A stretch of 64,000 bases of DNA from a virus. Its lineage: Duplodnaviria > Caudoviricetes. The DNA lies in IMG/VR virus record IMGVR_UViG_3300013947_000021, positions 1-64,000 of that record; one strand, written 5' to 3'. Positions 1 through 64,000 of the stretch are shown in pieces. The position numbers and the translations under genes are program-made. Position 1 is the first letter of the stretch. The number at the start of each line of letters is the position of its first letter. The notes beneath the pieces are model-generated. The model was given only the letters and a program-made list of their open reading frames with translations. It ran no database searches and had not been told where the DNA came from.

Positions 1-48
1 TTTATAAAATATTTTTATTAAATTAATTTTTCTTTTTTAAAATTTATA

Positions 49-74
49 TTCCAGATAGAGAAATCTATCTGGAA
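49..74 (+). terminator. Intrinsic terminator hairpin
   Basis: ttccagataga-gaaa-tctatctggaa inverted repeat followed by a long T run. Confidence 0.75.
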
Positions 75-227
75 TTATTTTTTTTTTGATAAACTTTAAA
101 TGATTAAATATTAACTTTATTTAAAAACTTTAAACTTAGCAGGTAATGAAAATCAATCTTTTTAAACAAATTGTGAACAAAAAGTACGAAAAATATTGAT
201 TTCTACTTTATATATAACTTAAAATTA

Positions 228-349
228 AGTGTATGGAATATAAATATAAACTACATACATGATTATTTCTCCTAAATTTTATTAGTTTCGTTGTAAAGTA
301 ATCCTTAAATAATATCCCTAGAGGTTAATCGCCTCTAGGGATATTATTT
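228..349 (+). ncRNA. Candidate anti-SD small RNA 1
   Basis: AACT-N6-TA motif at 216-227; anti-SD/anti-AUG tract catgattatttctccta at 258-274; ends in hairpin 307-349; no ORF with an RBS on this strand. Confidence 0.4.
307..349. terminator. Bidirectional terminator hairpin
   Basis: aaataatatccctagagg / cctctagggatattattt perfect inverted repeat just past the stop of 353..1540(-). Confidence 0.85.
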
Positions 350-352
350 TGT

Positions 353-1540
353 TTATCTATTAGAATTATGAATTACTAATGCAAAATATAATTTAACAGC
401 TCTTTCATAAGAATTCTTTGTAGCCAATCTAGATCTACGTCTTACATATGCAGTACCAGATTCAGATAACCATTCTTCTATTATAGCTTTTAATCGTACT
501 ATCTCTTTCTGTTTTGCGTTTGGTTTCGGAGCAATAGTAAATGTAATAAAATTAATATCTGTAAGATCATTTTTTCCAGTCTCATAATATAATGCTATCA
601 TTATAGATATCAATTCTTTCATAGTAATAATATTATCTTTATTATTTACTATAGATTCTATAACGGCCTTGCATTCAGAAGGAGTAATATCAGTATTAGA
701 ACACATAGAGCATAATTTATATTCTACTCCATATGAATTTATATGATTAATAGTTGCTTCAGTAGCTTTACTAATTCTAAGTGTATCACTATCTGCAAGA
801 TGAAAATCATCAGCATCAAATGAATCTGACTGATAAGTGATATAAGAATCTTTATTATCATATACTTTATAATATTCAGTAGCTATATTCTTAATAAAAG
901 ATCCTATTCTAGAATAAAGCTGTTGAATAAGATATACAAGGTCTTCATCAGTATATGATTTAAATTTATCTTTATATGCATCAAGCCATGTACATCCTAC
1001 AGACTTTACAGCACCAATTACATTTCCTTTTGTTTTAAGATCAAATTTATTAGTAAGCTGATTATTTACTACATATTCCATTATATGCCTTACAGGAACA
1101 ACAAGAGGATATGATCTATAATGAAGAGAAGGATAAAACTTGCCAGAAAATGATAAATACAACATAGCAAGCTCAGCATCCTTGGGTTGCTTCTCTAGAA
1201 TGAAATAACGAATTATGCATTCCTGAAGTATCGTAAATTCGTGCTTTGCAGCAAGGGGTGTAAAATGATCAAGGTTTCCATAATAAGTTTCTTTAATAGC
1301 TTCAGTAACTTTTTCTTTAGGAATTTTTACAGCTTTAAATAAATTATCCATCTCAATTTCAGAACAGATTATTCTATCACAAGGTAATGTATCATAAAGA
1401 GCTTCTGCTCTTTTAGACATAAAATCATTTATAGCAGATTTATATGCATTCTTTATAGAAGAAGATTTCATAGCTTCTTCTACCAAAGGATAAAGTTTAT
1501 CTTTTATAGCAGTAGTATCTGCTTTATAACTTATTTTCAT
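353..1540 (-). CDS. Hypothetical protein, late-type promoter (start MKISY)
   Basis: ~395-aa ORF; GGAGG before ATG 1540; AACA-N6-TA at 1566-1577. Confidence 0.85.
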   Translation of the reverse strand: MKISYKADTTAIKDKLYPLVEEAMKSSSIKNAYKSAINDFMSKRAEALYDTLPCDRIICSEIEMDNLFKAVKIPKEKVTEAIKETYYGNLDHFTPLAAKHEFTILQECIIRYFILEKQPKDAELAMLYLSFSGKFYPSLHYRSYPLVVPVRHIMEYVVNNQLTNKFDLKTKGNVIGAVKSVGCTWLDAYKDKFKSYTDEDLVYLIQQLYSRIGSFIKNIATEYYKVYDNKDSYITYQSDSFDADDFHLADSDTLRISKATEATINHINSYGVEYKLCSMCSNTDITPSECKAVIESIVNNKDNIITMKELISIMIALYYETGKNDLTDINFITFTIAPKPNAKQKEIVRLKAIIEEWLSESGTAYVRRRSRLATKNSYERAVKLYFALVIHNSNR

Positions 1541-1610
1541 AGTAGCCTCCAATTTTATGATGTTTTATAAAAATGTTGAAGAATAAAAAATAAAGGAAAA
1601 ATAAAAAAAA

Positions 1611-1632
1611 TAGAGGGGCCGAAGCCCCTCTA
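1611..1632 (-). terminator. Terminator hairpin
   Basis: tagagggg-ccgaag-cccctcta followed by a T tract on the minus strand. Confidence 0.85.
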
Positions 1633-1648
1633 TGTATTGGTTATGAAA

Positions 1649-2080
1649 TCAAACATCGAGGATGTTGAACTTCATAACCAGCTTCAGTGCCTTATAAGCA
1701 CAGAAGATCATAGTGGGGATTCCTGCCCCACAAAGCAAAGTAAGCGGCATTGACTGCTCATTATATACATAAGCAGTCAACCCTATGAATAAAATCATCC
1801 CGATAATTGTTATCGAGATAACCAGGGGCGCTAAAGCTCGTCGGGCTTTAGCATTCATGCGAGCTTCTTTAAGAAGCTTTCTTTCTTCAGCAGCTTTACG
1901 CTGCTGCTGCAGCATTTTCTTGTTTCTTTCAGATCTTGCATTAATCTGAGCAAGTCTGATCCTTTCAGAATCCTCATGATTCTTCTTGTCGATAAGGCGA
2001 ATGAATTCATCGCCTTCCTGGTACCCCGTAATGGCAGCATCGTCAAAATCGATAAACGTTTTGTAATCCATGGCTTTCAT
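1649..2080 (-). CDS. Early membrane protein (coiled coil plus 2 C-terminal hydrophobic helices)
   Basis: 143 aa; AGGAGA RBS; early-type motif at 2169-2182; segments LVISITIIGMILFIGL and LTLLCGAGIPTMIFCAY. Confidence 0.8.
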   Translation of the reverse strand: MKAMDYKTFIDFDDAAITGYQEGDEFIRLIDKKNHEDSERIRLAQINARSERNKKMLQQQRKAAEERKLLKEARMNAKARRALAPLVISITIIGMILFIGLTAYVYNEQSMPLTLLCGAGIPTMIFCAYKALKLVMKFNILDV

Positions 2081-2194
2081 TTTTTATTTTCTCCTTTAAT
2101 TAAAAGTATAATAGTATATAGGACGATACTATTATACTGTAATATTTTGATACAAATTGGCATTGTATCACATTTATAATATACAATTATTAGA

Positions 2195-2806
2195 TCAGTA
2201 TATTACGGATTGTAATCCAAGTATATAATTTGAATATGCATACTCAGATGGTTTAAAATCCATAAATGATTCTACTACAATTTTTCCATGATCTCCCATC
2301 ATGGAAAATTTCTCCTCTTTATTATCTTTAAACCATCTATTCAGATCCTTAAATGGATCATTCGGGTTTAATGCTATAGACATGCCCAACCAATCACAAA
2401 GCATTTCCATTAATGCTACTGGATCTGTATCTATAGTAGAATGGAATTCTACAAAGTATTCAGGATGATGCCTATTAGTTTTATAATGATGAGCCCAAGC
2501 CTTTTTAAAGTTAGCTTTTACGAGTTCAGGATCTGATTCTTTAGCTTCTGCTTCTGTAGGATAGAATCTAGCTCTATAAGCATCAAATTCATCATGATAA
2601 TATTTACTCATATCATGTACATGAATAGCATCTAATATTTTCTTGATAAACATCTTCTTTGCTGGTCCATATTTATTGGCATAATTATTGAAGAAATCGA
2701 ATGCTAAATAGAATGCTTTCTCCACATTATTTCTATGATCATCTATATATTTCTTATACATAAAATTTGCTGTGCTAATATCTTTACAAATAGTTTCTTT
2801 AGACAT
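2195..2806 (-). CDS. HD-domain-like phosphohydrolase (DUF5662-like)
   Basis: Motifs H..NV, HDMSKY, WAHHYKTNRHHPEY, EMLCDW. Confidence 0.7.
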   Translation of the reverse strand: MSKETICKDISTANFMYKKYIDDHRNNVEKAFYLAFDFFNNYANKYGPAKKMFIKKILDAIHVHDMSKYYHDEFDAYRARFYPTEAEAKESDPELVKANFKKAWAHHYKTNRHHPEYFVEFHSTIDTDPVALMEMLCDWLGMSIALNPNDPFKDLNRWFKDNKEEKFSMMGDHGKIVVESFMDFKPSEYAYSNYILGLQSVIY

Positions 2807-2867
2807 GATAAATACATCCTTTCAAAACATATAATGCCAATAGATAAATTCTATTGGCATTATTAAA

Positions 2868-5696
2868 TTACTTTACTATTTCTACTGTGCAGTTCAAAAT
2901 CTTATTTCCACGTGTCTGAATGATCTTATTACCGGCACTTATGGAACTACCTAATTCCAAATCTGCGATTTTAATAATTTCCTTACCACCTACACTGTTA
3001 ACGTGTATTAAATCGTTTTCATTACCGCTTACTACACTAACAATTTTATCTCCAGATGATAATTTAATAAGATTAGAACCAGATTTTCCTCTTGCAGTAT
3101 TAGAAATTCCTCCAAGTACACTAATGCGATTCATTCTACCAGATTCTGTTATCACTACTATATCTGTGCATCCATTATAGATAACGCATATACCATCTAC
3201 ATAGTCTACATTAGACATAGCTTTAGATCCTTTGGTATTTCTCTTAAGATAAGGAATATCATTTACATTGATAACTATAGCTTTTCTATCAGAATAAATT
3301 ACTGTATTGAAATTACTATGAGCTATTACAATATCTTTAACGAAATCACCTTTATCTACTTTAGCATAAATAATACCAGAAGGCGGAACTGTTATAAAAT
3401 CATCAAGATCCATTCTCTTTACAAGTCCAGAGTTTGTAAGAGTTATAAGATAATGCTTATTATTATAAGCACCCTTACCTGCAAAATTCTTAACGACAGA
3501 TTCAGGGATAATCGTTGTTATATTTGCTGTAAGAGACTTAATCAAGAATCTTATATCTGTTCCTCCAGACGATTTATCAGAGAAAGGAATCTTATGAACA
3601 GGAAGCTTAAATACTTTACCCACTTCATCAAATATAAGGAGACTATCTGTATTATCTATCATGATAATCTTCTTAGTTACTCCATTCTTAGAAATAGGAA
3701 GATTAGAACCAGATGGAACTTTCATTACAAAGTTCTTATCTGTAATACCAAGAATCATTTCTCCCTTAGGAATATCCGAATCTGTATTAGCAGATATAAT
3801 AGGACAAGTTCTAGGCTTTCCATATTTTGCTTTGATAGCTAATAATTCTTCTCGAATATCATTTTCTATCATCTTCTCATTCATAGCATGAGACATAATA
3901 TTCTGACGTTCAATTTCAAATTCTTTAGCTTCGGACTTATACTTTTCAAGATAACCATATGAAAGTTTCTTTAAGTCTGAATTAATAATATACTGAGCTT
4001 GAAGATCAGTTATACCAAGTTTCTTAATAAGATACTCAATAAGAAAATTATCATCAACGGTCTTCTGTTTCTTAATTATATTGATAATATTATCAATCTC
4101 ACCAGATTCGAGTACTCTTATATATGCTTCACGTTCATGAATCTTAGTCTGAACCGCCTGAAGCATATTAGTATATACTCTGAATTTAGTAAGTTTTCTA
4201 AAATCAATAAAGCTAAGAAGATAAGAACGATAAGACATTCTAAGCGGTTTTAATCCATCAAGTGTTTCGAGATTAATTCTATTCATTTGCTCAAGAGAAG
4301 TATTCTTATAAATTACATCTTTTACATAATTAGGATCACTACCAGGCTTAAGAAGTATTACATATCTCATATTATCCACAGTAGATTCATCAAACATATT
4401 TTCTATCTGGATAAGTTTCTTTTTCTTAATAAGATCTTCTATCTTATCTACTATTCCATCAAGAAATGTAAGATTAGGACAACTCTTTATAATAAGTGCA
4501 GTCTTACCCTTATATTGCTCTATATCGATTTTTCCTCTAACTCTATAATGTCCAAACCCAAGATTACATATCTTTTCAAAATCTGTATTAAAGATTTCAC
4601 AAGGCATACAATGATCAGGAACGAGGCATATTCTAGCATTAGGATTATCCATAAGTGCAAGAGTAGCATCTATTACTTCATTAATATTATGACTAGGAAT
4701 CTCAGCTCTAAGACCAAGTCCAATTCCAAATGATCCATTAATAAGAAGTAACGGAACTTTTACAGGAAGATAATCGGGTTCAGTAGTAGCTTCATTATAA
4801 GTAGGAGACCAATCTACTGCTTCAGGAGAATCCATAATTTCTCCAAGTATATTTTCGATTGCAAACTTAGACAAACGGCATTCTGTATAACGAGAAGCAG
4901 CTTCTTTATCTCCTTGGAAGGTGCCAAAGTTTCCTCCACCATCTATAAGAGGTATATTTGTTTCAAACCAGTTAGCTAAAGGCTTTATAGTGCCGTATAT
5001 TGCAGAGTTATGCACAGATATAAACTCATCGCCATGAGTATCTACAGGTATGAGCATATTTTCTGTACCATTTACTGTAAAGTCATACATAGGTATTTCT
5101 TCAGAAATATTTGTAATATCAACATTTTTTACAGTAGCAGGATAGTTTGATTCAAAAATTCTATCATAAGATAAAAGTTTTGTTCCTTTAACAATATCTT
5201 TTGCCTGAATATACTTCAGTTTAGGAGTCATGAATGGATGATTTGATGTACAAACAATACATGCTCCATTAGTTAAAGATATATGATAAAGTTCCTTAGT
5301 CCATTGACCTATTCTGAAATTCGTAGCAACAGCAGGAACCACTTTTCCAGTATTAGGATCAATAGATAATATATCAAGTTTTTGCACATTATTTTTATAC
5401 AACTCTTCAATTGTATAAATTTTATTATCTAGTCCGTAAATCTTAGTAGAGCCATGTAAACAATCTGAATGCGGGTGGTAATATTTCATTACATCACCTA
5501 CAACTGCTGCTGACTTAACTCTACTTGTAATGGCTTTAGTATTCTTATACATAGCCCAAATTATTCGTCTTTGCACGGGTTTAAGCCCGTCTCTATAATC
5601 TGAAAGAACTCGTCTATATAAGATATATATACCATATCTTTTATAGTCTTGCTCAAATTGTTTATTTACTTCATTTGATAAAATCTTTTCAGCCAT
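2868..5696 (-). CDS. gyrA: Type IIA topoisomerase / DNA gyrase subunit A, intein-containing
   Basis: DGLKPVQRR, YHPHSD-[intein]-SAIY, catalytic AASRYT, LLINGSFGIGLG, IPSHNINEV, C-terminal pinwheel-like repeats. Confidence 0.95.
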   Translation of the reverse strand: MAEKILSNEVNKQFEQDYKRYGIYILYRRVLSDYRDGLKPVQRRIIWAMYKNTKAITSRVKSAAVVGDVMKYYHPHSDCLHGSTKIYGLDNKIYTIEELYKNNVQKLDILSIDPNTGKVVPAVATNFRIGQWTKELYHISLTNGACIVCTSNHPFMTPKLKYIQAKDIVKGTKLLSYDRIFESNYPATVKNVDITNISEEIPMYDFTVNGTENMLIPVDTHGDEFISVHNSAIYGTIKPLANWFETNIPLIDGGGNFGTFQGDKEAASRYTECRLSKFAIENILGEIMDSPEAVDWSPTYNEATTEPDYLPVKVPLLLINGSFGIGLGLRAEIPSHNINEVIDATLALMDNPNARICLVPDHCMPCEIFNTDFEKICNLGFGHYRVRGKIDIEQYKGKTALIIKSCPNLTFLDGIVDKIEDLIKKKKLIQIENMFDESTVDNMRYVILLKPGSDPNYVKDVIYKNTSLEQMNRINLETLDGLKPLRMSYRSYLLSFIDFRKLTKFRVYTNMLQAVQTKIHEREAYIRVLESGEIDNIINIIKKQKTVDDNFLIEYLIKKLGITDLQAQYIINSDLKKLSYGYLEKYKSEAKEFEIERQNIMSHAMNEKMIENDIREELLAIKAKYGKPRTCPIISANTDSDIPKGEMILGITDKNFVMKVPSGSNLPISKNGVTKKIIMIDNTDSLLIFDEVGKVFKLPVHKIPFSDKSSGGTDIRFLIKSLTANITTIIPESVVKNFAGKGAYNNKHYLITLTNSGLVKRMDLDDFITVPPSGIIYAKVDKGDFVKDIVIAHSNFNTVIYSDRKAIVINVNDIPYLKRNTKGSKAMSNVDYVDGICVIYNGCTDIVVITESGRMNRISVLGGISNTARGKSGSNLIKLSSGDKIVSVVSGNENDLIHVNSVGGKEIIKIADLELGSSISAGNKIIQTRGNKILNCTVEIVK
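5007..5462 (-). mobile_element. Mini-intein (152 aa, no endonuclease) in GyrA
   Basis: Starts CLHGSTKI; block B CTSNHPF; block F YDFTV; ends VHN followed by Ser; removal restores HPHSD|SAIY. Confidence 0.93.
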
Positions 5697-5770
5697 TTTA
5701 AATTAACCTCCATAAATTTATTAAGCTGTTTACAAAAATATAATATGCAATCATATTACTATATAAAAAA

Positions 5771-5805
5771 TAATTCCAGAGGATCAAAACGATCCTCTGG
5801 AATTA
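5771..5805. terminator. Terminator hairpin
   Basis: taattccagaggatc / gatcctctggaatta. Confidence 0.85.
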
Positions 5806-5877
5806 ATTATTGATATTCAATCTATGGAATTAAGTGAATTTACTAATATGTACTATGATATTTAAAAATTTATTTAA

Positions 5878-6294
5878 TTATGCATCCATTGCATTAACAA
5901 TTTCAAACTTATTAACAGAAAGAACAGTGCCTTCCTTATTAGTTCTAAATCTCGGTACAAGAACCATATCCTTAAGCTCTTCAGCAATATGCATATTCTT
6001 ACCAAAGAACATCAGATTTGCATTCTTACCATCAAGATCGATAGACTTAATAACAGCTACATCAACAGTTCCCTTTGCATCCGGAATGCCAAAAGCTTTA
6101 TTCTTTGCCATAGAAACAGAAATATTAATAAGTCCAAAGATATCAAAGTCTACAAGCTTATTAATAAGATCCATTGCAGAATCATAGTTGTAATCATTTC
6201 CCTTGAAATCCTTACCAGAAACTACAAGCGGGATCGATGCATTAGCAACTTTAGGTGTGAAATTCTTCTTCTGATTGTTATTAGTGTACGGCAT
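5878..6294 (-). CDS. Hypothetical protein
   Basis: 138-aa ORF with AAGGAG RBS. Confidence 0.8.
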   Translation of the reverse strand: MPYTNNNQKKNFTPKVANASIPLVVSGKDFKGNDYNYDSAMDLINKLVDFDIFGLINISVSMAKNKAFGIPDAKGTVDVAVIKSIDLDGKNANLMFFGKNMHIAEELKDMVLVPRFRTNKEGTVLSVNKFEIVNAMDA

Positions 6295-6378
6295 TTTAAT
6301 ATAAACTCCTTAAATATAAAAATAAATTTATTTAGTTTGATCGTAAAGGATCAACTTAATATTTCGTTAATAAATAAA

Positions 6379-7074
6379 TTACTTATTAATATTTACCAAT
6401 TTTATTTTTTCATATTCTTCTTTAGATATTTCTTTATATCCATAATAATCATCATTATCATGATCATCTTTTATAAAATATCTACCAATTTCTATTCTTT
6501 CATTAGTAGGTTCTTTAATAGCATAATCAACAAATATTACATAATCAGAATCTTTAGCATCTAGAGTTAATAATATTTCTTCATAACAAACTCTATATCT
6601 AGCATTAGGATAATAGGGCAATGTAATCGGATACATTTCATCTATTATAGCATTTAATAATGCAAATGAATGTGGAACTTCACTATCATCATTTTTCATA
6701 ATACCATAAGTTCTATATATATCACGATATTGTACTCTACCATCTTTATAAATTCTTTTAGTTAAAGCCGAAAATCTAATAGAACTATATGCATCATAAT
6801 TAAATTTATCAATAGTATAATCATATTTCCATTCATCAGTTTCTTTAATAGGAGAAAGCGGTTTTCTATCTATTAATTGATTTAGTATTGTTTTTGTGTC
6901 CTGTATAGAAAAGAGGGTATGATCATCAGCATATAATGCTTTAATAGCTTTTAGAGCAGATTCGTAGCATCCTTTAATATATTTAAAGTCAATGTTTTCA
7001 TCATCATCATAAGATTTTTCTAATTCATTTATTTTATATGCTACTTCATTAGTTGCCCATTCTAAAGTATTCAT
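6379..7074 (-). CDS. Hypothetical phage protein
   Basis: 231-aa ORF with AGGAGA RBS. Confidence 0.8.
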   Translation of the reverse strand: MNTLEWATNEVAYKINELEKSYDDDENIDFKYIKGCYESALKAIKALYADDHTLFSIQDTKTILNQLIDRKPLSPIKETDEWKYDYTIDKFNYDAYSSIRFSALTKRIYKDGRVQYRDIYRTYGIMKNDDSEVPHSFALLNAIIDEMYPITLPYYPNARYRVCYEEILLTLDAKDSDYVIFVDYAIKEPTNERIEIGRYFIKDDHDNDDYYGYKEISKEEYEKIKLVNINK

Positions 7075-7177
7075 GATAAAATTTCTCCTTTATAAATAAT
7101 AAATTTTATTTAAAAATTTTAGAATATATAAAAAAATAAAATGGGGTGGGTTAGTCCCCATTTTATTTTACCGGCTG

Positions 7178-7840
7178 TTAAGCCTTGAGTCTGTCGATTG
7201 CCCGATCGCAGATGTCCTTGAGAACCTCATCATCGCTCTTGGCCTCAAGCTCTTCATAGATCTTAATGAAGAATGCCTTATTATATCTTAAGGTATTCTG
7301 CTCATTATTTAATACAGCGGTAAGATGCTCGATCGCATCATTAGCATCGTGGTTATCGACATAGTTTTTAAGATCGAACATGATGGCCTTATCGTGCTCA
7401 ATAGCCTTATTCGATCTCCATGCGTTGATATAAGGAATTGCTTCTCTTCCAACTATAGCAACCCTTTCTTCGTCAGTATTATCATCATTGAGCTCATTGA
7501 TGCGGCTCATGATAGGATCCTTGCGGAGCTCAAGAATCGGTCTTGCAATGCTCACGAAGAGCTTTGCAATCTTATTTCCGAACTCAGCAACAATTTCCAT
7601 GAAAAGATCCTTGAGATTCCATGATACCACGTACTCTTCATTGTCCTTCTTCAAGACGCAGGTATAGGCCTTGTGGTCAGCCATATATCTTGCCTCCATG
7701 TTCCGCTTGATCATGTTGAAGGTTTCGGTCATATCTTCAGAATCCTTAGATGCGATCTCTTTGGCGAATACGTTAATCGGTTCGAAGATATTTTCAACCA
7801 TCGCTAATTCATTGCTGTTGAGCCTGATTTCAATTTTCAT
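7178..7840 (-). CDS. Hypothetical early protein with higher-GC codon usage
   Basis: 220 aa; AGGAGA RBS; early-type motif 8016-8029; terminator ~7137-7164. Confidence 0.8.
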   Translation of the reverse strand: MKIEIRLNSNELAMVENIFEPINVFAKEIASKDSEDMTETFNMIKRNMEARYMADHKAYTCVLKKDNEEYVVSWNLKDLFMEIVAEFGNKIAKLFVSIARPILELRKDPIMSRINELNDDNTDEERVAIVGREAIPYINAWRSNKAIEHDKAIMFDLKNYVDNHDANDAIEHLTAVLNNEQNTLRYNKAFFIKIYEELEAKSDDEVLKDICDRAIDRLKA

Positions 7841-8115
7841 TTTTTATTTCTCCTTTTTCTTCATATACCTAAAGTATATGCATATTAGTGTACTTGTATT
7901 TTATACATCTAATATGGTATTCTAGTAACGTAGGGTATTTGCTAAATGAAACTACTGTATCCATATATAGTCAGTATATGGAGAGATGTATTTTTATTAT
8001 ACATCTTCTTTATTTCATAATTATATTATATAAATAAAATAATAGAATATTGCAAAATAGATAAAGATATAGAGATAAAAAATAAAAGGGATGAGTAATA
8101 CTCATCCCTTTATTC

Positions 8116-11100
8116 TTACTCAATATCTACCTTACTTATTACAGTATCTCTTAATAAAGAAGCCATAGAGTTATCTATATGCCTAAGATTTTCTATTTCT
8201 TCTTTAGCACTTTCCATAGTATATCTTATAAGAGTTCTATCACCATCTGGACGTAATGCAGATACTCCAAGCTGTTCAGGGTTCTGCTCACCTAATCCTT
8301 TATATCTTGTTAATCCAGGAGGCATCATCTCATTAAACTTGCTCATAAGATTATATATAGAAAGCTTTTCTCCATCTACCAAATAATATAGATCTGTATT
8401 GTTCTTAATCAAATCTATAATATCAGTGCAGACATTAATAAGCTTACTATTAATAAATACATACTGATATTTAGAATTGACTAATCCTTCTATACATATA
8501 ACTCCATTATTCTCATAAACTTTAATAAATCTATAAAGCTTAGTAAGATAAGTAGAGAATTTCTTTATACTAAAAGTAGATTTAAATGAATAAGAGATAT
8601 TAGTTGCTACAGAATTCTGACTAATCGGAATAGCTTCATCCGAAATATTATCTTCATCATCAGATTCTGCAGGCTTAATATCATCTACTATCTTAGTTTC
8701 TTTAGTACTAGTTGTCTTTTTAGTAGATTTAGTTGCTGCTACTTTCTTTTTTGCTAATTTTACTTTTGCAGCCATTGCAGTAACTACTTCACTTGTTCCT
8801 ATATTAATATAATTACAGAGATAATAGAATATATTCTCAAGTAAGTCAGGATCTACTGCAAATGTATTTGCTGCAACTTCAATCTTTTCTTTGTAATCAA
8901 TATTCTTAAAGAATAATGCTGTGACTTCACTATTAGAAAGCTTACGTCCATTCATATCTGTAAGAGTATGTGTCTTTGCAAAGAGAGATTGAATATATTT
9001 TGTAAAATCAAGTTTTGTAGTAAAGTATTTATTACCAGATCTATCCTTAACTCCAAAGAGTGGAGGAACAGCTCTATATACTTTACCAGCACTAATAAGC
9101 TGTGGCATATACATAATAAAGAATCTTAATAGAAGCGTATCAATGTGGGAACCCATTTATGGGAGTCATATAAGCTCGTTAAACTTATACCGTTTCATTA
9201 TTGAAACTGCTATACATTATTTATTCTGTATAGATTAGACTATATCTCATTCTTTTTAGTTTATATAAACTAATGAAGATCTCTCAGTTTCCATCCACTT
9301 GGATGTACTCTACTCAGTTACTCACAGAAATTTATTCTGTTACCTTTTCGATAGTCGTTGAACCCTTCCTAAGAATTTCTCCTAGGCTCGGCTACTGATT
9401 GCCATAATATATTTTTATATATTAAAGTTCCCTGTAATTAAGAGAGGATTATTTTCATAGTATTTCTACTAAGCCGGACAGTCCCACTTGTTTATCCGGA
9501 TCTGCATCTGCTAAGAATATTATCTTATCAAACTTTACTTTATCAAGATCAAAGTTCTTACCATATCCACCACCAATTATTGTTATAATAGAAGAGATTT
9601 CCTGATTTGAAAGGAATTTTGCTTTGCTTTCTTTAAAAGCATTGGGAATTTTTCCACGAATCATTTATTGTTTTCTTTGTTCACATAGTTCGCTACACTA
9701 TGCAGTTCTCTTATGAACTTCTCTAGTATTTCTCTAGATGATCAGACTATATCACAATCCATATAAAATATTTTATATGGATTCCTTTTATTTCGGACTC
9801 GCTTGAACCCTACTCTACTCAGTTATTCACAGAAGATTATTCTGTTATCCTTTCGATAGTCGTTGAACATTTCTTAAAGTTTCCTTTAAGTTTAGTTGCT
9901 GATTATGCATTATTAGTGATACTTAGAGTTTCCTCATATATTATCTCATAACTTGTTTCTGACTTTCGTCTCCATATATGGCATATGAGCTTTAGCAACT
10001 TCCAGCATTAAAAAGGTTTTCTATCACCGTTACCGATAATAGCCCCATTCGTTCTAGGGAATATTCCTTGGCAGGATGCATCTCTACTATTCTTTGCTGA
10101 ACCTAGTGCTGAATCACCCTCAACTATAATAAGTTCATTATTCTTATTACTAGAAGGAGACACATATTTCTTTGGCTTACCAGAGAGAGCACTAGCTTCA
10201 TAATTATTTGATAGCTTTATCTTGCTATCATCAGACTTCATTCTTATTTCTGCTACTTCTTTTATACACTTGCAAACTTTCTGTAAGTCTCCAGGAGAAG
10301 TCTTAGACCAATTATCCAAAGAAGTTAATGTAAGATTTTTTACATATCCATACATATCTTCATTAGATAATATACCTTTAAACTGTCCTGCAAATATAGG
10401 ATTTAAATGTGCTGCTGCAACAATAGCTTTTAAGCCAGTTTTGATATCTGTATTAATTACAGATATCTTTGATTTTTCTCCAAGATATATCTTATTCATA
10501 TAATTCCTGAAGAACTGACAAAGCCCATCAATAAATCCATTTACATGAGTACCATCAGTTGTAGGTGTATAGTTTGCATAACTTACAATATCTTCAGATG
10601 CTGTAAGATCAGAAGCATCATAAGTAAATGCAATTTCTGCTTTCATTGTACCAGTATCATCTTTAAAATGAACTGGAGTTATAAGAGGAGTTTTGGTTCT
10701 CATAAATAGAGAAACCATAATACCATCAGTATTAACTAACTCTTCCTGATACTTTATATCACCCTGCTTATTAATTCCTTTAAATGTGATCTTATCACCT
10801 ATATCTGTCAGAGGATATACTTTAAGAATAAGATCAAGTACATCTTCACAAGTGAGAGTAATCTCGCCAAGAACAGATACATCAGGAGCCATATAAACAG
10901 TTGTACCCTGTCTGCCAGGAGGACAAGGAATATCTTGTTCTTCTTTAGTAGCAGGAACGCCATAATCAAATCTTAAATATTTTGCTTTACCTAATACATA
11001 AGAATATATTTCAAATTTACTAGATAAAGCCATTGCTACACCAGAACCTACACCATGCACACCTGAAGTGTACTGATATAATTCCTTAGTATAGTTTGAA

Positions 11101-11423
11101 CTAGTATGCTGTGTAGCATATATTTCAAATATCTTTCCATGAGGAATACCACGGCCATCATCGCTAATGATAGCACTCTGATCTCTCTCATCAAATATCA
11201 CAGAAACATTTTTTGCAGGAGATTCCTTTCTAATTAACTCATCAACCGAGTTCTGAAAGATCTCTCTAATACAAGCTTTCCATCCAGGATTACCAGTTGA
11301 ACCAATATACATACCTGGAAGTTTCTTAACTACATCAACAAAATTTTCTATATGCTCAATTTTGTTTCCATAGTTTCGTATATTTTCTTCATAGTCTATA
11401 GAAGAGGAATTATTTTTCTTCAT
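8116..11423 (-). CDS. gyrB: DNA gyrase / type IIA topoisomerase subunit B; 3 exons (11423-10056, 9661-9494, 9153-8116), ~857 aa spliced
   Basis: PGMYIGS, EIFQNSVDE, DDGRGIP, GVHGVG, VEGDSA; splicing restores FP|IRGK and DADPD|GSHI; C-terminal RYKGLGEQ. Confidence 0.93.
9154..9493 (-). mobile_element. Group I intron gyrB-I2 (340 nt, no ORF)
   Basis: P1 exon CCGGAU with intron GUCCGG; P10 GUGGGA with exon UCCCAC; core GUUCAACGACUA and GAUAUAGUCU; ends in G. Confidence 0.92.
9662..10055 (-). mobile_element. Group I intron gyrB-I1 (394 nt, no ORF)
   Basis: 5' exon ends in U (CCCU pairs with intron GGGG); P10 ACGAAU pairs with exon AUUCGU; core GUUCAACGACUA and GAUAUAGUCU; ends in G. Confidence 0.92.
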
Positions 11424-11525
11424 CAATAGAACTCCTTCTATAATTATTTTGGAAATTCCAATTATTATATGATTAATTATAATATTCGAATTTATTATAA
11501 AAATTAAATTCAAGCTAAAAGAATA

Positions 11526-11554
11526 TTGAGATGGAGAATATTCTCCATCTCAAT
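11526..11554. terminator. Terminator hairpin
   Basis: attgagatggagaa / ttctccatctcaat. Confidence 0.75.
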
Positions 11555-11569
11555 ATATCATTTAAAAAC

Positions 11570-12433
11570 TTATGCAGTGAAAGTCTTAGTCTGCTGAACT
11601 TCATCAGTTGCTGCAGTTCCAGTCGGAGCTACTGCCGGAGCAGTAGACGGCTGAGCTGTTGGAACTGCCTGAGGAATATTCATTGCAGGAGCTGCCTGAA
11701 CAGGCTGCTGCGGCTGGGGTTGCATAGGCATACCATAAGCCATTGGATTACCCATCGGCTGCTGATATGCAGGAGCTCCATAACCACCATAAGGATTCTG
11801 AACAGGCTGCTGCGGATAATAGTTATTAGGCATGAACTGATAGGGATTTGTAGTAATATTCTGAAGTGCTCCAAATCCGCTGCCAAAACTAATATGATTA
11901 CCATTATACATGGTATAACCATTGTTATTATTTCCATAATATCTACGAATGCAATTTGCCGACGCCTTCCAAAGCATCGTCATTCTCTTGAGCATAGGCT
12001 CAAGCGTTCCGAAGAACGACTTAATAAATTCAGGATCCGCATCAAGATAAGTTGTCTTGATTGTTTCACAGATATCCTGTCCAAGCTTGCTCCATGCATC
12101 GATTGCATTATCATCGAATACAACAGGAGTCCATGTAGCACCGCAGATTTCGCAGTGCATATGCTTCGTTTCAGTACCATCAGAATTCTTAACTACTTCA
12201 TCTCTGATGGCCGAATTACCATCTGTAAACTTATGAGTGCATGATGCGACCAGCATTTCTCTAGGAGAAATAGTAAAGTCTATAGTATCTGAGGTCTTCA
12301 TAAGTTCCTTGATCTGCTCTTCGGTAAGAGGCTGGCTATTCTTAGGCTGCTGACGAACCTGAGGATTCGGTCCAGGATAATAGCCATTCTGCTGAGGGAT
12401 GTAAGGTGTTCCGTAAAAGTTGTTGTTTTCCAT
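11570..12433 (-). CDS. Early protein with possible Zn ribbon and Q/P/Y/N-rich low-complexity termini
   Basis: CTH...CEIC; C-terminal QQPVQNPYGGYG/PAV tract; early-type motif 12542-12555. Confidence 0.8.
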   Translation of the reverse strand: MENNNFYGTPYIPQQNGYYPGPNPQVRQQPKNSQPLTEEQIKELMKTSDTIDFTISPREMLVASCTHKFTDGNSAIRDEVVKNSDGTETKHMHCEICGATWTPVVFDDNAIDAWSKLGQDICETIKTTYLDADPEFIKSFFGTLEPMLKRMTMLWKASANCIRRYYGNNNNGYTMYNGNHISFGSGFGALQNITTNPYQFMPNNYYPQQPVQNPYGGYGAPAYQQPMGNPMAYGMPMQPQPQQPVQAAPAMNIPQAVPTAQPSTAPAVAPTGTAATDEVQQTKTFTA

Positions 12434-12578
12434 GGTAAAACTCCTTTTAAAATAATAATAAAAATATTTTTATATTGATAATGAAATCAATTATATTTTA
12501 GTTATCAGAGCGATAATTTAATATAACTTAATCTCTCTTATCATAAATATATTATACGTTTATAATTCTTTTTATATA

Positions 12579-13745
12579 TTAATTTTTCATTTGTTTATAA
12601 ATCTTACCAGCCTTAACTGTAATAGTAGGAACTTCTACATCTTTATCATATAATGAAGGATTCTTAACTATTACATCACTATCATTTTCTGTAATAAGAA
12701 GACCATAATTACCAGTACTGATATTTGCTGTAGTATCAGTTCCCTTAGGAGTAGTACCAATTGTATATCCAGTAGTATTTTCAGGGAATGAGCATCCTGT
12801 AACAGAGACTGCTTTAATAGTTCCCTCTTCACCAGTAATATCGGTAGGATGATCAGTTTCACCAAGACGTGCAGATACTTTTATGCATGATTTAACTGAA
12901 GTATCTTCAAATGTACAATTACTAATAATTATCATTGCATCCTTTATTGCAGTATGATTTATATCAATTGCATAATCATCTGCCCCACTATTTCTAAATA
13001 TGCAATTATCGATATGAACTCTATTACTATTAGCAATATAAATCTGCTTTTTATCGGAAGCTGTGCCATCGAAGATACAATTATTAAGACTAAGTGTAAG
13101 CTTAGGAGGATTAGGATTATTCTGAGTATTTATAAGTCCTAATCCAGAATTAAATGTAGTATCCGAAATATTAAGTATTATAATCTTTCCATCAAGATCT
13201 CCAGTCTTAGCTTGTGTATTATAATCAGTTATAGATGAAAAAGAATAAACTGTTTCTAATTCAGGCTTAGGCATATCTTCCTTTTCAATAGGCTTAAGAA
13301 CGTCTCCGTTTATAAAATCATCATCTCTATAGAATGCGCCCTTCTTATTAGACTGAATGGGATTAGTAGGAATAGAATTTGTAAACTTCTTAAGCATCTC
13401 TGCCTGATTACCCTTAAGCAGCTTTCCAAGATATTCACTATCAATAAACTTAAGAAATTCAGTCTTAGACATTACAGTTTCTATATACTGCACCATCGAA
13501 TAATCTGCACTTATAATTTTTACAGGGAATACATCCTTGCCTCTAATTGCATCATTTACTGCAATGCAATGAACAAGAGTATTATCATCATCATAAAGTA
13601 CAAAATCTTTAGATGTAACAAAATCTATATTATTATCAAGACAGAATCTAATATATTCACCATTAGTAGTCTTTTCACCAGTATCAGGTCTTATAGCTTC
13701 TTTACTATAGATTTCTCTAAATAATTTCATCTGTTCGGTATTCAT
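12579..13745 (-). CDS. Protein with probable C-terminal right-handed beta-helix
   Basis: Repeats LNNCIFD, IDNCIFR, ISNCTFE, VTGCSFP; AGGAGG RBS. Confidence 0.65.
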   Translation of the reverse strand: MNTEQMKLFREIYSKEAIRPDTGEKTTNGEYIRFCLDNNIDFVTSKDFVLYDDDNTLVHCIAVNDAIRGKDVFPVKIISADYSMVQYIETVMSKTEFLKFIDSEYLGKLLKGNQAEMLKKFTNSIPTNPIQSNKKGAFYRDDDFINGDVLKPIEKEDMPKPELETVYSFSSITDYNTQAKTGDLDGKIIILNISDTTFNSGLGLINTQNNPNPPKLTLSLNNCIFDGTASDKKQIYIANSNRVHIDNCIFRNSGADDYAIDINHTAIKDAMIIISNCTFEDTSVKSCIKVSARLGETDHPTDITGEEGTIKAVSVTGCSFPENTTGYTIGTTPKGTDTTANISTGNYGLLITENDSDVIVKNPSLYDKDVEVPTITVKAGKIYKQMKN

Positions 13746-13837
13746 AATTTATTATCCTCCTTAATAAAAAATAAAATGTAGGATAGAGCTCTATAAAAAG
13801 AACCCTATCCTATATAAAGCTTTTACTCAAAATGTTC

Positions 13838-14242
13838 TCACAGACAACCTCTAAATTCTGTCGGTAGTCTATTTTGCAATATAAATAAAAATGCTGGATT
13901 TCCATTACTCAGCATAATATTTTCTAATGCTTCCTTAATTATTCTATAAGCTTCAAGAGATTTTCTTGTGCTTATAAATACTCTTGTCTGTACCGAATCA
14001 AGTGGTTGAGCTCCATACGTATAATTTAATGCATTCATCATACATTCATATTCAGCAACTCTATTTCTGATTTCGGTAAGTACTGCATTTGTAAACGTAA
14101 GATTTCTAAAATAAGCAGACCTTGGATCTGAATAAACATTACAACGTCTGCTCGCTATATCCTTAAGAAATCTCATTCCTTCATTTGTCATTGTTCGTAA
14201 ATTAGCCATTGGATCTTTGTTGTTATTATTAGACGGTTTCAT
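13838..14242 (-). CDS. Hypothetical protein
   Basis: 134 aa; AGGAGG RBS; near-match early motif 14276-14289. Confidence 0.75.
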   Translation of the reverse strand: MKPSNNNNKDPMANLRTMTNEGMRFLKDIASRRCNVYSDPRSAYFRNLTFTNAVLTEIRNRVAEYECMMNALNYTYGAQPLDSVQTRVFISTRKSLEAYRIIKEALENIMLSNGNPAFLFILQNRLPTEFRGCL

Positions 14243-14298
14243 ATTGTTAAGATTCCTCCTAAAATCATTATTTTCTACATTTATAATATATAATCATA

Positions 14299-15063
14299 TT
14301 ATAGATTTTGAGAATTTGTATTTCTTCTTAATATTTCAAGGAATAATTGACGCTCTTTATTCTCTTCAATCATTCTTTGAATCTCTTTATTGGATTCATT
14401 TATCAATCCATTTACTTCACTTGTATTAGATATTACATCTTCAATTTTAAAATTCTCAAGTTCAATATCTTTATCAAGATACGAATCTATTCTAAAATCA
14501 TTATTTGTATACTGATCTTCTACAGCTTTACAGAATTTATAAATATTATAACAATCTGCAAGATTTAATAAATAATACTTACTACTAATTTCATTATTAT
14601 TTTCATCTTTAGGCAAGCTCTCAGTAATTACAATAGAATTTATAATATCTATATTATTATTTACAAGCTTAGACTGTATATCTCTATAAGCAGCAGTCCT
14701 TCCAACACAAACACTATATATTCTTGTAAATTCTTCAGGAAGATCATCTTCTGAAGTATCTTTAAGCTTATAAAGAATTATAAATAATTTTTCTTCATGA
14801 TTCTTCTTCTTTATTTCTTTATTCTTAAAGAACTCCATAGGATTGATAGTACCATCAGGATTCTTAGTTGGAGCTTTCTCTTCTCTAAAAAACTCCATAG
14901 GATTTATGGTACCATCAGGATTAATATTATTTGGTGCAATATTTCTTATATAATTATTAGCATCAATTGTAAGAACCTGATTTGGATCCTTATTCAATAC
15001 AATTTTAAATTGATGAGTTTCATCATCATAATAAAGTTTTCTATCTTCTATTTCTTTTAGCAT
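14299..15063 (-). CDS. Hypothetical protein with duplicated NPDGTINPMEFF motif
   Basis: 254 aa; two ~32-nt near-identical repeats 60 nt apart. Confidence 0.8.
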   Translation of the reverse strand: MLKEIEDRKLYYDDETHQFKIVLNKDPNQVLTIDANNYIRNIAPNNINPDGTINPMEFFREEKAPTKNPDGTINPMEFFKNKEIKKKNHEEKLFIILYKLKDTSEDDLPEEFTRIYSVCVGRTAAYRDIQSKLVNNNIDIINSIVITESLPKDENNNEISSKYYLLNLADCYNIYKFCKAVEDQYTNNDFRIDSYLDKDIELENFKIEDVISNTSEVNGLINESNKEIQRMIEENKERQLFLEILRRNTNSQNL

Positions 15064-15065
15064 GA

Positions 15066-15380
15066 TTATTTAGCCTCCTGATCTTCCTTACAATTAATAT
15101 ATAAATCGACTAGATCACTAGAATTAATGGTAATTGTATCATCATTTGCTAATTTAAAATTTTGATTACCATGCTTATCCATACTCCAATTTTTGATAAT
15201 CATATCATTAGCGCAAGGCTTAGTTTTCTCTCTTTCTTCCTTCATTTTAGCATATTGATTAATTAAATCATCTAAAGCAATTTCAATAATACTATCATCC
15301 ATTAATGTAATTTTATATTGTTTAGTATTATAATCATAAATAAAATTCTTAATTATTTCATTACTCATACTTATTACCAA
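15066..15380 (-). CDS. Hypothetical protein with internal duplication
   Basis: 104 aa, operon-coupled; YKITLMDDSIIEI resembles FKLANDDTITI. Confidence 0.7.
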   Translation of the reverse strand: MVISMSNEIIKNFIYDYNTKQYKITLMDDSIIEIALDDLINQYAKMKEEREKTKPCANDMIIKNWSMDKHGNQNFKLANDDTITINSSDLVDLYINCKEDQEAK

Positions 15381-16576
15381 TACTTTCTATTCTTTTTAAT
15401 ATAGATACATTTGTTTGTAAATCTACTTAATGCAGTATAATTAAGTTTTTCAGCTATACCAGGAAGATATTCTTCAATATAAATTCCAGAATTCCATTGA
15501 GATCCTTGAGCAACATGAACAGTCTCTACATATCCATATTCAAATGCTTCTCCAAATCTATAATTAAAAGCCTTTATATCTTTTTTCTTTTCTGGACTAG
15601 CTGTAAAATAATTATAATCTACTGGAACATTCATAAATGGAACCGGATTAAGATCAGGCATAAAATCTATTCTAAAGCACTTACCATCAAATTCAGATAC
15701 ATCTGGTCTATTCATAACTCGGCCAGTAAGTCCATTAGTAAGATTTATACCACCAGATTCCATCCTCCAATCATTAATTCTGCATATGAGTTTTTCTCCA
15801 TAATCTGGCATAATACTAGATTTGTGAAGAATATCATATCTAATTTTATTAGTATAGAATTCTCGTGTATCATTCTTTCCACAAAGAATTACATCTGCGG
15901 CAGGAAGAAATTGATTAGCAATAGGATCAAAATCTTTCTGCTCAATAACTAATACATCATTTCCATACATACCTGTATGAATAGGTAATTTATTTTTTGC
16001 TCTTTGGCATAAATAAACTATAGCAGAATCTTTTGCTTGACGCATAATTTCTGTAAGTTTATAAACTTTTCCATCGTATAAAAATGCTGGATTATCACTT
16101 ACAGGAGGTAGCTGATCCAGGTCTCCTGCAACAAGAACTTTCTTGCCTAAAGCAAGAATATCTTTTTTCATTTTAAATGGAACGGTTCCACCCTCGTCAA
16201 TAGCCAATAATTTTATATTAGGAAGATCTTTTAAAATCTTCCTATAAGAAACTTCTGGTCTATTGAAATATTTATTCATCACAATCTGTCCATTAGCATC
16301 TCTAATAGGAACTTCTTCTACATCATATATCCATGAATGGATAGTTTTTGCATTATCTAGTCCTTTTAATCTCATATTAATTGCAGCAGCACCAATATAA
16401 GCCATTGGGGCAACTGCATATTTATCAATACCTATAGCATTAATAATAGCATTCATTACTACTGATTTTCCTGTACCAGGATTACCAGCAAATTGAAATA
16501 CTTGTTCTGAAGAATTAAAAAACCAATTTACAGCAGCATTAACAACATCCTGCTGATTTTTTGTTAATTGAATCAT
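15374..16576 (-). CDS. Dda/RecD-like SF1B DNA helicase
   Basis: Walker A GNPGTGKS, IDEG, GDLDQLPPV, LTEIMRQ, TVHVAQGSQW, YTALSR. Confidence 0.9.
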   Translation of the reverse strand: MIQLTKNQQDVVNAAVNWFFNSSEQVFQFAGNPGTGKSVVMNAIINAIGIDKYAVAPMAYIGAAAINMRLKGLDNAKTIHSWIYDVEEVPIRDANGQIVMNKYFNRPEVSYRKILKDLPNIKLLAIDEGGTVPFKMKKDILALGKKVLVAGDLDQLPPVSDNPAFLYDGKVYKLTEIMRQAKDSAIVYLCQRAKNKLPIHTGMYGNDVLVIEQKDFDPIANQFLPAADVILCGKNDTREFYTNKIRYDILHKSSIMPDYGEKLICRINDWRMESGGINLTNGLTGRVMNRPDVSEFDGKCFRIDFMPDLNPVPFMNVPVDYNYFTASPEKKKDIKAFNYRFGEAFEYGYVETVHVAQGSQWNSGIYIEEYLPGIAEKLNYTALSRFTNKCIYIKKNRKYW

Positions 16577-16581
16577 TTTAA

Positions 16582-17070
16582 TTATTTACCTTCATTAGAA
16601 TCAAGATACTGCAGATCTATATCTGAATATCTTTCTCCATTTAATTGCATTATAATATCAAGATATCTAAGACATTCTTTATAATAAGGATGAGACTTAT
16701 ATATTTTTTCATTACTTAGTTTTACTGCAATCTGATCCTTATTTCCTGCTCCATTATTATAATTATAAAATAATGAAACATATTCATCATTCTCTTCTGA
16801 AAATTTCTTTAAAAAATATGAAAATATCATATTTAAAATCTTCCAGCTGCATGCTGGATCAAATGAAATAGTCATTCTTTTATCATGGCATTCTATTCCA
16901 GGATAGATGAGAAATTTATTACCCATTTGTAATGCAACACCCGTATCCTGATCCACTATATTAATACCCTGAACATGTCTTTCAAGACCAATTTCTTTCA
17001 TAAATAATTCTGCAATTTTACATGCAATTTCTTTTTCTATTTTTTCAGTATCTGCTACTTTACTATTCAT
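16582..17070 (-). CDS. Hypothetical protein
   Basis: 162 aa; AAGGAG RBS. Confidence 0.75.
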   Translation of the reverse strand: MNSKVADTEKIEKEIACKIAELFMKEIGLERHVQGINIVDQDTGVALQMGNKFLIYPGIECHDKRMTISFDPACSWKILNMIFSYFLKKFSEENDEYVSLFYNYNNGAGNKDQIAVKLSNEKIYKSHPYYKECLRYLDIIMQLNGERYSDIDLQYLDSNEGK

Positions 17071-17201
17071 AATTTAAACTCCTTATAAAAAATAAACTCC
17101 TTGAGTTACTAAACTCAAGGAAACAAATTAAGGCTTAGCAAACTCAACAAATATTTAATTAATAGTTTAGAACTTATTAATTCTTAAAGGAGTGAGAATA
17201 A

Positions 17202-17615
17202 ATGCTTCCAGCTAAAACAACTACTGTTGAAGAATTTATTGAGTCTGGCAAAGGTAATACTATAAATTATTTTAACTTGTCTTTTATTGAGAAACTTTCT
17301 AATGGAACTTGGGTATCCATAATGAATGTAATCTCAGATTATATAGATGAATTATTGAATGTAGCTGTTAGTGTAGAATTTTCAGTTAAAGAACAGAATA
17401 CTTATTATTATAAACCGAAACTTCTGTGCTATGACGTATATGGAAATCCTGAATTATATTATATTATCCTTCTTATGAATGATATTGCTGATGTAAAAGA
17501 ATTTACAAAACCAGTAATAAAAATGCTTAAGAAAGACCATATGAATACGTTATTGGGATATATTTATAATGCGGAAAAGAATGCTATAAATAATTATAAT
17601 AAAAAAATAAAGTGA
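17202..17615 (+). CDS. Baseplate wedge protein (T4 gp53/LysM-like)
   Basis: YKPKLLCYDVYGNPELYYIILLMN motif; late motif 17146-17157. Confidence 0.65.
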   Translation: MLPAKTTTVEEFIESGKGNTINYFNLSFIEKLSNGTWVSIMNVISDYIDELLNVAVSVEFSVKEQNTYYYKPKLLCYDVYGNPELYYIILLMNDIADVKEFTKPVIKMLKKDHMNTLLGYIYNAEKNAINNYNKKIK

Positions 17616-17639
17616 TGGAGAAATCCATCACTTTATTTC
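17607..17639. terminator. Bidirectional terminator between convergent genes
   Basis: aataaagtgatgga / tccatcactttatt. Confidence 0.85.
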
Positions 17640-17644
17640 TTGTC

Positions 17645-19303
17645 TTAATATGATATACCTACTGAAGAGAATATATTATCATCATTATCTGACTGCATAA
17701 TTAATCCCATATCTTTAATAGGATTATTCTGATATTCAGATTGTTGATAAGCAGAACCAAATTCTTCATCTCTCATACTCTTCTTATAGTTAGGAATTCC
17801 TCCAAAGTCTTCTTCGAGTTTAAGAGAATTTTCCATAAAGGGAAGATAGGCAAATTCCAAATCTCCTGCTTTATATCGAATTTTAATTCTTTGTACACCA
17901 AGATATCTAATTCCAGTATCAGTCAATTCAGGAGCTATTATAAATCCTGCATCTATATTATTTAATATAAGCATAGATTCGCTAATATTACTTCTTCCTA
18001 TAAGTCTAACTAGATCAGACTTACTGGATTTTCTACCTTCATCTATATGCTTTGATGCATCTCTATTTAACTGTGCTACAGTAATAATCGGAATATCTTT
18101 TGTTTCTGCAAATATCTTAAATTCATCTACTATTGCACCATATTCAAGACGAGTATCTTGATATCGCTGAGTAGACCTAATTCTACCTATATAATCCTGA
18201 AACATTGCTATTACTTCCATACCCTGATCTTCAAGGTCTTCGGTAAGACTATATAGATAACTCGTATCCACAGAATTAGATGGCTTAAAGTGAATAATAA
18301 TATCTATAGGAGATTCATCATTTATATATAACTCTCCTTTTTCTCTAAGCATCTTTATTGCTCCATCGGGAGCAAGATTAGTCATATCAGATAATCCAGT
18401 TGCCATACCAAATAATCTTTCAATAGATTCTGTAACTGTATTCTCCATAGTAAGTAATACAATGCATGGCTTCTTTGTAGGATCTTTGGTTTTATAATCT
18501 TTATTATATTTCTTTATTTGATAAAGAATATTAAGCATTACTGTAGATTTACCTTCACCAGGCAATCCAAAATATACATAACATCGTCCATTTTCAAATC
18601 CTCCACCAATTAACTCATTCATGCCTTGCATACCTGTAATGAGTTTTCTTCTAGGAGAACTAAGACTATTATATGTATCATACATGATATTTTCAAAGTA
18701 TCCATCCCTTAATGAAAACATTGTATCTGTTTCAGATTCATTCTTAGAACGTCTGAATTCATTTTGAATATTAGATATCTTATTTTCAAATTCATGTATT
18801 AAGTCTACTTTAGAATTAACAAATCCTGCACCCTTAATTCTATTACAGACATCCATTAAATCGTCTATATTCTTTTCAATAGTAGAATATTTAAGAGATT
18901 CACTAACTGCTGTATTAAGCCAAGTAATTTCAGAATTTGTTAATCCAGTAAACTTATCCAAATCAACTACAGAAGTATCTGTTATACCTCCATATATATG
19001 ACTTACAATCATATATGGATCATTAAGATTATAATCAAGTCTAGCTTCTATACCTTTATTAATAAAATCTACTCGCTTAGATTTATCTGGGTCATTCTTA
19101 TAAACACTAGGATCCAATAAATCCATAAGATTCTTTATATTTACAATATGACCTCTTTTAATAATTGTATTATTTGATACTATACATTTACATATAATAT
19201 CAAGTGTTCGTATATCTATATTAGTAGTAATCTTTGATTTAGAATCAACTACTGCTACAGTGTTTCCTTGTCCAGCGTATTTACTATGTCTATCATTATT
19301 CAA
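17645..19303 (-). CDS. DnaB-like replicative helicase
   Basis: GLPGEGKST, LTMEN, FQDYIG, VAQLNR, KIRY; TTG start after GGAGG. Confidence 0.88.
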   Translation of the reverse strand: MNNDRHSKYAGQGNTVAVVDSKSKITTNIDIRTLDIICKCIVSNNTIIKRGHIVNIKNLMDLLDPSVYKNDPDKSKRVDFINKGIEARLDYNLNDPYMIVSHIYGGITDTSVVDLDKFTGLTNSEITWLNTAVSESLKYSTIEKNIDDLMDVCNRIKGAGFVNSKVDLIHEFENKISNIQNEFRRSKNESETDTMFSLRDGYFENIMYDTYNSLSSPRRKLITGMQGMNELIGGGFENGRCYVYFGLPGEGKSTVMLNILYQIKKYNKDYKTKDPTKKPCIVLLTMENTVTESIERLFGMATGLSDMTNLAPDGAIKMLREKGELYINDESPIDIIIHFKPSNSVDTSYLYSLTEDLEDQGMEVIAMFQDYIGRIRSTQRYQDTRLEYGAIVDEFKIFAETKDIPIITVAQLNRDASKHIDEGRKSSKSDLVRLIGRSNISESMLILNNIDAGFIIAPELTDTGIRYLGVQRIKIRYKAGDLEFAYLPFMENSLKLEEDFGGIPNYKKSMRDEEFGSAYQQSEYQNNPIKDMGLIMQSDNDDNIFSSVGISY

Positions 19304-19351
19304 GGATAAACACCTCCATAATTTAATTAATATATTGTGCTAAAATCTTTA

Positions 19352-20506
19352 TTAGTTGACTTCACTTAAAATAGACTTAAGTTTTTGAACAGTAATAAAT
19401 TCTTCACCTTTATTATGATTAATAAAGGATACAAATTTAGATAATGGATCCATACCAGGGTCAAGCAGGAAATCTAGATCAGAATATTTATTCTTAATTT
19501 CTTCAGTTGTATTAACCTGAGGATCTTTATTTACATATCTCTTTATAGATACATTTTTGTAATTAGCATAGTATTCTTCAATAACTTTCTGGCAAACTTC
19601 ATTGTTTAAATTTGAAAAATCTATCCTAATATTATCTATTCCATTAGCTAATAACTCATTAAGATATTGAATGATATTATTAGGATCATTATACTGAAGA
19701 GTGTTAATATCAATAGTATCATATCTGAATGATTTAATTGGAATAAAATTAGTTACATGCTTAGACATAACTTTATCATGTAATACTATTAAGAATCCTT
19801 TTTCTTCTTCTTCACCAAACTTATATCGAACAGGATTCGAACAGTAATACATATATCCATTTAAGCACATTGCTTTATGAACATGACCACAAATAATAGG
19901 GCCCTTGCAATTAGTAAAATTTTGTAAAGAAAATACAGGATACTTTTTAGAATCGAGATCTTCTTTATTAGCTCCAAATACAGATCCTACCATTGTGCCA
20001 TGAACAAATGCTGTATCATACATTCCAGAATCATATAATAAATTTTCATAATAATCTTTTCCTTTATTATATTCTTCTGGTAAGCAAAGTATTCTTAAAC
20101 CTTGAGCATATATAAATTGAGCATTTTCTACTATACGTATGTCTACACTTGCGTCATCTGGTTCATTAAATATTCTTATTTGCCCACAATCGTGACTTTC
20201 TGTACCAGCAATAATGATTAGTGTAGCAAACTTCATTTCACATAATTCTTTGCATCTTTTAACAAATTCTATTGCATAATATACTGCATCAGAATTTGCC
20301 ATAAACTTTCTATCAAATATATCTCCATCGATAGATAATATATCAAAATCCAATTTACTAATTGGATCTAAAAATTGTTCTTTTAAAATATTATATTCTG
20401 TAGCAGGATCTACACATCCAAAATGTATATCTGCTATATGAATTTCTAATACATGATTTTTCTGCTTTGATGATTCATAATATTTCATTGTAATTCCCTC
20501 ATTCAT
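19352..20506 (-). CDS. SbcD/Mre11-like metallophosphoesterase nuclease
   Basis: DIHFG, GDIFD, GTESHD, FVHG, GHVH. Confidence 0.85.
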   Translation of the reverse strand: MNEGITMKYYESSKQKNHVLEIHIADIHFGCVDPATEYNILKEQFLDPISKLDFDILSIDGDIFDRKFMANSDAVYYAIEFVKRCKELCEMKFATLIIIAGTESHDCGQIRIFNEPDDASVDIRIVENAQFIYAQGLRILCLPEEYNKGKDYYENLLYDSGMYDTAFVHGTMVGSVFGANKEDLDSKKYPVFSLQNFTNCKGPIICGHVHKAMCLNGYMYYCSNPVRYKFGEEEEKGFLIVLHDKVMSKHVTNFIPIKSFRYDTIDINTLQYNDPNNIIQYLNELLANGIDNIRIDFSNLNNEVCQKVIEEYYANYKNVSIKRYVNKDPQVNTTEEIKNKYSDLDFLLDPGMDPLSKFVSFINHNKGEEFITVQKLKSILSEVN

Positions 20507-20509
20507 TAA

Positions 20510-20617
20510 AATAATAAGCTCTAGAGATATTTAATCTCTAGAGCTACGCATATATGCAAGGAGAACAAAAACTCGTGGATTTTTAAAAATATATTAATGG
20601 AGGATAATATATTTTTT
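20510..20617 (-). ncRNA. Candidate anti-SD small RNA 2
   Basis: AACT-N6-TA at 20617-20628; 12-bp hairpin with UCCUCCAU loop; second UUCUCCUU tract; terminator 20517-20545. Confidence 0.42.
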
Positions 20618-20663
20618 ATATAAAAGTTATTAATATATTTTTTATTAATATAAGCCGTAATCA

Positions 20664-21236
20664 TCATAAAACATCATATTTATGCTTCTCCAAATATCTA
20701 TAATGTCTACACTCATCTAATAATTTTACAAATTCAGTAGTTATGATTTCTATACATCTGTTTACCACAGCAATATCAACAGTTCCTACATCTTCCATAG
20801 TCCATTCATTATTTTTAAATGTATAAGATAATGCATATGAGTCATCATAAGATTTCTTTAATTGAATAATAACCGTCATATTATTAAAATTTGCTTTTAA
20901 AGATAAAATTAAGTCATCTTTAGTAATTACAAATCCATATGAACTTGCAGAATATCTTTTAGATGAATATATTCTTGAATCCATATTATTTTTATAATTG
21001 TAAATAAATTCAGCACACTTGATAAAATTGGACATTTCTTTTATAGTAAATATATCTGGACTTCCTTTTAATAATGACTTTTTTATATTTTTAAATTCTT
21101 TAATATATTTAATTTTCTTAAATATATTATTAGCACTCTCTATTTTATAAAGAATACTTACAAATCTATTATCAGATATTGAAAAATCTTTATAATTTTC
21201 TGTATAATCGTCAATTACATTATTAGATCTTTTCAT
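20664..21236 (-). CDS. Hypothetical protein
   Basis: 190-aa ORF, translationally coupled to upstream ORF. Confidence 0.7.
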   Translation of the reverse strand: MKRSNNVIDDYTENYKDFSISDNRFVSILYKIESANNIFKKIKYIKEFKNIKKSLLKGSPDIFTIKEMSNFIKCAEFIYNYKNNMDSRIYSSKRYSASSYGFVITKDDLILSLKANFNNMTVIIQLKKSYDDSYALSYTFKNNEWTMEDVGTVDIAVVNRCIEIITTEFVKLLDECRHYRYLEKHKYDVL

Positions 21237-21967
21237 TTTTTGTTTTCCTTTTTATTATAATTTTTCTTTTTAGAAAATAAAGTTTTCTTTAAGTTCTTAT
21301 AGACATCCATAGTTATTATAGATAATGCATTAGTTATATAAGTCTGAACAAGTAATTCTGTTGTTAAATAATCCACATCTTTTATACTATCATCATACCA
21401 ATTTCTACCATTATTTATTAATTCATTGATATCATATGTACGAGTTATTAAATGCTTTTTATTAGTAATAGATACATTTTCTTCAGATTCATATACTACT
21501 CTAATTTTATCTGTATAATATTTTATATAGTGAATAGTAGAGACTATATCTGAATCTATATTAAAATTATATGAACAAATTAATTGCTTATTTTCAGTAT
21601 CTACAGTTAATATAGATCTATCTTTTACTCTATAATTGATAAATTTATCCTTATCATAAATAAGCCCTACTTTAGCAGTATGAATAAATAAGAATAAATC
21701 AAGTAATGTATCTGATGTATATTTATCTAATGATTTACAAAATCTTTTTGTATCATATTTAGCAAATTCTAGCTGATACAAAATTCTAAGTTTATCAAGT
21801 AGAGTAATCTTTTTCATTTTTTCTCGTTTCTGCGCTTGTATAGAATATATTTGATATTGCGCATTTACAAGTATAGAATTTAATCCATTCATGATATAAC
21901 CCTTATCTTGAAATATTTTGTCCATTTTCATATTATCCTTTATTTTTAAATAAATTATTATAACCAT
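21233..21967 (-). CDS. Hypothetical protein (true start probably MKMDK)
   Basis: ORF within the operon. Confidence 0.7.
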   Translation of the reverse strand: MVIIIYLKIKDNMKMDKIFQDKGYIMNGLNSILVNAQYQIYSIQAQKREKMKKITLLDKLRILYQLEFAKYDTKRFCKSLDKYTSDTLLDLFLFIHTAKVGLIYDKDKFINYRVKDRSILTVDTENKQLICSYNFNIDSDIVSTIHYIKYYTDKIRVVYESEENVSITNKKHLITRTYDINELINNGRNWYDDSIKDVDYLTTELLVQTYITNALSIITMDVYKNLKKTLFSKKKNYNKKENKK

Positions 21968-22643
21968 TTTCTACTGATTTGGTATAATAATAGCTATTAA
22001 GTAATGTAAAGAAACAATCTTCACATAATTGAAAGAATTTTAAATGTTCTTCATTGGCAAATATAAGAGCTTGTTCTTCAAACTCTATATCTTTTTTATT
22101 TAGTTGAAGTATAATAGCACCATCTATATCAATATTTTCAACAGTTCTAAGCATATATGCATATGCTGCTAATTGTATAAAATACTTATATAGAATATGA
22201 TTGCTTGTCTTAAAATCAACTAAATATTTCTTACCATTAATTTCAATAAGACAATCTAATGTACCACCAAATTGGTCACATACTAAAGTCTTTTCTGAAT
22301 ATATGATATTTACATTACTATTTTCTGCAGATATCATGTTATACCATTTAAGAAATCCTTGAAAACATGTATTAGTATCACATATCTTATTCTCTTTTAA
22401 GAATTCTTCTATATGCTTATGCGCTTCTGTTCCTATATTAGCAGCAGAAGTTAAAGCATCTTTATATTTTATTCTTCTAAAACCGAGTGAATTAGCCCAA
22501 TATATAAGAGCATCACTATAAATAGTTGCTGAGAGTACATCAGTTACTCTTGGTACTTTTTCACCTTTTATATTAAAATAATCTGAATTTTCTATATAAA
22601 TTCCTTGTTTTAAACCATTAAGTAATATTGTATTATCTGTCAT
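21933..22643 (-). CDS. PD-(D/E)XK (RecB/lambda-exo-like) nuclease
   Basis: PRVTDVL, GTEAH, E..L, GTLD, DFKTS, QLAAY. Confidence 0.85.
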   Translation of the reverse strand: MTDNTILLNGLKQGIYIENSDYFNIKGEKVPRVTDVLSATIYSDALIYWANSLGFRRIKYKDALTSAANIGTEAHKHIEEFLKENKICDTNTCFQGFLKWYNMISAENSNVNIIYSEKTLVCDQFGGTLDCLIEINGKKYLVDFKTSNHILYKYFIQLAAYAYMLRTVENIDIDGAIILQLNKKDIEFEEQALIFANEEHLKFFQLCEDCFFTLLNSYYYTKSVENGYNNLFKNKG

Positions 22644-22714
22644 ATTAGATAACTCCTTTATTTCTTTATTAAATAAGTTTTCGTATTAATAAATGATAAC
22701 CTTAACCCCGCTTC

Positions 22715-22726
22715 AACATAAAATTA
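22715..22726 (+). promoter_or_regulatory. Late-type promoter motif AACA-N6-TA (representative copy)
   Basis: Also at 1566, 27782, 47684 (-) and 17146, 47727, 47881, 51652, 55806, 60027 (+); AACT/CACA variants at 216, 19328, 20617, 29032, 44735, 59979. Confidence 0.75.
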
Positions 22727-22756
22727 AATATTTATATTAATAGGAGGATTAAAATA

Positions 22757-23710
22757 ATGCCTAAGACATATGCTGCAACCTTTTTATACAATAAGTATGG
22801 TGAGTATGAAAAGGAAATTTTTTCATTCATAATGAATGGAACTGAACTTGATAAAGATACTGAAGATTTTGATGATATTAAATATGAAGTAAAAAAGCGT
22901 CAGGTGTCTAATGCACTTGTAAATGTCCTTGAAAGTAAGAATGTTATTCTTATTAGTGCTGTTAAGCCTCTTCCTAAGGCTTTTAAAGTATTTTGCGCTA
23001 AGGATATTAAGAATTCTAAAAATCCTGAAAAAATGAAGGTATTTATCGACGTATCTAATATCATTAAGAAAAATGAAAAGACGGGTCGATATGAGTGTAA
23101 TAGAAATAATATAGACATATTCATCTCCTATCTTGTTTCTGCTATGCATACATATATATATTATGCAGATCAAAAAAGGATTGCTAATAATAGTCAGCTT
23201 ACCCTTCTTGGTGCTAAGGCATTCTCTTCACTTATTACCTATTGCATAGATTATAAGTGCAAAATTAGTGCTATGCCTAGTGTAAAGAGTAAGTGTATTT
23301 ACCTTGCATCTCTCTATTATCTTTCTAATATTCTTGAAAAGGATTATAATAATGCAGGAAATAGAGATCTTGCTAAGAAAATTTCTAATTTGAGTGATAG
23401 AGAAGCTGATATTATAGATATGAATATAGATAAAGATATGATGCAGAATATTAAGTATTTTGTTGAAGGTGTTGCTGATATTCTTCATCTTAATAAGCTT
23501 ACTCTTGATGTCCTTGTTGAAACTTGGATGACTGTATTTGGAACTGGAACTGTATTTGGACTTGAAATGTTTGGCTCATTTGCGTCTATAATTACTGATG
23601 CATATGTAGGTGCCTATGTAAATAATCAGAAGACTATAGAAAAAGTACTTGGCTCAACCATGGTTGAATTTACTAAGACTATACTTATGATTGGAGCTGA
23701 ATCTGTATGA
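22757..23710 (+). CDS. Late protein, probably structural
   Basis: 317 aa; AGGAGG RBS; AACA-N6-TA at 22715-22726. Confidence 0.75.
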   Translation: MPKTYAATFLYNKYGEYEKEIFSFIMNGTELDKDTEDFDDIKYEVKKRQVSNALVNVLESKNVILISAVKPLPKAFKVFCAKDIKNSKNPEKMKVFIDVSNIIKKNEKTGRYECNRNNIDIFISYLVSAMHTYIYYADQKRIANNSQLTLLGAKAFSSLITYCIDYKCKISAMPSVKSKCIYLASLYYLSNILEKDYNNAGNRDLAKKISNLSDREADIIDMNIDKDMMQNIKYFVEGVADILHLNKLTLDVLVETWMTVFGTGTVFGLEMFGSFASIITDAYVGAYVNNQKTIEKVLGSTMVEFTKTILMIGAESV

Positions 23711-26151
23711 AAAACACAGATGTAATCAAAAATATCAACAAGTATAAGCAGAAATCTACAGATAAACTTAAAGATCAGCAGATAGCTTATATACCTATAA
23801 TTGATGATGGTCAAATTGAGTGTATGGTATCTAGTTATATTCTTGATGGCCAGAGATCTATCATAAATCCTACTAAGTATTTATGTTTTAGACTTAGATA
23901 TCTTAGATTTATGGCTATATCTGGCAGAACCCATCTTCAATATATAAATAAAGAATGGCCTGTAGAAGCTTTAATAACTGGCTCTAGGGGTGAAAAAATA
24001 CTTCATCCATTTACTTTATTTATTAATGGATATTGCATTCCATGGGAAATGATGTCTATTATTATAGGCTATGATGAATATTATCTTTTAATAAATCTTG
24101 AAGATAATGTAGAGATTGCTAATAATATTACTGATGTTAAATTTGCTCAGATAATGAGCCTTCCTGATAGTGTAATTGAAGAAGTTACTAATAGTACTTC
24201 GGACAAAACAATAATGTCTTTTAATGAGAGTGGAGAATATGATACTACAGATGTATCTATAGCATATAATATAAATTCCACAAAAGTAAAAGTATTTAAA
24301 CTTAATAATCTTAAAAATATTGATGCAGTAATTACTAATATAGATAATGATATTGCCATTGATACAAGTAATGCTATAGTATTTAGAAATAAAATACTTG
24401 CTACTAATACTAAAGTAGGTATTATTAGAGGACTTGAAGCAGAGTATGTGAATGAAGTACGTGGAATTACTATTCCATATTTATCAATGGCACCTACTCC
24501 TGTTACTAATCCTAATCCTACAAGTAGATTTGATTCTAATGTCCTTACTATTACAGATCCTAATAATGATGGTAATAGTACTTATGATATAGCTATATGT
24601 GTTAATATTAAATCTAATACATCTGCTAATAATATTTCAAAGATTAAGAGCGAGTCTGTAAAGACTGATGCTCATGCATATAATACTAATTCTCCCAAAT
24701 CATATTGGAATACTCTTAAAACAGATTTCTATATGAATATGGATAGAAATAAGTATTATGATGCTAATATTAAAGATGCCATTAAGGCTATGATGTCATA
24801 TAATTCAGCATTCTTTAATGAAACCTTTAAGAATAGATCTAATCTTATTATAGAAGAATATACTGGTGCTGAAATAAATAGTATGACTACTAATGGAGAA
24901 TTGGTTTTATCTAGAATGCATGATGAAACTTATGATGAATTTATGGTTATGCTTGTAAATGGATCTATGTATGAATTCTATAAGTCTATTAAGTATACCA
25001 ATAGTAGTTGTATAATTCCTATTCAGGGTATAACTGATTCTGATGTAGTTGAAATTTTCAGATTTAAGAATGTAGATAATAATGTATATCATATCAAAGT
25101 TAATGAATCAGATGGATATGTAGAATATTTACCTGAAATAATTAATACAGATATGAACTTATTCTCTTCTGAAACTGATCATAACTATTTTGATTATCCA
25201 TCAGATGGATTACAGTTATTCCCTGTTGAATATACTCTTGATACAGATGCTGATGGAAAGATAAAGATTACTCTTACTAATCCTTTTTATTATGGAAAAG
25301 ATCTTATAGTTGCTTATAAGAATAGATTTAAATGGTTCTCTTATAATCTTACAGAAACTACAGATGAGTTTGTTGTAAATCTTGGGGACAAGTTCTTATA
25401 TTGTAATGATTATCAGAAGTATATGATATTCTATAATGGGAGAAAACTTGGATCTGATCATTATAGGCTTACCCTTCCTGTAAGAGATACTACACCTTTC
25501 TATGATTTTAATATATATCTTACTTTACCTATTAATGCTGGTGATAGACTTGATATAATCTATGTACCTAGCCTTATGTATGATATTTCTATGACAGCTA
25601 CTGCACCAATTAGTGGTGATATTTCTATAGCTAAAGATATTCTTACATATGGACTAAGTACAGACCTCTATATGATATGGATTAATGGTAAGAAAATTCC
25701 TAAGTCTCATATTTCTGATGTATATTCTACTGATTTGAAGATTAATACAGATGAAAAATCTATTCAGACTCTTTGCATAACTAAGTATATTCCCGACATA
25801 GATATTCTTTCAGAAGCATATAAAGATAATACTTCGAAGTGGGATTCTATGAAAGATCAGATTACTGATATTTATAATATGCTTGGAATTAATAGTACTA
25901 CTCTTACTGATACCGAACCTAATATTTATGCTAATGCATTTAATATTAGAAGTATTATGTATGAGCTTGTACGTGAACAGTTTATGATGAACCCGAGAGT
26001 TGACATAACTGAACCGTTTATTTATGACTATCAGGATGTAGATAAGACCCTTATCAGTGGATATGATAAGAAGGGTAATGCTATTCTTGATGGAGTTGCA
26101 GATTCTGAGAAGACTGATAATATTAATAGCATTGAGAGAATCTGGAATTAA
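23707..26151 (+). CDS. Probable virion structural protein
   Basis: 814 aa; repeated F/LxNG beta motifs (LFING, MLVNG, IFYNG, IWING); late operon. Confidence 0.65.
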   Translation: MKNTDVIKNINKYKQKSTDKLKDQQIAYIPIIDDGQIECMVSSYILDGQRSIINPTKYLCFRLRYLRFMAISGRTHLQYINKEWPVEALITGSRGEKILHPFTLFINGYCIPWEMMSIIIGYDEYYLLINLEDNVEIANNITDVKFAQIMSLPDSVIEEVTNSTSDKTIMSFNESGEYDTTDVSIAYNINSTKVKVFKLNNLKNIDAVITNIDNDIAIDTSNAIVFRNKILATNTKVGIIRGLEAEYVNEVRGITIPYLSMAPTPVTNPNPTSRFDSNVLTITDPNNDGNSTYDIAICVNIKSNTSANNISKIKSESVKTDAHAYNTNSPKSYWNTLKTDFYMNMDRNKYYDANIKDAIKAMMSYNSAFFNETFKNRSNLIIEEYTGAEINSMTTNGELVLSRMHDETYDEFMVMLVNGSMYEFYKSIKYTNSSCIIPIQGITDSDVVEIFRFKNVDNNVYHIKVNESDGYVEYLPEIINTDMNLFSSETDHNYFDYPSDGLQLFPVEYTLDTDADGKIKITLTNPFYYGKDLIVAYKNRFKWFSYNLTETTDEFVVNLGDKFLYCNDYQKYMIFYNGRKLGSDHYRLTLPVRDTTPFYDFNIYLTLPINAGDRLDIIYVPSLMYDISMTATAPISGDISIAKDILTYGLSTDLYMIWINGKKIPKSHISDVYSTDLKINTDEKSIQTLCITKYIPDIDILSEAYKDNTSKWDSMKDQITDIYNMLGINSTTLTDTEPNIYANAFNIRSIMYELVREQFMMNPRVDITEPFIYDYQDVDKTLISGYDKKGNAILDGVADSEKTDNINSIERIWN

Positions 26152-26166
26152 TAAGGAGATGAAAAT

Positions 26167-26589
26167 ATGGCAGTAGTAAATGATATAATTAATAATAGCT
26201 TTCTCGATAAGAGTATGCTAGATAAACTTGATACATTTATGGCTAATACAACCACAAATGATATTAATAGAAATACATTTCTTGTCCATAATCTTAGAGA
26301 TAAGACCAATTCTATTACAATATCACTTGTATTTCTTAAAGATTGGGATAGTATAGAAAGTAATTCCTATAATTATACTATAATTCCTGGTGCTGGTGCA
26401 GTTATTACTTTCCCTTGTTATTGGATAGAAATTCCTAAGGAACTTGCAATTCCATATATTATTCTTGTACTTCAAGATGTATATGGAGAAATGGGTCTTG
26501 GAGGAGGATCTTCTTCTGGAGGACTTAATCCTGGATCTGGTGGAAATATAAGTGGTGGAACTACAGGTGGTTGTCCTTGTAGAACATAA
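26167..26589 (+). CDS. Hypothetical protein with Gly-rich tail ending CPCRT
   Basis: 140 aa; AGGAG RBS; terminator ~26592-26627. Confidence 0.75.
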   Translation: MAVVNDIINNSFLDKSMLDKLDTFMANTTTNDINRNTFLVHNLRDKTNSITISLVFLKDWDSIESNSYNYTIIPGAGAVITFPCYWIEIPKELAIPYIILVLQDVYGEMGLGGGSSSGGLNPGSGGNISGGTTGGCPCRT

Positions 26590-26624
26590 AAAATAAAAGA
26601 GAAGGGTTTATACCCTTCTCTTTA

Positions 26625-26945
26625 TTATTCTTTATAATCATTATCAAATGATTCTGATAATAATTTTATGTATTCTGCTAGTATAGCAATGAATGTATTT
26701 AATCTATTATCATTTGTTAATTTATTAGTAGATGCTACTAATGGTGAGTTGAATCCTAAAGCTATTTTCATAGCATTCTTCATTCTATTTACATCTACAT
26801 TAATCATTTCAGCTACGAAAGCATATATATCATTAATGCTATTAATAGCTTTTGGCCTTTTGCTATATACAGTAGCGCACATTACTACCATTATATATGC
26901 TTCACTAAATGAAATAGATTGGTCTGGATGCTTGAAGTAAATCAT
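26625..26945 (-). CDS. Diverged Spo0A C-terminal (DNA-binding) domain-like protein
   Basis: Pattern Y...P..INS..DIY..VA......RM..AM..AL...NTFIAILAEYIKL resembles Spo0A_C; early motif 27005-27018. Confidence 0.5.
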   Translation of the reverse strand: MIYFKHPDQSISFSEAYIMVVMCATVYSKRPKAINSINDIYAFVAEMINVDVNRMKNAMKIALGFNSPLVASTNKLTNDNRLNTFIAILAEYIKLLSESFDNDYKE

Positions 26946-27088
26946 TATCTTTTATTTTTCTCCCTTCTTTTTTTTTTGTAAATTACTCTTATAGTGTCCT
27001 CCTTCATCGAAATATTATATAATCAAATTATCTAGAAATTACAAAAAAAAAAGAAATGGAAGATGCATATGCATCTTCCATATTTTAT

Positions 27089-27604
27089 TTAGTGTCTCTT
27101 TTTACGTTTCTTATTTCTATTATAATTCTGATTATTTACAGGCTGCTGGGTGTTAGTATCATTCTCATCAGTCTCTTCATCAGTAATCTCTTCATCTTCA
27201 GCCTCTTCGTCATCAAATTCATCTTCTTCGGTATCTTCTACATTAGAAGTGCATTCCTCAGAATTACTATTATCATCAATTATCTCATCATTCTGCTTAA
27301 GATCATCCTCGATAATTACATTTGCATGAATAGTAGTAGTCTGAGGAGCTACAGTTTTAGTAGCAGGAGTACTCTTTACAGCATTAGCATTATCAGTATA
27401 ATAATTAGAAAGATTGAGTTTAAGAGTAGAACCATCTTCAAATACTTCAAATACCTGAGCTCTTCTAAGAAGACACTTAAGTATAATTGTAGTACTCATC
27501 TCTACATTCTTAAGAGTTCCATAAATCGGAGGATGAACAGAATTAACAGGAACTCTAGCATTAACATTTACAGTTTTAATATAGGAATTATTCTTTATCT
27601 TCAT
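27089..27604 (-). CDS. Hypothetical protein with acidic tract and basic C-terminus
   Basis: 171 aa; EDTEEDEFDDEEAEDEE tract; ends KKRKKRH. Confidence 0.8.
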   Translation of the reverse strand: MKIKNNSYIKTVNVNARVPVNSVHPPIYGTLKNVEMSTTIILKCLLRRAQVFEVFEDGSTLKLNLSNYYTDNANAVKSTPATKTVAPQTTTIHANVIIEDDLKQNDEIIDDNSNSEECTSNVEDTEEDEFDDEEAEDEEITDEETDENDTNTQQPVNNQNYNRNKKRKKRH

Positions 27605-27762
27605 ACTTCGTCCTCCGTTACGGTATTACTATTTTTATTATTAATTCTTTCAATATCAAAAGAATCAATAAGGCCATCTATAAATGAAAAATTGTCATTT
27701 ATAACATTCATGAAGTTTGTTCTATCCATTTCTTCAATGAACAACTGTTCAACTTTATTCAT
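27601..27762 (-). CDS. Small 53-aa ORF missing from the ORF track (MNKVEQLFIEEMDR...)
   Basis: GGAGG RBS; late motif 27782-27793; ATGA overlap with the next gene. Confidence 0.7.
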   Translation of the reverse strand: MNKVEQLFIEEMDRTNFMNVINDNFSFIDGLIDSFDIERINNKNSNTVTEDEV

Positions 27763-27791
27763 ATTAATCTACCTCCAATCTTACTATACTG

Positions 27792-29000
27792 TTACGACAT
27801 CATAGATTTCATGCATCTTTCTATAATAAAGATAGTTATAGCAATTGCATAAAAACAGTCTTTTCCATTACACCAATCAGTATTTTTTAATACTTTAATA
27901 TAGTCTTCATTAATATAAGTATAATTTCCATTCATATAGGCGACCCAGAGATTATAGAATTCATTTTCAGAATCTTTTTCATACATTTCATTATTCTGAA
28001 TATGATCAAATAAATCTCTATCAAAAATAGGAATCAAAGATTGCATTGAAGTAGATGGAGCATAATTTATCTTATAATATCTAGAAAGACGTACTGCAAA
28101 TAATGAATTAGGATCATCAATTAATTCACTAGTAGCAGTATTCTTTACTTTAGACAAATTATTATCCCCATTTTCAAGTGCATAGAAGAATGTTTTCATA
28201 TAATCCATAGAAAATGTTTTATGTACAGTAGTAGCATGAGAAACATAAATATACTCATCGGAATTAGTAAGTACATTATTTCTCATAAGAAACTCTATAA
28301 GATATGGATCATAAAATGTATATCCAGAATATGAATAAACAAATGTCTGGAGCTTCTCATTAAAGAATATATCTCTGAAATAGGTAATAAGAGTAGAACA
28401 TAAATTATCTATAATAACAGCAAGATCGTATTCATTACTCTTCATTAGAGTTTTATAATCTGTACCAAAATTGTCAATTAAAAATGTATATTCTTTAACA
28501 ACCTGAGAATTTATATTCTCCTTAGCATTAGTCTTATCAAGTGCATATTCAAGTTTATAAATATTAGCCCCGGTATCTAATGTATCGGGAGATACTGCAG
28601 TTACTTTAAAAAGAATATCTTCTTTTACATAAGGAATATAAAAGAAATCTCCAGGTCTTGGATTTATAGTATTAGGAAGAACTATAGCTTCTCCACTTAT
28701 AGCATTAGCCTCAAGACCATAATCTCCTATATCATAATCTGTACTAATTCTTTCTATTCCATATAATATAAACTTATTTATCTTATTAAATTTAAAAGGA
28801 GAATCATTACCTAAATGAGCACCATATAATCCAGATGCTTCATCAAGAGTAGATTTTTCAATATTCTGATTATAATAAACTACTTCAGTAGGTTTCTTAT
28901 CTGGGAATTTATAATAAGGATTATTTAATTTATCATTAGTAGCAGATACAAGATTATTTAACGTATCTGTATACTTGGTATTAATAAATTTACCAGCCAT
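27792..29000 (-). CDS. Probable virion structural protein
   Basis: 402 aa; GGAGG RBS; AACT-N6-TA at 29032-29043. Confidence 0.65.
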   Translation of the reverse strand: MAGKFINTKYTDTLNNLVSATNDKLNNPYYKFPDKKPTEVVYYNQNIEKSTLDEASGLYGAHLGNDSPFKFNKINKFILYGIERISTDYDIGDYGLEANAISGEAIVLPNTINPRPGDFFYIPYVKEDILFKVTAVSPDTLDTGANIYKLEYALDKTNAKENINSQVVKEYTFLIDNFGTDYKTLMKSNEYDLAVIIDNLCSTLITYFRDIFFNEKLQTFVYSYSGYTFYDPYLIEFLMRNNVLTNSDEYIYVSHATTVHKTFSMDYMKTFFYALENGDNNLSKVKNTATSELIDDPNSLFAVRLSRYYKINYAPSTSMQSLIPIFDRDLFDHIQNNEMYEKDSENEFYNLWVAYMNGNYTYINEDYIKVLKNTDWCNGKDCFYAIAITIFIIERCMKSMMS

Positions 29001-29101
29001 CTCTTATACCTCCATAATTCAATTAAATATTTATTATTAAGTTGACTAGGTCAAAGATATAAAAAATAAACAGGTGGAGAAGAGCTCCACCTGTTTTATA
29101 T

Positions 29102-29599
29102 TTATTCTTTTTCAAATATCACTCTATGACCAACTGTTAATTTCTTTACATTGATATATCCATCTTCAGTATCAAATCTAAATGGGAAAAATATTTCTTT
29201 ATCACTAAAGAATACACCTGCAAAGTCTATTACTACAAATGGTTCTAAAGTCATATCTTCACTGCATATATCACTTCTTAAAAAGTATGCATAAGGAGTA
29301 TATACCTTCTTAAGAGCATCACGATTATCTTCAAAGAATCCATTATATTCTTCTCCATGTTCATCAATCAAAACAGCTCTATTTACTACCTTTTCAATAA
29401 GCTTTTTTACTTCTGATTCATCCATTGTACTTATTATATTTTCTATAGCTCCATATGTGTCTTCATAAGTACAATTATTATACATATCTTCATCATTAAG
29501 AAGTGATTTATTATAAAGATCTTTATAATATTCCTTATCGTGCGTAATAATTGTTTTACTATTTACAACAGATGCTTCATTGTTTTTAATGTTTTCCAT
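29102..29599 (-). CDS. Hypothetical protein
   Basis: 165 aa; AGGAGA RBS; terminator ~29067-29096. Confidence 0.75.
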   Translation of the reverse strand: MENIKNNEASVVNSKTIITHDKEYYKDLYNKSLLNDEDMYNNCTYEDTYGAIENIISTMDESEVKKLIEKVVNRAVLIDEHGEEYNGFFEDNRDALKKVYTPYAYFLRSDICSEDMTLEPFVVIDFAGVFFSDKEIFFPFRFDTEDGYINVKKLTVGHRVIFEKE

Positions 29600-29620
29600 A
29601 ATATTTCTCCTAAATATTTT

Positions 29621-30664
29621 TTATATTTCACTCCAAGAATCAATTATAAGATCTTTAGAAACTCCAAAATCTTTTTGATCTTGAAAAGTGTTTCGATGAA
29701 TAAAAGTTTTTATATCAAAAATCCTTACTTTATTAGCAATAGATTTTATGATATAATTATTTATATCTGCATCGGGATATATATGAAGATTACAATTAGA
29801 AAATCCATATTGAATAATAAGATACTTTATTACTTCTTCATATGATTTTCCGCATATTGCAGCATAAATAGAATTTGGGTTTTGATTAGGAAGATTTAGA
29901 TTTATTGATAATATATCAAATACTCCTTCTGCTATATGAATATCTACAGGTCTATTCATATCTAATTGTCCTGGTATTAGATAATACTTTTTAGCATCAT
30001 CAGAAGAATTAAATATATTATAATTTATAAATCTATAATCTACATATTGCGGTAGCTTTCCTTCAGGAACCATTCTTCGTAGAATTACATATCTATTATC
30101 TGCAGATAAAAATCCTAAAAAATATTTATCTAATAATTCTATTACAGATGGATCCCGAGTATAATTAGTAATCTTATTTAAATCTAAAAAATCTTTTAGA
30201 TTTAGAATAATCTTAAATTTTTGAATATCATAAATAGATAGATCTACTTTTAATCTATTTATGATATACTCAAATTTTTTAATAGCAAAGTCATTATTTG
30301 ATATTGGAATTAATAATTTTCTTGCTTTATAAGATGCAAATGAAGTAGCAGATTTCTTAAATCTATTGTCTGTATTCTTACTTAATTGATCTGTACACAC
30401 ATCAATTAAATTTTGATCATAACAGCCCATAGATTTTAAGAACTTATTATCTACTACTCCTTTTGCACCGCATTTAAAACAGTTATAAACTATAACTCCA
30501 TTTTTTAAACCCATATACATATGGGCATCTGATGGATCTTTTGAATCTCCACATATATGGCATCTTTTAATAATTTCTTTGCCTCCACTAGCTATTTTAG
30601 CATTGAAATTATTTCTCATATATTGCTTAAATAATTCAAAATTCTCACTAGACTCCATATACAC
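29621..30664 (-). CDS. DNA primase (Zn finger plus TOPRIM)
   Basis: CHICGDS...CFKC; IAEGVFD; YPDAD; early motif 30677-30690. Confidence 0.85.
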   Translation of the reverse strand: MYMESSENFELFKQYMRNNFNAKIASGGKEIIKRCHICGDSKDPSDAHMYMGLKNGVIVYNCFKCGAKGVVDNKFLKSMGCYDQNLIDVCTDQLSKNTDNRFKKSATSFASYKARKLLIPISNNDFAIKKFEYIINRLKVDLSIYDIQKFKIILNLKDFLDLNKITNYTRDPSVIELLDKYFLGFLSADNRYVILRRMVPEGKLPQYVDYRFINYNIFNSSDDAKKYYLIPGQLDMNRPVDIHIAEGVFDILSINLNLPNQNPNSIYAAICGKSYEEVIKYLIIQYGFSNCNLHIYPDADINNYIIKSIANKVRIFDIKTFIHRNTFQDQKDFGVSKDLIIDSWSEI

Positions 30665-30696
30665 TCAGCCTCCTTTCAAAAATATAATATCTATTT

Positions 30697-30969
30697 CTAA
30701 AAGGATTTTGGCTGAAAATATAATTCGAATCCTAATGCATCAAGATATCTGATTAAACTTTTCATTGTAGGATTACCATTATCTACATTTTCTATATCAG
30801 AAATGCATTTAATAGATAATCCCGATTTATCAGATATATCTTTTTGACTAAGATGCTTAGCCTTTCTTAAATCAGCTAATTGCATTTTGGTTAATCTTGA
30901 CGAGATTATATTATCAAGATTAAAATCTTCATTATTCTTCATTCGTATCATCCTCTTTTTCAACTTCAT
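30697..30969 (-). CDS. XRE-family HTH regulator
   Basis: LRKAKHLSQKDISDKSGLSIKCISDIEN...NPT. Confidence 0.88.
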   Translation of the reverse strand: MKLKKRMIRMKNNEDFNLDNIISSRLTKMQLADLRKAKHLSQKDISDKSGLSIKCISDIENVDNGNPTMKSLIRYLDALGFELYFQPKSF

Positions 30970-31393
30970 GTTTATAATAGTATAATTCTAGCTCGCATCT
31001 TATTTTTCCTAAAATAGATTTCATATATTTCATGCATCTATCATCATTAAATTTAAATGCACATTTTTCAGGAATATCTTTCTTTAACGCTTCCATATTT
31101 TTTATAGCTTCATCTAAAGCAGTATATTCTTCCCATTTAAATAATGGCATAGCTAATGGGTATCTGATAACTTCTTTATCCGGCGGATAAAGAAATCTTT
31201 CTTCAATACTATATATAGAAGAAGTACCACTATAATCAACTCCAGCTATTCTTACTTTATATATAGATCTTCTAAATGGTCTCCATTTTTCTCGTGCAAC
31301 TATTACAGCATGAACACCAAAGTCAGAAAACCTATTAAAATTATTATAAGGATCAACGCAACATATCGATCCAGGCATCAACCAAGTTTTCAT
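30932..31393 (-). CDS. Hypothetical protein
   Basis: 153 aa; AGGAGG RBS. Confidence 0.75.
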   Translation of the reverse strand: MKTWLMPGSICCVDPYNNFNRFSDFGVHAVIVAREKWRPFRRSIYKVRIAGVDYSGTSSIYSIEERFLYPPDKEVIRYPLAMPLFKWEEYTALDEAIKNMEALKKDIPEKCAFKFNDDRCMKYMKSILGKIRCELELYYYKHEVEKEDDTNEE

Positions 31394-31404
31394 TTTATTC
31401 CTCC

Positions 31405-31881
31405 TTATTTATTATATTTATCTACTAAATTTTGAGCTATTATGAATTGTACAGTTACAATTATATATACCGTAGCCATTAATACAAATCTTCCAAATAC
31501 ATACTTTTCTGATCCTATACTGCAGACTGGAAGTTCTACACATATTATATCTACAAATACTATAATTGAATTAGCTACAACTATAGATAACTTATCTATA
31601 GCAAAATCTTTACTAGTTAAAGATTCTACTTTATTATTACAAAATTTATCATAAGAAATATCTTGTAATATACCTATTTCATAATTTGATAAAACCATGA
31701 GATACAATTCAAATATGTAGATTATAAATGATATATAATGCCATTTTAAAAATAGATTTTGATCCATTCTATTTAATATTAATAATGCTATTATCATACA
31801 CATGAATATAGGCATCATAATATAAAAACCATATTTCTCTAATTTAATTGTTTCTTGAAGTTTTTCTTTATTAGTTTTCAT
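31405..31881 (-). CDS. Membrane protein (~4 TM)
   Basis: Four hydrophobic segments. Confidence 0.7.
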   Translation of the reverse strand: MKTNKEKLQETIKLEKYGFYIMMPIFMCMIIALLILNRMDQNLFLKWHYISFIIYIFELYLMVLSNYEIGILQDISYDKFCNNKVESLTSKDFAIDKLSIVVANSIIVFVDIICVELPVCSIGSEKYVFGRFVLMATVYIIVTVQFIIAQNLVDKYNK

Positions 31882-31902
31882 TGTTTTAATCCTTAATCCC
31901 TT

Positions 31903-32421
31903 TCAGTAATTCAATAATAATATACCAGGATCTGCATTTTTTATATCCCATTCATCCCATATAGCTGTACAATATAAATCTGCAAATTCCAATAAAAAGT
32001 ATATTAATCCCATAGGTATTAATCTAATTATACAACCCCCAGCAATGCATTTTATACCAGCTCTTAGATATAAAATAAAATTGATAAAGTTATATAATCT
32101 TATTAAATTAATTAATACATATTTTCGTTTATTATTTATAGAATCGAATTCTGTTAATATTTCATCGTCATCCTTTTCCATAACTTTATATTTATATCCA
32201 TCCATAGCAAATAAATCATTACTAAATATGCATATAGGCATAAAGTTCATAAAATTAATTACTATAAATTTTGTATAAATTATTATAATTATTGATATTA
32301 GCATTGTATATGCACTATTATCATTCCATTGGTATAAAGATTGACCAAAGAAATATAATGATAATAATGCAATAATCCAATGCCCTATTCTAGAAAATAT
32401 ATACATTAAGTCACCTCTCAA
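31903..32421 (-). CDS. Membrane protein (~4 TM)
   Basis: Hydrophobic segments; GAGGTG RBS before MYIFS. Confidence 0.7.
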   Translation of the reverse strand: MRGDLMYIFSRIGHWIIALLSLYFFGQSLYQWNDNSAYTMLISIIIIIYTKFIVINFMNFMPICIFSNDLFAMDGYKYKVMEKDDDEILTEFDSINNKRKYVLINLIRLYNFINFILYLRAGIKCIAGGCIIRLIPMGLIYFLLEFADLYCTAIWDEWDIKNADPGILLLNY

Positions 32422-32466
32422 AATATATGGTAGGTAGAAACAAATCTACCTACCAAAATTAAGAAG

Positions 32467-35038
32467 TTATATTAAATTAATATAGAGAAGAACCTCCTCA
32501 CATACTAATTCAGGAATAACTTCAATTGTTTGTCCATCAAGTTCACCTGTCGGATCTATAATCTGAAATTCAGAAGTAAGTATGCAAGCAATAATACTAA
32601 GTATATATGTCTCAATTTTACTACTCTTATATTTATTTCTGATTTCTTCCCATAATGGTGAACTTTCTATTTTTGTTAATTCTTTTTTATTTACATTCTT
32701 ACGACTTGCAAGTCTAACAACTTTGGCACTTATGATATAAGGCAACATCACCATACCAGTAGATTCCAAAATTCTCTTAGCTGCAATAATAAGTGTAACA
32801 TAATCATCCAGATTGATAGAGTTAAGAGTATTACTATCTCCAAAATACTTAAGAAATAGATTAAATACCATATCTCTCTGGAAAGAATTTATTGTACATT
32901 TTGCTCCATCTGATAATCTATGCTTATAGAATTGAATTTCTTCCTGAGAAAAAGGACCAAATTTAATTCTAATTTGATTCATAGCATCATCACATGCACA
33001 TTGATTTTGAACAAGTAAGCTCTCATCTGTACGGGATAAGAAGCTTTCATACTTATCAAACTCACTCGGGTGTTCACGTAGGTCGCTAATCTACGCAGTT
33101 CTCTTATGAACTTCTCTAGCTGTTAACTAGAAGGCCAGACTATATCTTCATCTTCAGCTCTACCTGCTTAGATGCATCCAATTTCGAACTTGCTTAAGCT
33201 CTAACGCTACTCGGTTACTCATAGAAGTTTTTCATTCTACTACCCTTTGGCTAGTCGTTGAACCTTTATAAATTATTTCTTTTTATTTTATATCTTCCAA
33301 CTGTTTTATATGTTTTTGCAAAATTATAGTTTTGAGATATATGCTTCCATGATTCTCCTCTACGAATTGCTGATATAAGAGAAGAAGCATCCGGAGAATT
33401 TATATTACATTCTTTTGCTATATCTGAATATGATTTTGTACCTTTATCTAAATACTCACATATTTTAATAGCTTGAGATTCTGTAATTACTGATTTTGGA
33501 GAATCTTTCCCAACACAAGCTAAACCAGTTTTTACAGCATGTCTATTATTATCTGCACTGCTAATCCATTCTAAATTAGTAAACATAGGATTGTGTTTAT
33601 TGCCATCTATATGATTTACTACTAATGTATGGTCACCTGAAACAAATAATAATGCAATTATTCTGTGTAATAAATATGATTTTGGTTTACCATTTGTATT
33701 CAATGATACAGATAAATATCCATCATCTCTATTACTCAAAGTAATATATCTATTTAATTTAGTATCAAATATTTTTCCAAAATTAGATGCATAATATCTA
33801 TTGGGATATATACCTGGTACTTCATTCTCCGTTATTTCCTTAAATACTTCTATAAATTCTATAGGTGAATACATAAATAATCACTCTTTTAAAATTAATA
33901 GAAGATATTAAAATAAAAAGAATATATTTATACTTGGCTGCTGATTAGACATTCTTATCTACTTAGAGTTTCCTCATATAGAATCTCATAACTTGTTTCT
34001 GACTTTCGTCTCCATATATAATATGGCATATGAGCTTTAGCCTTTCCCAGCAATTAAGGACGTTGCAACACAGTATTTCTACTATGCGGAACTAGTAAGT
34101 TAATTCAAATCCTCATCTCTCTTAGAAGATGAGAGGTTGCTATAATCGTACTCATATTCAATATCAGTTATTTGATATTCTGTGTTTCTTAATATACTCT
34201 TAAAATTAAGATGCACCAGATTACCATCATAACGATACTTAGGCATAATATTTATAAGAATATTATGCTTAGATTGAATTGCATGAATAGTTGTATTGAT
34301 ACCTCGAATATCCTGCATATCCCAAATGACCTGATTTCTTTTTTCTGATCTTAGGATATTAGATATTGCTGTTTCGTACAATTTAGAATCTATATCTACA
34401 TCATATCTCTTATTGAAAGTATCAAGTAAGATATCATATAATGATAATATAAATTCTGTTGAATTCTCTACTCTTCTTACGTACATAAAATGACACATAA
34501 GAGGAATCATGATATTCATGGTTACTGATATTTCCATCATTATCATACCATGTTTATCATTATATTGAAGATTCGGATTATTCTGAATTCTATAATTTAA
34601 ATTCAATGAATAATTATCTCTATTCATGAAGAAAATCTTATAGAATATAGGTCCATTCATAATATAATGATACATATCATTGAAGAATGCATCTCTATTA
34701 TATTCAGGAGCTATATCTATTAAGTATTTTATTCTAGAATAGATTATGAGAAGTTCATGATTTCTATCATAAAACTTTTCAAAGTAGTTAAGGTAGTGCG
34801 TAGTATGTTCTCTTGTATTTGGGTTATTATAAGACCGCTTTTCAGTCATTACAAATGTATCAAGTTCTGAATTTGGATTAGTGAATCCAAAATAACTAGA
34901 TACATCAAATGATATAGAACCTCTAGCTGTCTTAAATATTTTGTCTTCTTCCGCTGGCTCCCAAGTATCTACTGGTTGAAACTCCTCCTTCTTCCAAAAT
35001 ACCATTGGGTCTACTAGTTGGTTTTTGTTTTCATCCAC
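32467..35038 (-). CDS. Sigma-like promoter-specificity subunit of non-virion RNAP (AR9 gp226-like); 2 exons (35038-34103, 33066-32467), 511 aa
   Basis: Splicing joins EDLN|SEFDKYE in frame; motifs KRSYNN, MNIMIPLMCHF, SKLY, VIW, IMPK, INSFQ, CEEVLLYINLI match gp226 as recalled; early motif 35068-35081. Confidence 0.75.
33067..34102 (-). mobile_element. Group I intron (1036 nt) carrying an HNH homing endonuclease
   Basis: P1 exon GAAU with GUUC; P10 AACUUACU with exon AGUGAGUU; AAUCAGCAG, GUUCAACGACUA, AAGAUAUAGUCU; terminal G. Confidence 0.92.
33266..33874 (-). CDS. Intron-encoded NUMOD4/HNH homing endonuclease
   Basis: VPG..RYYASNFG; LLHRIIA...VNHIDGNKHN...NLEW...N..HA; lies between the Q and R elements (P6 loop). 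Confidence 0.9.
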   Translation of the reverse strand: MYSPIEFIEVFKEITENEVPGIYPNRYYASNFGKIFDTKLNRYITLSNRDDGYLSVSLNTNGKPKSYLLHRIIALLFVSGDHTLVVNHIDGNKHNPMFTNLEWISSADNNRHAVKTGLACVGKDSPKSVITESQAIKICEYLDKGTKSYSDIAKECNINSPDASSLISAIRRGESWKHISQNYNFAKTYKTVGRYKIKRNNL

Positions 35039-35067
35039 GATAGTTTTCCTCCATAGAAATATTTATT

Positions 35068-35081
35068 CAAAAATATAATAT
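35068..35081 (-). promoter_or_regulatory. Early-type promoter motif ATAWTAT-N5-TG (representative copy)
   Basis: Also at 2169, 5733, 8016, 12542, 27005, 30677, 42968 (-) and 53324, 57173 (+), each upstream of an operon. Confidence 0.75.
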
Positions 35082-35098
35082 CTGCTTCTATTATATTT

Positions 35099-35878
35099 TT
35101 ACTTCTTAGTAGCTTTACGAGTAGTCTTTACCGAACTAGTAGATTTGACTGATTTAGTCGATTTTACTAATCCTATTTTATTACTAGACTTACTTGTATT
35201 CTTTTGAGGATTGTCTTTCTTTAGTGCTTCTTTTCTTTCTTTTATTTCTTTCTTATGTTTTTCTGCTGCTTCTTTTTTACCTAATTCCTCTCTGAGAGCA
35301 ATCTTTTCATCAGTATGCATAATCTCTTTAAGGAAGTCTTTCTTATTATATTTACTTCCATAAGTTTTATACATATATTTTGCAAAAAGATTCTTCATCT
35401 TCATAAATAGATAAGCAAAATACAATATTTTGCTATACCCAGGAATTTGGTAAGGATTGGTTTGCTTTGGGTCTTCTTTCAAAGCTAATTTTGAAGACTT
35501 AACTTTCAAGTCTTCAAAGAATAGATCATTTTTCAAAAATACCCGTAAATAAGTAAATACAAATGCTGGGTCATTAGAGAAGAATTTTACATTATAATTC
35601 TCTAATGTAGGCTGTGAATGTACTGCAGCATCATCAGTATAAAACATTATTACAGCATCGTAATAAAAATTCTTAACACCTTCAGATGGTATTTTAATAT
35701 GTATATAGAATTTGTCATTATCATCATAATACATCTTAAAATTAATCTTTCCAGCTTCTCTTAAAAATAACTTATCAAATTTATCAGTATAAAGAGCTTT
35801 ATACATATCTCTTTGAGAAAATACGGCATTTCGTTTTCCCAAAGGGTTCTCAATATATTGCTTAAATGTCATCTCCAT
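35099..35878 (-). CDS. Hypothetical protein with basic K/S/T tail
   Basis: 259 aa; AGGAGA RBS. Confidence 0.8.
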   Translation of the reverse strand: MEMTFKQYIENPLGKRNAVFSQRDMYKALYTDKFDKLFLREAGKINFKMYYDDNDKFYIHIKIPSEGVKNFYYDAVIMFYTDDAAVHSQPTLENYNVKFFSNDPAFVFTYLRVFLKNDLFFEDLKVKSSKLALKEDPKQTNPYQIPGYSKILYFAYLFMKMKNLFAKYMYKTYGSKYNKKDFLKEIMHTDEKIALREELGKKEAAEKHKKEIKERKEALKKDNPQKNTSKSSNKIGLVKSTKSVKSTSSVKTTRKATKK

Positions 35879-36035
35879 AAATAAATATCTCCTATAAAAT
35901 AGATAATATTTTATGTTGCTTTATTTGTACTTTAATAAATAAGTTTTAGTAAAAATAAATTGTTACATTATATTGTAAAAGTTTACAAAAAAAAAATAAT
36001 GAGAGTGGATAAATACCACTCTCATTAAATTCTTT

Positions 36036-36773
36036 TTACCATATTCTAAATATTGAACCTGAAGCTGTCATGATTACACTTTTAATGGAACTCTTTGGAA
36101 TAATATTAAGAGTATTAAATCCATAATATGTAAGTTCATCACCAACTTTCTTAGGCACTATACCAGAATTATCTTGCATATAGCAAACCTCTCCAGATAC
36201 ACATGCATAGATATCTTTTTCTCCATTATATATAGAATCCCCAGATACTGCAGAATCTGCATCTACTCTAAATTCCATATCAGTAAGATTTATAGGCTTT
36301 TCTCTAGCATCTTCAGGTAAAGCAAATGTATTTTTATATATTGAAGAAAGACAAAAATTTCCAGGCTTATAAGATTTATTTGCTCCATAAAGTACATCAT
36401 AATCAAAGAGAAAATGATGCATATAGTTTAATTCTCCTCTAAGAACAAATGCTTCACCATATACTTCTGTTTTATTTGAAGAAATGAGTATTCTTCTTAC
36501 TAATGCTTTTTTGCATAACTCATCTTTAACTTCTTTAATTGTTTTTCCTTTTAATGCATCCAAATCAGATTGTTTAAGTATATCAAATTTACTAATAATT
36601 TTATTAATAATCTTAATATCAATAAACCCAGTACCTATTTTAGTAATATTGATAGCATTCAAAAGATTATCAAATGACTCAAAAGGAGTCTGAATTAAAT
36701 TTGACACGAATAATGCATTTCTATCCGGTATCATAATATTGTCATAATAAAGTATATTGCTATTTTGATTCAT
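36036..36773 (-). CDS. Hypothetical protein
   Basis: 245 aa; AGGAGA RBS; terminator ~35998-36026. Confidence 0.75.
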   Translation of the reverse strand: MNQNSNILYYDNIMIPDRNALFVSNLIQTPFESFDNLLNAINITKIGTGFIDIKIINKIISKFDILKQSDLDALKGKTIKEVKDELCKKALVRRILISSNKTEVYGEAFVLRGELNYMHHFLFDYDVLYGANKSYKPGNFCLSSIYKNTFALPEDAREKPINLTDMEFRVDADSAVSGDSIYNGEKDIYACVSGEVCYMQDNSGIVPKKVGDELTYYGFNTLNIIPKSSIKSVIMTASGSIFRIW

Positions 36774-36793
36774 AATTTATTCTCCTTTAAATC

Positions 36794-37168
36794 TTACCTT
36801 GACATATTAAGAGTATCAATATAAGTTTTTAGTATATTTATTTGAGTATTTATGATATTTGTATATAATATAATATCATTATAGTCTATCCCTATATATG
36901 GATTAGTAAGATTAATAAGTAAAATAGAATAGTCCTTTATTATATATCTATACATCGTAGCAGCATTATTAGTTCTATATCCTAATTTAAGAAAATCGCT
37001 ACTAAGTAATATTTCTTCAGTTGCACCGTTTAAAAAATTTATTAATGAAAAATATTTATTTCTATAGATGGATACATCATTATTCATATCATCAGATAGC
37101 TTTTTGCATTTCTCTATAATAAATTCAATATCTTTCTTAATATTATCCGGCTCAATATACTTATCCAT
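36794..37168 (-). CDS. Hypothetical helical protein
   Basis: 124 aa; AGGAG RBS. Confidence 0.7.
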   Translation of the reverse strand: MDKYIEPDNIKKDIEFIIEKCKKLSDDMNNDVSIYRNKYFSLINFLNGATEEILLSSDFLKLGYRTNNAATMYRYIIKDYSILLINLTNPYIGIDYNDIILYTNIINTQINILKTYIDTLNMSR

Positions 37169-37194
37169 AATAATTACTCCTTTTATATTATTTA

Positions 37195-37587
37195 TTAATA
37201 TTTTGAATTTTGATTTCGCAAAGAATTAACCAAATTTAATTTTAAATCTATTATTTTAATAAACATCATTCTATCTTCATTATTTATAGGCATAAGCGGA
37301 TCCATAAATAATTTTGAAATATAATTATATGCCTTAGCAATTCTAAATTGTTGAAATTTTAATAATCCGTAATCATCTTCTTCTACAAGATTATCAACTA
37401 TATTATTCAATGTATCTAATAATTCTACTGGAAATACTCTTATATAATCCAATATATTATCTTTATTTGGCATTGATTTCTTAAGATCTAAATCATTTTT
37501 AGTTTTATAAAATTTATCCACTTCATCTTTAATATAGCAATCTATAGTACTATAATAAACTGATGAAGGTTTATAGTTTTTTATCAT
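37195..37587 (-). CDS. Hypothetical helical protein
   Basis: 130 aa; AGGAGA RBS. Confidence 0.7.
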   Translation of the reverse strand: MIKNYKPSSVYYSTIDCYIKDEVDKFYKTKNDLDLKKSMPNKDNILDYIRVFPVELLDTLNNIVDNLVEEDDYGLLKFQQFRIAKAYNYISKLFMDPLMPINNEDRMMFIKIIDLKLNLVNSLRNQNSKY

Positions 37588-37603
37588 AATTAATCTCCTT
37601 TTA

Positions 37604-37903
37604 TTAATTATTTATAAACTCTTTATCTTTTATAAGACAATAGTAAAGACTATTATCTATAGTAGATAAATGAGTTAATAAATTACCATTTATAGTAATT
37701 CTATATGTTTTTGAATCATCTGGTGCTTCATTTCGTATTAGTTGTCTTATTTCTTCTGAAGTATATCTATGACCTTTATAGTGCTTATATACATCCATAG
37801 TATTTATATCATATTGAATACATTTACCAGTAATAATATTATCATCAATATTTTCACTAGTATGAAAGAAATCTATGCTTGGACTATAAATAGGTCTACC
37901 CAT
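37604..37903 (-). CDS. Hypothetical protein
   Basis: 99 aa; RBS AGGAGAAATAATC-ATG. Confidence 0.7.
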   Translation of the reverse strand: MGRPIYSPSIDFFHTSENIDDNIITGKCIQYDINTMDVYKHYKGHRYTSEEIRQLIRNEAPDDSKTYRITINGNLLTHLSTIDNSLYYCLIKDKEFINN

Positions 37904-38020
37904 GATTATTTCTCCTATGTAATTATTTTTATCAATTTGTTTTAGAATAAATAAAAAATAATACTGAGGTGATTAACCTCAGTATTATTAATTTAGTCTT
38001 TTGAATTCATTTTCTTTAAA

Positions 38021-38659
38021 TTATTTGGTATCAACAATGCTAAACATTGTCTGTATATTAGATAATTTATAATCATTTAATGTAGTCATATATTTATAGA
38101 TTTCATTAAATGATATATTACCTTTTACAAGGGTTAAAATTGTTGGATCATTATATGATGAAGTATTAGTACAACTAATATCAAGATTCCTATCTTTATT
38201 TGATGGAATAAATAAATCTATATTAGGAGTATTGCTTTCAGGATTAGTCATATATATTACTATATTTATTTTGACTTTTTTATCATCATATAAAAAGGCC
38301 ATAGCAACAAAATTATATATTTTATCATTACGATCTTTAGGTTCTATTATAAATCCACAGCTATTTACATAGTAATTGTCAAATCGTTCATGTAATTCAA
38401 CTTTAGAAGTTGTATTATATCTATTAGCTACATCCTTAATATAATTATTAATATATTCATAAAGTTCAGATATTTCTTTAAAAGTATTATATGAATCTTT
38501 TATATTGTTGAAAATAGCAGTATCTGTAGGTATAAATTGATGCATAAGATTTAAGAATCCTATTACATCAGATTTTATTATTCCATCATTAGAATTTCTT
38601 GTAAATAAACAATTAATAGTATTTTTTAACATTGTATTTTTCTCCCTTTGAATATGCAT
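38021..38659 (-). CDS. Hypothetical protein
   Basis: ORF in AT-rich array; likely start MLKNT. Confidence 0.7.
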   Translation of the reverse strand: MHIQREKNTMLKNTINCLFTRNSNDGIIKSDVIGFLNLMHQFIPTDTAIFNNIKDSYNTFKEISELYEYINNYIKDVANRYNTTSKVELHERFDNYYVNSCGFIIEPKDRNDKIYNFVAMAFLYDDKKVKINIVIYMTNPESNTPNIDLFIPSNKDRNLDISCTNTSSYNDPTILTLVKGNISFNEIYKYMTTLNDYKLSNIQTMFSIVDTK

Positions 38660-39404
38660 AATTATTTGGGCTATATGATAAAACTCTAAAATTATCCAAT
38701 TTATATCTTTTTGATTTATTCAAAGATAAATCAACATCTACTATATCATCTACACAACGTATTACATCTTTTATAGATATAATTTTATTATCATATAATG
38801 ATAAAAATTTCAGATTTTCATTACCTAATACATCTTTAGTATTAAGCATAATTGAATCTATCCCATTATTATTAATAGAATTATCAATATCATGAGTATT
38901 TGATAGTACACTAATTGATATTGAACTTGTAGAAATGTAGCTATCCATATCTATATTATTCATAAAATCGATTCTAAGATCAAGATATGGATCACGACCT
39001 CTATAATCACATACATCAAAATAAGATATATTATAAGGAGTATCCAATTTTAATTTCTTTATAGTAACAGAGATATTATATTCATTATTATTCATGCCCC
39101 ACATATAATCATAATCATTATCGTCTAAATAATTGCTAGATACATAAAAGTTGTATTTATTATTTGTATCAAATACTTTTGCATCTTCTATATTAAATGC
39201 TTTTGATAATAATTTAAAATTATATTTATAATTTATCTCATTATCAATAGACATTTTTTCTACAAATGGATCAGGCTTATTAGTTATTAATTTTAGAACT
39301 TTATAAAATCCTAAAATATTAAAATTCATCCAATCACTTATTCTTCTGCTATCAGTATCGTAGCAAAAATTATTATATACTGCATTAATCTGAATATTAT
39401 TCAT
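38613..39404 (-). CDS. Hypothetical protein
   Basis: 263 aa. Confidence 0.7.
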   Translation of the reverse strand: MNNIQINAVYNNFCYDTDSRRISDWMNFNILGFYKVLKLITNKPDPFVEKMSIDNEINYKYNFKLLSKAFNIEDAKVFDTNNKYNFYVSSNYLDDNDYDYMWGMNNNEYNISVTIKKLKLDTPYNISYFDVCDYRGRDPYLDLRIDFMNNIDMDSYISTSSISISVLSNTHDIDNSINNNGIDSIMLNTKDVLGNENLKFLSLYDNKIISIKDVIRCVDDIVDVDLSLNKSKRYKLDNFRVLSYSPNNYAYSKGEKYNVKKYY

Positions 39405-40065
39405 TATTATTTTCCTTTATCATATTTTTAAATAATTCTAAATTTGTATTACGATATCTATTAATTCCTTCTTTATCTATATTAGCTTTTATATTAAATT
39501 CTTTAAGTTCAAAATTTGTATACCCATATTTTGAATTATATTTAATATTACCATCTATTAGATATAGAATAGAATCAAAACTTGAAGCAAGCTTTTTATT
39601 AATCAAGCAGGTATTAATAAATTCTGCAAAATTATCAATAGAATTTATAATACTTGATATATTATTATCTTTTTCTTGCTCATATAACCGTATAGTTATT
39701 CCTTCATTTATTGAAAATTTATTAGTATTATCATTCATTGATGAAAAATCAATCGAGAATTCTATTTGCATATATCTTCCAGGATGAGTATTTGATTTGA
39801 TAAATACTATGACTTCATCCATAGCAAAATATTTAATAGATATATTATTATCAGTCTCTTTTAAAATATTTTGAATATCTTCTATAATATTCATAAAATC
39901 AGATTCATATCGAATATCTGATTTAGATAATTTAGTTAAAGATTCGTCAATAGAATAAAAGTCGTTTATAATATCTATTATAATATTTTTAAAATTATTA
40001 TAATAATTAAGCGATGTCTTTGAAGAATCTACCCCTGTATAATTATAAATTGCCTCAGCATACAT
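39397..40065 (-). CDS. Hypothetical protein
   Basis: 222 aa. Confidence 0.7.
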   Translation of the reverse strand: MYAEAIYNYTGVDSSKTSLNYYNNFKNIIIDIINDFYSIDESLTKLSKSDIRYESDFMNIIEDIQNILKETDNNISIKYFAMDEVIVFIKSNTHPGRYMQIEFSIDFSSMNDNTNKFSINEGITIRLYEQEKDNNISSIINSIDNFAEFINTCLINKKLASSFDSILYLIDGNIKYNSKYGYTNFELKEFNIKANIDKEGINRYRNTNLELFKNMIKENNNE

Positions 40066-40079
40066 ATTTAAATATCCCC

Positions 40080-40787
40080 TTATATAATTTTATAATTGCA
40101 ACAGTAATCGAACGTTTCTATATTAAATTTTTCTTTAAATAATTCTAATGGATAATTAAAAAATTCTTCTAGTGATTTAATATCACTAGATTTTTCTATT
40201 TTTGCAATTCTTTTAAATAATCTTTTATCGTGCAGCATTGCATCTATTATATTAGGCATTTTAAAAGTATTTTGATTAATATTTATATATTTATCATAAT
40301 CTTTTATAATATTTTTAATAGCATTTGTTCTTTGATAAATTTCACTCTTTAAGCACATATAAATATGATCATTAATGAAATCCACTTCTATAGAAATTAT
40401 ATATACACCATATTTATATTTGATATGAATATGATCAGGTCTATAAGAATCTACAGACTTTGGTTTATTTGTATACCATTCTATATTTATTCCATATTTT
40501 TTAGAATAATTATTAATAATAACTTCATCAGTTAAATATTTAGTAATAAGATCTATTTCATGCTCAGATGCATATTTATTCATTCTAAATAGATTTGTCT
40601 TTTCATCTAGATCATCTATTAATTTATCTAATGAAGTATTTGAATAATGTATTGCAAAAACTTGACTCATAATATTTATAAGATTATAAATTGCAGATTT
40701 TACTTTATACTTATTTAAATAAGCATCATCTTTATTTTTAAAATCATTTAATGATACTCTATAAACCTTTTCGATATATGCAAACAT
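40080..40787 (-). CDS. Tandem paralog family member A
   Basis: LIDDLDEKTNLF; IIDAMLHDKRLFKR. Confidence 0.8.
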   Translation of the reverse strand: MFAYIEKVYRVSLNDFKNKDDAYLNKYKVKSAIYNLINIMSQVFAIHYSNTSLDKLIDDLDEKTNLFRMNKYASEHEIDLITKYLTDEVIINNYSKKYGINIEWYTNKPKSVDSYRPDHIHIKYKYGVYIISIEVDFINDHIYMCLKSEIYQRTNAIKNIIKDYDKYININQNTFKMPNIIDAMLHDKRLFKRIAKIEKSSDIKSLEEFFNYPLELFKEKFNIETFDYCCNYKII

Positions 40788-40844
40788 TTTTTATTTCTCC
40801 TTTTATTTATAATTTTTAGAGAGGTATTATAATACCTCTCTATA

Positions 40845-41564
40845 CTATTGTTTCAAGCAGTCTTTATCATAATAACAAGTATCAAATGTATTCACAATAA
40901 ATTTATCACTAAACGCATTATATGCAAAATTTAAATATTCATCCATTGTCTTAATCATACTATTATTTTTTATACTTTTAACTCGCCTAAATAGTCTTTC
41001 ATCATAAAGCATTGCATTTATAATAGGATGATGCTTCTCTCCAGGATGATCAACACTTATATCATAGCAATCACTCATAGCATTCTTAATTTCTTTTGAT
41101 CTTCTATAAACATCATTCTTTATACGCATATAAATATGATCTTTAAAGAAATCTATTATTATAAAAATTGTGTATGAACTATAATTATACTGAATTGAAA
41201 CAAATCCAAGCCTATCAGAGTTTGTATAAGGTAATTTATTTACATTCCATTCTATAGCTGTGCTAAAGCATTTAGAATAGCTATTCATAATAATTTCTCT
41301 ATCTAGAAATTCTCCAATAATATTTATCGGATTTTCTGATACAGATTCATTTGCTCCAAATAAATCAGTTTTTTCATCTAATTCATCTATCAATCTATTT
41401 AATGAATTAGTCGGACGATGTATTGGAAAAAGTTGACCTAAAATTTTTATAAGTCTACTAATTGAAAATTCTACATTGTATTTACTAAAATAAGTATCTT
41501 TCTTATTTTTAAATTCATTTGTCCTAATCCTGTAATTCCTTTCAACACTTACAATTACATTCAT
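40845..41564 (-). CDS. Tandem paralog family member B (start MNVIV)
   Basis: LIDELDEKTDLF; IINAMLYDERLFRR; AGGAGA RBS. Confidence 0.8.
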   Translation of the reverse strand: MNVIVSVERNYRIRTNEFKNKKDTYFSKYNVEFSISRLIKILGQLFPIHRPTNSLNRLIDELDEKTDLFGANESVSENPINIIGEFLDREIIMNSYSKCFSTAIEWNVNKLPYTNSDRLGFVSIQYNYSSYTIFIIIDFFKDHIYMRIKNDVYRRSKEIKNAMSDCYDISVDHPGEKHHPIINAMLYDERLFRRVKSIKNNSMIKTMDEYLNFAYNAFSDKFIVNTFDTCYYDKDCLKQ

Positions 41565-41583
41565 TTTTATTCTCCTTTGGATA

Positions 41584-42292
41584 TTAATTTCCATAAAGAT
41601 GCTTTCTTTGATATTTAATAGTATCAAAACTATCTATACCATAATTCCATTTATATTTAAATAAATTAATTGGATAATCTAAGAACTCTTCAAATGAACT
41701 AGTTTTTGAATTCTTCATTATATTTGATGGCCTTTTAAATAATCTTTCATCTGAGAACATTGCTTCTATTATATTACCATTTTCAGATTCATCTATTGCA
41801 GAAGCAATAGATTTATTTATTTTTAAAACCTCATTACTTATTGTAACAACAATTTCTGTAGCAAGAAATTGAATTGACATAATGATATTAAATCCTGCAG
41901 CTTTATATTTGATACAAATAATATCTAAACCAGAATTTTGGCCATTATATCCATTAGACTCTTTATTACAAAAAAATAGGCTTCCATCTAAATATTACAT
42001 CATAATGATTATCAAGATTGGATGTAATTGTAGATATGAATTCATAAATAATATTTGATCTAGAATTAAATTCTTCATTTCTATTAGTAAACAAAGATGT
42101 TTCAGAATCTAATCTAAATATTAATGTATTTACTAAATTTTCCTTTTGATTAATTGGAATAATTTGTGATGCAGTATCTACTAATATATTTACTACATCT
42201 TTTACATTTTCTTTACAATAATAATTCCCACTACTAAGAGTAGTGAGCATAGCTTTAGGAATATGATAAGCCCTTTCAATATTTGCGATCAT
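41584..42292 (-). pseudogene. Tandem paralog family member C, frameshifted at a T7 run
   Basis: ORFs 41966..42292 and 41584..41880 join if the run at 41970-41976 is one base shorter; LIFRLDSETSLF; IIEAMFSDERLFKR. Confidence 0.7.
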
Positions 42293-42305
42293 TGTATATT
42301 TCTCC

Positions 42306-42923
42306 TTATTTATTATTTACTATCTTAAATTCAGTTGTAGTATAAAAATCATAATTAGAAAGAAGATTATTGGTATAATTAACCAGGCTCTGATAATTCT
42401 GTGTTTCACTATATTTTTTAATCTCTCTATCTATTTTAAAACAATTCTTATTCATTTTTAATTGTTTTAATACTTCATAATCTACAAAATGTTTATTTTC
42501 ATCGGTGCATTTATAATTGACAAGTTCAATAAAGATTTTTCCATTTTCATATAAAATTGATATAGATGCTGTACCTAACGTATTGAATTTAATATAAATA
42601 TTATTATCTGGATTAGTATATATTGTCATTCTTTTATAACTATTATCATCTGTACAAAGTAAATTTCTCATATACTTAATAATTGTATCGCATATAATAT
42701 TACGATATTTTTTGTAATTCACTGCAAAATTATTCGTATTCTTTTCGATACAATTTATCATATTATCAAGGTCAGATTCGATAAATTTAATTGGAGTTAT
42801 ATTTGATGCTATTGATATAATTTTATATATCAAGTCCTTCAATCGATCCTTATCAAAATGCTGAGGATCCATCATGATTTTAGTTACGGGCATAACCTTT
42901 TCTGTTTTTAAAATTGCGTACAT
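42306..42923 (-). CDS. Diverged paralog family member D
   Basis: IISIASNITPI and MINCIEKNTNNF echo the family N-terminal motifs; early motif 42968-42981. Confidence 0.65.
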   Translation of the reverse strand: MYAILKTEKVMPVTKIMMDPQHFDKDRLKDLIYKIISIASNITPIKFIESDLDNMINCIEKNTNNFAVNYKKYRNIICDTIIKYMRNLLCTDDNSYKRMTIYTNPDNNIYIKFNTLGTASISILYENGKIFIELVNYKCTDENKHFVDYEVLKQLKMNKNCFKIDREIKKYSETQNYQSLVNYTNNLLSNYDFYTTTEFKIVNNK

Positions 42924-43036
42924 ATTTTTATTTCTCCTTTTATTTAGCTATTTTATAATAGCTTATTCATAAAAATAATATCTAATTAATAAAAAATATA
43001 GAGAAGTAGAATAGTCTACTTCTCTTTTAATTTTAA

Positions 43037-44716
43037 TTAAAAACTAGGATTTGACATTTTTGATTCATCTTCAGGAAGACAAAGAGTCAAATTATATAGG
43101 CTCTGCATAGCTTCCTTATCTGAAGTTCTAACACCTTTACCACCTAAATTAAATAAATGTGATTTAGACGATAACTGTTTATCAAGTTCAGCATTAGCCT
43201 CTTCTGAATATACTCCCTTTACAGTAACCTGGTCACCATCATAGTCACCACCTATACCATCAAGGTAAAGGTTACTAATATTAAGAGTATCGATAAAGCT
43301 ATTAGATGTATTACTACCAATATCAGCTTGTGTAATATAAGGATAATTCTTATAATATTTATTTCCAACTACCATAGGAGTAGTTTTATTAGTAGAAGCT
43401 ATACGAATTCTAGTAGGATACTGGTTAAAATAACTATCTATAGGATATCTGGTAATAAGAATATGCTTATCAGCAGTTGCTTCAACTGCAGCCATATAAA
43501 GAACATCACACCATGTAAGATCTCTATCCTGTATAGGATATTTACTTAAATCAGCTTTATTAGCAAAATCTTCTGCACTAACATCTCTTCCTTTAAATCT
43601 AAGTCTAACGACCCGTCCTTCAATAGTAGGAACTTCTATAGGAATAAATCTATTGGAGAATCCAGTACAGAATCTATCTATTTCTTTTTTGATTCTTTCA
43701 TCAGAGAACTCTATTTGATAATCCTTAGGATGAAGATACTTAATAGTATTATCTTTATCCATTGTAGGAATTACAGAGTCACCGGAGAATTCATTCTCAA
43801 AGAATCTTCTTACATGATACATTATAAATGGTAAGAAGTTTACACATGCCGATGCTAAAGGAAGAACCGAATAATCCAAATCAGCTTCAATATCATCAAG
43901 TTTTTCAACTTTTAATTCAGGAGCAGAAAGGACAAGACGAGAAGCATAGTCTGTAGTCTTAGACATGACACTCATTCTAAGTACACCAAGTTTACCAGGA
44001 ATGACATCAGAAGTCTTTTCACCATTAATGGTTGTGCCAGAACCAAACCAGTCATATATCTGAGTTAAAGTTTCCTGAATACGACCTCTAGTAGCATCAG
44101 ACAAATTCAATCCATAATCAGCAGATTCTCTAAGTGCCTTGACAAAAACTATAAGATTTCTATAAAGTTCATTTATTGCTCCAATAGCAACCTTTCCTTT
44201 ATCATTATTGACATCTCTATAGAATGCTGGACATACAATAAATTTCTTTATAAGCATCTGAGGAGTTCCCATATACTTTTCAAGAAAATTCACCTGCATA
44301 TCTCTACGCTTAGAGCTTGTACGCTTAAGCTTGAATTTATCTATATTCTTAATAAGAAACTTTATTCCAGTTTCTCCATTAGGATCTTCTTTAAGTTCAC
44401 CATTATCAGTAATAGTAAACCTTCTGATTCCATGAACACAATATTTTATACCAGAATCACTCTTGCACCACATTTTATAGATAAGAGGATTTATAAAAGT
44501 TTCATAAAGATCTATATACGCAAAAGTATTAGCCCTGTCATATTTAGTAATTCCAAAAATCTCATTAGAAAGTAATCCATCAGGACTAGGAACTCCATTT
44601 CTAACAAAAAATACTGGATTAGTGACTTCTCTCAAATTATTTACTTCAACAAGTTTATCAGGATCAACGAGATCGACTCGTAAATGCTTACCACGGAAAA
44701 TTTCATCTGCGGGCAT
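43037..44716 (-). CDS. Phage multisubunit RNA polymerase beta' N-terminal/catalytic fragment (probably virion RNAP)
   Basis: PDGLLSNEIFG, PAFYRD, GKLG..R..VMSK.TDYASR.V, ITRYP, catalytic GGDYDGD; CACA-N6-TA late-like motif 44735-44746. Confidence 0.88.
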   Translation of the reverse strand: MPADEIFRGKHLRVDLVDPDKLVEVNNLREVTNPVFFVRNGVPSPDGLLSNEIFGITKYDRANTFAYIDLYETFINPLIYKMWCKSDSGIKYCVHGIRRFTITDNGELKEDPNGETGIKFLIKNIDKFKLKRTSSKRRDMQVNFLEKYMGTPQMLIKKFIVCPAFYRDVNNDKGKVAIGAINELYRNLIVFVKALRESADYGLNLSDATRGRIQETLTQIYDWFGSGTTINGEKTSDVIPGKLGVLRMSVMSKTTDYASRLVLSAPELKVEKLDDIEADLDYSVLPLASACVNFLPFIMYHVRRFFENEFSGDSVIPTMDKDNTIKYLHPKDYQIEFSDERIKKEIDRFCTGFSNRFIPIEVPTIEGRVVRLRFKGRDVSAEDFANKADLSKYPIQDRDLTWCDVLYMAAVEATADKHILITRYPIDSYFNQYPTRIRIASTNKTTPMVVGNKYYKNYPYITQADIGSNTSNSFIDTLNISNLYLDGIGGDYDGDQVTVKGVYSEEANAELDKQLSSKSHLFNLGGKGVRTSDKEAMQSLYNLTLCLPEDESKMSNPSF

Positions 44717-44780
44717 AATTTCACCTCCAATTATTAATAATATGTGGAGTTTCTAAAAGATAAGAGTGAGCCCATTGGGC

Positions 44781-45086
44781 TCACTCATTTTCATTGACTA
44801 TATTTAAAGTTATAGCATTATTATCTATAGTAGCATTAATTATATACATCGATCCATATGAAATAAAATGCATACCATTAATAAAACTATATACTCTATT
44901 TGCATCCAGTATATTATTATAAATAATAATATACTCATCTGTTTCTTTCTTATAATCTAATGAATAATCAGAATCAAGTAAATGATATAGCATCATTATC
45001 TTATCAAAAAGATTTCTAATAGAATATGCTATAGTATCTTGATTATTCATGGTCTTTGTTATATTAATACAATCAAATTGATTCAT
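44781..45086 (-). CDS. Hypothetical protein
   Basis: 101 aa; GGAGG upstream. Confidence 0.65.
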   Translation of the reverse strand: MNQFDCINITKTMNNQDTIAYSIRNLFDKIMMLYHLLDSDYSLDYKKETDEYIIIYNNILDANRVYSFINGMHFISYGSMYIINATIDNNAITLNIVNENE

Positions 45087-45094
45087 TTTATTTA

Positions 45095-45343
45095 TTAACC
45101 TCCTTCCGCCATTTCTTCTATGGCATCTTCCAAATCATCTTCTGATATATTAGATAATGAAGGAGATTTTGGAACTTCATCAGTTGGCTTATATGTATTA
45201 TACCTTGCATTATTCTTATTTAATTCTTGCTGTTTTGCTTTTCTTTCTTCTTCTTTAGCACGTTCCTTTTGAACTTCAGAACGAAGGAATACTATTTTAT
45301 AAAGAGAATGAATATCATCAAATGGAGCATTTAGCATATCCAT
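45095..45343 (-). CDS. Small ORF; probable -1 frame extension of the upstream gene
   Basis: Frame stays open upstream to ~45439, overlapping the end of 45391..47235. Confidence 0.55.
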   Translation of the reverse strand: MDMLNAPFDDIHSLYKIVFLRSEVQKERAKEEERKAKQQELNKNNARYNTYKPTDEVPKSPSLSNISEDDLEDAIEEMAEGG

Positions 45344-45390
45344 TATAGATATTCTTCCCTTTAAAAATGAAGCAATAGATTCAACTAGAT

Positions 45391-47235
45391 TTACATACTC
45401 TGAATAGCTGCCAACTGATGCCGTGTAAAAAGCAAATTCTCAGGTGCAATATTTGCAGTCTCAGCAATCTGTTCTGCGCAGTCAGGGCAAGTTGCTCCAG
45501 GAATCTTATAGGTAACTGCATTATTATTTTCATCAAATTCATTAACCTTACCTCTAAGATTAAAGAACTCATCAGAAGTAAACTTATTGATTATATTATC
45601 AATATAAGTAGCAATACGTCTTGCAGAAGTCTTAGCAAGATCATTAGTAACAGGCTTGGTATTAATAGGCACAAGCATCTGATGATCAGGATCGATAAAG
45701 TAAATATTATCGATATAAGAAATAAGATCAATCATATCAGCATACTTTTCAAGGAATTTATCACTCAAAGCAGCAACTTCAATAGTTACATTCCAAATAC
45801 TAGGATGACGAAGTGCAACAGCATAGTTATCAGAGATCTGGAAGAGTTCAGATTCACCAAAGTCCTTAGCAGGAGCATTAGTATCCTTCTTACAGAACAT
45901 TTCTACATTATGCTTTACTTCATCACTAGCATAAGAAACCATATCATCAAAATTAACTTCTTTGATAAACATCTTCTTGCACTTAGAATTGGGGCATTCA
46001 TATGTAATGAAGTTACTATTAGCAAATGTAGCCTTATAGAGTGCAAAATAGATATGAGCAAGATCACTAAATCTAGTAGTCTTAAGCCAAGTTTCATAAT
46101 TCGGCTTAGACTTGTCTATAATATGATCATAGATAATACGATAAATATCTTTAAAAGTATTAAGTCTATTTCTAGTACTATTTGCAGGATTGAGTTTAAG
46201 AATTTCAGGACCAGAAAGGCCAGAAACAGAGATAGCCTTCTCTGCGCCATACATCATCCAGTCAGCAACATTGGGAACTGCTACAGTCTTATTGGCAATA
46301 ATCATATTAGCCTTTTCAGAGGTAATAGACTTATTTGCAATAGCAAACTTACTAAGATCAAACTTACTCTTTATAATAAGCTTACCTTCAAGCTCATTCT
46401 TGAGTTCCTTAATAGTCTCCTCTTCAGACTTTTCAGCAGTACCATCAATATCATATTCATCATCAGTATTATCATCATCGTCATCAAAGAGAGAAGAATT
46501 ACTTACTCCATCAAGAATATCAGTATCAATCTTCTTTTCAGGAACATGAACAGGCGTATCAGATACTGCAGAGGTTGATTCAGTAACAACTTTATTTTCA
46601 ATAGGATTATATGATACAGCCTTAGTAGAAATATGAATAGTATCAGGTTCTATTGTATTACCATGATTAGCATCAGTCTCTATTGTATCATGATCATATG
46701 AATCAGTATTAATACTATTTAAATCATCAGTATTGATATGAGGCTGTTTAATAGGTTCCTGATAATTATACTCATCAGAAGATGCAGTTTCAATATCTAC
46801 AGTATCAGTAGAATCACTAAAATTAAAATCCTCATTAGAAACATTATCAGATACCATATCATCAATATCCTTATAAGTTTTTGCAGATTCCTTTTCTTCC
46901 ATCTCTGCATCTCTCTTATCAAGGATTGCATCCATCTGGGATCCCATTTCTGCCTTAGTTCTATCGAGAGCTCTATCAAGATCTGCAAAGATATCAGTAT
47001 CAGGAGTAATAGCTTCTGACTTTACAGGAGTCTTCTTAGGGAAGAACTTATTAATATCTTCCGGAGACATTTCACTAATATTGGAGCTCTTAACAGGACC
47101 ATTATTAGTAGTAGGGATACGATTTACCATATTATTAATATCATCTACAGAGGCAGAAATATTGCTAGATCTTACAGCACTTCTACCTTCTACATTAGAA
47201 CCTCTAATTTCATTAAGGGAAGAGTTCTTTTCCAT
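45391..47235 (-). CDS. Putative baseplate-hub/tail assembly chaperone with two Cys pairs and acidic N-terminal half
   Basis: CPNSKC and CPDC; ends ENLLFTRHQL; downstream of the gp25-like gene. Confidence 0.55.
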   Translation of the reverse strand: MEKNSSLNEIRGSNVEGRSAVRSSNISASVDDINNMVNRIPTTNNGPVKSSNISEMSPEDINKFFPKKTPVKSEAITPDTDIFADLDRALDRTKAEMGSQMDAILDKRDAEMEEKESAKTYKDIDDMVSDNVSNEDFNFSDSTDTVDIETASSDEYNYQEPIKQPHINTDDLNSINTDSYDHDTIETDANHGNTIEPDTIHISTKAVSYNPIENKVVTESTSAVSDTPVHVPEKKIDTDILDGVSNSSLFDDDDDNTDDEYDIDGTAEKSEEETIKELKNELEGKLIIKSKFDLSKFAIANKSITSEKANMIIANKTVAVPNVADWMMYGAEKAISVSGLSGPEILKLNPANSTRNRLNTFKDIYRIIYDHIIDKSKPNYETWLKTTRFSDLAHIYFALYKATFANSNFITYECPNSKCKKMFIKEVNFDDMVSYASDEVKHNVEMFCKKDTNAPAKDFGESELFQISDNYAVALRHPSIWNVTIEVAALSDKFLEKYADMIDLISYIDNIYFIDPDHQMLVPINTKPVTNDLAKTSARRIATYIDNIINKFTSDEFFNLRGKVNEFDENNNAVTYKIPGATCPDCAEQIAETANIAPENLLFTRHQLAAIQSM

Positions 47236-47259
47236 TTTATTAACCTCCATAATCTAATT

Positions 47260-47649
47260 TTATAGATCAGCTAAATGTGTAAATTTACTTACAATAGTTT
47301 GAGCAGCACTATTATAAATGAATCCATATATAGTACTATCTATCTCTATTGTAATATATATTGTTTCTTTATCTTGATTTACATTTACAGATGCAGACTG
47401 ATAATCTGGTAAATATGTAACAATCTGTTTCTGTATATCTTTTTTTAAATTGCTTACATTTATTCCATTTACGCTATACATGTATTTAGAATAAAGTCCC
47501 ACACCCATTTCCGGATGCGATTGAATGGTTCCTGACTCAAGTAGAAGTAATCTTGTTAAAAGTACTGCTACTGCTTCAGGATTTTTATATACCTTTGGAT
47601 TTTCGAAATCATCAATAGAAAAAGAGTATTCTTCTGATATAGTAGCCAT
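47260..47649 (-). CDS. Baseplate wedge subunit (T4 gp25/GPW-like)
   Basis: LLLLESGTIQSHPEMGVGL motif; size; late motif 47684-47695. Confidence 0.65.
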   Translation of the reverse strand: MATISEEYSFSIDDFENPKVYKNPEAVAVLLTRLLLLESGTIQSHPEMGVGLYSKYMYSVNGINVSNLKKDIQKQIVTYLPDYQSASVNVNQDKETIYITIEIDSTIYGFIYNSAAQTIVSKFTHLADL

Positions 47650-47737
47650 TATATCACCTCTTTTTAATTAATTTAATATTTTTTAATACTTTGTTGTAGA
47701 TTTTAAAATATACAGACTTTTGATAAAACATATAAAT

Positions 47738-47868
47738 AATATACTAATATAAATTATTCACCTACATAAAGCCAAAATTATTTTCTTTTAATTCATATTT
47801 TCTTCTTTTCATTTTAACCTCCTTTTTTATATATAGAGAGATAGCGTTTTGCTATCTCTCATGCTTTT
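47738..47868 (+). ncRNA. Candidate anti-SD small RNA 3
   Basis: AACA-N6-TA at 47727-47738; pyrimidine tract ending cattttaacctcctttt; hairpin 47836-47860 followed by T-rich tail. Confidence 0.42.
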
Positions 47869-47919
47869 TATTCATACTTCAACATAGCTATAATATGATT
47901 ACATAGGAGGTCAATAATA

Positions 47920-49440
47920 ATGAAGCCTACTTATAAAACAAGTAAAAAATATAAGTGTCCTTATTGTGATTATCATGATACTAGGACTAATCTTGTAGAT
48001 CATGTAAATAAAGAACATGAAGAATTAATCCCAGAAGGATATACAGCAGCTAGGGCTGTATATGATTTTATAAATGGAAAGAATTATGGAATTTGCATGA
48101 TATGTAAACAGAAAGTTTATACATGGAATGATAAAATAAATCGTTATAATAATCTTTGTGATAATCCTAAATGCAGAGCTGAAGTCAGAAGGATTGCGCT
48201 TGAACGCCATATAAAAGTATATAATAAACCTACTCTTCTTGGTGATGCTGAACAACAGGAAAAGATGCTTGCTAATAGAAAGATATCTGGTACTTATACT
48301 TTTTCTGATGGTGGTAAGATTACTTATACTGGAAAATATGAAAAGAATGCTCTTGAATTTATGGATACAGTTCTGAATATTCCTTCTAAAGATATTCAGG
48401 CCCCTGGTCCTGTTCTTGAATATGAATATAATGGTGAGACTCATAAATGGATAACTGATATTTATTATATTCCTGCTAATCTTCTTATTGAAATAAAAGA
48501 TGGTGGAAATAATCCTAATAAGAGATCTATGCCTGTATATAGAGAGAAGCAGTTAGCAAAAGAAGAGATGATTACTAATCTTGGTACGTTTAATTATATT
48601 AGACTCACCAATAATGATTTCTCTCAGCTTCTTGCTATATTTGCTGAAATGAAAGATGAAGCTTTAACTAATGAAAGTCCTAAGGCTACAATTAGAGTTA
48701 ATGAAGAATTTAATATTGGAGGAGCTATGCCTAGAGCAGATGCAACTGATGTGTGTATAATTCCTTATATGTCAAGTAATACATTTGATATTGGATATGC
48801 ATATTCTGATAGTACAGAACCTGACAAAGTATATATTCCAGAAGAAGATGGAGATAAGATTGTTATTAATCAGTATAATAAAGATGATTTAAATAATAAT
48901 AAGATTACTAAAGTATATAGTAATTTTGTAGAAAGTCTTAATAATAGTATTCCTAAATTATGCAAAACTTTTAATACAATGTATTATTGCGGAATAAATA
49001 CAACAGAAAAGTTTGCAGAAAAAATGAGACTTATATATGAGCAGATAGAAGGAAAGAAACCTGTTGAAAATAAATGGTCTCTTGTTAATACTCTTACTGG
49101 TGCTAATATAAATAATTATAAAGACCTTTTTACTCTTGAATGTTTTAAGTATTATGATAAAGATCGAGAGCAGAAGATTCGTTCTTATATAGAAAATGCG
49201 TATGATTATATTGCTAAGGATGATAATTATATGCAGAATATAATTAAAACTAAAGGCTGTGTAATGATTTGCAGAGCTCTTGATGGATATTATGCTTGTA
49301 CAAATGATAAATTCTATATGGCCACTGAAAAGTTTGATACTCTTGAAGATTTAGAGTCTAGTGGAGCTATAGATATTATGAATGATATCTATAATGCAAA
49401 TTCTAATAAGAAGGAGGAAGAAGAGAATGCCAACGAATGA
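47920..49440 (+). CDS. C2H2 Zn finger plus TnsA/PD-(D/E)XK-like endonuclease domain protein
   Basis: CPYC..HVNKEH, CMIC, CDNPKC; YE..ALEFMD, WITDIY, LIEIKD; late motif 47881-47892. Confidence 0.65.
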   Translation: MKPTYKTSKKYKCPYCDYHDTRTNLVDHVNKEHEELIPEGYTAARAVYDFINGKNYGICMICKQKVYTWNDKINRYNNLCDNPKCRAEVRRIALERHIKVYNKPTLLGDAEQQEKMLANRKISGTYTFSDGGKITYTGKYEKNALEFMDTVLNIPSKDIQAPGPVLEYEYNGETHKWITDIYYIPANLLIEIKDGGNNPNKRSMPVYREKQLAKEEMITNLGTFNYIRLTNNDFSQLLAIFAEMKDEALTNESPKATIRVNEEFNIGGAMPRADATDVCIIPYMSSNTFDIGYAYSDSTEPDKVYIPEEDGDKIVINQYNKDDLNNNKITKVYSNFVESLNNSIPKLCKTFNTMYYCGINTTEKFAEKMRLIYEQIEGKKPVENKWSLVNTLTGANINNYKDLFTLECFKYYDKDREQKIRSYIENAYDYIAKDDNYMQNIIKTKGCVMICRALDGYYACTNDKFYMATEKFDTLEDLESSGAIDIMNDIYNANSNKKEEEENANE

Positions 49441-51589
49441 TATGTTTGATGATGAGTTTAAGATTTCAGATACATTAAAATCTTTAACCATGAAAGGTGA
49501 ATACTTTGATGATCTATATGAAAAAGATCCTAAAGTAGTTGAAGCAAATAACTGGTCTAATTCCTCTGGAATAACTATTATGACTCCAGATATTCTTACT
49601 ATGGAAAATCTTGAGAATAGATGGATTGAATATAATAACAATACTAAATATAATCGTAGACAGTCAGATTGGAAATGCTTAGAATTATTTGGTATTGATA
49701 ATTATGAAATGTATAATTCTCTTAAAGATAAACTTAGTAAAGAGAATACTAATATAACTTCTGCTGTATCTGATTCTATTACAGCAGATTCTGAAACATT
49801 ATCTGCTCCAATGAATGAAGTGAGTGTAGAAGATAATTTTATTAATTCTACAATAGACTGGGATGATGTGGTCCAGACAGCAAAAATGTTTGGTGTTTAT
49901 ATAATGCATCCATATGGTAATCCTGATGAAATATATGAAAAATATAAATCAATGCCCGACTCCGATAAAGTTGTATCAGATGATATAATGAAAGAACTTG
50001 TTGGAAAGACTAATAAAGAATATTATCTTATGCTTAAGAATGATATTATTTCACCTATGATAGGTGATGATTATTCTGATAAGATAATAGAGTATAAAGC
50101 AGTTACTGATACTGTAACTGGTATGAGAAATTATGCTAAATCTTTAGTTGAAAATAGACCTGTATGGGAATCTGCTAAGTATCTTCTTTCTAAAGCTAGA
50201 GAAAAGAAAGTGCTTACAGAAGAAGCTATTACTAATAATATAATTTCAGATGCTATTGGAGATTTTGAAGCATTATCCAATAATAATCCTGAATTTATAT
50301 ATTCTGATTATCCTTATATATCTCCTGAAGATATGATATCTATGGGTGTATATAATGATGATCCTGAGCAGAATTACTATAAGGCTATATCTGATAATAA
50401 ATTAATTTCAGATGATATGACATCTGAAGATTGGTTTGAAGAATATAAGATAGATGATTTAGCATACTCAGAATCTTTTAGAAATAATATTCCTAGTTGG
50501 ATTTCTAAAGTAAGAGAGCTTACATATAGTCTCAAGAAAATGCAGGAATCTGGAAATTATAGCGAAGAACAGATTAATTCTAGAAAGCAGTCTATTCTTG
50601 AGCTTGGCTGGAATCCGGAAATAGAATTCTCTGATAAAGCTAGAAGTATTGCAGTTGAAACTGCAAAGATGAGAAGATCATCTGTGAATATTATAGATCT
50701 TAGAGAGTTTGATGTAAATTATACCACTCCTACTGAAGAAGATCTTAATGATAAAGAACTTTATCCTATCTTTATTGTATTAATTGCAGGAAATGCCTTC
50801 CATTCTAAACTTATTAGAAAATTTACTAGAGATGATTATAGTCATGCTGCATTTAGCCTTGATCCAGAATTAAATGAATGCTTTGGTTTTAAGATACTTG
50901 AAGCTAATGGAACAAAACGAACTGGATATCATAAAGAAGGTATGAAAGATGTCTTTAAACCTAATAATCTTAATATTGGATTATTCTGTTTCTTTGTACC
51001 TAAATATATCTATATAAAGTTTAAAGATATTATTAAACATTTTGATGCAAATATGGAGAAAACCAAGTATAGTTATGCAAGTTTGCTATGTTACTTGCTA
51101 CATATTCCTGTAAATGTAGATTATAAATATTTTTGTTCTCAGTTTGTAGATGTAGTATTTAGAAAGCTTGATATAAATATTACTGGAAAGAAATCATCTA
51201 CATTTGTATCACCTGCTACACTTCATAAGGCAGCTTTAAGAAATGAAAAGATATTCAAGCTTTATGAAGGATCTGCAAATGATTATGATGCTGAAAAGAT
51301 TAAAGCTGTAATAAATACATTAAAGAAAACTGCTAAGCCTCTTAAAGAGTCTGAACAGATGTATATTAAGAATCAAGATATGTATATTAATTATCTTATA
51401 GAGAATTGTAATAAACTTGATACCGTATTAAGTCTTAAAGAATATTCTTCTATAGTAACCGATCCTACTATGAATAATATAATTAATAAAATGCTGTTTG
51501 AACCTCTTGATATATATAGCGAAACCGAAATGCAAAATGGCATAGATATAGATTCTCTTATAAAGAAATATATAAAACCTTTATGCTAA
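49427..51589 (+). CDS. Large protein with permuted NlpC/P60 (YiiX-like) papain-fold domain
   Basis: SKLIRKFTRDDYSHAAFS...KYSY...YFCSQFV (His before Cys). Confidence 0.7.
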   Translation: MPTNDMFDDEFKISDTLKSLTMKGEYFDDLYEKDPKVVEANNWSNSSGITIMTPDILTMENLENRWIEYNNNTKYNRRQSDWKCLELFGIDNYEMYNSLKDKLSKENTNITSAVSDSITADSETLSAPMNEVSVEDNFINSTIDWDDVVQTAKMFGVYIMHPYGNPDEIYEKYKSMPDSDKVVSDDIMKELVGKTNKEYYLMLKNDIISPMIGDDYSDKIIEYKAVTDTVTGMRNYAKSLVENRPVWESAKYLLSKAREKKVLTEEAITNNIISDAIGDFEALSNNNPEFIYSDYPYISPEDMISMGVYNDDPEQNYYKAISDNKLISDDMTSEDWFEEYKIDDLAYSESFRNNIPSWISKVRELTYSLKKMQESGNYSEEQINSRKQSILELGWNPEIEFSDKARSIAVETAKMRRSSVNIIDLREFDVNYTTPTEEDLNDKELYPIFIVLIAGNAFHSKLIRKFTRDDYSHAAFSLDPELNECFGFKILEANGTKRTGYHKEGMKDVFKPNNLNIGLFCFFVPKYIYIKFKDIIKHFDANMEKTKYSYASLLCYLLHIPVNVDYKYFCSQFVDVVFRKLDINITGKKSSTFVSPATLHKAALRNEKIFKLYEGSANDYDAEKIKAVINTLKKTAKPLKESEQMYIKNQDMYINYLIENCNKLDTVLSLKEYSSIVTDPTMNNIINKMLFEPLDIYSETEMQNGIDIDSLIKKYIKPLC

Positions 51590-51691
51590 AATAATTATGA
51601 GAGTGGATTATATGTCCACTCTCATATTTTTTATTTACTTAATATAACGAAAACAAATAATTAAGTTAATTTTACATATATGGAGGATAAA

Positions 51692-52405
51692 ATGGAAACT
51701 ATAAATGCCAATACTTGTGCTAAGAGCATTCTTATGCAGCCTGGAGATGGAATGCTTACTGGAGAAGAAATTTTAAGACAGGTAAAAGAAAATAATATAA
51801 TAATTGATCCTTTTGATGAATCCCTTATTAATCCTAATAGCTATAACTTAAGAATTTCTAATAAGCTTAAAGTTTATAGCCATGGACTTGATAAAGCAGA
51901 TATTGATGATGCTGTTTTAAAAGGTGATGATCATAGATTCTTTAATAATAATCATATTATAGATGAATATGGATATAGCTTTCATGTCAAATCCATTATT
52001 CCTACAAAAGCAAAGCCTATAGATATGCATTCTGATAATGAATATTATGAGTATACTATTCCAGAAGATGGAATGGTTTTGTATCCCAATATTCTTTATA
52101 TAGGAAGTACTATAGAAAGATGTGCTACAGATAACTTTATTCCTATGATTAATGGTAGATCTTCTGGCGGTCGTCTTGGCCTTTCAATTCATATCTGTGC
52201 AGGATTTGGAGATATTGGATTTGATGGTACTTGGACTCTTGAGATTACTGTAGTTGAACCTTTGAAGATTTATCCTGGAGAAGAAATAGCTCAGGTTTGC
52301 TATTTTACTCCTGCTGGAGCTGCTTCAAAACTATATAGAGGCAGATATTATAAACAAGAAGAACCTACTGTAAGTAGATTTTTCCGAGGAAAAATAAATT
52401 ATTAA
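51692..52405 (+). CDS. dcd: dCTP deaminase
   Basis: INPNSYNL, GRSSGGRLG, AGFGDIGFDGTWTLEI, YRGRY. Confidence 0.92.
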   Translation: METINANTCAKSILMQPGDGMLTGEEILRQVKENNIIIDPFDESLINPNSYNLRISNKLKVYSHGLDKADIDDAVLKGDDHRFFNNNHIIDEYGYSFHVKSIIPTKAKPIDMHSDNEYYEYTIPEDGMVLYPNILYIGSTIERCATDNFIPMINGRSSGGRLGLSIHICAGFGDIGFDGTWTLEITVVEPLKIYPGEEIAQVCYFTPAGAASKLYRGRYYKQEEPTVSRFFRGKINY

Positions 52406-52423
52406 AGGAGAAATATTTGGACA

Positions 52424-53299
52424 ATGGAAACTCAGAAAATTTACACAGGAAGCAAGTTTTTTAAGTACAATGATAATGAAGAGGCAGACATACTCAGAGT
52501 TATCAAAGAAGATGAAGCAGCTAATATAATTTACTGCAAAGACAGAGAAGGACATAAATATAAGATTTCTAGATCTGATCTTTTAGATAATTATACTATG
52601 CTTAAACCTGATGGCGTTCTCAATATTTCTATTGTAGAACTTGAAGATTCTTCTGATGTAATAGTAGCTCTTGCTAATATTAAGAAACCAGAAGATGGTC
52701 CTTTTGCAATATGCAGACAATCTATATATGACTTCTATACTAATGATAGAACTCCTGAAAGTGATTATCAACTTTATCTTGGAGTATCTACTAATAAGTA
52801 TACTTGTCCTGCAAATATAGATTTTAAGTGTTTAACAGCCTGTAATTCTATTAAAGATACAAGATTTGTCAATGTATATCTTGATGATACATTAGATAAT
52901 ATTCTTGATATTATTAGAACCAAGAGATATGATACTATTCTTAGGCAAGTTCATATGACTATGGATAAGATATTTACCAATAAAGCAGTATTCGGTTGCA
53001 ATGATACATTAAAGGATCTTCTTGTAGATAATAATTTTATGTATGATTTTCGTTCATGCTTTGATATATTTGAATTCGATTCTCCAATTGGAGATAGAGA
53101 TTGTTTGGATGCAATCAATCTTGATAAATTGGAGCAAGATTATCATGTCAAAAATGTAATGAAAACATATGTACTACCTTATACTAGAGAAGTAGATCTT
53201 TCTAAAGTAGTAAAGAAATATTTCTTAGCAGCCTCTAAGGCAGAAGACTATAAACCTATTTATATCGTAGCATACGATACTATAGATGAATTGAAATGA
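52424..53299 (+). CDS. Hypothetical protein
   Basis: 291 aa; AGGAG RBS. Confidence 0.8.
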   Translation: METQKIYTGSKFFKYNDNEEADILRVIKEDEAANIIYCKDREGHKYKISRSDLLDNYTMLKPDGVLNISIVELEDSSDVIVALANIKKPEDGPFAICRQSIYDFYTNDRTPESDYQLYLGVSTNKYTCPANIDFKCLTACNSIKDTRFVNVYLDDTLDNILDIIRTKRYDTILRQVHMTMDKIFTNKAVFGCNDTLKDLLVDNNFMYDFRSCFDIFEFDSPIGDRDCLDAINLDKLEQDYHVKNVMKTYVLPYTREVDLSKVVKKYFLAASKAEDYKPIYIVAYDTIDELK

Positions 53300-53412
53300 A
53301 TGAATAAAAAATATATTAATCACATAATATATATATGAGATTAGGATATGATTTTATACATATCATAACCTCATAATAAATTTATTATATAATAATTTAA
53401 AGGAGTTTTACC

Positions 53413-54168
53413 ATGGAAAACAACACCACTACAAGAGAAAAGTTCGCAATTAAGAGCAAGATTCAGGAGTTCCCGACCAATATGGGATCGTGGATTACAA
53501 CCTCGATCAATCTTTGTGAAGTAATCAATGCGTATTTTGGAGGTATATTTAAAGAATTTTATGCTTCCAAAATATACATCAATGATGGGCATGATGTAAG
53601 CCCGGCCACTAGGCGTATTCCGAATGGGGCACTCTACATCGATCTGTTCTTCTCTATGAAGAATAATATCGGAAATGGTATTACAAATGCCATTAAGCTT
53701 GTAGATGATAATTCTGATAATGGAAAGATTAATCAGAATGATCTTACTGCAATGTATCTTAATACGGTGAGAAGATACAATCAGACATCTGTATATGAAC
53801 TCACCGATGAGCTTAAGGACATCCTCGCTCCGTTTACCTTTGAGTATATCGATGAGAATACTAAAGTAAACTGGAATGAGCATAAGTCCGAAGAGCTTAG
53901 TTCGTTTGACAATTTCAATAATAAGGCAGAGTATATCTGCCGTATTAGTGGTCTTGATCTTGTCAAGATCATCGCTGCAATTTATGGCACAGGCTCGAAT
54001 GGTGTACGTTATGATTATAACGTTACTGTTCAGAATGTCATTCCGAGTAGAGCTGGTGAATATATTCTTAATGTATCCCAGCTCAACATGGCAACCGTTA
54101 GAGAGCTTCAGAGTGCTCTTGGCTGCTGGAACAATAATGGCTGTAATTACAATGTCTATCGTGGTTAA
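53413..54168 (+). CDS. Hypothetical early protein, higher-GC codon usage
   Basis: 251 aa; AGGAG RBS; early motif 53324-53337; terminator ~54180-54203. Confidence 0.8.
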   Translation: MENNTTTREKFAIKSKIQEFPTNMGSWITTSINLCEVINAYFGGIFKEFYASKIYINDGHDVSPATRRIPNGALYIDLFFSMKNNIGNGITNAIKLVDDNSDNGKINQNDLTAMYLNTVRRYNQTSVYELTDELKDILAPFTFEYIDENTKVNWNEHKSEELSSFDNFNNKAEYICRISGLDLVKIIAAIYGTGSNGVRYDYNVTVQNVIPSRAGEYILNVSQLNMATVRELQSALGCWNNNGCNYNVYRG

Positions 54169-54246
54169 TAGCCATAATGAAAGAGGTGAGCAATCACCTC
54201 TTTCTTTTTTATTCAATCTTAATAATTATTAAGGAGGATTAATAAA

Positions 54247-54663
54247 ATGAAGGATAATAAAGAAAAAGAATTTAATCTTGAAATAGATGATTCTATTAAT
54301 GAGATTATAGATGAAGCTCCTGGAAGTAATAGCTTTATAGCATTACGTAAACTTAGATGGAGTGAGAATGGAAAGTTCAAGCTTGATATAAGAAAATGGT
54401 TTACAAATTCTGAGGGAGAAGAGATAGCTGGTAAGGGAGTATCATTTATGACAGATGATGGACCTGCTAATCTTATTGAAGCTCTTCTTAAGAATGGATA
54501 CGGGGATACTAGAAAGACTTTAAATGGTATCAAAGATAGAGAAGATTTTGCAGTACGAGTAAAAGAAGTACTGCAGGAAAAGAATATAAATTTAAATGAT
54601 GTAGAAATTCCTACTATAGATTCTATAGAGGAATCTTATTATGATCCGAGGAGTATATTATGA
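54247..54663 (+). CDS. PC4/YdbC-like ssDNA-binding protein
   Basis: ALRKLRWSENGKFKLDIRKW...GKGVSF. Confidence 0.7.
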   Translation: MKDNKEKEFNLEIDDSINEIIDEAPGSNSFIALRKLRWSENGKFKLDIRKWFTNSEGEEIAGKGVSFMTDDGPANLIEALLKNGYGDTRKTLNGIKDREDFAVRVKEVLQEKNINLNDVEIPTIDSIEESYYDPRSIL

Positions 54664-55796
54664 GTTATACTGGGATACCAGAGAGAGTAAATGCTGTTGA
54701 TATTTTATATGGAGAATATATAAAATATGATCGTCTTTATGAAATGACGATGCATGCATTTTGCGGAAATGACAAAATAGATAGGACAGATATCTATGTA
54801 GATCTTTATTCTATCTTAAGAAAATTATATCATTTTGGTGATAGACTTGAAATAGATGATAGCTGCGGTATAGCATCATCTATTATTAATCTTGCTATAC
54901 ATCTTAGAGGTTTCTTCAATAAGATGGGAATATATTCAAGGATATTTTTAGTATATGGAGGAGCAAGAGATCCTCATATATTAAGAGATATGCCTAATTA
55001 TAATGCAGCTCATATTTTACAGGAGGATACCAATAGTCTTCTTACTAGTAGAATTATGGATGCATTGCAGATATGCCAGATATATACTCCATACTTACCT
55101 GATATATTTACATTAGTAGATAGAGAATCTGAATTTTCTTCTATGATTGTAAATAGAATTAATACAGATTTTGCAGCTAATAGAGAAGGCAAAGGATATA
55201 TAATCTATAGTAAAGAACTTCTAGCATATCAACTTGTAGCTATTTGTCCAAGAACTTTCTTATATAGACCTAAAAAGAATTATATAAATGATAGATCTTG
55301 GGTGGTTACAAAAACTTCATTATATAAAGCATATGGAGTTGGAGAGCTTGGATTAAAGCCTTTGGAAGATGAATCACTATACAATTTACCAGCCAAACTA
55401 TTTCCAATGATTCAGACATTGTCCGGGGTTAAGTCTAGATATAAAATAAGAGTAAACAATTTCAATATTATTTTAAAAATCTTTAATAAAGCTTTTAATA
55501 ATCATGAATTTGACAATGGTTATTCTTATCTTAATCTATGCACATTACCTTTACAATGTAATGGTATTTATGCAGTATTAGCAAAACCTGAGTATAAAAT
55601 AAATAAGCCAGAAACTGTAGAAAATTTCTTTAAGTTATTTTCTATAGTAGATCAGCTTAATAGAGGCTCGATATACCCGCCATATAAAACATTAGATTTA
55701 GATAATAATATAATAAATCTTTCTGATGATAATGCAGTTAAAGAAATTAATGAGAAGTATTTTTATAAATATCCTATCGATCTTATGAAGCTTTAA
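54660..55796 (+). CDS. Hypothetical protein, possibly diverged PIN/5'-nuclease fold
   Basis: IYVDLYSIL, IFLVY; weak similarity only. Confidence 0.45.
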   Translation: MSYTGIPERVNAVDILYGEYIKYDRLYEMTMHAFCGNDKIDRTDIYVDLYSILRKLYHFGDRLEIDDSCGIASSIINLAIHLRGFFNKMGIYSRIFLVYGGARDPHILRDMPNYNAAHILQEDTNSLLTSRIMDALQICQIYTPYLPDIFTLVDRESEFSSMIVNRINTDFAANREGKGYIIYSKELLAYQLVAICPRTFLYRPKKNYINDRSWVVTKTSLYKAYGVGELGLKPLEDESLYNLPAKLFPMIQTLSGVKSRYKIRVNNFNIILKIFNKAFNNHEFDNGYSYLNLCTLPLQCNGIYAVLAKPEYKINKPETVENFFKLFSIVDQLNRGSIYPPYKTLDLDNNIINLSDDNAVKEINEKYFYKYPIDLMKL

Positions 55797-55865
55797 TCAA
55801 GGGAAAACATAAAGGTAATGCTTAAATGCATTACCTTTATTTTTTTTTATAAGGAGATTGAAATT

Positions 55866-57134
55866 ATGAGTAATGAAAACTCCGTATATAAGCCTGATGG
55901 TGATTTATATAAATATACAGCAGAAATGAAATTTGTTGTTGATAGTGATGATATTACTGATATAGATAGTATTAATATAAAATATATTATGGCAGATTAT
56001 AATTATAAAGAAAATAATATGCCAATGTTTTTTGTTACTGCTTCTCTTGATAAGAAGCTTGTTGATAAAATAGTCAAGAATCAGAATTCTGCATATTTTA
56101 TTCTTAATATAAAGAGATGTATTAGTAATTCTGATATGCCAGATTTTTATGTAGATTATATTAATGCACAGTTTATTTATTTTATTACTGACGATATAAA
56201 TAAAACTGAAGATGCTGATTATGAAGGAAATAATTCTGATAGAGAAGATATATATAAGCTGGTTAATATTGGTTTAATGTGTCTTGATCATATTAATAAA
56301 AATAAATGTGCTACTGTAAATGGTATATTTAATAAATGTAATTTAAGCAGTCTTATGTATATGGCTACTAAGCATCTTCCTATTCTTATAGAAAAGCCTG
56401 ATGATAATATTACATTTGACTCTATATTTATACCTCCAATTAATAGTACTTCTAAGCTTATTAAATATATAAATTCTATTCATGTTTTATATAAAACTCA
56501 GTATAGATTCTTTATAGATTTTGATTGTTCTTATTTAATATCTTCTACTGGAAAATTTATTAAGCGAAAAGGAGAAGATATAGGAACTATATTGATTACT
56601 TTAAAGAAAGATTATACTGAGGAATCTAAACTTCAAGGTATGACTACAGATGAATCACAATCGATGTATAATATAGTTTGTGATGGGTTAGACTGCGAAC
56701 TCGCAGATAATCGATATTTGGAAAAGAGCTATTCTAAAGTATCCCTAATAGATGCATCTGGGAACAAGATTGATAAAAGTATTAATAAAACTGAAGATTC
56801 ATTGATAGAAGATAAGAATAAATCAATGCGAATTAAGAATGATAATACTGGCGTAATAGATAATATTATTAATTCTGCTAATACTTCCGCAGTGCAAATT
56901 CTTATACAGAAAACTGATGTAGATTCTTCAGTTCTTACAATGAATAAAGAATATATTATTCATGCAGATGAGGTATATGGTAATACATATAATGGAAAGT
57001 ATATTCTCATTAGAAAAAGAGAAATGTATGTAAGAGAAAACAATAATTTTACTATGAATACTATGCTTTTATTCGAGAAACTTCCTGATAATCTTATCGA
57101 TCAAAATCAGATAGAAGCAAAGAAAATACATTAA
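55866..57134 (+). CDS. Probable virion (tail/baseplate hub-like) protein
   Basis: ~422 aa; late motif 55806-55817; AGGAG RBS. Confidence 0.55.
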   Translation: MSNENSVYKPDGDLYKYTAEMKFVVDSDDITDIDSINIKYIMADYNYKENNMPMFFVTASLDKKLVDKIVKNQNSAYFILNIKRCISNSDMPDFYVDYINAQFIYFITDDINKTEDADYEGNNSDREDIYKLVNIGLMCLDHINKNKCATVNGIFNKCNLSSLMYMATKHLPILIEKPDDNITFDSIFIPPINSTSKLIKYINSIHVLYKTQYRFFIDFDCSYLISSTGKFIKRKGEDIGTILITLKKDYTEESKLQGMTTDESQSMYNIVCDGLDCELADNRYLEKSYSKVSLIDASGNKIDKSINKTEDSLIEDKNKSMRIKNDNTGVIDNIINSANTSAVQILIQKTDVDSSVLTMNKEYIIHADEVYGNTYNGKYILIRKREMYVRENNNFTMNTMLLFEKLPDNLIDQNQIEAKKIH

Positions 57135-57220
57135 GGGCTAGCAATCCTTAATGTATTATTTTAAATATTTAGATATTATAATTTTGAATAAATATAATAT
57201 TCTAAAGGAGGATAATAAAA

Positions 57221-57583
57221 ATGAAAGCACGAATACCATTTAAAACTTCAAATCCATCTGGTCATAAAGCTATGATGGAAGAAATTCGACGGCAATGTGT
57301 AGAAATGAATAAAGACTACGAGTTTGAATTAGATTCATTATTCTTACTTTCTTTAGCAGAAAAACGTGGATATAGAAAGAAACGTCTTTATGATTCTTAT
57401 AAAGACGTATTAAGAAAACGAAGAGAGCTACATAAATATTATGCTTGTTCAGAAGATAAGGATGTAGGTATCGAATATATTGCAGCTAAGTATAAGCTGG
57501 AACATTATTATGGATATAATATAGAGGAAATTTATAATCGAATAGAAGAAGAATTAGATAAAGAGGAATCTAATAATGAATAA
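57221..57583 (+). CDS. Hypothetical early protein
   Basis: 120 aa; AGGAGG RBS; early motif 57173-57186. Confidence 0.75.
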   Translation: MKARIPFKTSNPSGHKAMMEEIRRQCVEMNKDYEFELDSLFLLSLAEKRGYRKKRLYDSYKDVLRKRRELHKYYACSEDKDVGIEYIAAKYKLEHYYGYNIEEIYNRIEEELDKEESNNE

Positions 57584-57824
57584 TAATGCAGCTACCCTTA
57601 AAATAAATTCTGAAATAAATGATTTAAAAGCACTATTAAGTACTATAGTGGAAAATGGGATTTCAGTACCTCTTATAAATGCTTATTCTATTTTATTATC
57701 TAATCTTAAGCAAGATCTTAATGCATTAGATATTTATACAATAGGGTATAAAGAAAACTTAAAAAAGATGTTATACTTAGATAGGCAATTAGGATGTATG
57801 CAAAGAATGCTACTAATGAAATAA
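57576..57824 (+). CDS. Hypothetical protein
   Basis: 82 aa, coupled to upstream gene. Confidence 0.65.
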   Translation: MNNNAATLKINSEINDLKALLSTIVENGISVPLINAYSILLSNLKQDLNALDIYTIGYKENLKKMLYLDRQLGCMQRMLLMK

Positions 57825-57866
57825 AGAATACCACTAGGAGATTATTCTCCTAGTGGTTTATTTTTT

Positions 57867-59951
57867 TTATTTTTTCTTTTCTTCAGCTTTAGCTTTATCA
57901 GATATATTCTTTTCAGTATTAATCTGATTAGAGTTCATAAACATACTAGCATGAGCTCTAATAATTTGAGAAAGTTCACTAGTAATAAATTCTGCTGCAG
58001 TAAGCTTAGATGCAAATATATCTCTATAGCAATCTATATACATTTTAAATGTATTAGCATTGTTTACTGCTACATTATTATTGTGACCATCATCATTATC
58101 AAGCTTGCCTTTTTCTATTTCAGCTTCAGTAATATATCTATTAAATAAAATAGAATAATAAGACTCATTCTTTCCAGAAGGAGTAGGCTTACTTTCTATA
58201 TTATTATTATTCTGCTGATTATTATTTGCTTCAGGTTTTATATTCTCTCTATTAGAAGCACTATTCTTAAGATACCTAGTAGACTCATTATTTAACTTAT
58301 CAAAGTCTGATTTAATTCCTCTAAGGAAAGCATCAGTATTTTGAAGAAATCTAATCATATTAGGCTTATTTGCATTTAATTCATTCTGATTAAATTCACA
58401 TTTCTTAAACTTTTCTTCAGGCATTGATGCTCCATAATAAACTTTACAAAAATCTGTTATAGAAGTATTCTTATCAAAATCAACCTTTCTCTTAGAGAAC
58501 TGAGATGACTGATTAAAATCTTTAAGAAGATGCTTCTGGAAGAAATCTTCTTTAGAATCTATAGATTCTTTATCATTAAAAGATACTACATTGATAGGAT
58601 TCTGAATTCTATACATTCCTGCAAGAATATCTCCATTAGATTTTACAGATTGAAGAGTAATAGGCTTATTTATTATCTGCTCATTTCTCTTTATATAATC
58701 TGCATTATACTTCATACGAATATTAAGTTTCTTATAGAAATTATCTATCATTTTCTTAATATTCTCAGCACCTTTTCCTAAAGAATCCTGAGCATTTGCA
58801 ACTTCTGCTTCTTTAATAGCATTAAGTCTCTGAATTTTATTTGGATATTTATCTGTAATAATAGAAGCTTCTTCTTTAGCAAGAGTCCTATAGAAGTTAA
58901 AAAATTCAAATAAGGTATCATTTGCTTCAGTATTAAGAATAGTAGATATTTTAGATTCGCTAGATATTATCTCTTCAGAATCGGTATCCATATTGGTATA
59001 TTCAGAGAATCTAGTAGACTCGTTCATCTTGGTATATTCAGCAACCGCTTTAATTATAGCTTGAGCATTACCAATATAAGTTCTAATTACAGCATCAATC
59101 TGAGCACCAATTATCTGAGAATAAGACCAGCAAATATTAACTAATTTATTTGCTGCTATTAATTGATCCCCTTCAAGATCTTTGGATAATTCCATAAAAT
59201 TATTAAGAAAATCATTAATCTTATTTCTATACTTATTAAACTTAGAATCATCAATTACTGGATGATCTTTGGCATAATTCTTAATATCATCTATTGTAAT
59301 ATTAAATTTCTCAGTTTTTGTTGATGCATTTTTCAGCAATTCTAAGTATTCCTCTATAGTTTCAATATTAGAATCAGGATCAATTTCATGTGCTAAAAAT
59401 CTTATATTATCTTTGAGTTTATTTTCAGATATTTCAGAAATTGTGGCAAGCCCATCTTTATCATTCTTAATAGCTATTTTAAATTTATCTATAGTAAAAA
59501 GAATAAAATCATAAGACATAGTTATAGATTCATCATTTAACTTTAATTTATACGCACTATATAAATCTACAGAAAGATTCATATTCCTATATTTATCTTC
59601 ATTTTTAGCAATATTATCAATTATTGCATACATTCTTTTTACATTAGTAGTTCCAGAGCTATAATACATATATAGTCTCTTAAAGAAATTCTTAATCTTT
59701 TCAATTACTTTTTTAATAAACTCTTTGAAATTCTGCCAAGCATTTTCAGATAATACATTTGAATATGAATAATATGATTTATTAGCCATCATTTTATACA
59801 TATTCATTTCATATTCCGTAGTAGCTTCAAGAATGCTATTATTACATTCCTGAAGTATATTCATATATGAATTATCTTTTTCTTTATAAGTATTTATTGA
59901 AAGAGAATCTAAATTACTCGATTCTGATAAAATATTAGATGAGAAATTCAT
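57867..59951 (-). CDS. Probable internal head protein (protease-processed family)
   Basis: LSE followed by amphipathic NAWQNFKEFIKKVIEKIKNFFKRL; late motif 59979-59990. Confidence 0.6.
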   Translation of the reverse strand: MNFSSNILSESSNLDSLSINTYKEKDNSYMNILQECNNSILEATTEYEMNMYKMMANKSYYSYSNVLSENAWQNFKEFIKKVIEKIKNFFKRLYMYYSSGTTNVKRMYAIIDNIAKNEDKYRNMNLSVDLYSAYKLKLNDESITMSYDFILFTIDKFKIAIKNDKDGLATISEISENKLKDNIRFLAHEIDPDSNIETIEEYLELLKNASTKTEKFNITIDDIKNYAKDHPVIDDSKFNKYRNKINDFLNNFMELSKDLEGDQLIAANKLVNICWSYSQIIGAQIDAVIRTYIGNAQAIIKAVAEYTKMNESTRFSEYTNMDTDSEEIISSESKISTILNTEANDTLFEFFNFYRTLAKEEASIITDKYPNKIQRLNAIKEAEVANAQDSLGKGAENIKKMIDNFYKKLNIRMKYNADYIKRNEQIINKPITLQSVKSNGDILAGMYRIQNPINVVSFNDKESIDSKEDFFQKHLLKDFNQSSQFSKRKVDFDKNTSITDFCKVYYGASMPEEKFKKCEFNQNELNANKPNMIRFLQNTDAFLRGIKSDFDKLNNESTRYLKNSASNRENIKPEANNNQQNNNNIESKPTPSGKNESYYSILFNRYITEAEIEKGKLDNDDGHNNNVAVNNANTFKMYIDCYRDIFASKLTAAEFITSELSQIIRAHASMFMNSNQINTEKNISDKAKAEEKKK

Positions 59952-60071
59952 AATAAACCTCCTATATTAATTTAATTTTATTTATAAGTTAAATGCAGTA
60001 AAATAATCGCTTTATTATCAAAAAAAAACAATTAAGTAATATATATTACTTAATTGGAGGATAAATTTATT

Positions 60072-60758
60072 ATGAATGAAATTCACTTTTTAAATGAAGG
60101 ATTATTTTCATCCTTATTTGGAAATAAAGAAAAGAATAAAATACTTGAAAATTATTCAGAATATGATTTGAAGATAAGAAAATGTTTGGCTATTCTTGAA
60201 TATAAACTTGAAAAGATATATACCCCTATATTAGATTCATCTGAATTTTTAATAACTATAGAAGATGATAATGAAAATGAAATGCTTAAATATCCTGGCA
60301 AGATTGCTACTAATATATTAAAGGCATATAATATTAAAAAATCTATAGATAAAAATAATATTTCTAATGAATTAAAAATATCTGAAGAAATATTAAATAA
60401 AATAGACCATGATATAGAAAATGAATCTTCAAATATTTATAGTAAAAATGATATGGCAAATGCATTGGAAACAATATATAGTTATAAATTAAATAGTATT
60501 TATCAGAATTATCTTAAATTATTAAAATATGATTTAGTTGATTGTGATGCTGTATATGAAGGAAGCGGAAATAAACCACTTACTATTAATATGAAGTCTG
60601 GAATAAATGCAGATATTATTAATTGTTTTATTAATAATTTTATTAACGATATTAAAAGTATTGGTGATATAAGCAAACAATATTTTATTAAGTTTAAACA
60701 AAATATAGATCATGATATATCTGATGCAATATCTGATATAGAATTCATGAATGATTAA
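60072..60758 (+). CDS. Probable head protein (FLNE-GLFS motif)
   Basis: Late motif 60027-60038; GGAGG RBS. Confidence 0.6.
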   Translation: MNEIHFLNEGLFSSLFGNKEKNKILENYSEYDLKIRKCLAILEYKLEKIYTPILDSSEFLITIEDDNENEMLKYPGKIATNILKAYNIKKSIDKNNISNELKISEEILNKIDHDIENESSNIYSKNDMANALETIYSYKLNSIYQNYLKLLKYDLVDCDAVYEGSGNKPLTINMKSGINADIINCFINNFINDIKSIGDISKQYFIKFKQNIDHDISDAISDIEFMND

Positions 60759-60803
60759 TAAAAATCCTTAGGAAGATATCTTCCTAAGGATTTAATTTAG
60801 TAA

Positions 60804-61461
60804 TTACTTTTGATCAGAAGTCCATGTAATATCTCCTGCAGTATACTTAATCTGATCCTTCCACCATCTAAATGCATAAATAAATTCATCAAGTGCTTCA
60901 TACTCATCAGTATCAGGACCAAATTCGGTTATAGTTGCTCTAATCTTATCAACAAATTCTTTAGTATCAATAAGAGGCTCAAGATTATAAACTACTATCT
61001 GATAAATTCTATATACCCTCTTGTAATATTCACCATCCGGATAACTACATTTCTTAATGAGGTTCATATACTCATTAGAAACTTCTTCTTTCTTAAAGTC
61101 GGCTCTATTAAAAAATATTCTCTTCTTACGCATATCATCAAAGATATTTCCTTTAAGAGTACCCTTAATTTCTGCAACTTCTTTACCCATATCATCTTTA
61201 AGATCTTTAAGCTTTTTCAAGCCAGTCTTAAGCATATTAAATTTCTTTTTACAATTAGCTGCTGTATCTCCACTAAAGAAATTCTTATAAAGATCAGACA
61301 TTATATCAGTAGAAGCTTCACAATGAGTAAGATAATTATTAAGAAGTTTATCAGTCTTAGCAATAGCAGATTTAGATACTTCTCTTCCTCCAGCAGTGGA
61401 GAAAAGTATTCCTTCATTTATAAGAAGAAATAGATTCATTTAAGAATTTAATATTGTTCAT
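60804..61461 (-). CDS. Probable head protein with an apparent +1-nt frameshift near its 5' end
   Basis: RBS-led MNNIKFLNESISS is out of frame with INEGILFS... Confidence 0.55.
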
Positions 61462-61503
61462 ATTTGTATCCTTTCTAATAAAAAATAATATATTATAATT
61501 ATA

Positions 61504-63660
61504 TTACATAAATTTTATTTCACTAAATACATTATAATTATTAATTGATGTAAATAAAGATTCTTCATTTAAAAACTTTTTATAATCATTATAAAACTCT
61601 TCATTTTCAGCATCTTTATTTTTAGATTTATTAAATTTTATTTCATCAAGTTTTCTTTTTACCAAATATTTCAACTCATCTAAATCAAGCATCTTTTTAT
61701 TTTTTACAATAAAATATAACATAAGACCAGTACTATCATCATCATTAAATGCCCTTGAAATTGATAATGCACGGTTCGATCTATGAGTTATATTTTTTAT
61801 ATAATTTAAAAGTATGTTAATACAATCTTGCTTTATTGAAGGATATGTATTTTCAATTAAATCAATAAACTCTTTATCATTAATACCAAAACTATTGACC
61901 ATAAAATTCTTTATGCCATCTATAACTCTACTATATTCATACTGTGTTTTAAGATCGAAATAGCTCTTATATGCACCAATCCTAGATAAATATTTAAATA
62001 CATAGTATTTTTTAATATCATTATATGATATATTATTATCAGCAATTGCTTTTTTCAATCCGCTAGTATCAATAGAATAAAATTCTACATTTTCTTCATC
62101 ATCTGTATTAATTGGTTTAATTATTATTTTATCATAATAATCCTTAAGTATTTCTTTTACCCTTCTTGTTCTACATAAATCATATAACATATTAAATTTA
62201 TCATATTTAGTATTTATTATCTTAGCAAGCTTTCTTTCTGCGGATTGCGCCACTTTATAATATTCTTTATTTATCTTACCCATATTCATTTCTGTATTAT
62301 CTAATTTTGATCGATGAGGCTTATTCCTTAATGCAGATAAACAAACAAATTCTTCTATTGTAAATTCAGGTGCACATAATTTTTTAATTTTATCCACAGT
62401 TAATGAATCATAAAAAGCAGAGTTCTTTTTATCACGGTACTCCCAATTTTCATCATCTATGCCATTATCAACGACATCTATATTCTTAAAAGCTTTAACT
62501 ATTTCTTTATCAGTCTGTGCCTCTTCGACTTCCTTCTTATACTTATCCAGACCGGCTGTTATCTTAGCAGCATTTTCTGCAGCTATTTTATCCATTTCTG
62601 CTTTAATTCTAGCTTCTTCTGCTGCTTTCTTAGCTGCTATTTCTGCTAATTCTTTAGTCTTTTTAGCAAATTCTGCAGCTAATGTAGAATCTATAGAATC
62701 TATAATAACAGTTGATTCATCAATAACTTTTACTATGTAATCAGCTAATTTTTGATAATCACTTATTTCTTGATATATTTTTGTAGTATTTTTCGCGCAT
62801 GCATCAGATAAATATTTATTTAATTTTATTGAATTATCATATAACTCTTTTAAATATTTCTTCGAATCCTCAGAAGAATCTATAGTTATCTTTTTCTGAT
62901 ATTCTTTCTTAAGAGATCCATCTTTTTCATAGAAAGAATATTTTTTCTTTAAAGCATCACATACGTCATTTATATCAAAATCTTTACCAATATCAAGAAA
63001 TCCACCAAGTTCTTCATCATTTATCTTTTTTATTTCATTTTTTGCCTTATCAAGTTTCCTATACAATTCATCTAAATTATTTTTACAATCTTTCTTACAA
63101 TCTCTAATCCATTTATCTTTATTATAATCATAATTAGACTGTTTGTTTATACCAAATTTTCCTACATCTATAGCACTATCACTATTAGATTTAATATTTG
63201 ATTTACAATAATCAACACTATTTTTAATATCCATTACAAATGATCTAATTACTTCATCTATACCTTTAAACATCATTGAAACATTAAATTCAGTTTCTAG
63301 TTTACTAACAGTCCTAAATGCTTTATCAGAATCCAAGACTATAATTTCTACTTCTTTAAATTCTTCAGTATCTTTATCATCGTCTATATTTATATCTATA
63401 TCTATACCACGTATTTTATTTGATATATCTGTAAATTTTTTCTTTATAAATGCACCAAGCTATTTTAATTTATCCCATATCCATTTAAAAGCTTTCTTGA
63501 TCGCTTCTATAATAATAGTTTTGCCAATATTTTTAATATTAACCTCATTAAGTACATTTAATTCAGAAGGATTAAAACAATTACTAATATATCTATTTCC
63601 TTCATTAAATATAGTATTTATACTATATTCATTCATTATTCTTGTAGAATTATAAATCAT
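61504..63660 (-). CDS. Probable internal head protein interrupted by one in-frame TAG (63460-63462)
   Basis: WIWDKLK*LGAFIKKKF continues in frame into the 610-aa ORF; VLNE motif. Confidence 0.65.
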
Positions 63661-63662
63661 AA

Positions 63663-64000
63663 TTAATTATTACCTCCTACACCGAGTGCCGCATATTTAG
63701 GTTCATATGAATAATTTTTATAAGATACATCATTTGAATTATCAACATCTTTTTCTTTTTTGCTGCAAGCTTTAATAATCTTAAATGCTATATCTTTACT
63801 ATCTTTAACAGCCTGCATTGTAGTGACATATTTAAGAGAGGCCAATCTTATTACAGCATTACACTGCTTAATTATAAATGCATAATTATTAAAGATTTTG
63901 GAAAGTTTTTTATTCAATGGTGTTTTATCAACTATTCTTTCTTTTCTTCGCTTTATATCAGTTATAATCTTATCAACAGTACCTAAATATTTAAGATTCT
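63663..64000 (-). CDS. Partial CDS running off the window end
   Basis: Frame is open from the window edge to the stop at 63663. Confidence 0.7.
   Translation of the reverse strand, partial: NLKYLGTVDKIITDIKRRKERIVDKTPLNKKLSKIFNNYAFIIKQCNAVIRLASLKYVTTMQAVKDSKDIAFKIIKACSKKEKDVDNSNDVSYKNYSYEPKYAALGVGGNN

Follow-up and report, generated by a model that had tools for sequence, protein, structure and literature searches.

We analyzed a 64,000-nt stretch (hereafter the window) of the 221-kb genome of an uncultured AR9-like giant phage, and for three of its intergenic regions, units 1 to 3, the best reading is that of short non-coding units transcribed late. The data support their belonging to a larger set in the genome, and the architecture that they share exceeds chance. 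They also support that the anti-Shine-Dalgarno (anti-SD) content of the units, with or without CAU, is non-random, kept in relatives and mostly predicted to be unpaired. As to function, we tentatively favor late RNAs that would pair with mRNA start sites and lower translation, a reading that we consider plausible and still somewhat short of probable.

Late promoters and promoter-terminator units across the genome

The late promoter consensus of phage AR9 is AACA-N6-TA/G (PMC5312081), its last base being taken as the start site, and the motif of the phage studied here agrees with it. AACA-N6-TAA is present in 50 intergenic copies, against 1-11 for other spacings, and lies 14-70 nt upstream of 57 gene starts, with the A after TA invariant in 56/57 canonical copies; it is a real late promoter of this phage, as the earlier note on this DNA had proposed from the sequence of the window. 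Motifs of this AR9 type were found at 216, 20628 and 47727. Units 1 and 2 carry T at position 4 of the motif (AACT), as do about 13 canonical promoters of the phage, and roughly 40% of the intergenic copies of this variant are expected by chance. Scored with a core-only matrix, the unit promoters are all below-average matches, falling toward the low end of what canonical promoters reach. The earlier note had cautioned that so short a motif arises by chance in AT-rich DNA; the motif as such is spacing-specific and intergenic.

We searched all 221 kb for promoter plus terminator while ignoring anti-SD content, yielding about 10 orphan promoter-terminator units, 3 of them in the window. The late motif stood upstream of orphan terminators in 8 cases, compared with 0-4 for control spacings. 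The bodies of the approximately 10 units hold 10 SD+ATG modules in antisense and 1 in sense orientation; shuffled bodies contained 1.4 +/- 1.1 antisense modules, and 0/300 shuffles reached 10. The density of antisense modules is 9.3/kb in the units versus 1.15/kb in other intergenic DNA, about 8-fold higher. Enrichment over such controls and a scan of the whole genome and its relatives had been named beforehand as checks on the proposal; the enrichment was seen, and the scan added the genome-wide set and the occurrence of unit 3 in five lineages.

At the end of all three units the transcribed strand has a G+C-rich hairpin and then a U run, as in intrinsic terminators; U runs 3' of the hairpin are confined to the unit strand in units 2 and 3 and occur on both strands in unit 1. 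An SD-led ATG on the unit strand was found in 0/3, in line with the claimed lack of RBS-led ORFs. The three RBS classes that the C/U-rich tracts had been said to match are likewise real, with AGGAGAAAT before 18 genes, GGAGGATAA before 7 and GGAGGTTAA before 5. We rejected the C/U tract as a general terminator feature, since ordinary gene terminators, which lie 4-20 nt past stop codons, have no such tract. No homology links the three units, so that the "family" of the earlier note stands as a common design within a larger set and not as common descent. Rfam gave no match at gathering score in the window and none at E <= 0.1 in eight related loci, and a blastn search of two regions against a phage collection returned no match.

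Anatomy and conservation of the units

Motifs, tracts and terminators were all located where they had been described, and the C/U tract mirrors an SD in each case, in units 1 and 3 together with CAU. Unit 3 (plus strand) starts from a late promoter of the AACA-N6-TAA form at 47727..47739 (predicted start 47738) that is conserved in 5/5 lineages; in the studied phage alone, the reverse complement of this promoter also looks like an early promoter. The predicted RNA of about 130 nt (47738..47870) has no ATG/GTG/TTG-led ORF behind an SD. It contains an anti-start module at 47810..47823, made of CAU (47810-47812), 5 nt and CCUCCU (CCUCC at 47818-47822), which is predicted to be fully unpaired (P unpaired 0.99-1.00), and ends in an intrinsic terminator on the plus strand only (47836..47860, U run 47861-47870). 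On the minus strand, a 16-codon mini-ORF behind AAGGAGG (47762..47812) mirrors the module. A separate proximal late promoter at 47881..47893 (plus), conserved in five lineages, precedes the endonuclease-like gene 47920-49440, and unit 3 is therefore not the sole leader of this gene.

The unit is kept in five related lineages in which the flanking protein shares 53-57% identity. All five (5/5) have 1-3 CAU-N5-8-CCUCC modules upstream of the terminator, adding up to 10 antisense modules versus 1 sense module, while stems and spacers vary. Another genome, G002, has an ordinary 60-codon gene on the opposite strand at this site, and for the 129-aa neighbor of unit 3 no relative was found in viral contigs.

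Unit 2 (minus strand) has an AACT-N6-TAA motif at 20616..20628 (predicted start 20617) with the 12-mer AAAAATATATTA just upstream. From about +1/+2 it is predicted to fold into a 5' hairpin (20585..20616) that presents CCUCC (20603..20599) in an 8-nt loop with a predicted P unpaired of 1.00, and no start codon lies opposite this CCUCC. The hairpin with its CCUCC loop recurs in L038 and L070 on unrelated stems; the counterparts in L035 and L069 have a C/U-rich loop, with one compensatory pair between them. A second anti-SD tract, CUCCU (20559..20563), falls in a single-stranded stretch before the terminator, and L038 and L035 have CUUCCU or CUUCC tracts in its place. Three further positional homologues (L036, L039 and L072) have no anti-SD tract. 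The intrinsic terminator (20508..20545, hairpin 20545..20517) is confined to the minus strand, and its U run overlaps an early-like promoter for gene 19352..20488. A 48-codon ORF (20667..20521) runs through the unit; it lacks an SD, its first codon precedes the predicted RNA start, and it shares an ATGA overlap with the stop of the upstream gene. Across unit 2, unit 3 and most homologues, CCUCC has a predicted P(unpaired) of 0.6-1.0, that is, the exposed C/U-rich seed that is a feature of anti-SD sRNAs of low-GC Gram-positives.

Unit 1 (plus strand) is the weaker case. Its AACT-N6-TAA motif (216..228, predicted start 227) ranks at the 7th percentile among canonical late promoters and at the 94th among coding-region matches. 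Two of the three most closely related lineages have a positional analogue whose late promoter is conserved. The predicted RNA of about 125 nt (227..356), folded in silico, is without an SD-led ORF and carries an anti-start module (258..273; CAU, 8 nt, UCUCCU) and a second tract, UCCUU (302-306). The hairpin at 307..349 (19 pairs, 6 G-C) is followed by a T run in both directions and serves as the terminator of unit 1 on the plus strand and of a 395-aa gene on the minus strand, for which it is kept at the same spot in relatives. The minus strand also holds an 11-codon mini-ORF behind AGGAG that mirrors the module (225..260) and a late-like motif with TAT, not TAA (353..342).

Among the units outside the window, U4, U6, U8 and U9 have all neighboring genes on the unit strand. 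Like unit 2, U8 and U9 lie within same-strand gene arrays, 74-136 nt past a stop and directly before the next gene, and early promoters are found downstream of U4 and U9. The counterpart of U6 in G001 has no anti-SD tract, and the U4/U5 region has no counterpart beside the same gene in G001 or G002.

Proposed action and comparison with known small RNAs

On our preferred reading, units 1-3 would be genes for non-coding RNAs of about 105-130 nt, transcribed late by the phage's own non-virion RNA polymerase from AAC(A/T)-N6-TAA and ended by intrinsic terminators. Each RNA would display at least one copy of the 16S rRNA 3' tail (CCUCC or CUCCU) in a loop or single-stranded stretch, often with CAU 5-8 nt upstream, so that the RNAs would mirror a whole translation start site. 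Most likely they would base-pair with mRNAs across the SD and start codon, so that 30S subunits would be denied access and translation would fall.

Which mRNAs might be paired was addressed among the phage's own start sites. The longest exact complements, 11-17 nt, equal the baseline of one start site against another, and we rejected a specific phage target. The 17-nt match, the best for unit 1, joins its module to the start of a late gene (37604..37903), not an early one. Shut-off of early phage mRNAs, as proposed in the earlier note, was not borne out: units 1-3 have no preference for early start sites (p = 0.33-0.63), and U4 a marginal one (p = 0.011 before correction). Late phage mRNAs share the same SDs, and a general anti-SD RNA would therefore strike them too.

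Streptococcal csRNAs, Listeria LhrC and staphylococcal RsaE and RNAIII act by blocking the SD or start region. The csRNAs of Streptococcus pneumoniae are CiaR-dependent siblings of 87-151 nt, several unlinked ones to a genome, and every one has sequences that can pair with the AUG as well as with the ribosome binding site (PMC4507080). The mirror of SD plus CAU in units 1 and 3 resembles them. However, csRNAs are bacterial, mutually homologous and under one response regulator, and their pairing with comC is proven by compensatory mutations, whereas the putative RNAs of the units are phage-encoded, would depend on a phage RNA polymerase and cannot be aligned with one another. The C-rich-seed layout of LhrC of Listeria monocytogenes, RsaE/RoxS and RNAIII (PMC4132741) is also predicted for unit 2. 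The motif of the LhrC/RsaE type is UCCC, while the units have a full copy of the 16S tail (CCUCC or CUCCU) and no sequence or Rfam relationship to these RNAs. Phages themselves encode small RNAs that cover an RBS and block translation initiation, namely sar of P22 and c4 of P1/P7. Each of these acts on a single defined target encoded within its own immunity region (ant for sar of P22), unlike the units, which number about ten, are dispersed, follow a late lytic promoter and have no defined target that we could find.

A parallel with the same promoter type and in the same phage group comes from AR9, where dRNA-seq mapped a late start at 75478 (minus strand, "antisense g090") with a step height of 3757, among the highest in Table S3 (PMC5312081). 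The RNA has an AACA-N6-TA promoter, CCUCCU at +6 and then an intrinsic terminator, giving a length of about 75 nt. Its authors gave it no anti-SD reading (PMC5312081). It differs from units 1-3 in being shorter, in having the anti-SD at the very 5' end and in showing no homology to them in sequence or position.

Alternative readings and significance

The units might be transcribed and yet have no role in trans, as leaders, attenuators, long 3' UTRs or insulators with structural or incidental C/U tracts; transcription from a late start would meet a terminator just ahead of the following gene in unit 2, or of the following promoter in unit 3, tuning read-through or shielding neighbors. We regard this as unlikely, though likelier than the other alternatives. 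The position of unit 2, U8 and U9 directly before the next gene of an array fits it, as do positional homologues in which promoter and terminator are retained while the anti-SD tract is sometimes missing, several AR9 late starts (167158, 203990) that run straight into terminators, and an AR9 leader (start 59871) with AAUCCUUCCC, a complement of the SD of the gene that it leads, g075. Against it, downstream genes have promoters of their own (47881 for unit 3, an early-like one at 20516 for unit 2, early ones after U4 and U9), and incidental tracts would yield neither a 10:1 strand bias nor joint conservation with CAU. Pairing in cis with the SD of the downstream gene was rejected, as cognate duplexes between unit and downstream start are no stronger than non-cognate ones (five lineages each), and the window units do not co-vary with the downstream gene.

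Two other readings, each of which we judge quite improbable, place the function on the opposite strand. The tracts could be real or decayed starts of the 11- and 16-codon mini-ORFs or of lost genes, the unit promoters being chance matches. CAU beside CCUCC is equally what a genuine translation start would leave if it lay on the opposite strand; SD-spacer-ATG geometry is perfect at 260 and 47812, the late-like motif opposite unit 1 stands just before the hairpin and mini-ORF, G002 has its real 60-codon gene at the unit 3 site, an unannotated 21-codon ORF lies opposite the AR9 75478 RNA, and the chance fraction of AACT copies points the same way. The mini-ORFs raised as a rival in the earlier note exist in the sequence (260..225 and 47812..47762), but neither their peptides nor a promoter for them is conserved: in relatives the SD-ATG geometry stays while peptides range from 10 to about 43 codons and vary in sequence, and the mirror strand has no conserved promoter. 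Around U4, U6, U8 and U9, with every neighbor on the unit strand, nothing would transcribe it; the unit-strand U runs of units 2 and 3 and the missing start codon opposite the CCUCC of unit 2 also speak against this reading. We rejected a small protein gene, as no peptide is conserved among relatives, and a type I toxin-antitoxin pair, the mirrored ORFs being short and in part basic, with lengths and sequences that vary among relatives and no conserved hydrophobic toxin. Alternatively, each late RNA could be a cis-antisense regulator, pairing perfectly with an opposite early transcript that carries the mirrored start site and shutting it off late. Consistent with this, the surroundings of unit 3 contain early-like ATATTAT-N6-G motifs in minus-strand orientation (47896 and 47742), and in AR9 a small ORF overlapping the g091 start has its SD covered in antisense by the 75478 RNA. 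These minus-strand motifs, however, merely mirror late promoters that have ATAT after them, and L099 and L104 lack them; no opposite-strand promoter was seen for U4, U6 and U8, and opposite units 1 and 3 there are only the tiny, unconserved mini-ORFs.

Jumbo phages that bring their own RNA polymerases are known to time transcription; of their control over translation, to our knowledge, almost nothing has been described. More speculatively, and in our view doubtfully, AR9-like jumbo phages may carry a dispersed battery of late sRNAs, each a mimic of the 16S rRNA tail on which mRNAs dock and many also bearing the triplet of the initiator anticodon, that reprogram initiation cell-wide. If so, SD-led host or early messages, for example, would be silenced late in infection, and the battery would be a phage-borne, RNA-based translational switch without a described counterpart. 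Should the RNAs be inert, the units would nonetheless point to a promoter-terminator design that recurs and is overlooked by annotation pipelines. Conserved late RNAs that mirror start sites would assign a function to abundant "antisense" late transcripts in the published AR9 data and would give a direct, testable handle on translation control in jumbo phages.

Promoter signals and anatomy of the three units

All statistics are based on a gene map of the source sequence, a single virus contig of 221,227 bp with ~29% G+C whose first 64 kb form the window, and on which a simple dicodon and RBS caller placed 222 genes (91% of the contig). Intergenic DNA contains AACA-N6-TA at ~6.6 times the density of coding DNA, and the motif is specific in spacing: over the whole contig we counted 50 intergenic copies of AACA-N6-TAA against 1-11 for spacings 3-9, and 23 of AACT-N6-TAA against 6-12 for other spacings. 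Among the 57 late-motif copies found 14-70 nt 5' of a start codon, 56 carry an A after the TA. Excerpts of PMC5312081 give the late promoter of phage AR9 as AACA-(6N)-TA/G, with the start site at its last base, and the motif of the present genome is this promoter. A second motif, ATATTAT-N6-G, mostly followed by AA, lies in ~25 intergenic regions, 30-100 nt from the genes that it faces (window positions 14291, 30690, 35081, 42981 and 57173, and ~20 more across the genome), and corresponds to the early promoter of AR9. Where ATAT follows a late promoter, a pseudo-early motif results on the opposite strand. Terminators of ordinary genes are located 4-20 nt past the stop codon, and many are two-way palindromes.

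The earlier note had proposed three intergenic units, each combining a late motif, a body with no RBS-led ORF on its strand, an anti-SD tract (C/U-rich, the reverse complement of an SD) and a terminator, and all of these features were recovered in place. Unit 1, on the plus strand, comprises a late motif at 216 (predicted start 227), a module, that is, an anti-SD tract with CAU upstream (258-273; CAU, 8 nt, UCUCCU), and a hairpin at 307-349. Unit 2, on the minus strand, has its late motif at 20628 (predicted start 20617), a 5' hairpin from +2 with CCUCC in its 8-nt loop (20603..20599), a second tract, CUCCU (20563..20559), and a terminator on the minus strand only (20545..20517). Unit 3, again on the plus strand, starts with a late motif at 47727 (predicted start 47738), followed by ~70 nt of predicted A/U-rich RNA, a module at 47810-47823 (CAU, 5 nt, CCUCCU) and a plus-strand-only terminator at 47836-47860, beyond which a separate late promoter (47881) serves the endonuclease-like gene starting at 47920. 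No SD-led ATG occurs on the unit's own strand in any of the three, and the three RBS classes to which the tracts had been matched are in use before 18, 7 and 5 genes. A 48-codon ORF without SD, encoding a low-complexity product (20521-20667, minus strand), crosses unit 2 into its terminator and overlaps the stop of the gene 20664..21236 as ATGA.

Other repeated intergenic signals were observed. The 12-mer AAAAATATATTA has six intergenic copies, against ~0.6 expected, at 9412(-), 20589(+), 20612(-), 20638(-) and 53311(+) in the window and at 166691(-) in the genome; in two cases, unit 2 and U5 (a further such unit outside the window), it stands exactly 2 nt 5' of the late promoter, and it may act as an upstream element of promoters or represent a third class of promoter. 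Two short hairpin-plus-tail elements recur across several long intergenic regions (7983-8007, 9324-9340 and 9829-9845 in the window; 120957, 124348 and 141219 in the genome), some of them adjoining early promoters.

Genome-wide set and enrichment of antisense modules

To collect such orphan units across the genome, we searched for late motifs without a gene within ~90 nt but with a same-strand terminator downstream, anti-SD content playing no part in the criteria. This search recovered units 1-3, four further units, all on the minus strand (166493-166315, 166670-166524, 202456-202345 and 203666-203447), and three more at 123249-123090 (-), 138619-138520 (-) and 221119 to the contig end (+). 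Defining SD+ATG modules by an SD pairing energy of at most -6 kcal/mol and an ATG at the right distance, we found 10 in antisense and 1 in sense within 1,076 nt of start-to-terminator bodies. The antisense count exceeds that of dinucleotide-type shuffles (1.4 +/- 1.1), none of 300 reaching 10. Module density is 9.3/kb in unit bodies, against 1.15/kb in other intergenic DNA, much of it from phase-variable cassette leaders, and 0.43/kb in coding antisense. CAU precedes the C/U core by 3-12 nt in 8 of 15 cores (against 23% of random windows), and a late motif lies upstream of orphan terminators in 8 windows, against 0-4 with control spacings. Two points weaken the case: the unit promoters score at the 2nd-37th percentile of canonical late promoters, though at the 85th-99th of coding-region matches, and chance alone would yield ~40% of AACT-type motifs.

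A sense-strand mini-ORF unit that differs from the others was observed in the convergent intergenic region 95992-96295 of the genome, outside the window, where early and late motifs overlap on the minus strand (96143/96137), with a very strong SD and an 11-codon ORF (start 96033) ~90 nt further down that strand.

Conservation in relatives and the opposite strand

Relatives were uncultured jumbo-phage contigs retrieved by protein-anchored searches. Five distinct lineages have an endonuclease-like protein of 53-57% identity (the window, L099, L100 (=L001), L101 and L104 (=L017)), and the unit 3 arrangement is kept in every one of them; more distant relatives lack it. In order, it consists of a late promoter whose AACA and TAA are intact, a 98-198-nt body, one to three modules (CAU-N5-8-CCUCC(U) or CUCCU), a terminator and the proximal late promoter; terminator stems and spacers are replaced from lineage to lineage. 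The unit 2 site precedes a metallophosphatase-like gene, and most relatives of at least 53% identity keep a late promoter there, directly past the upstream stop, with a terminator after a short body. The window, L038 (genome G001) and L070 have in common a hairpin at +1 that presents CCUCC in its loop, with unrelated stem sequences; in L035 and L069 the loop is C/U-rich, the two sequences differing by one double change (G-C to A-U), and the positional homologues L036/L037, L039 and L072 have no C/U or CCUCC tract. For unit 2 and the two hairpins that resemble it, the predicted probability of the CCUCC core being unpaired is 0.9-1.0; among the five unit 3 RNAs, four have values of 0.6-1.0, above the mean of the respective RNA.

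The scan of genome and relatives suggested in the earlier note bears out a conserved arrangement for units 2 and 3 and does so more weakly for unit 1, whose analogue occurs in two of the three closest lineages (G001 and G005) and is absent from the third and from distant relatives. In these two genomes a conserved late promoter opposite a 395-aa gene is followed, after ~110-135 nt, by the two-way terminator of that gene, and CAU with a C/U tract lies 5' of the hairpin. At the positions of U6 and U7, G001 has counterparts in which no anti-SD tract is clear; U4 and U5 lack counterparts in both G001 and G002. The U7 counterpart (L022 1148-1500, G001) is G+C-rich and ~350 nt long, with strong predicted folding (-101 kcal/mol); it has an early-like promoter and a strong terminator, and Rfam gave no match for it. 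A few hundred nt past the unit 1 analogue, L002 (4400-4555) and L003 (4480-4570) carry 16-19-nt tandem repeats, and the present contig ends in a direct repeat of ~35 nt (221150-221227); near the contig ends, these may be iterons or sequence related to the termini.

The earlier note had itself raised the alternative that the opposite strand is the functional one and that its mini-ORFs are translated. The mirror strands of units 1 and 3 do carry perfect start sites, each leading into a mini-ORF (11 and 16 codons, respectively). Among the five unit 3 lineages, modules total 10 in antisense and 1 in sense, and the mirrored mini-ORFs vary in length (10 to ~43 codons) and share no peptide similarity; no conserved promoter was found on this strand, and the early-like motifs around unit 3 in the window, absent from L099 and L104, simply mirror late promoters continuing with ATAT. 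At the unit 3 site of the more distant relative G002 (L018 1100-1303), an ordinary-looking, hairpin-flanked 60-codon gene was observed on the opposite strand, and it may show the ancestry of the mirrored start sites.

Predicted short late RNAs in AR9, target predictions and reading of the units

We compared the AR9 genome (KU878088) with the start table of PMC5312081 (Table S3), in which the late start 75478 (-), classed as 'antisense', has a step height of 3757, among the table's highest. Downstream of this start, CCUCCU lies at +6 and a terminator of 16 bp at +24..+64, which predicts an RNA of ~75 nt; opposite lies an unannotated SD with a 21-codon ORF overlapping the start of g091 (75485-75550). 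Further mapped late starts meet a terminator within ~100 nt (115851(+), 139024(-), 167158(+) and 203990(+)). From these mapped starts the model phage AR9 makes late RNAs of unit-like design, predicted to be short and terminated, whose role the excerpted text of PMC5312081 does not address. In addition, the AR9 leader from 59871 (59871-60040) has a 10-nt complement to the SD of g075, the gene that it leads, and this complement would be able to sequester that SD; neither this anti-SD nor the 21-codon ORF is mentioned in the excerpts.

At the phage's own start sites the units' longest exact complements reach 11-17 nt, no better than the best matches obtained when real start sites are compared with one another (median 12-13 nt; at least 17 nt in ~9%); the 17-nt complement of unit 1 is the start site of a late gene. 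The proposed shut-off of early phage genes found no support, duplex energies with early-operon and late-operon start sites being alike for units 1-3 (p = 0.33, 0.42 and 0.63). U4 alone leans to early-gene start sites (p = 0.011, uncorrected), and no co-variation of unit with downstream gene was found. Given these null results on phage genes, the anti-SD tracts appear to copy the 16S rRNA tail generically rather than to be antisense tailored to a phage gene.

The units are confirmed as observed; the statistics and the comparison with relatives make a robust case for units 2 and 3 and a weaker one for unit 1. The units lie outside every described family and have no Rfam matches. We infer their transcription in the present phage, their pairing and their targets. 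They are best read as a design class of late non-coding RNAs exposing anti-start-site sequences, most alike in presumed way of working to csRNAs and LhrC.
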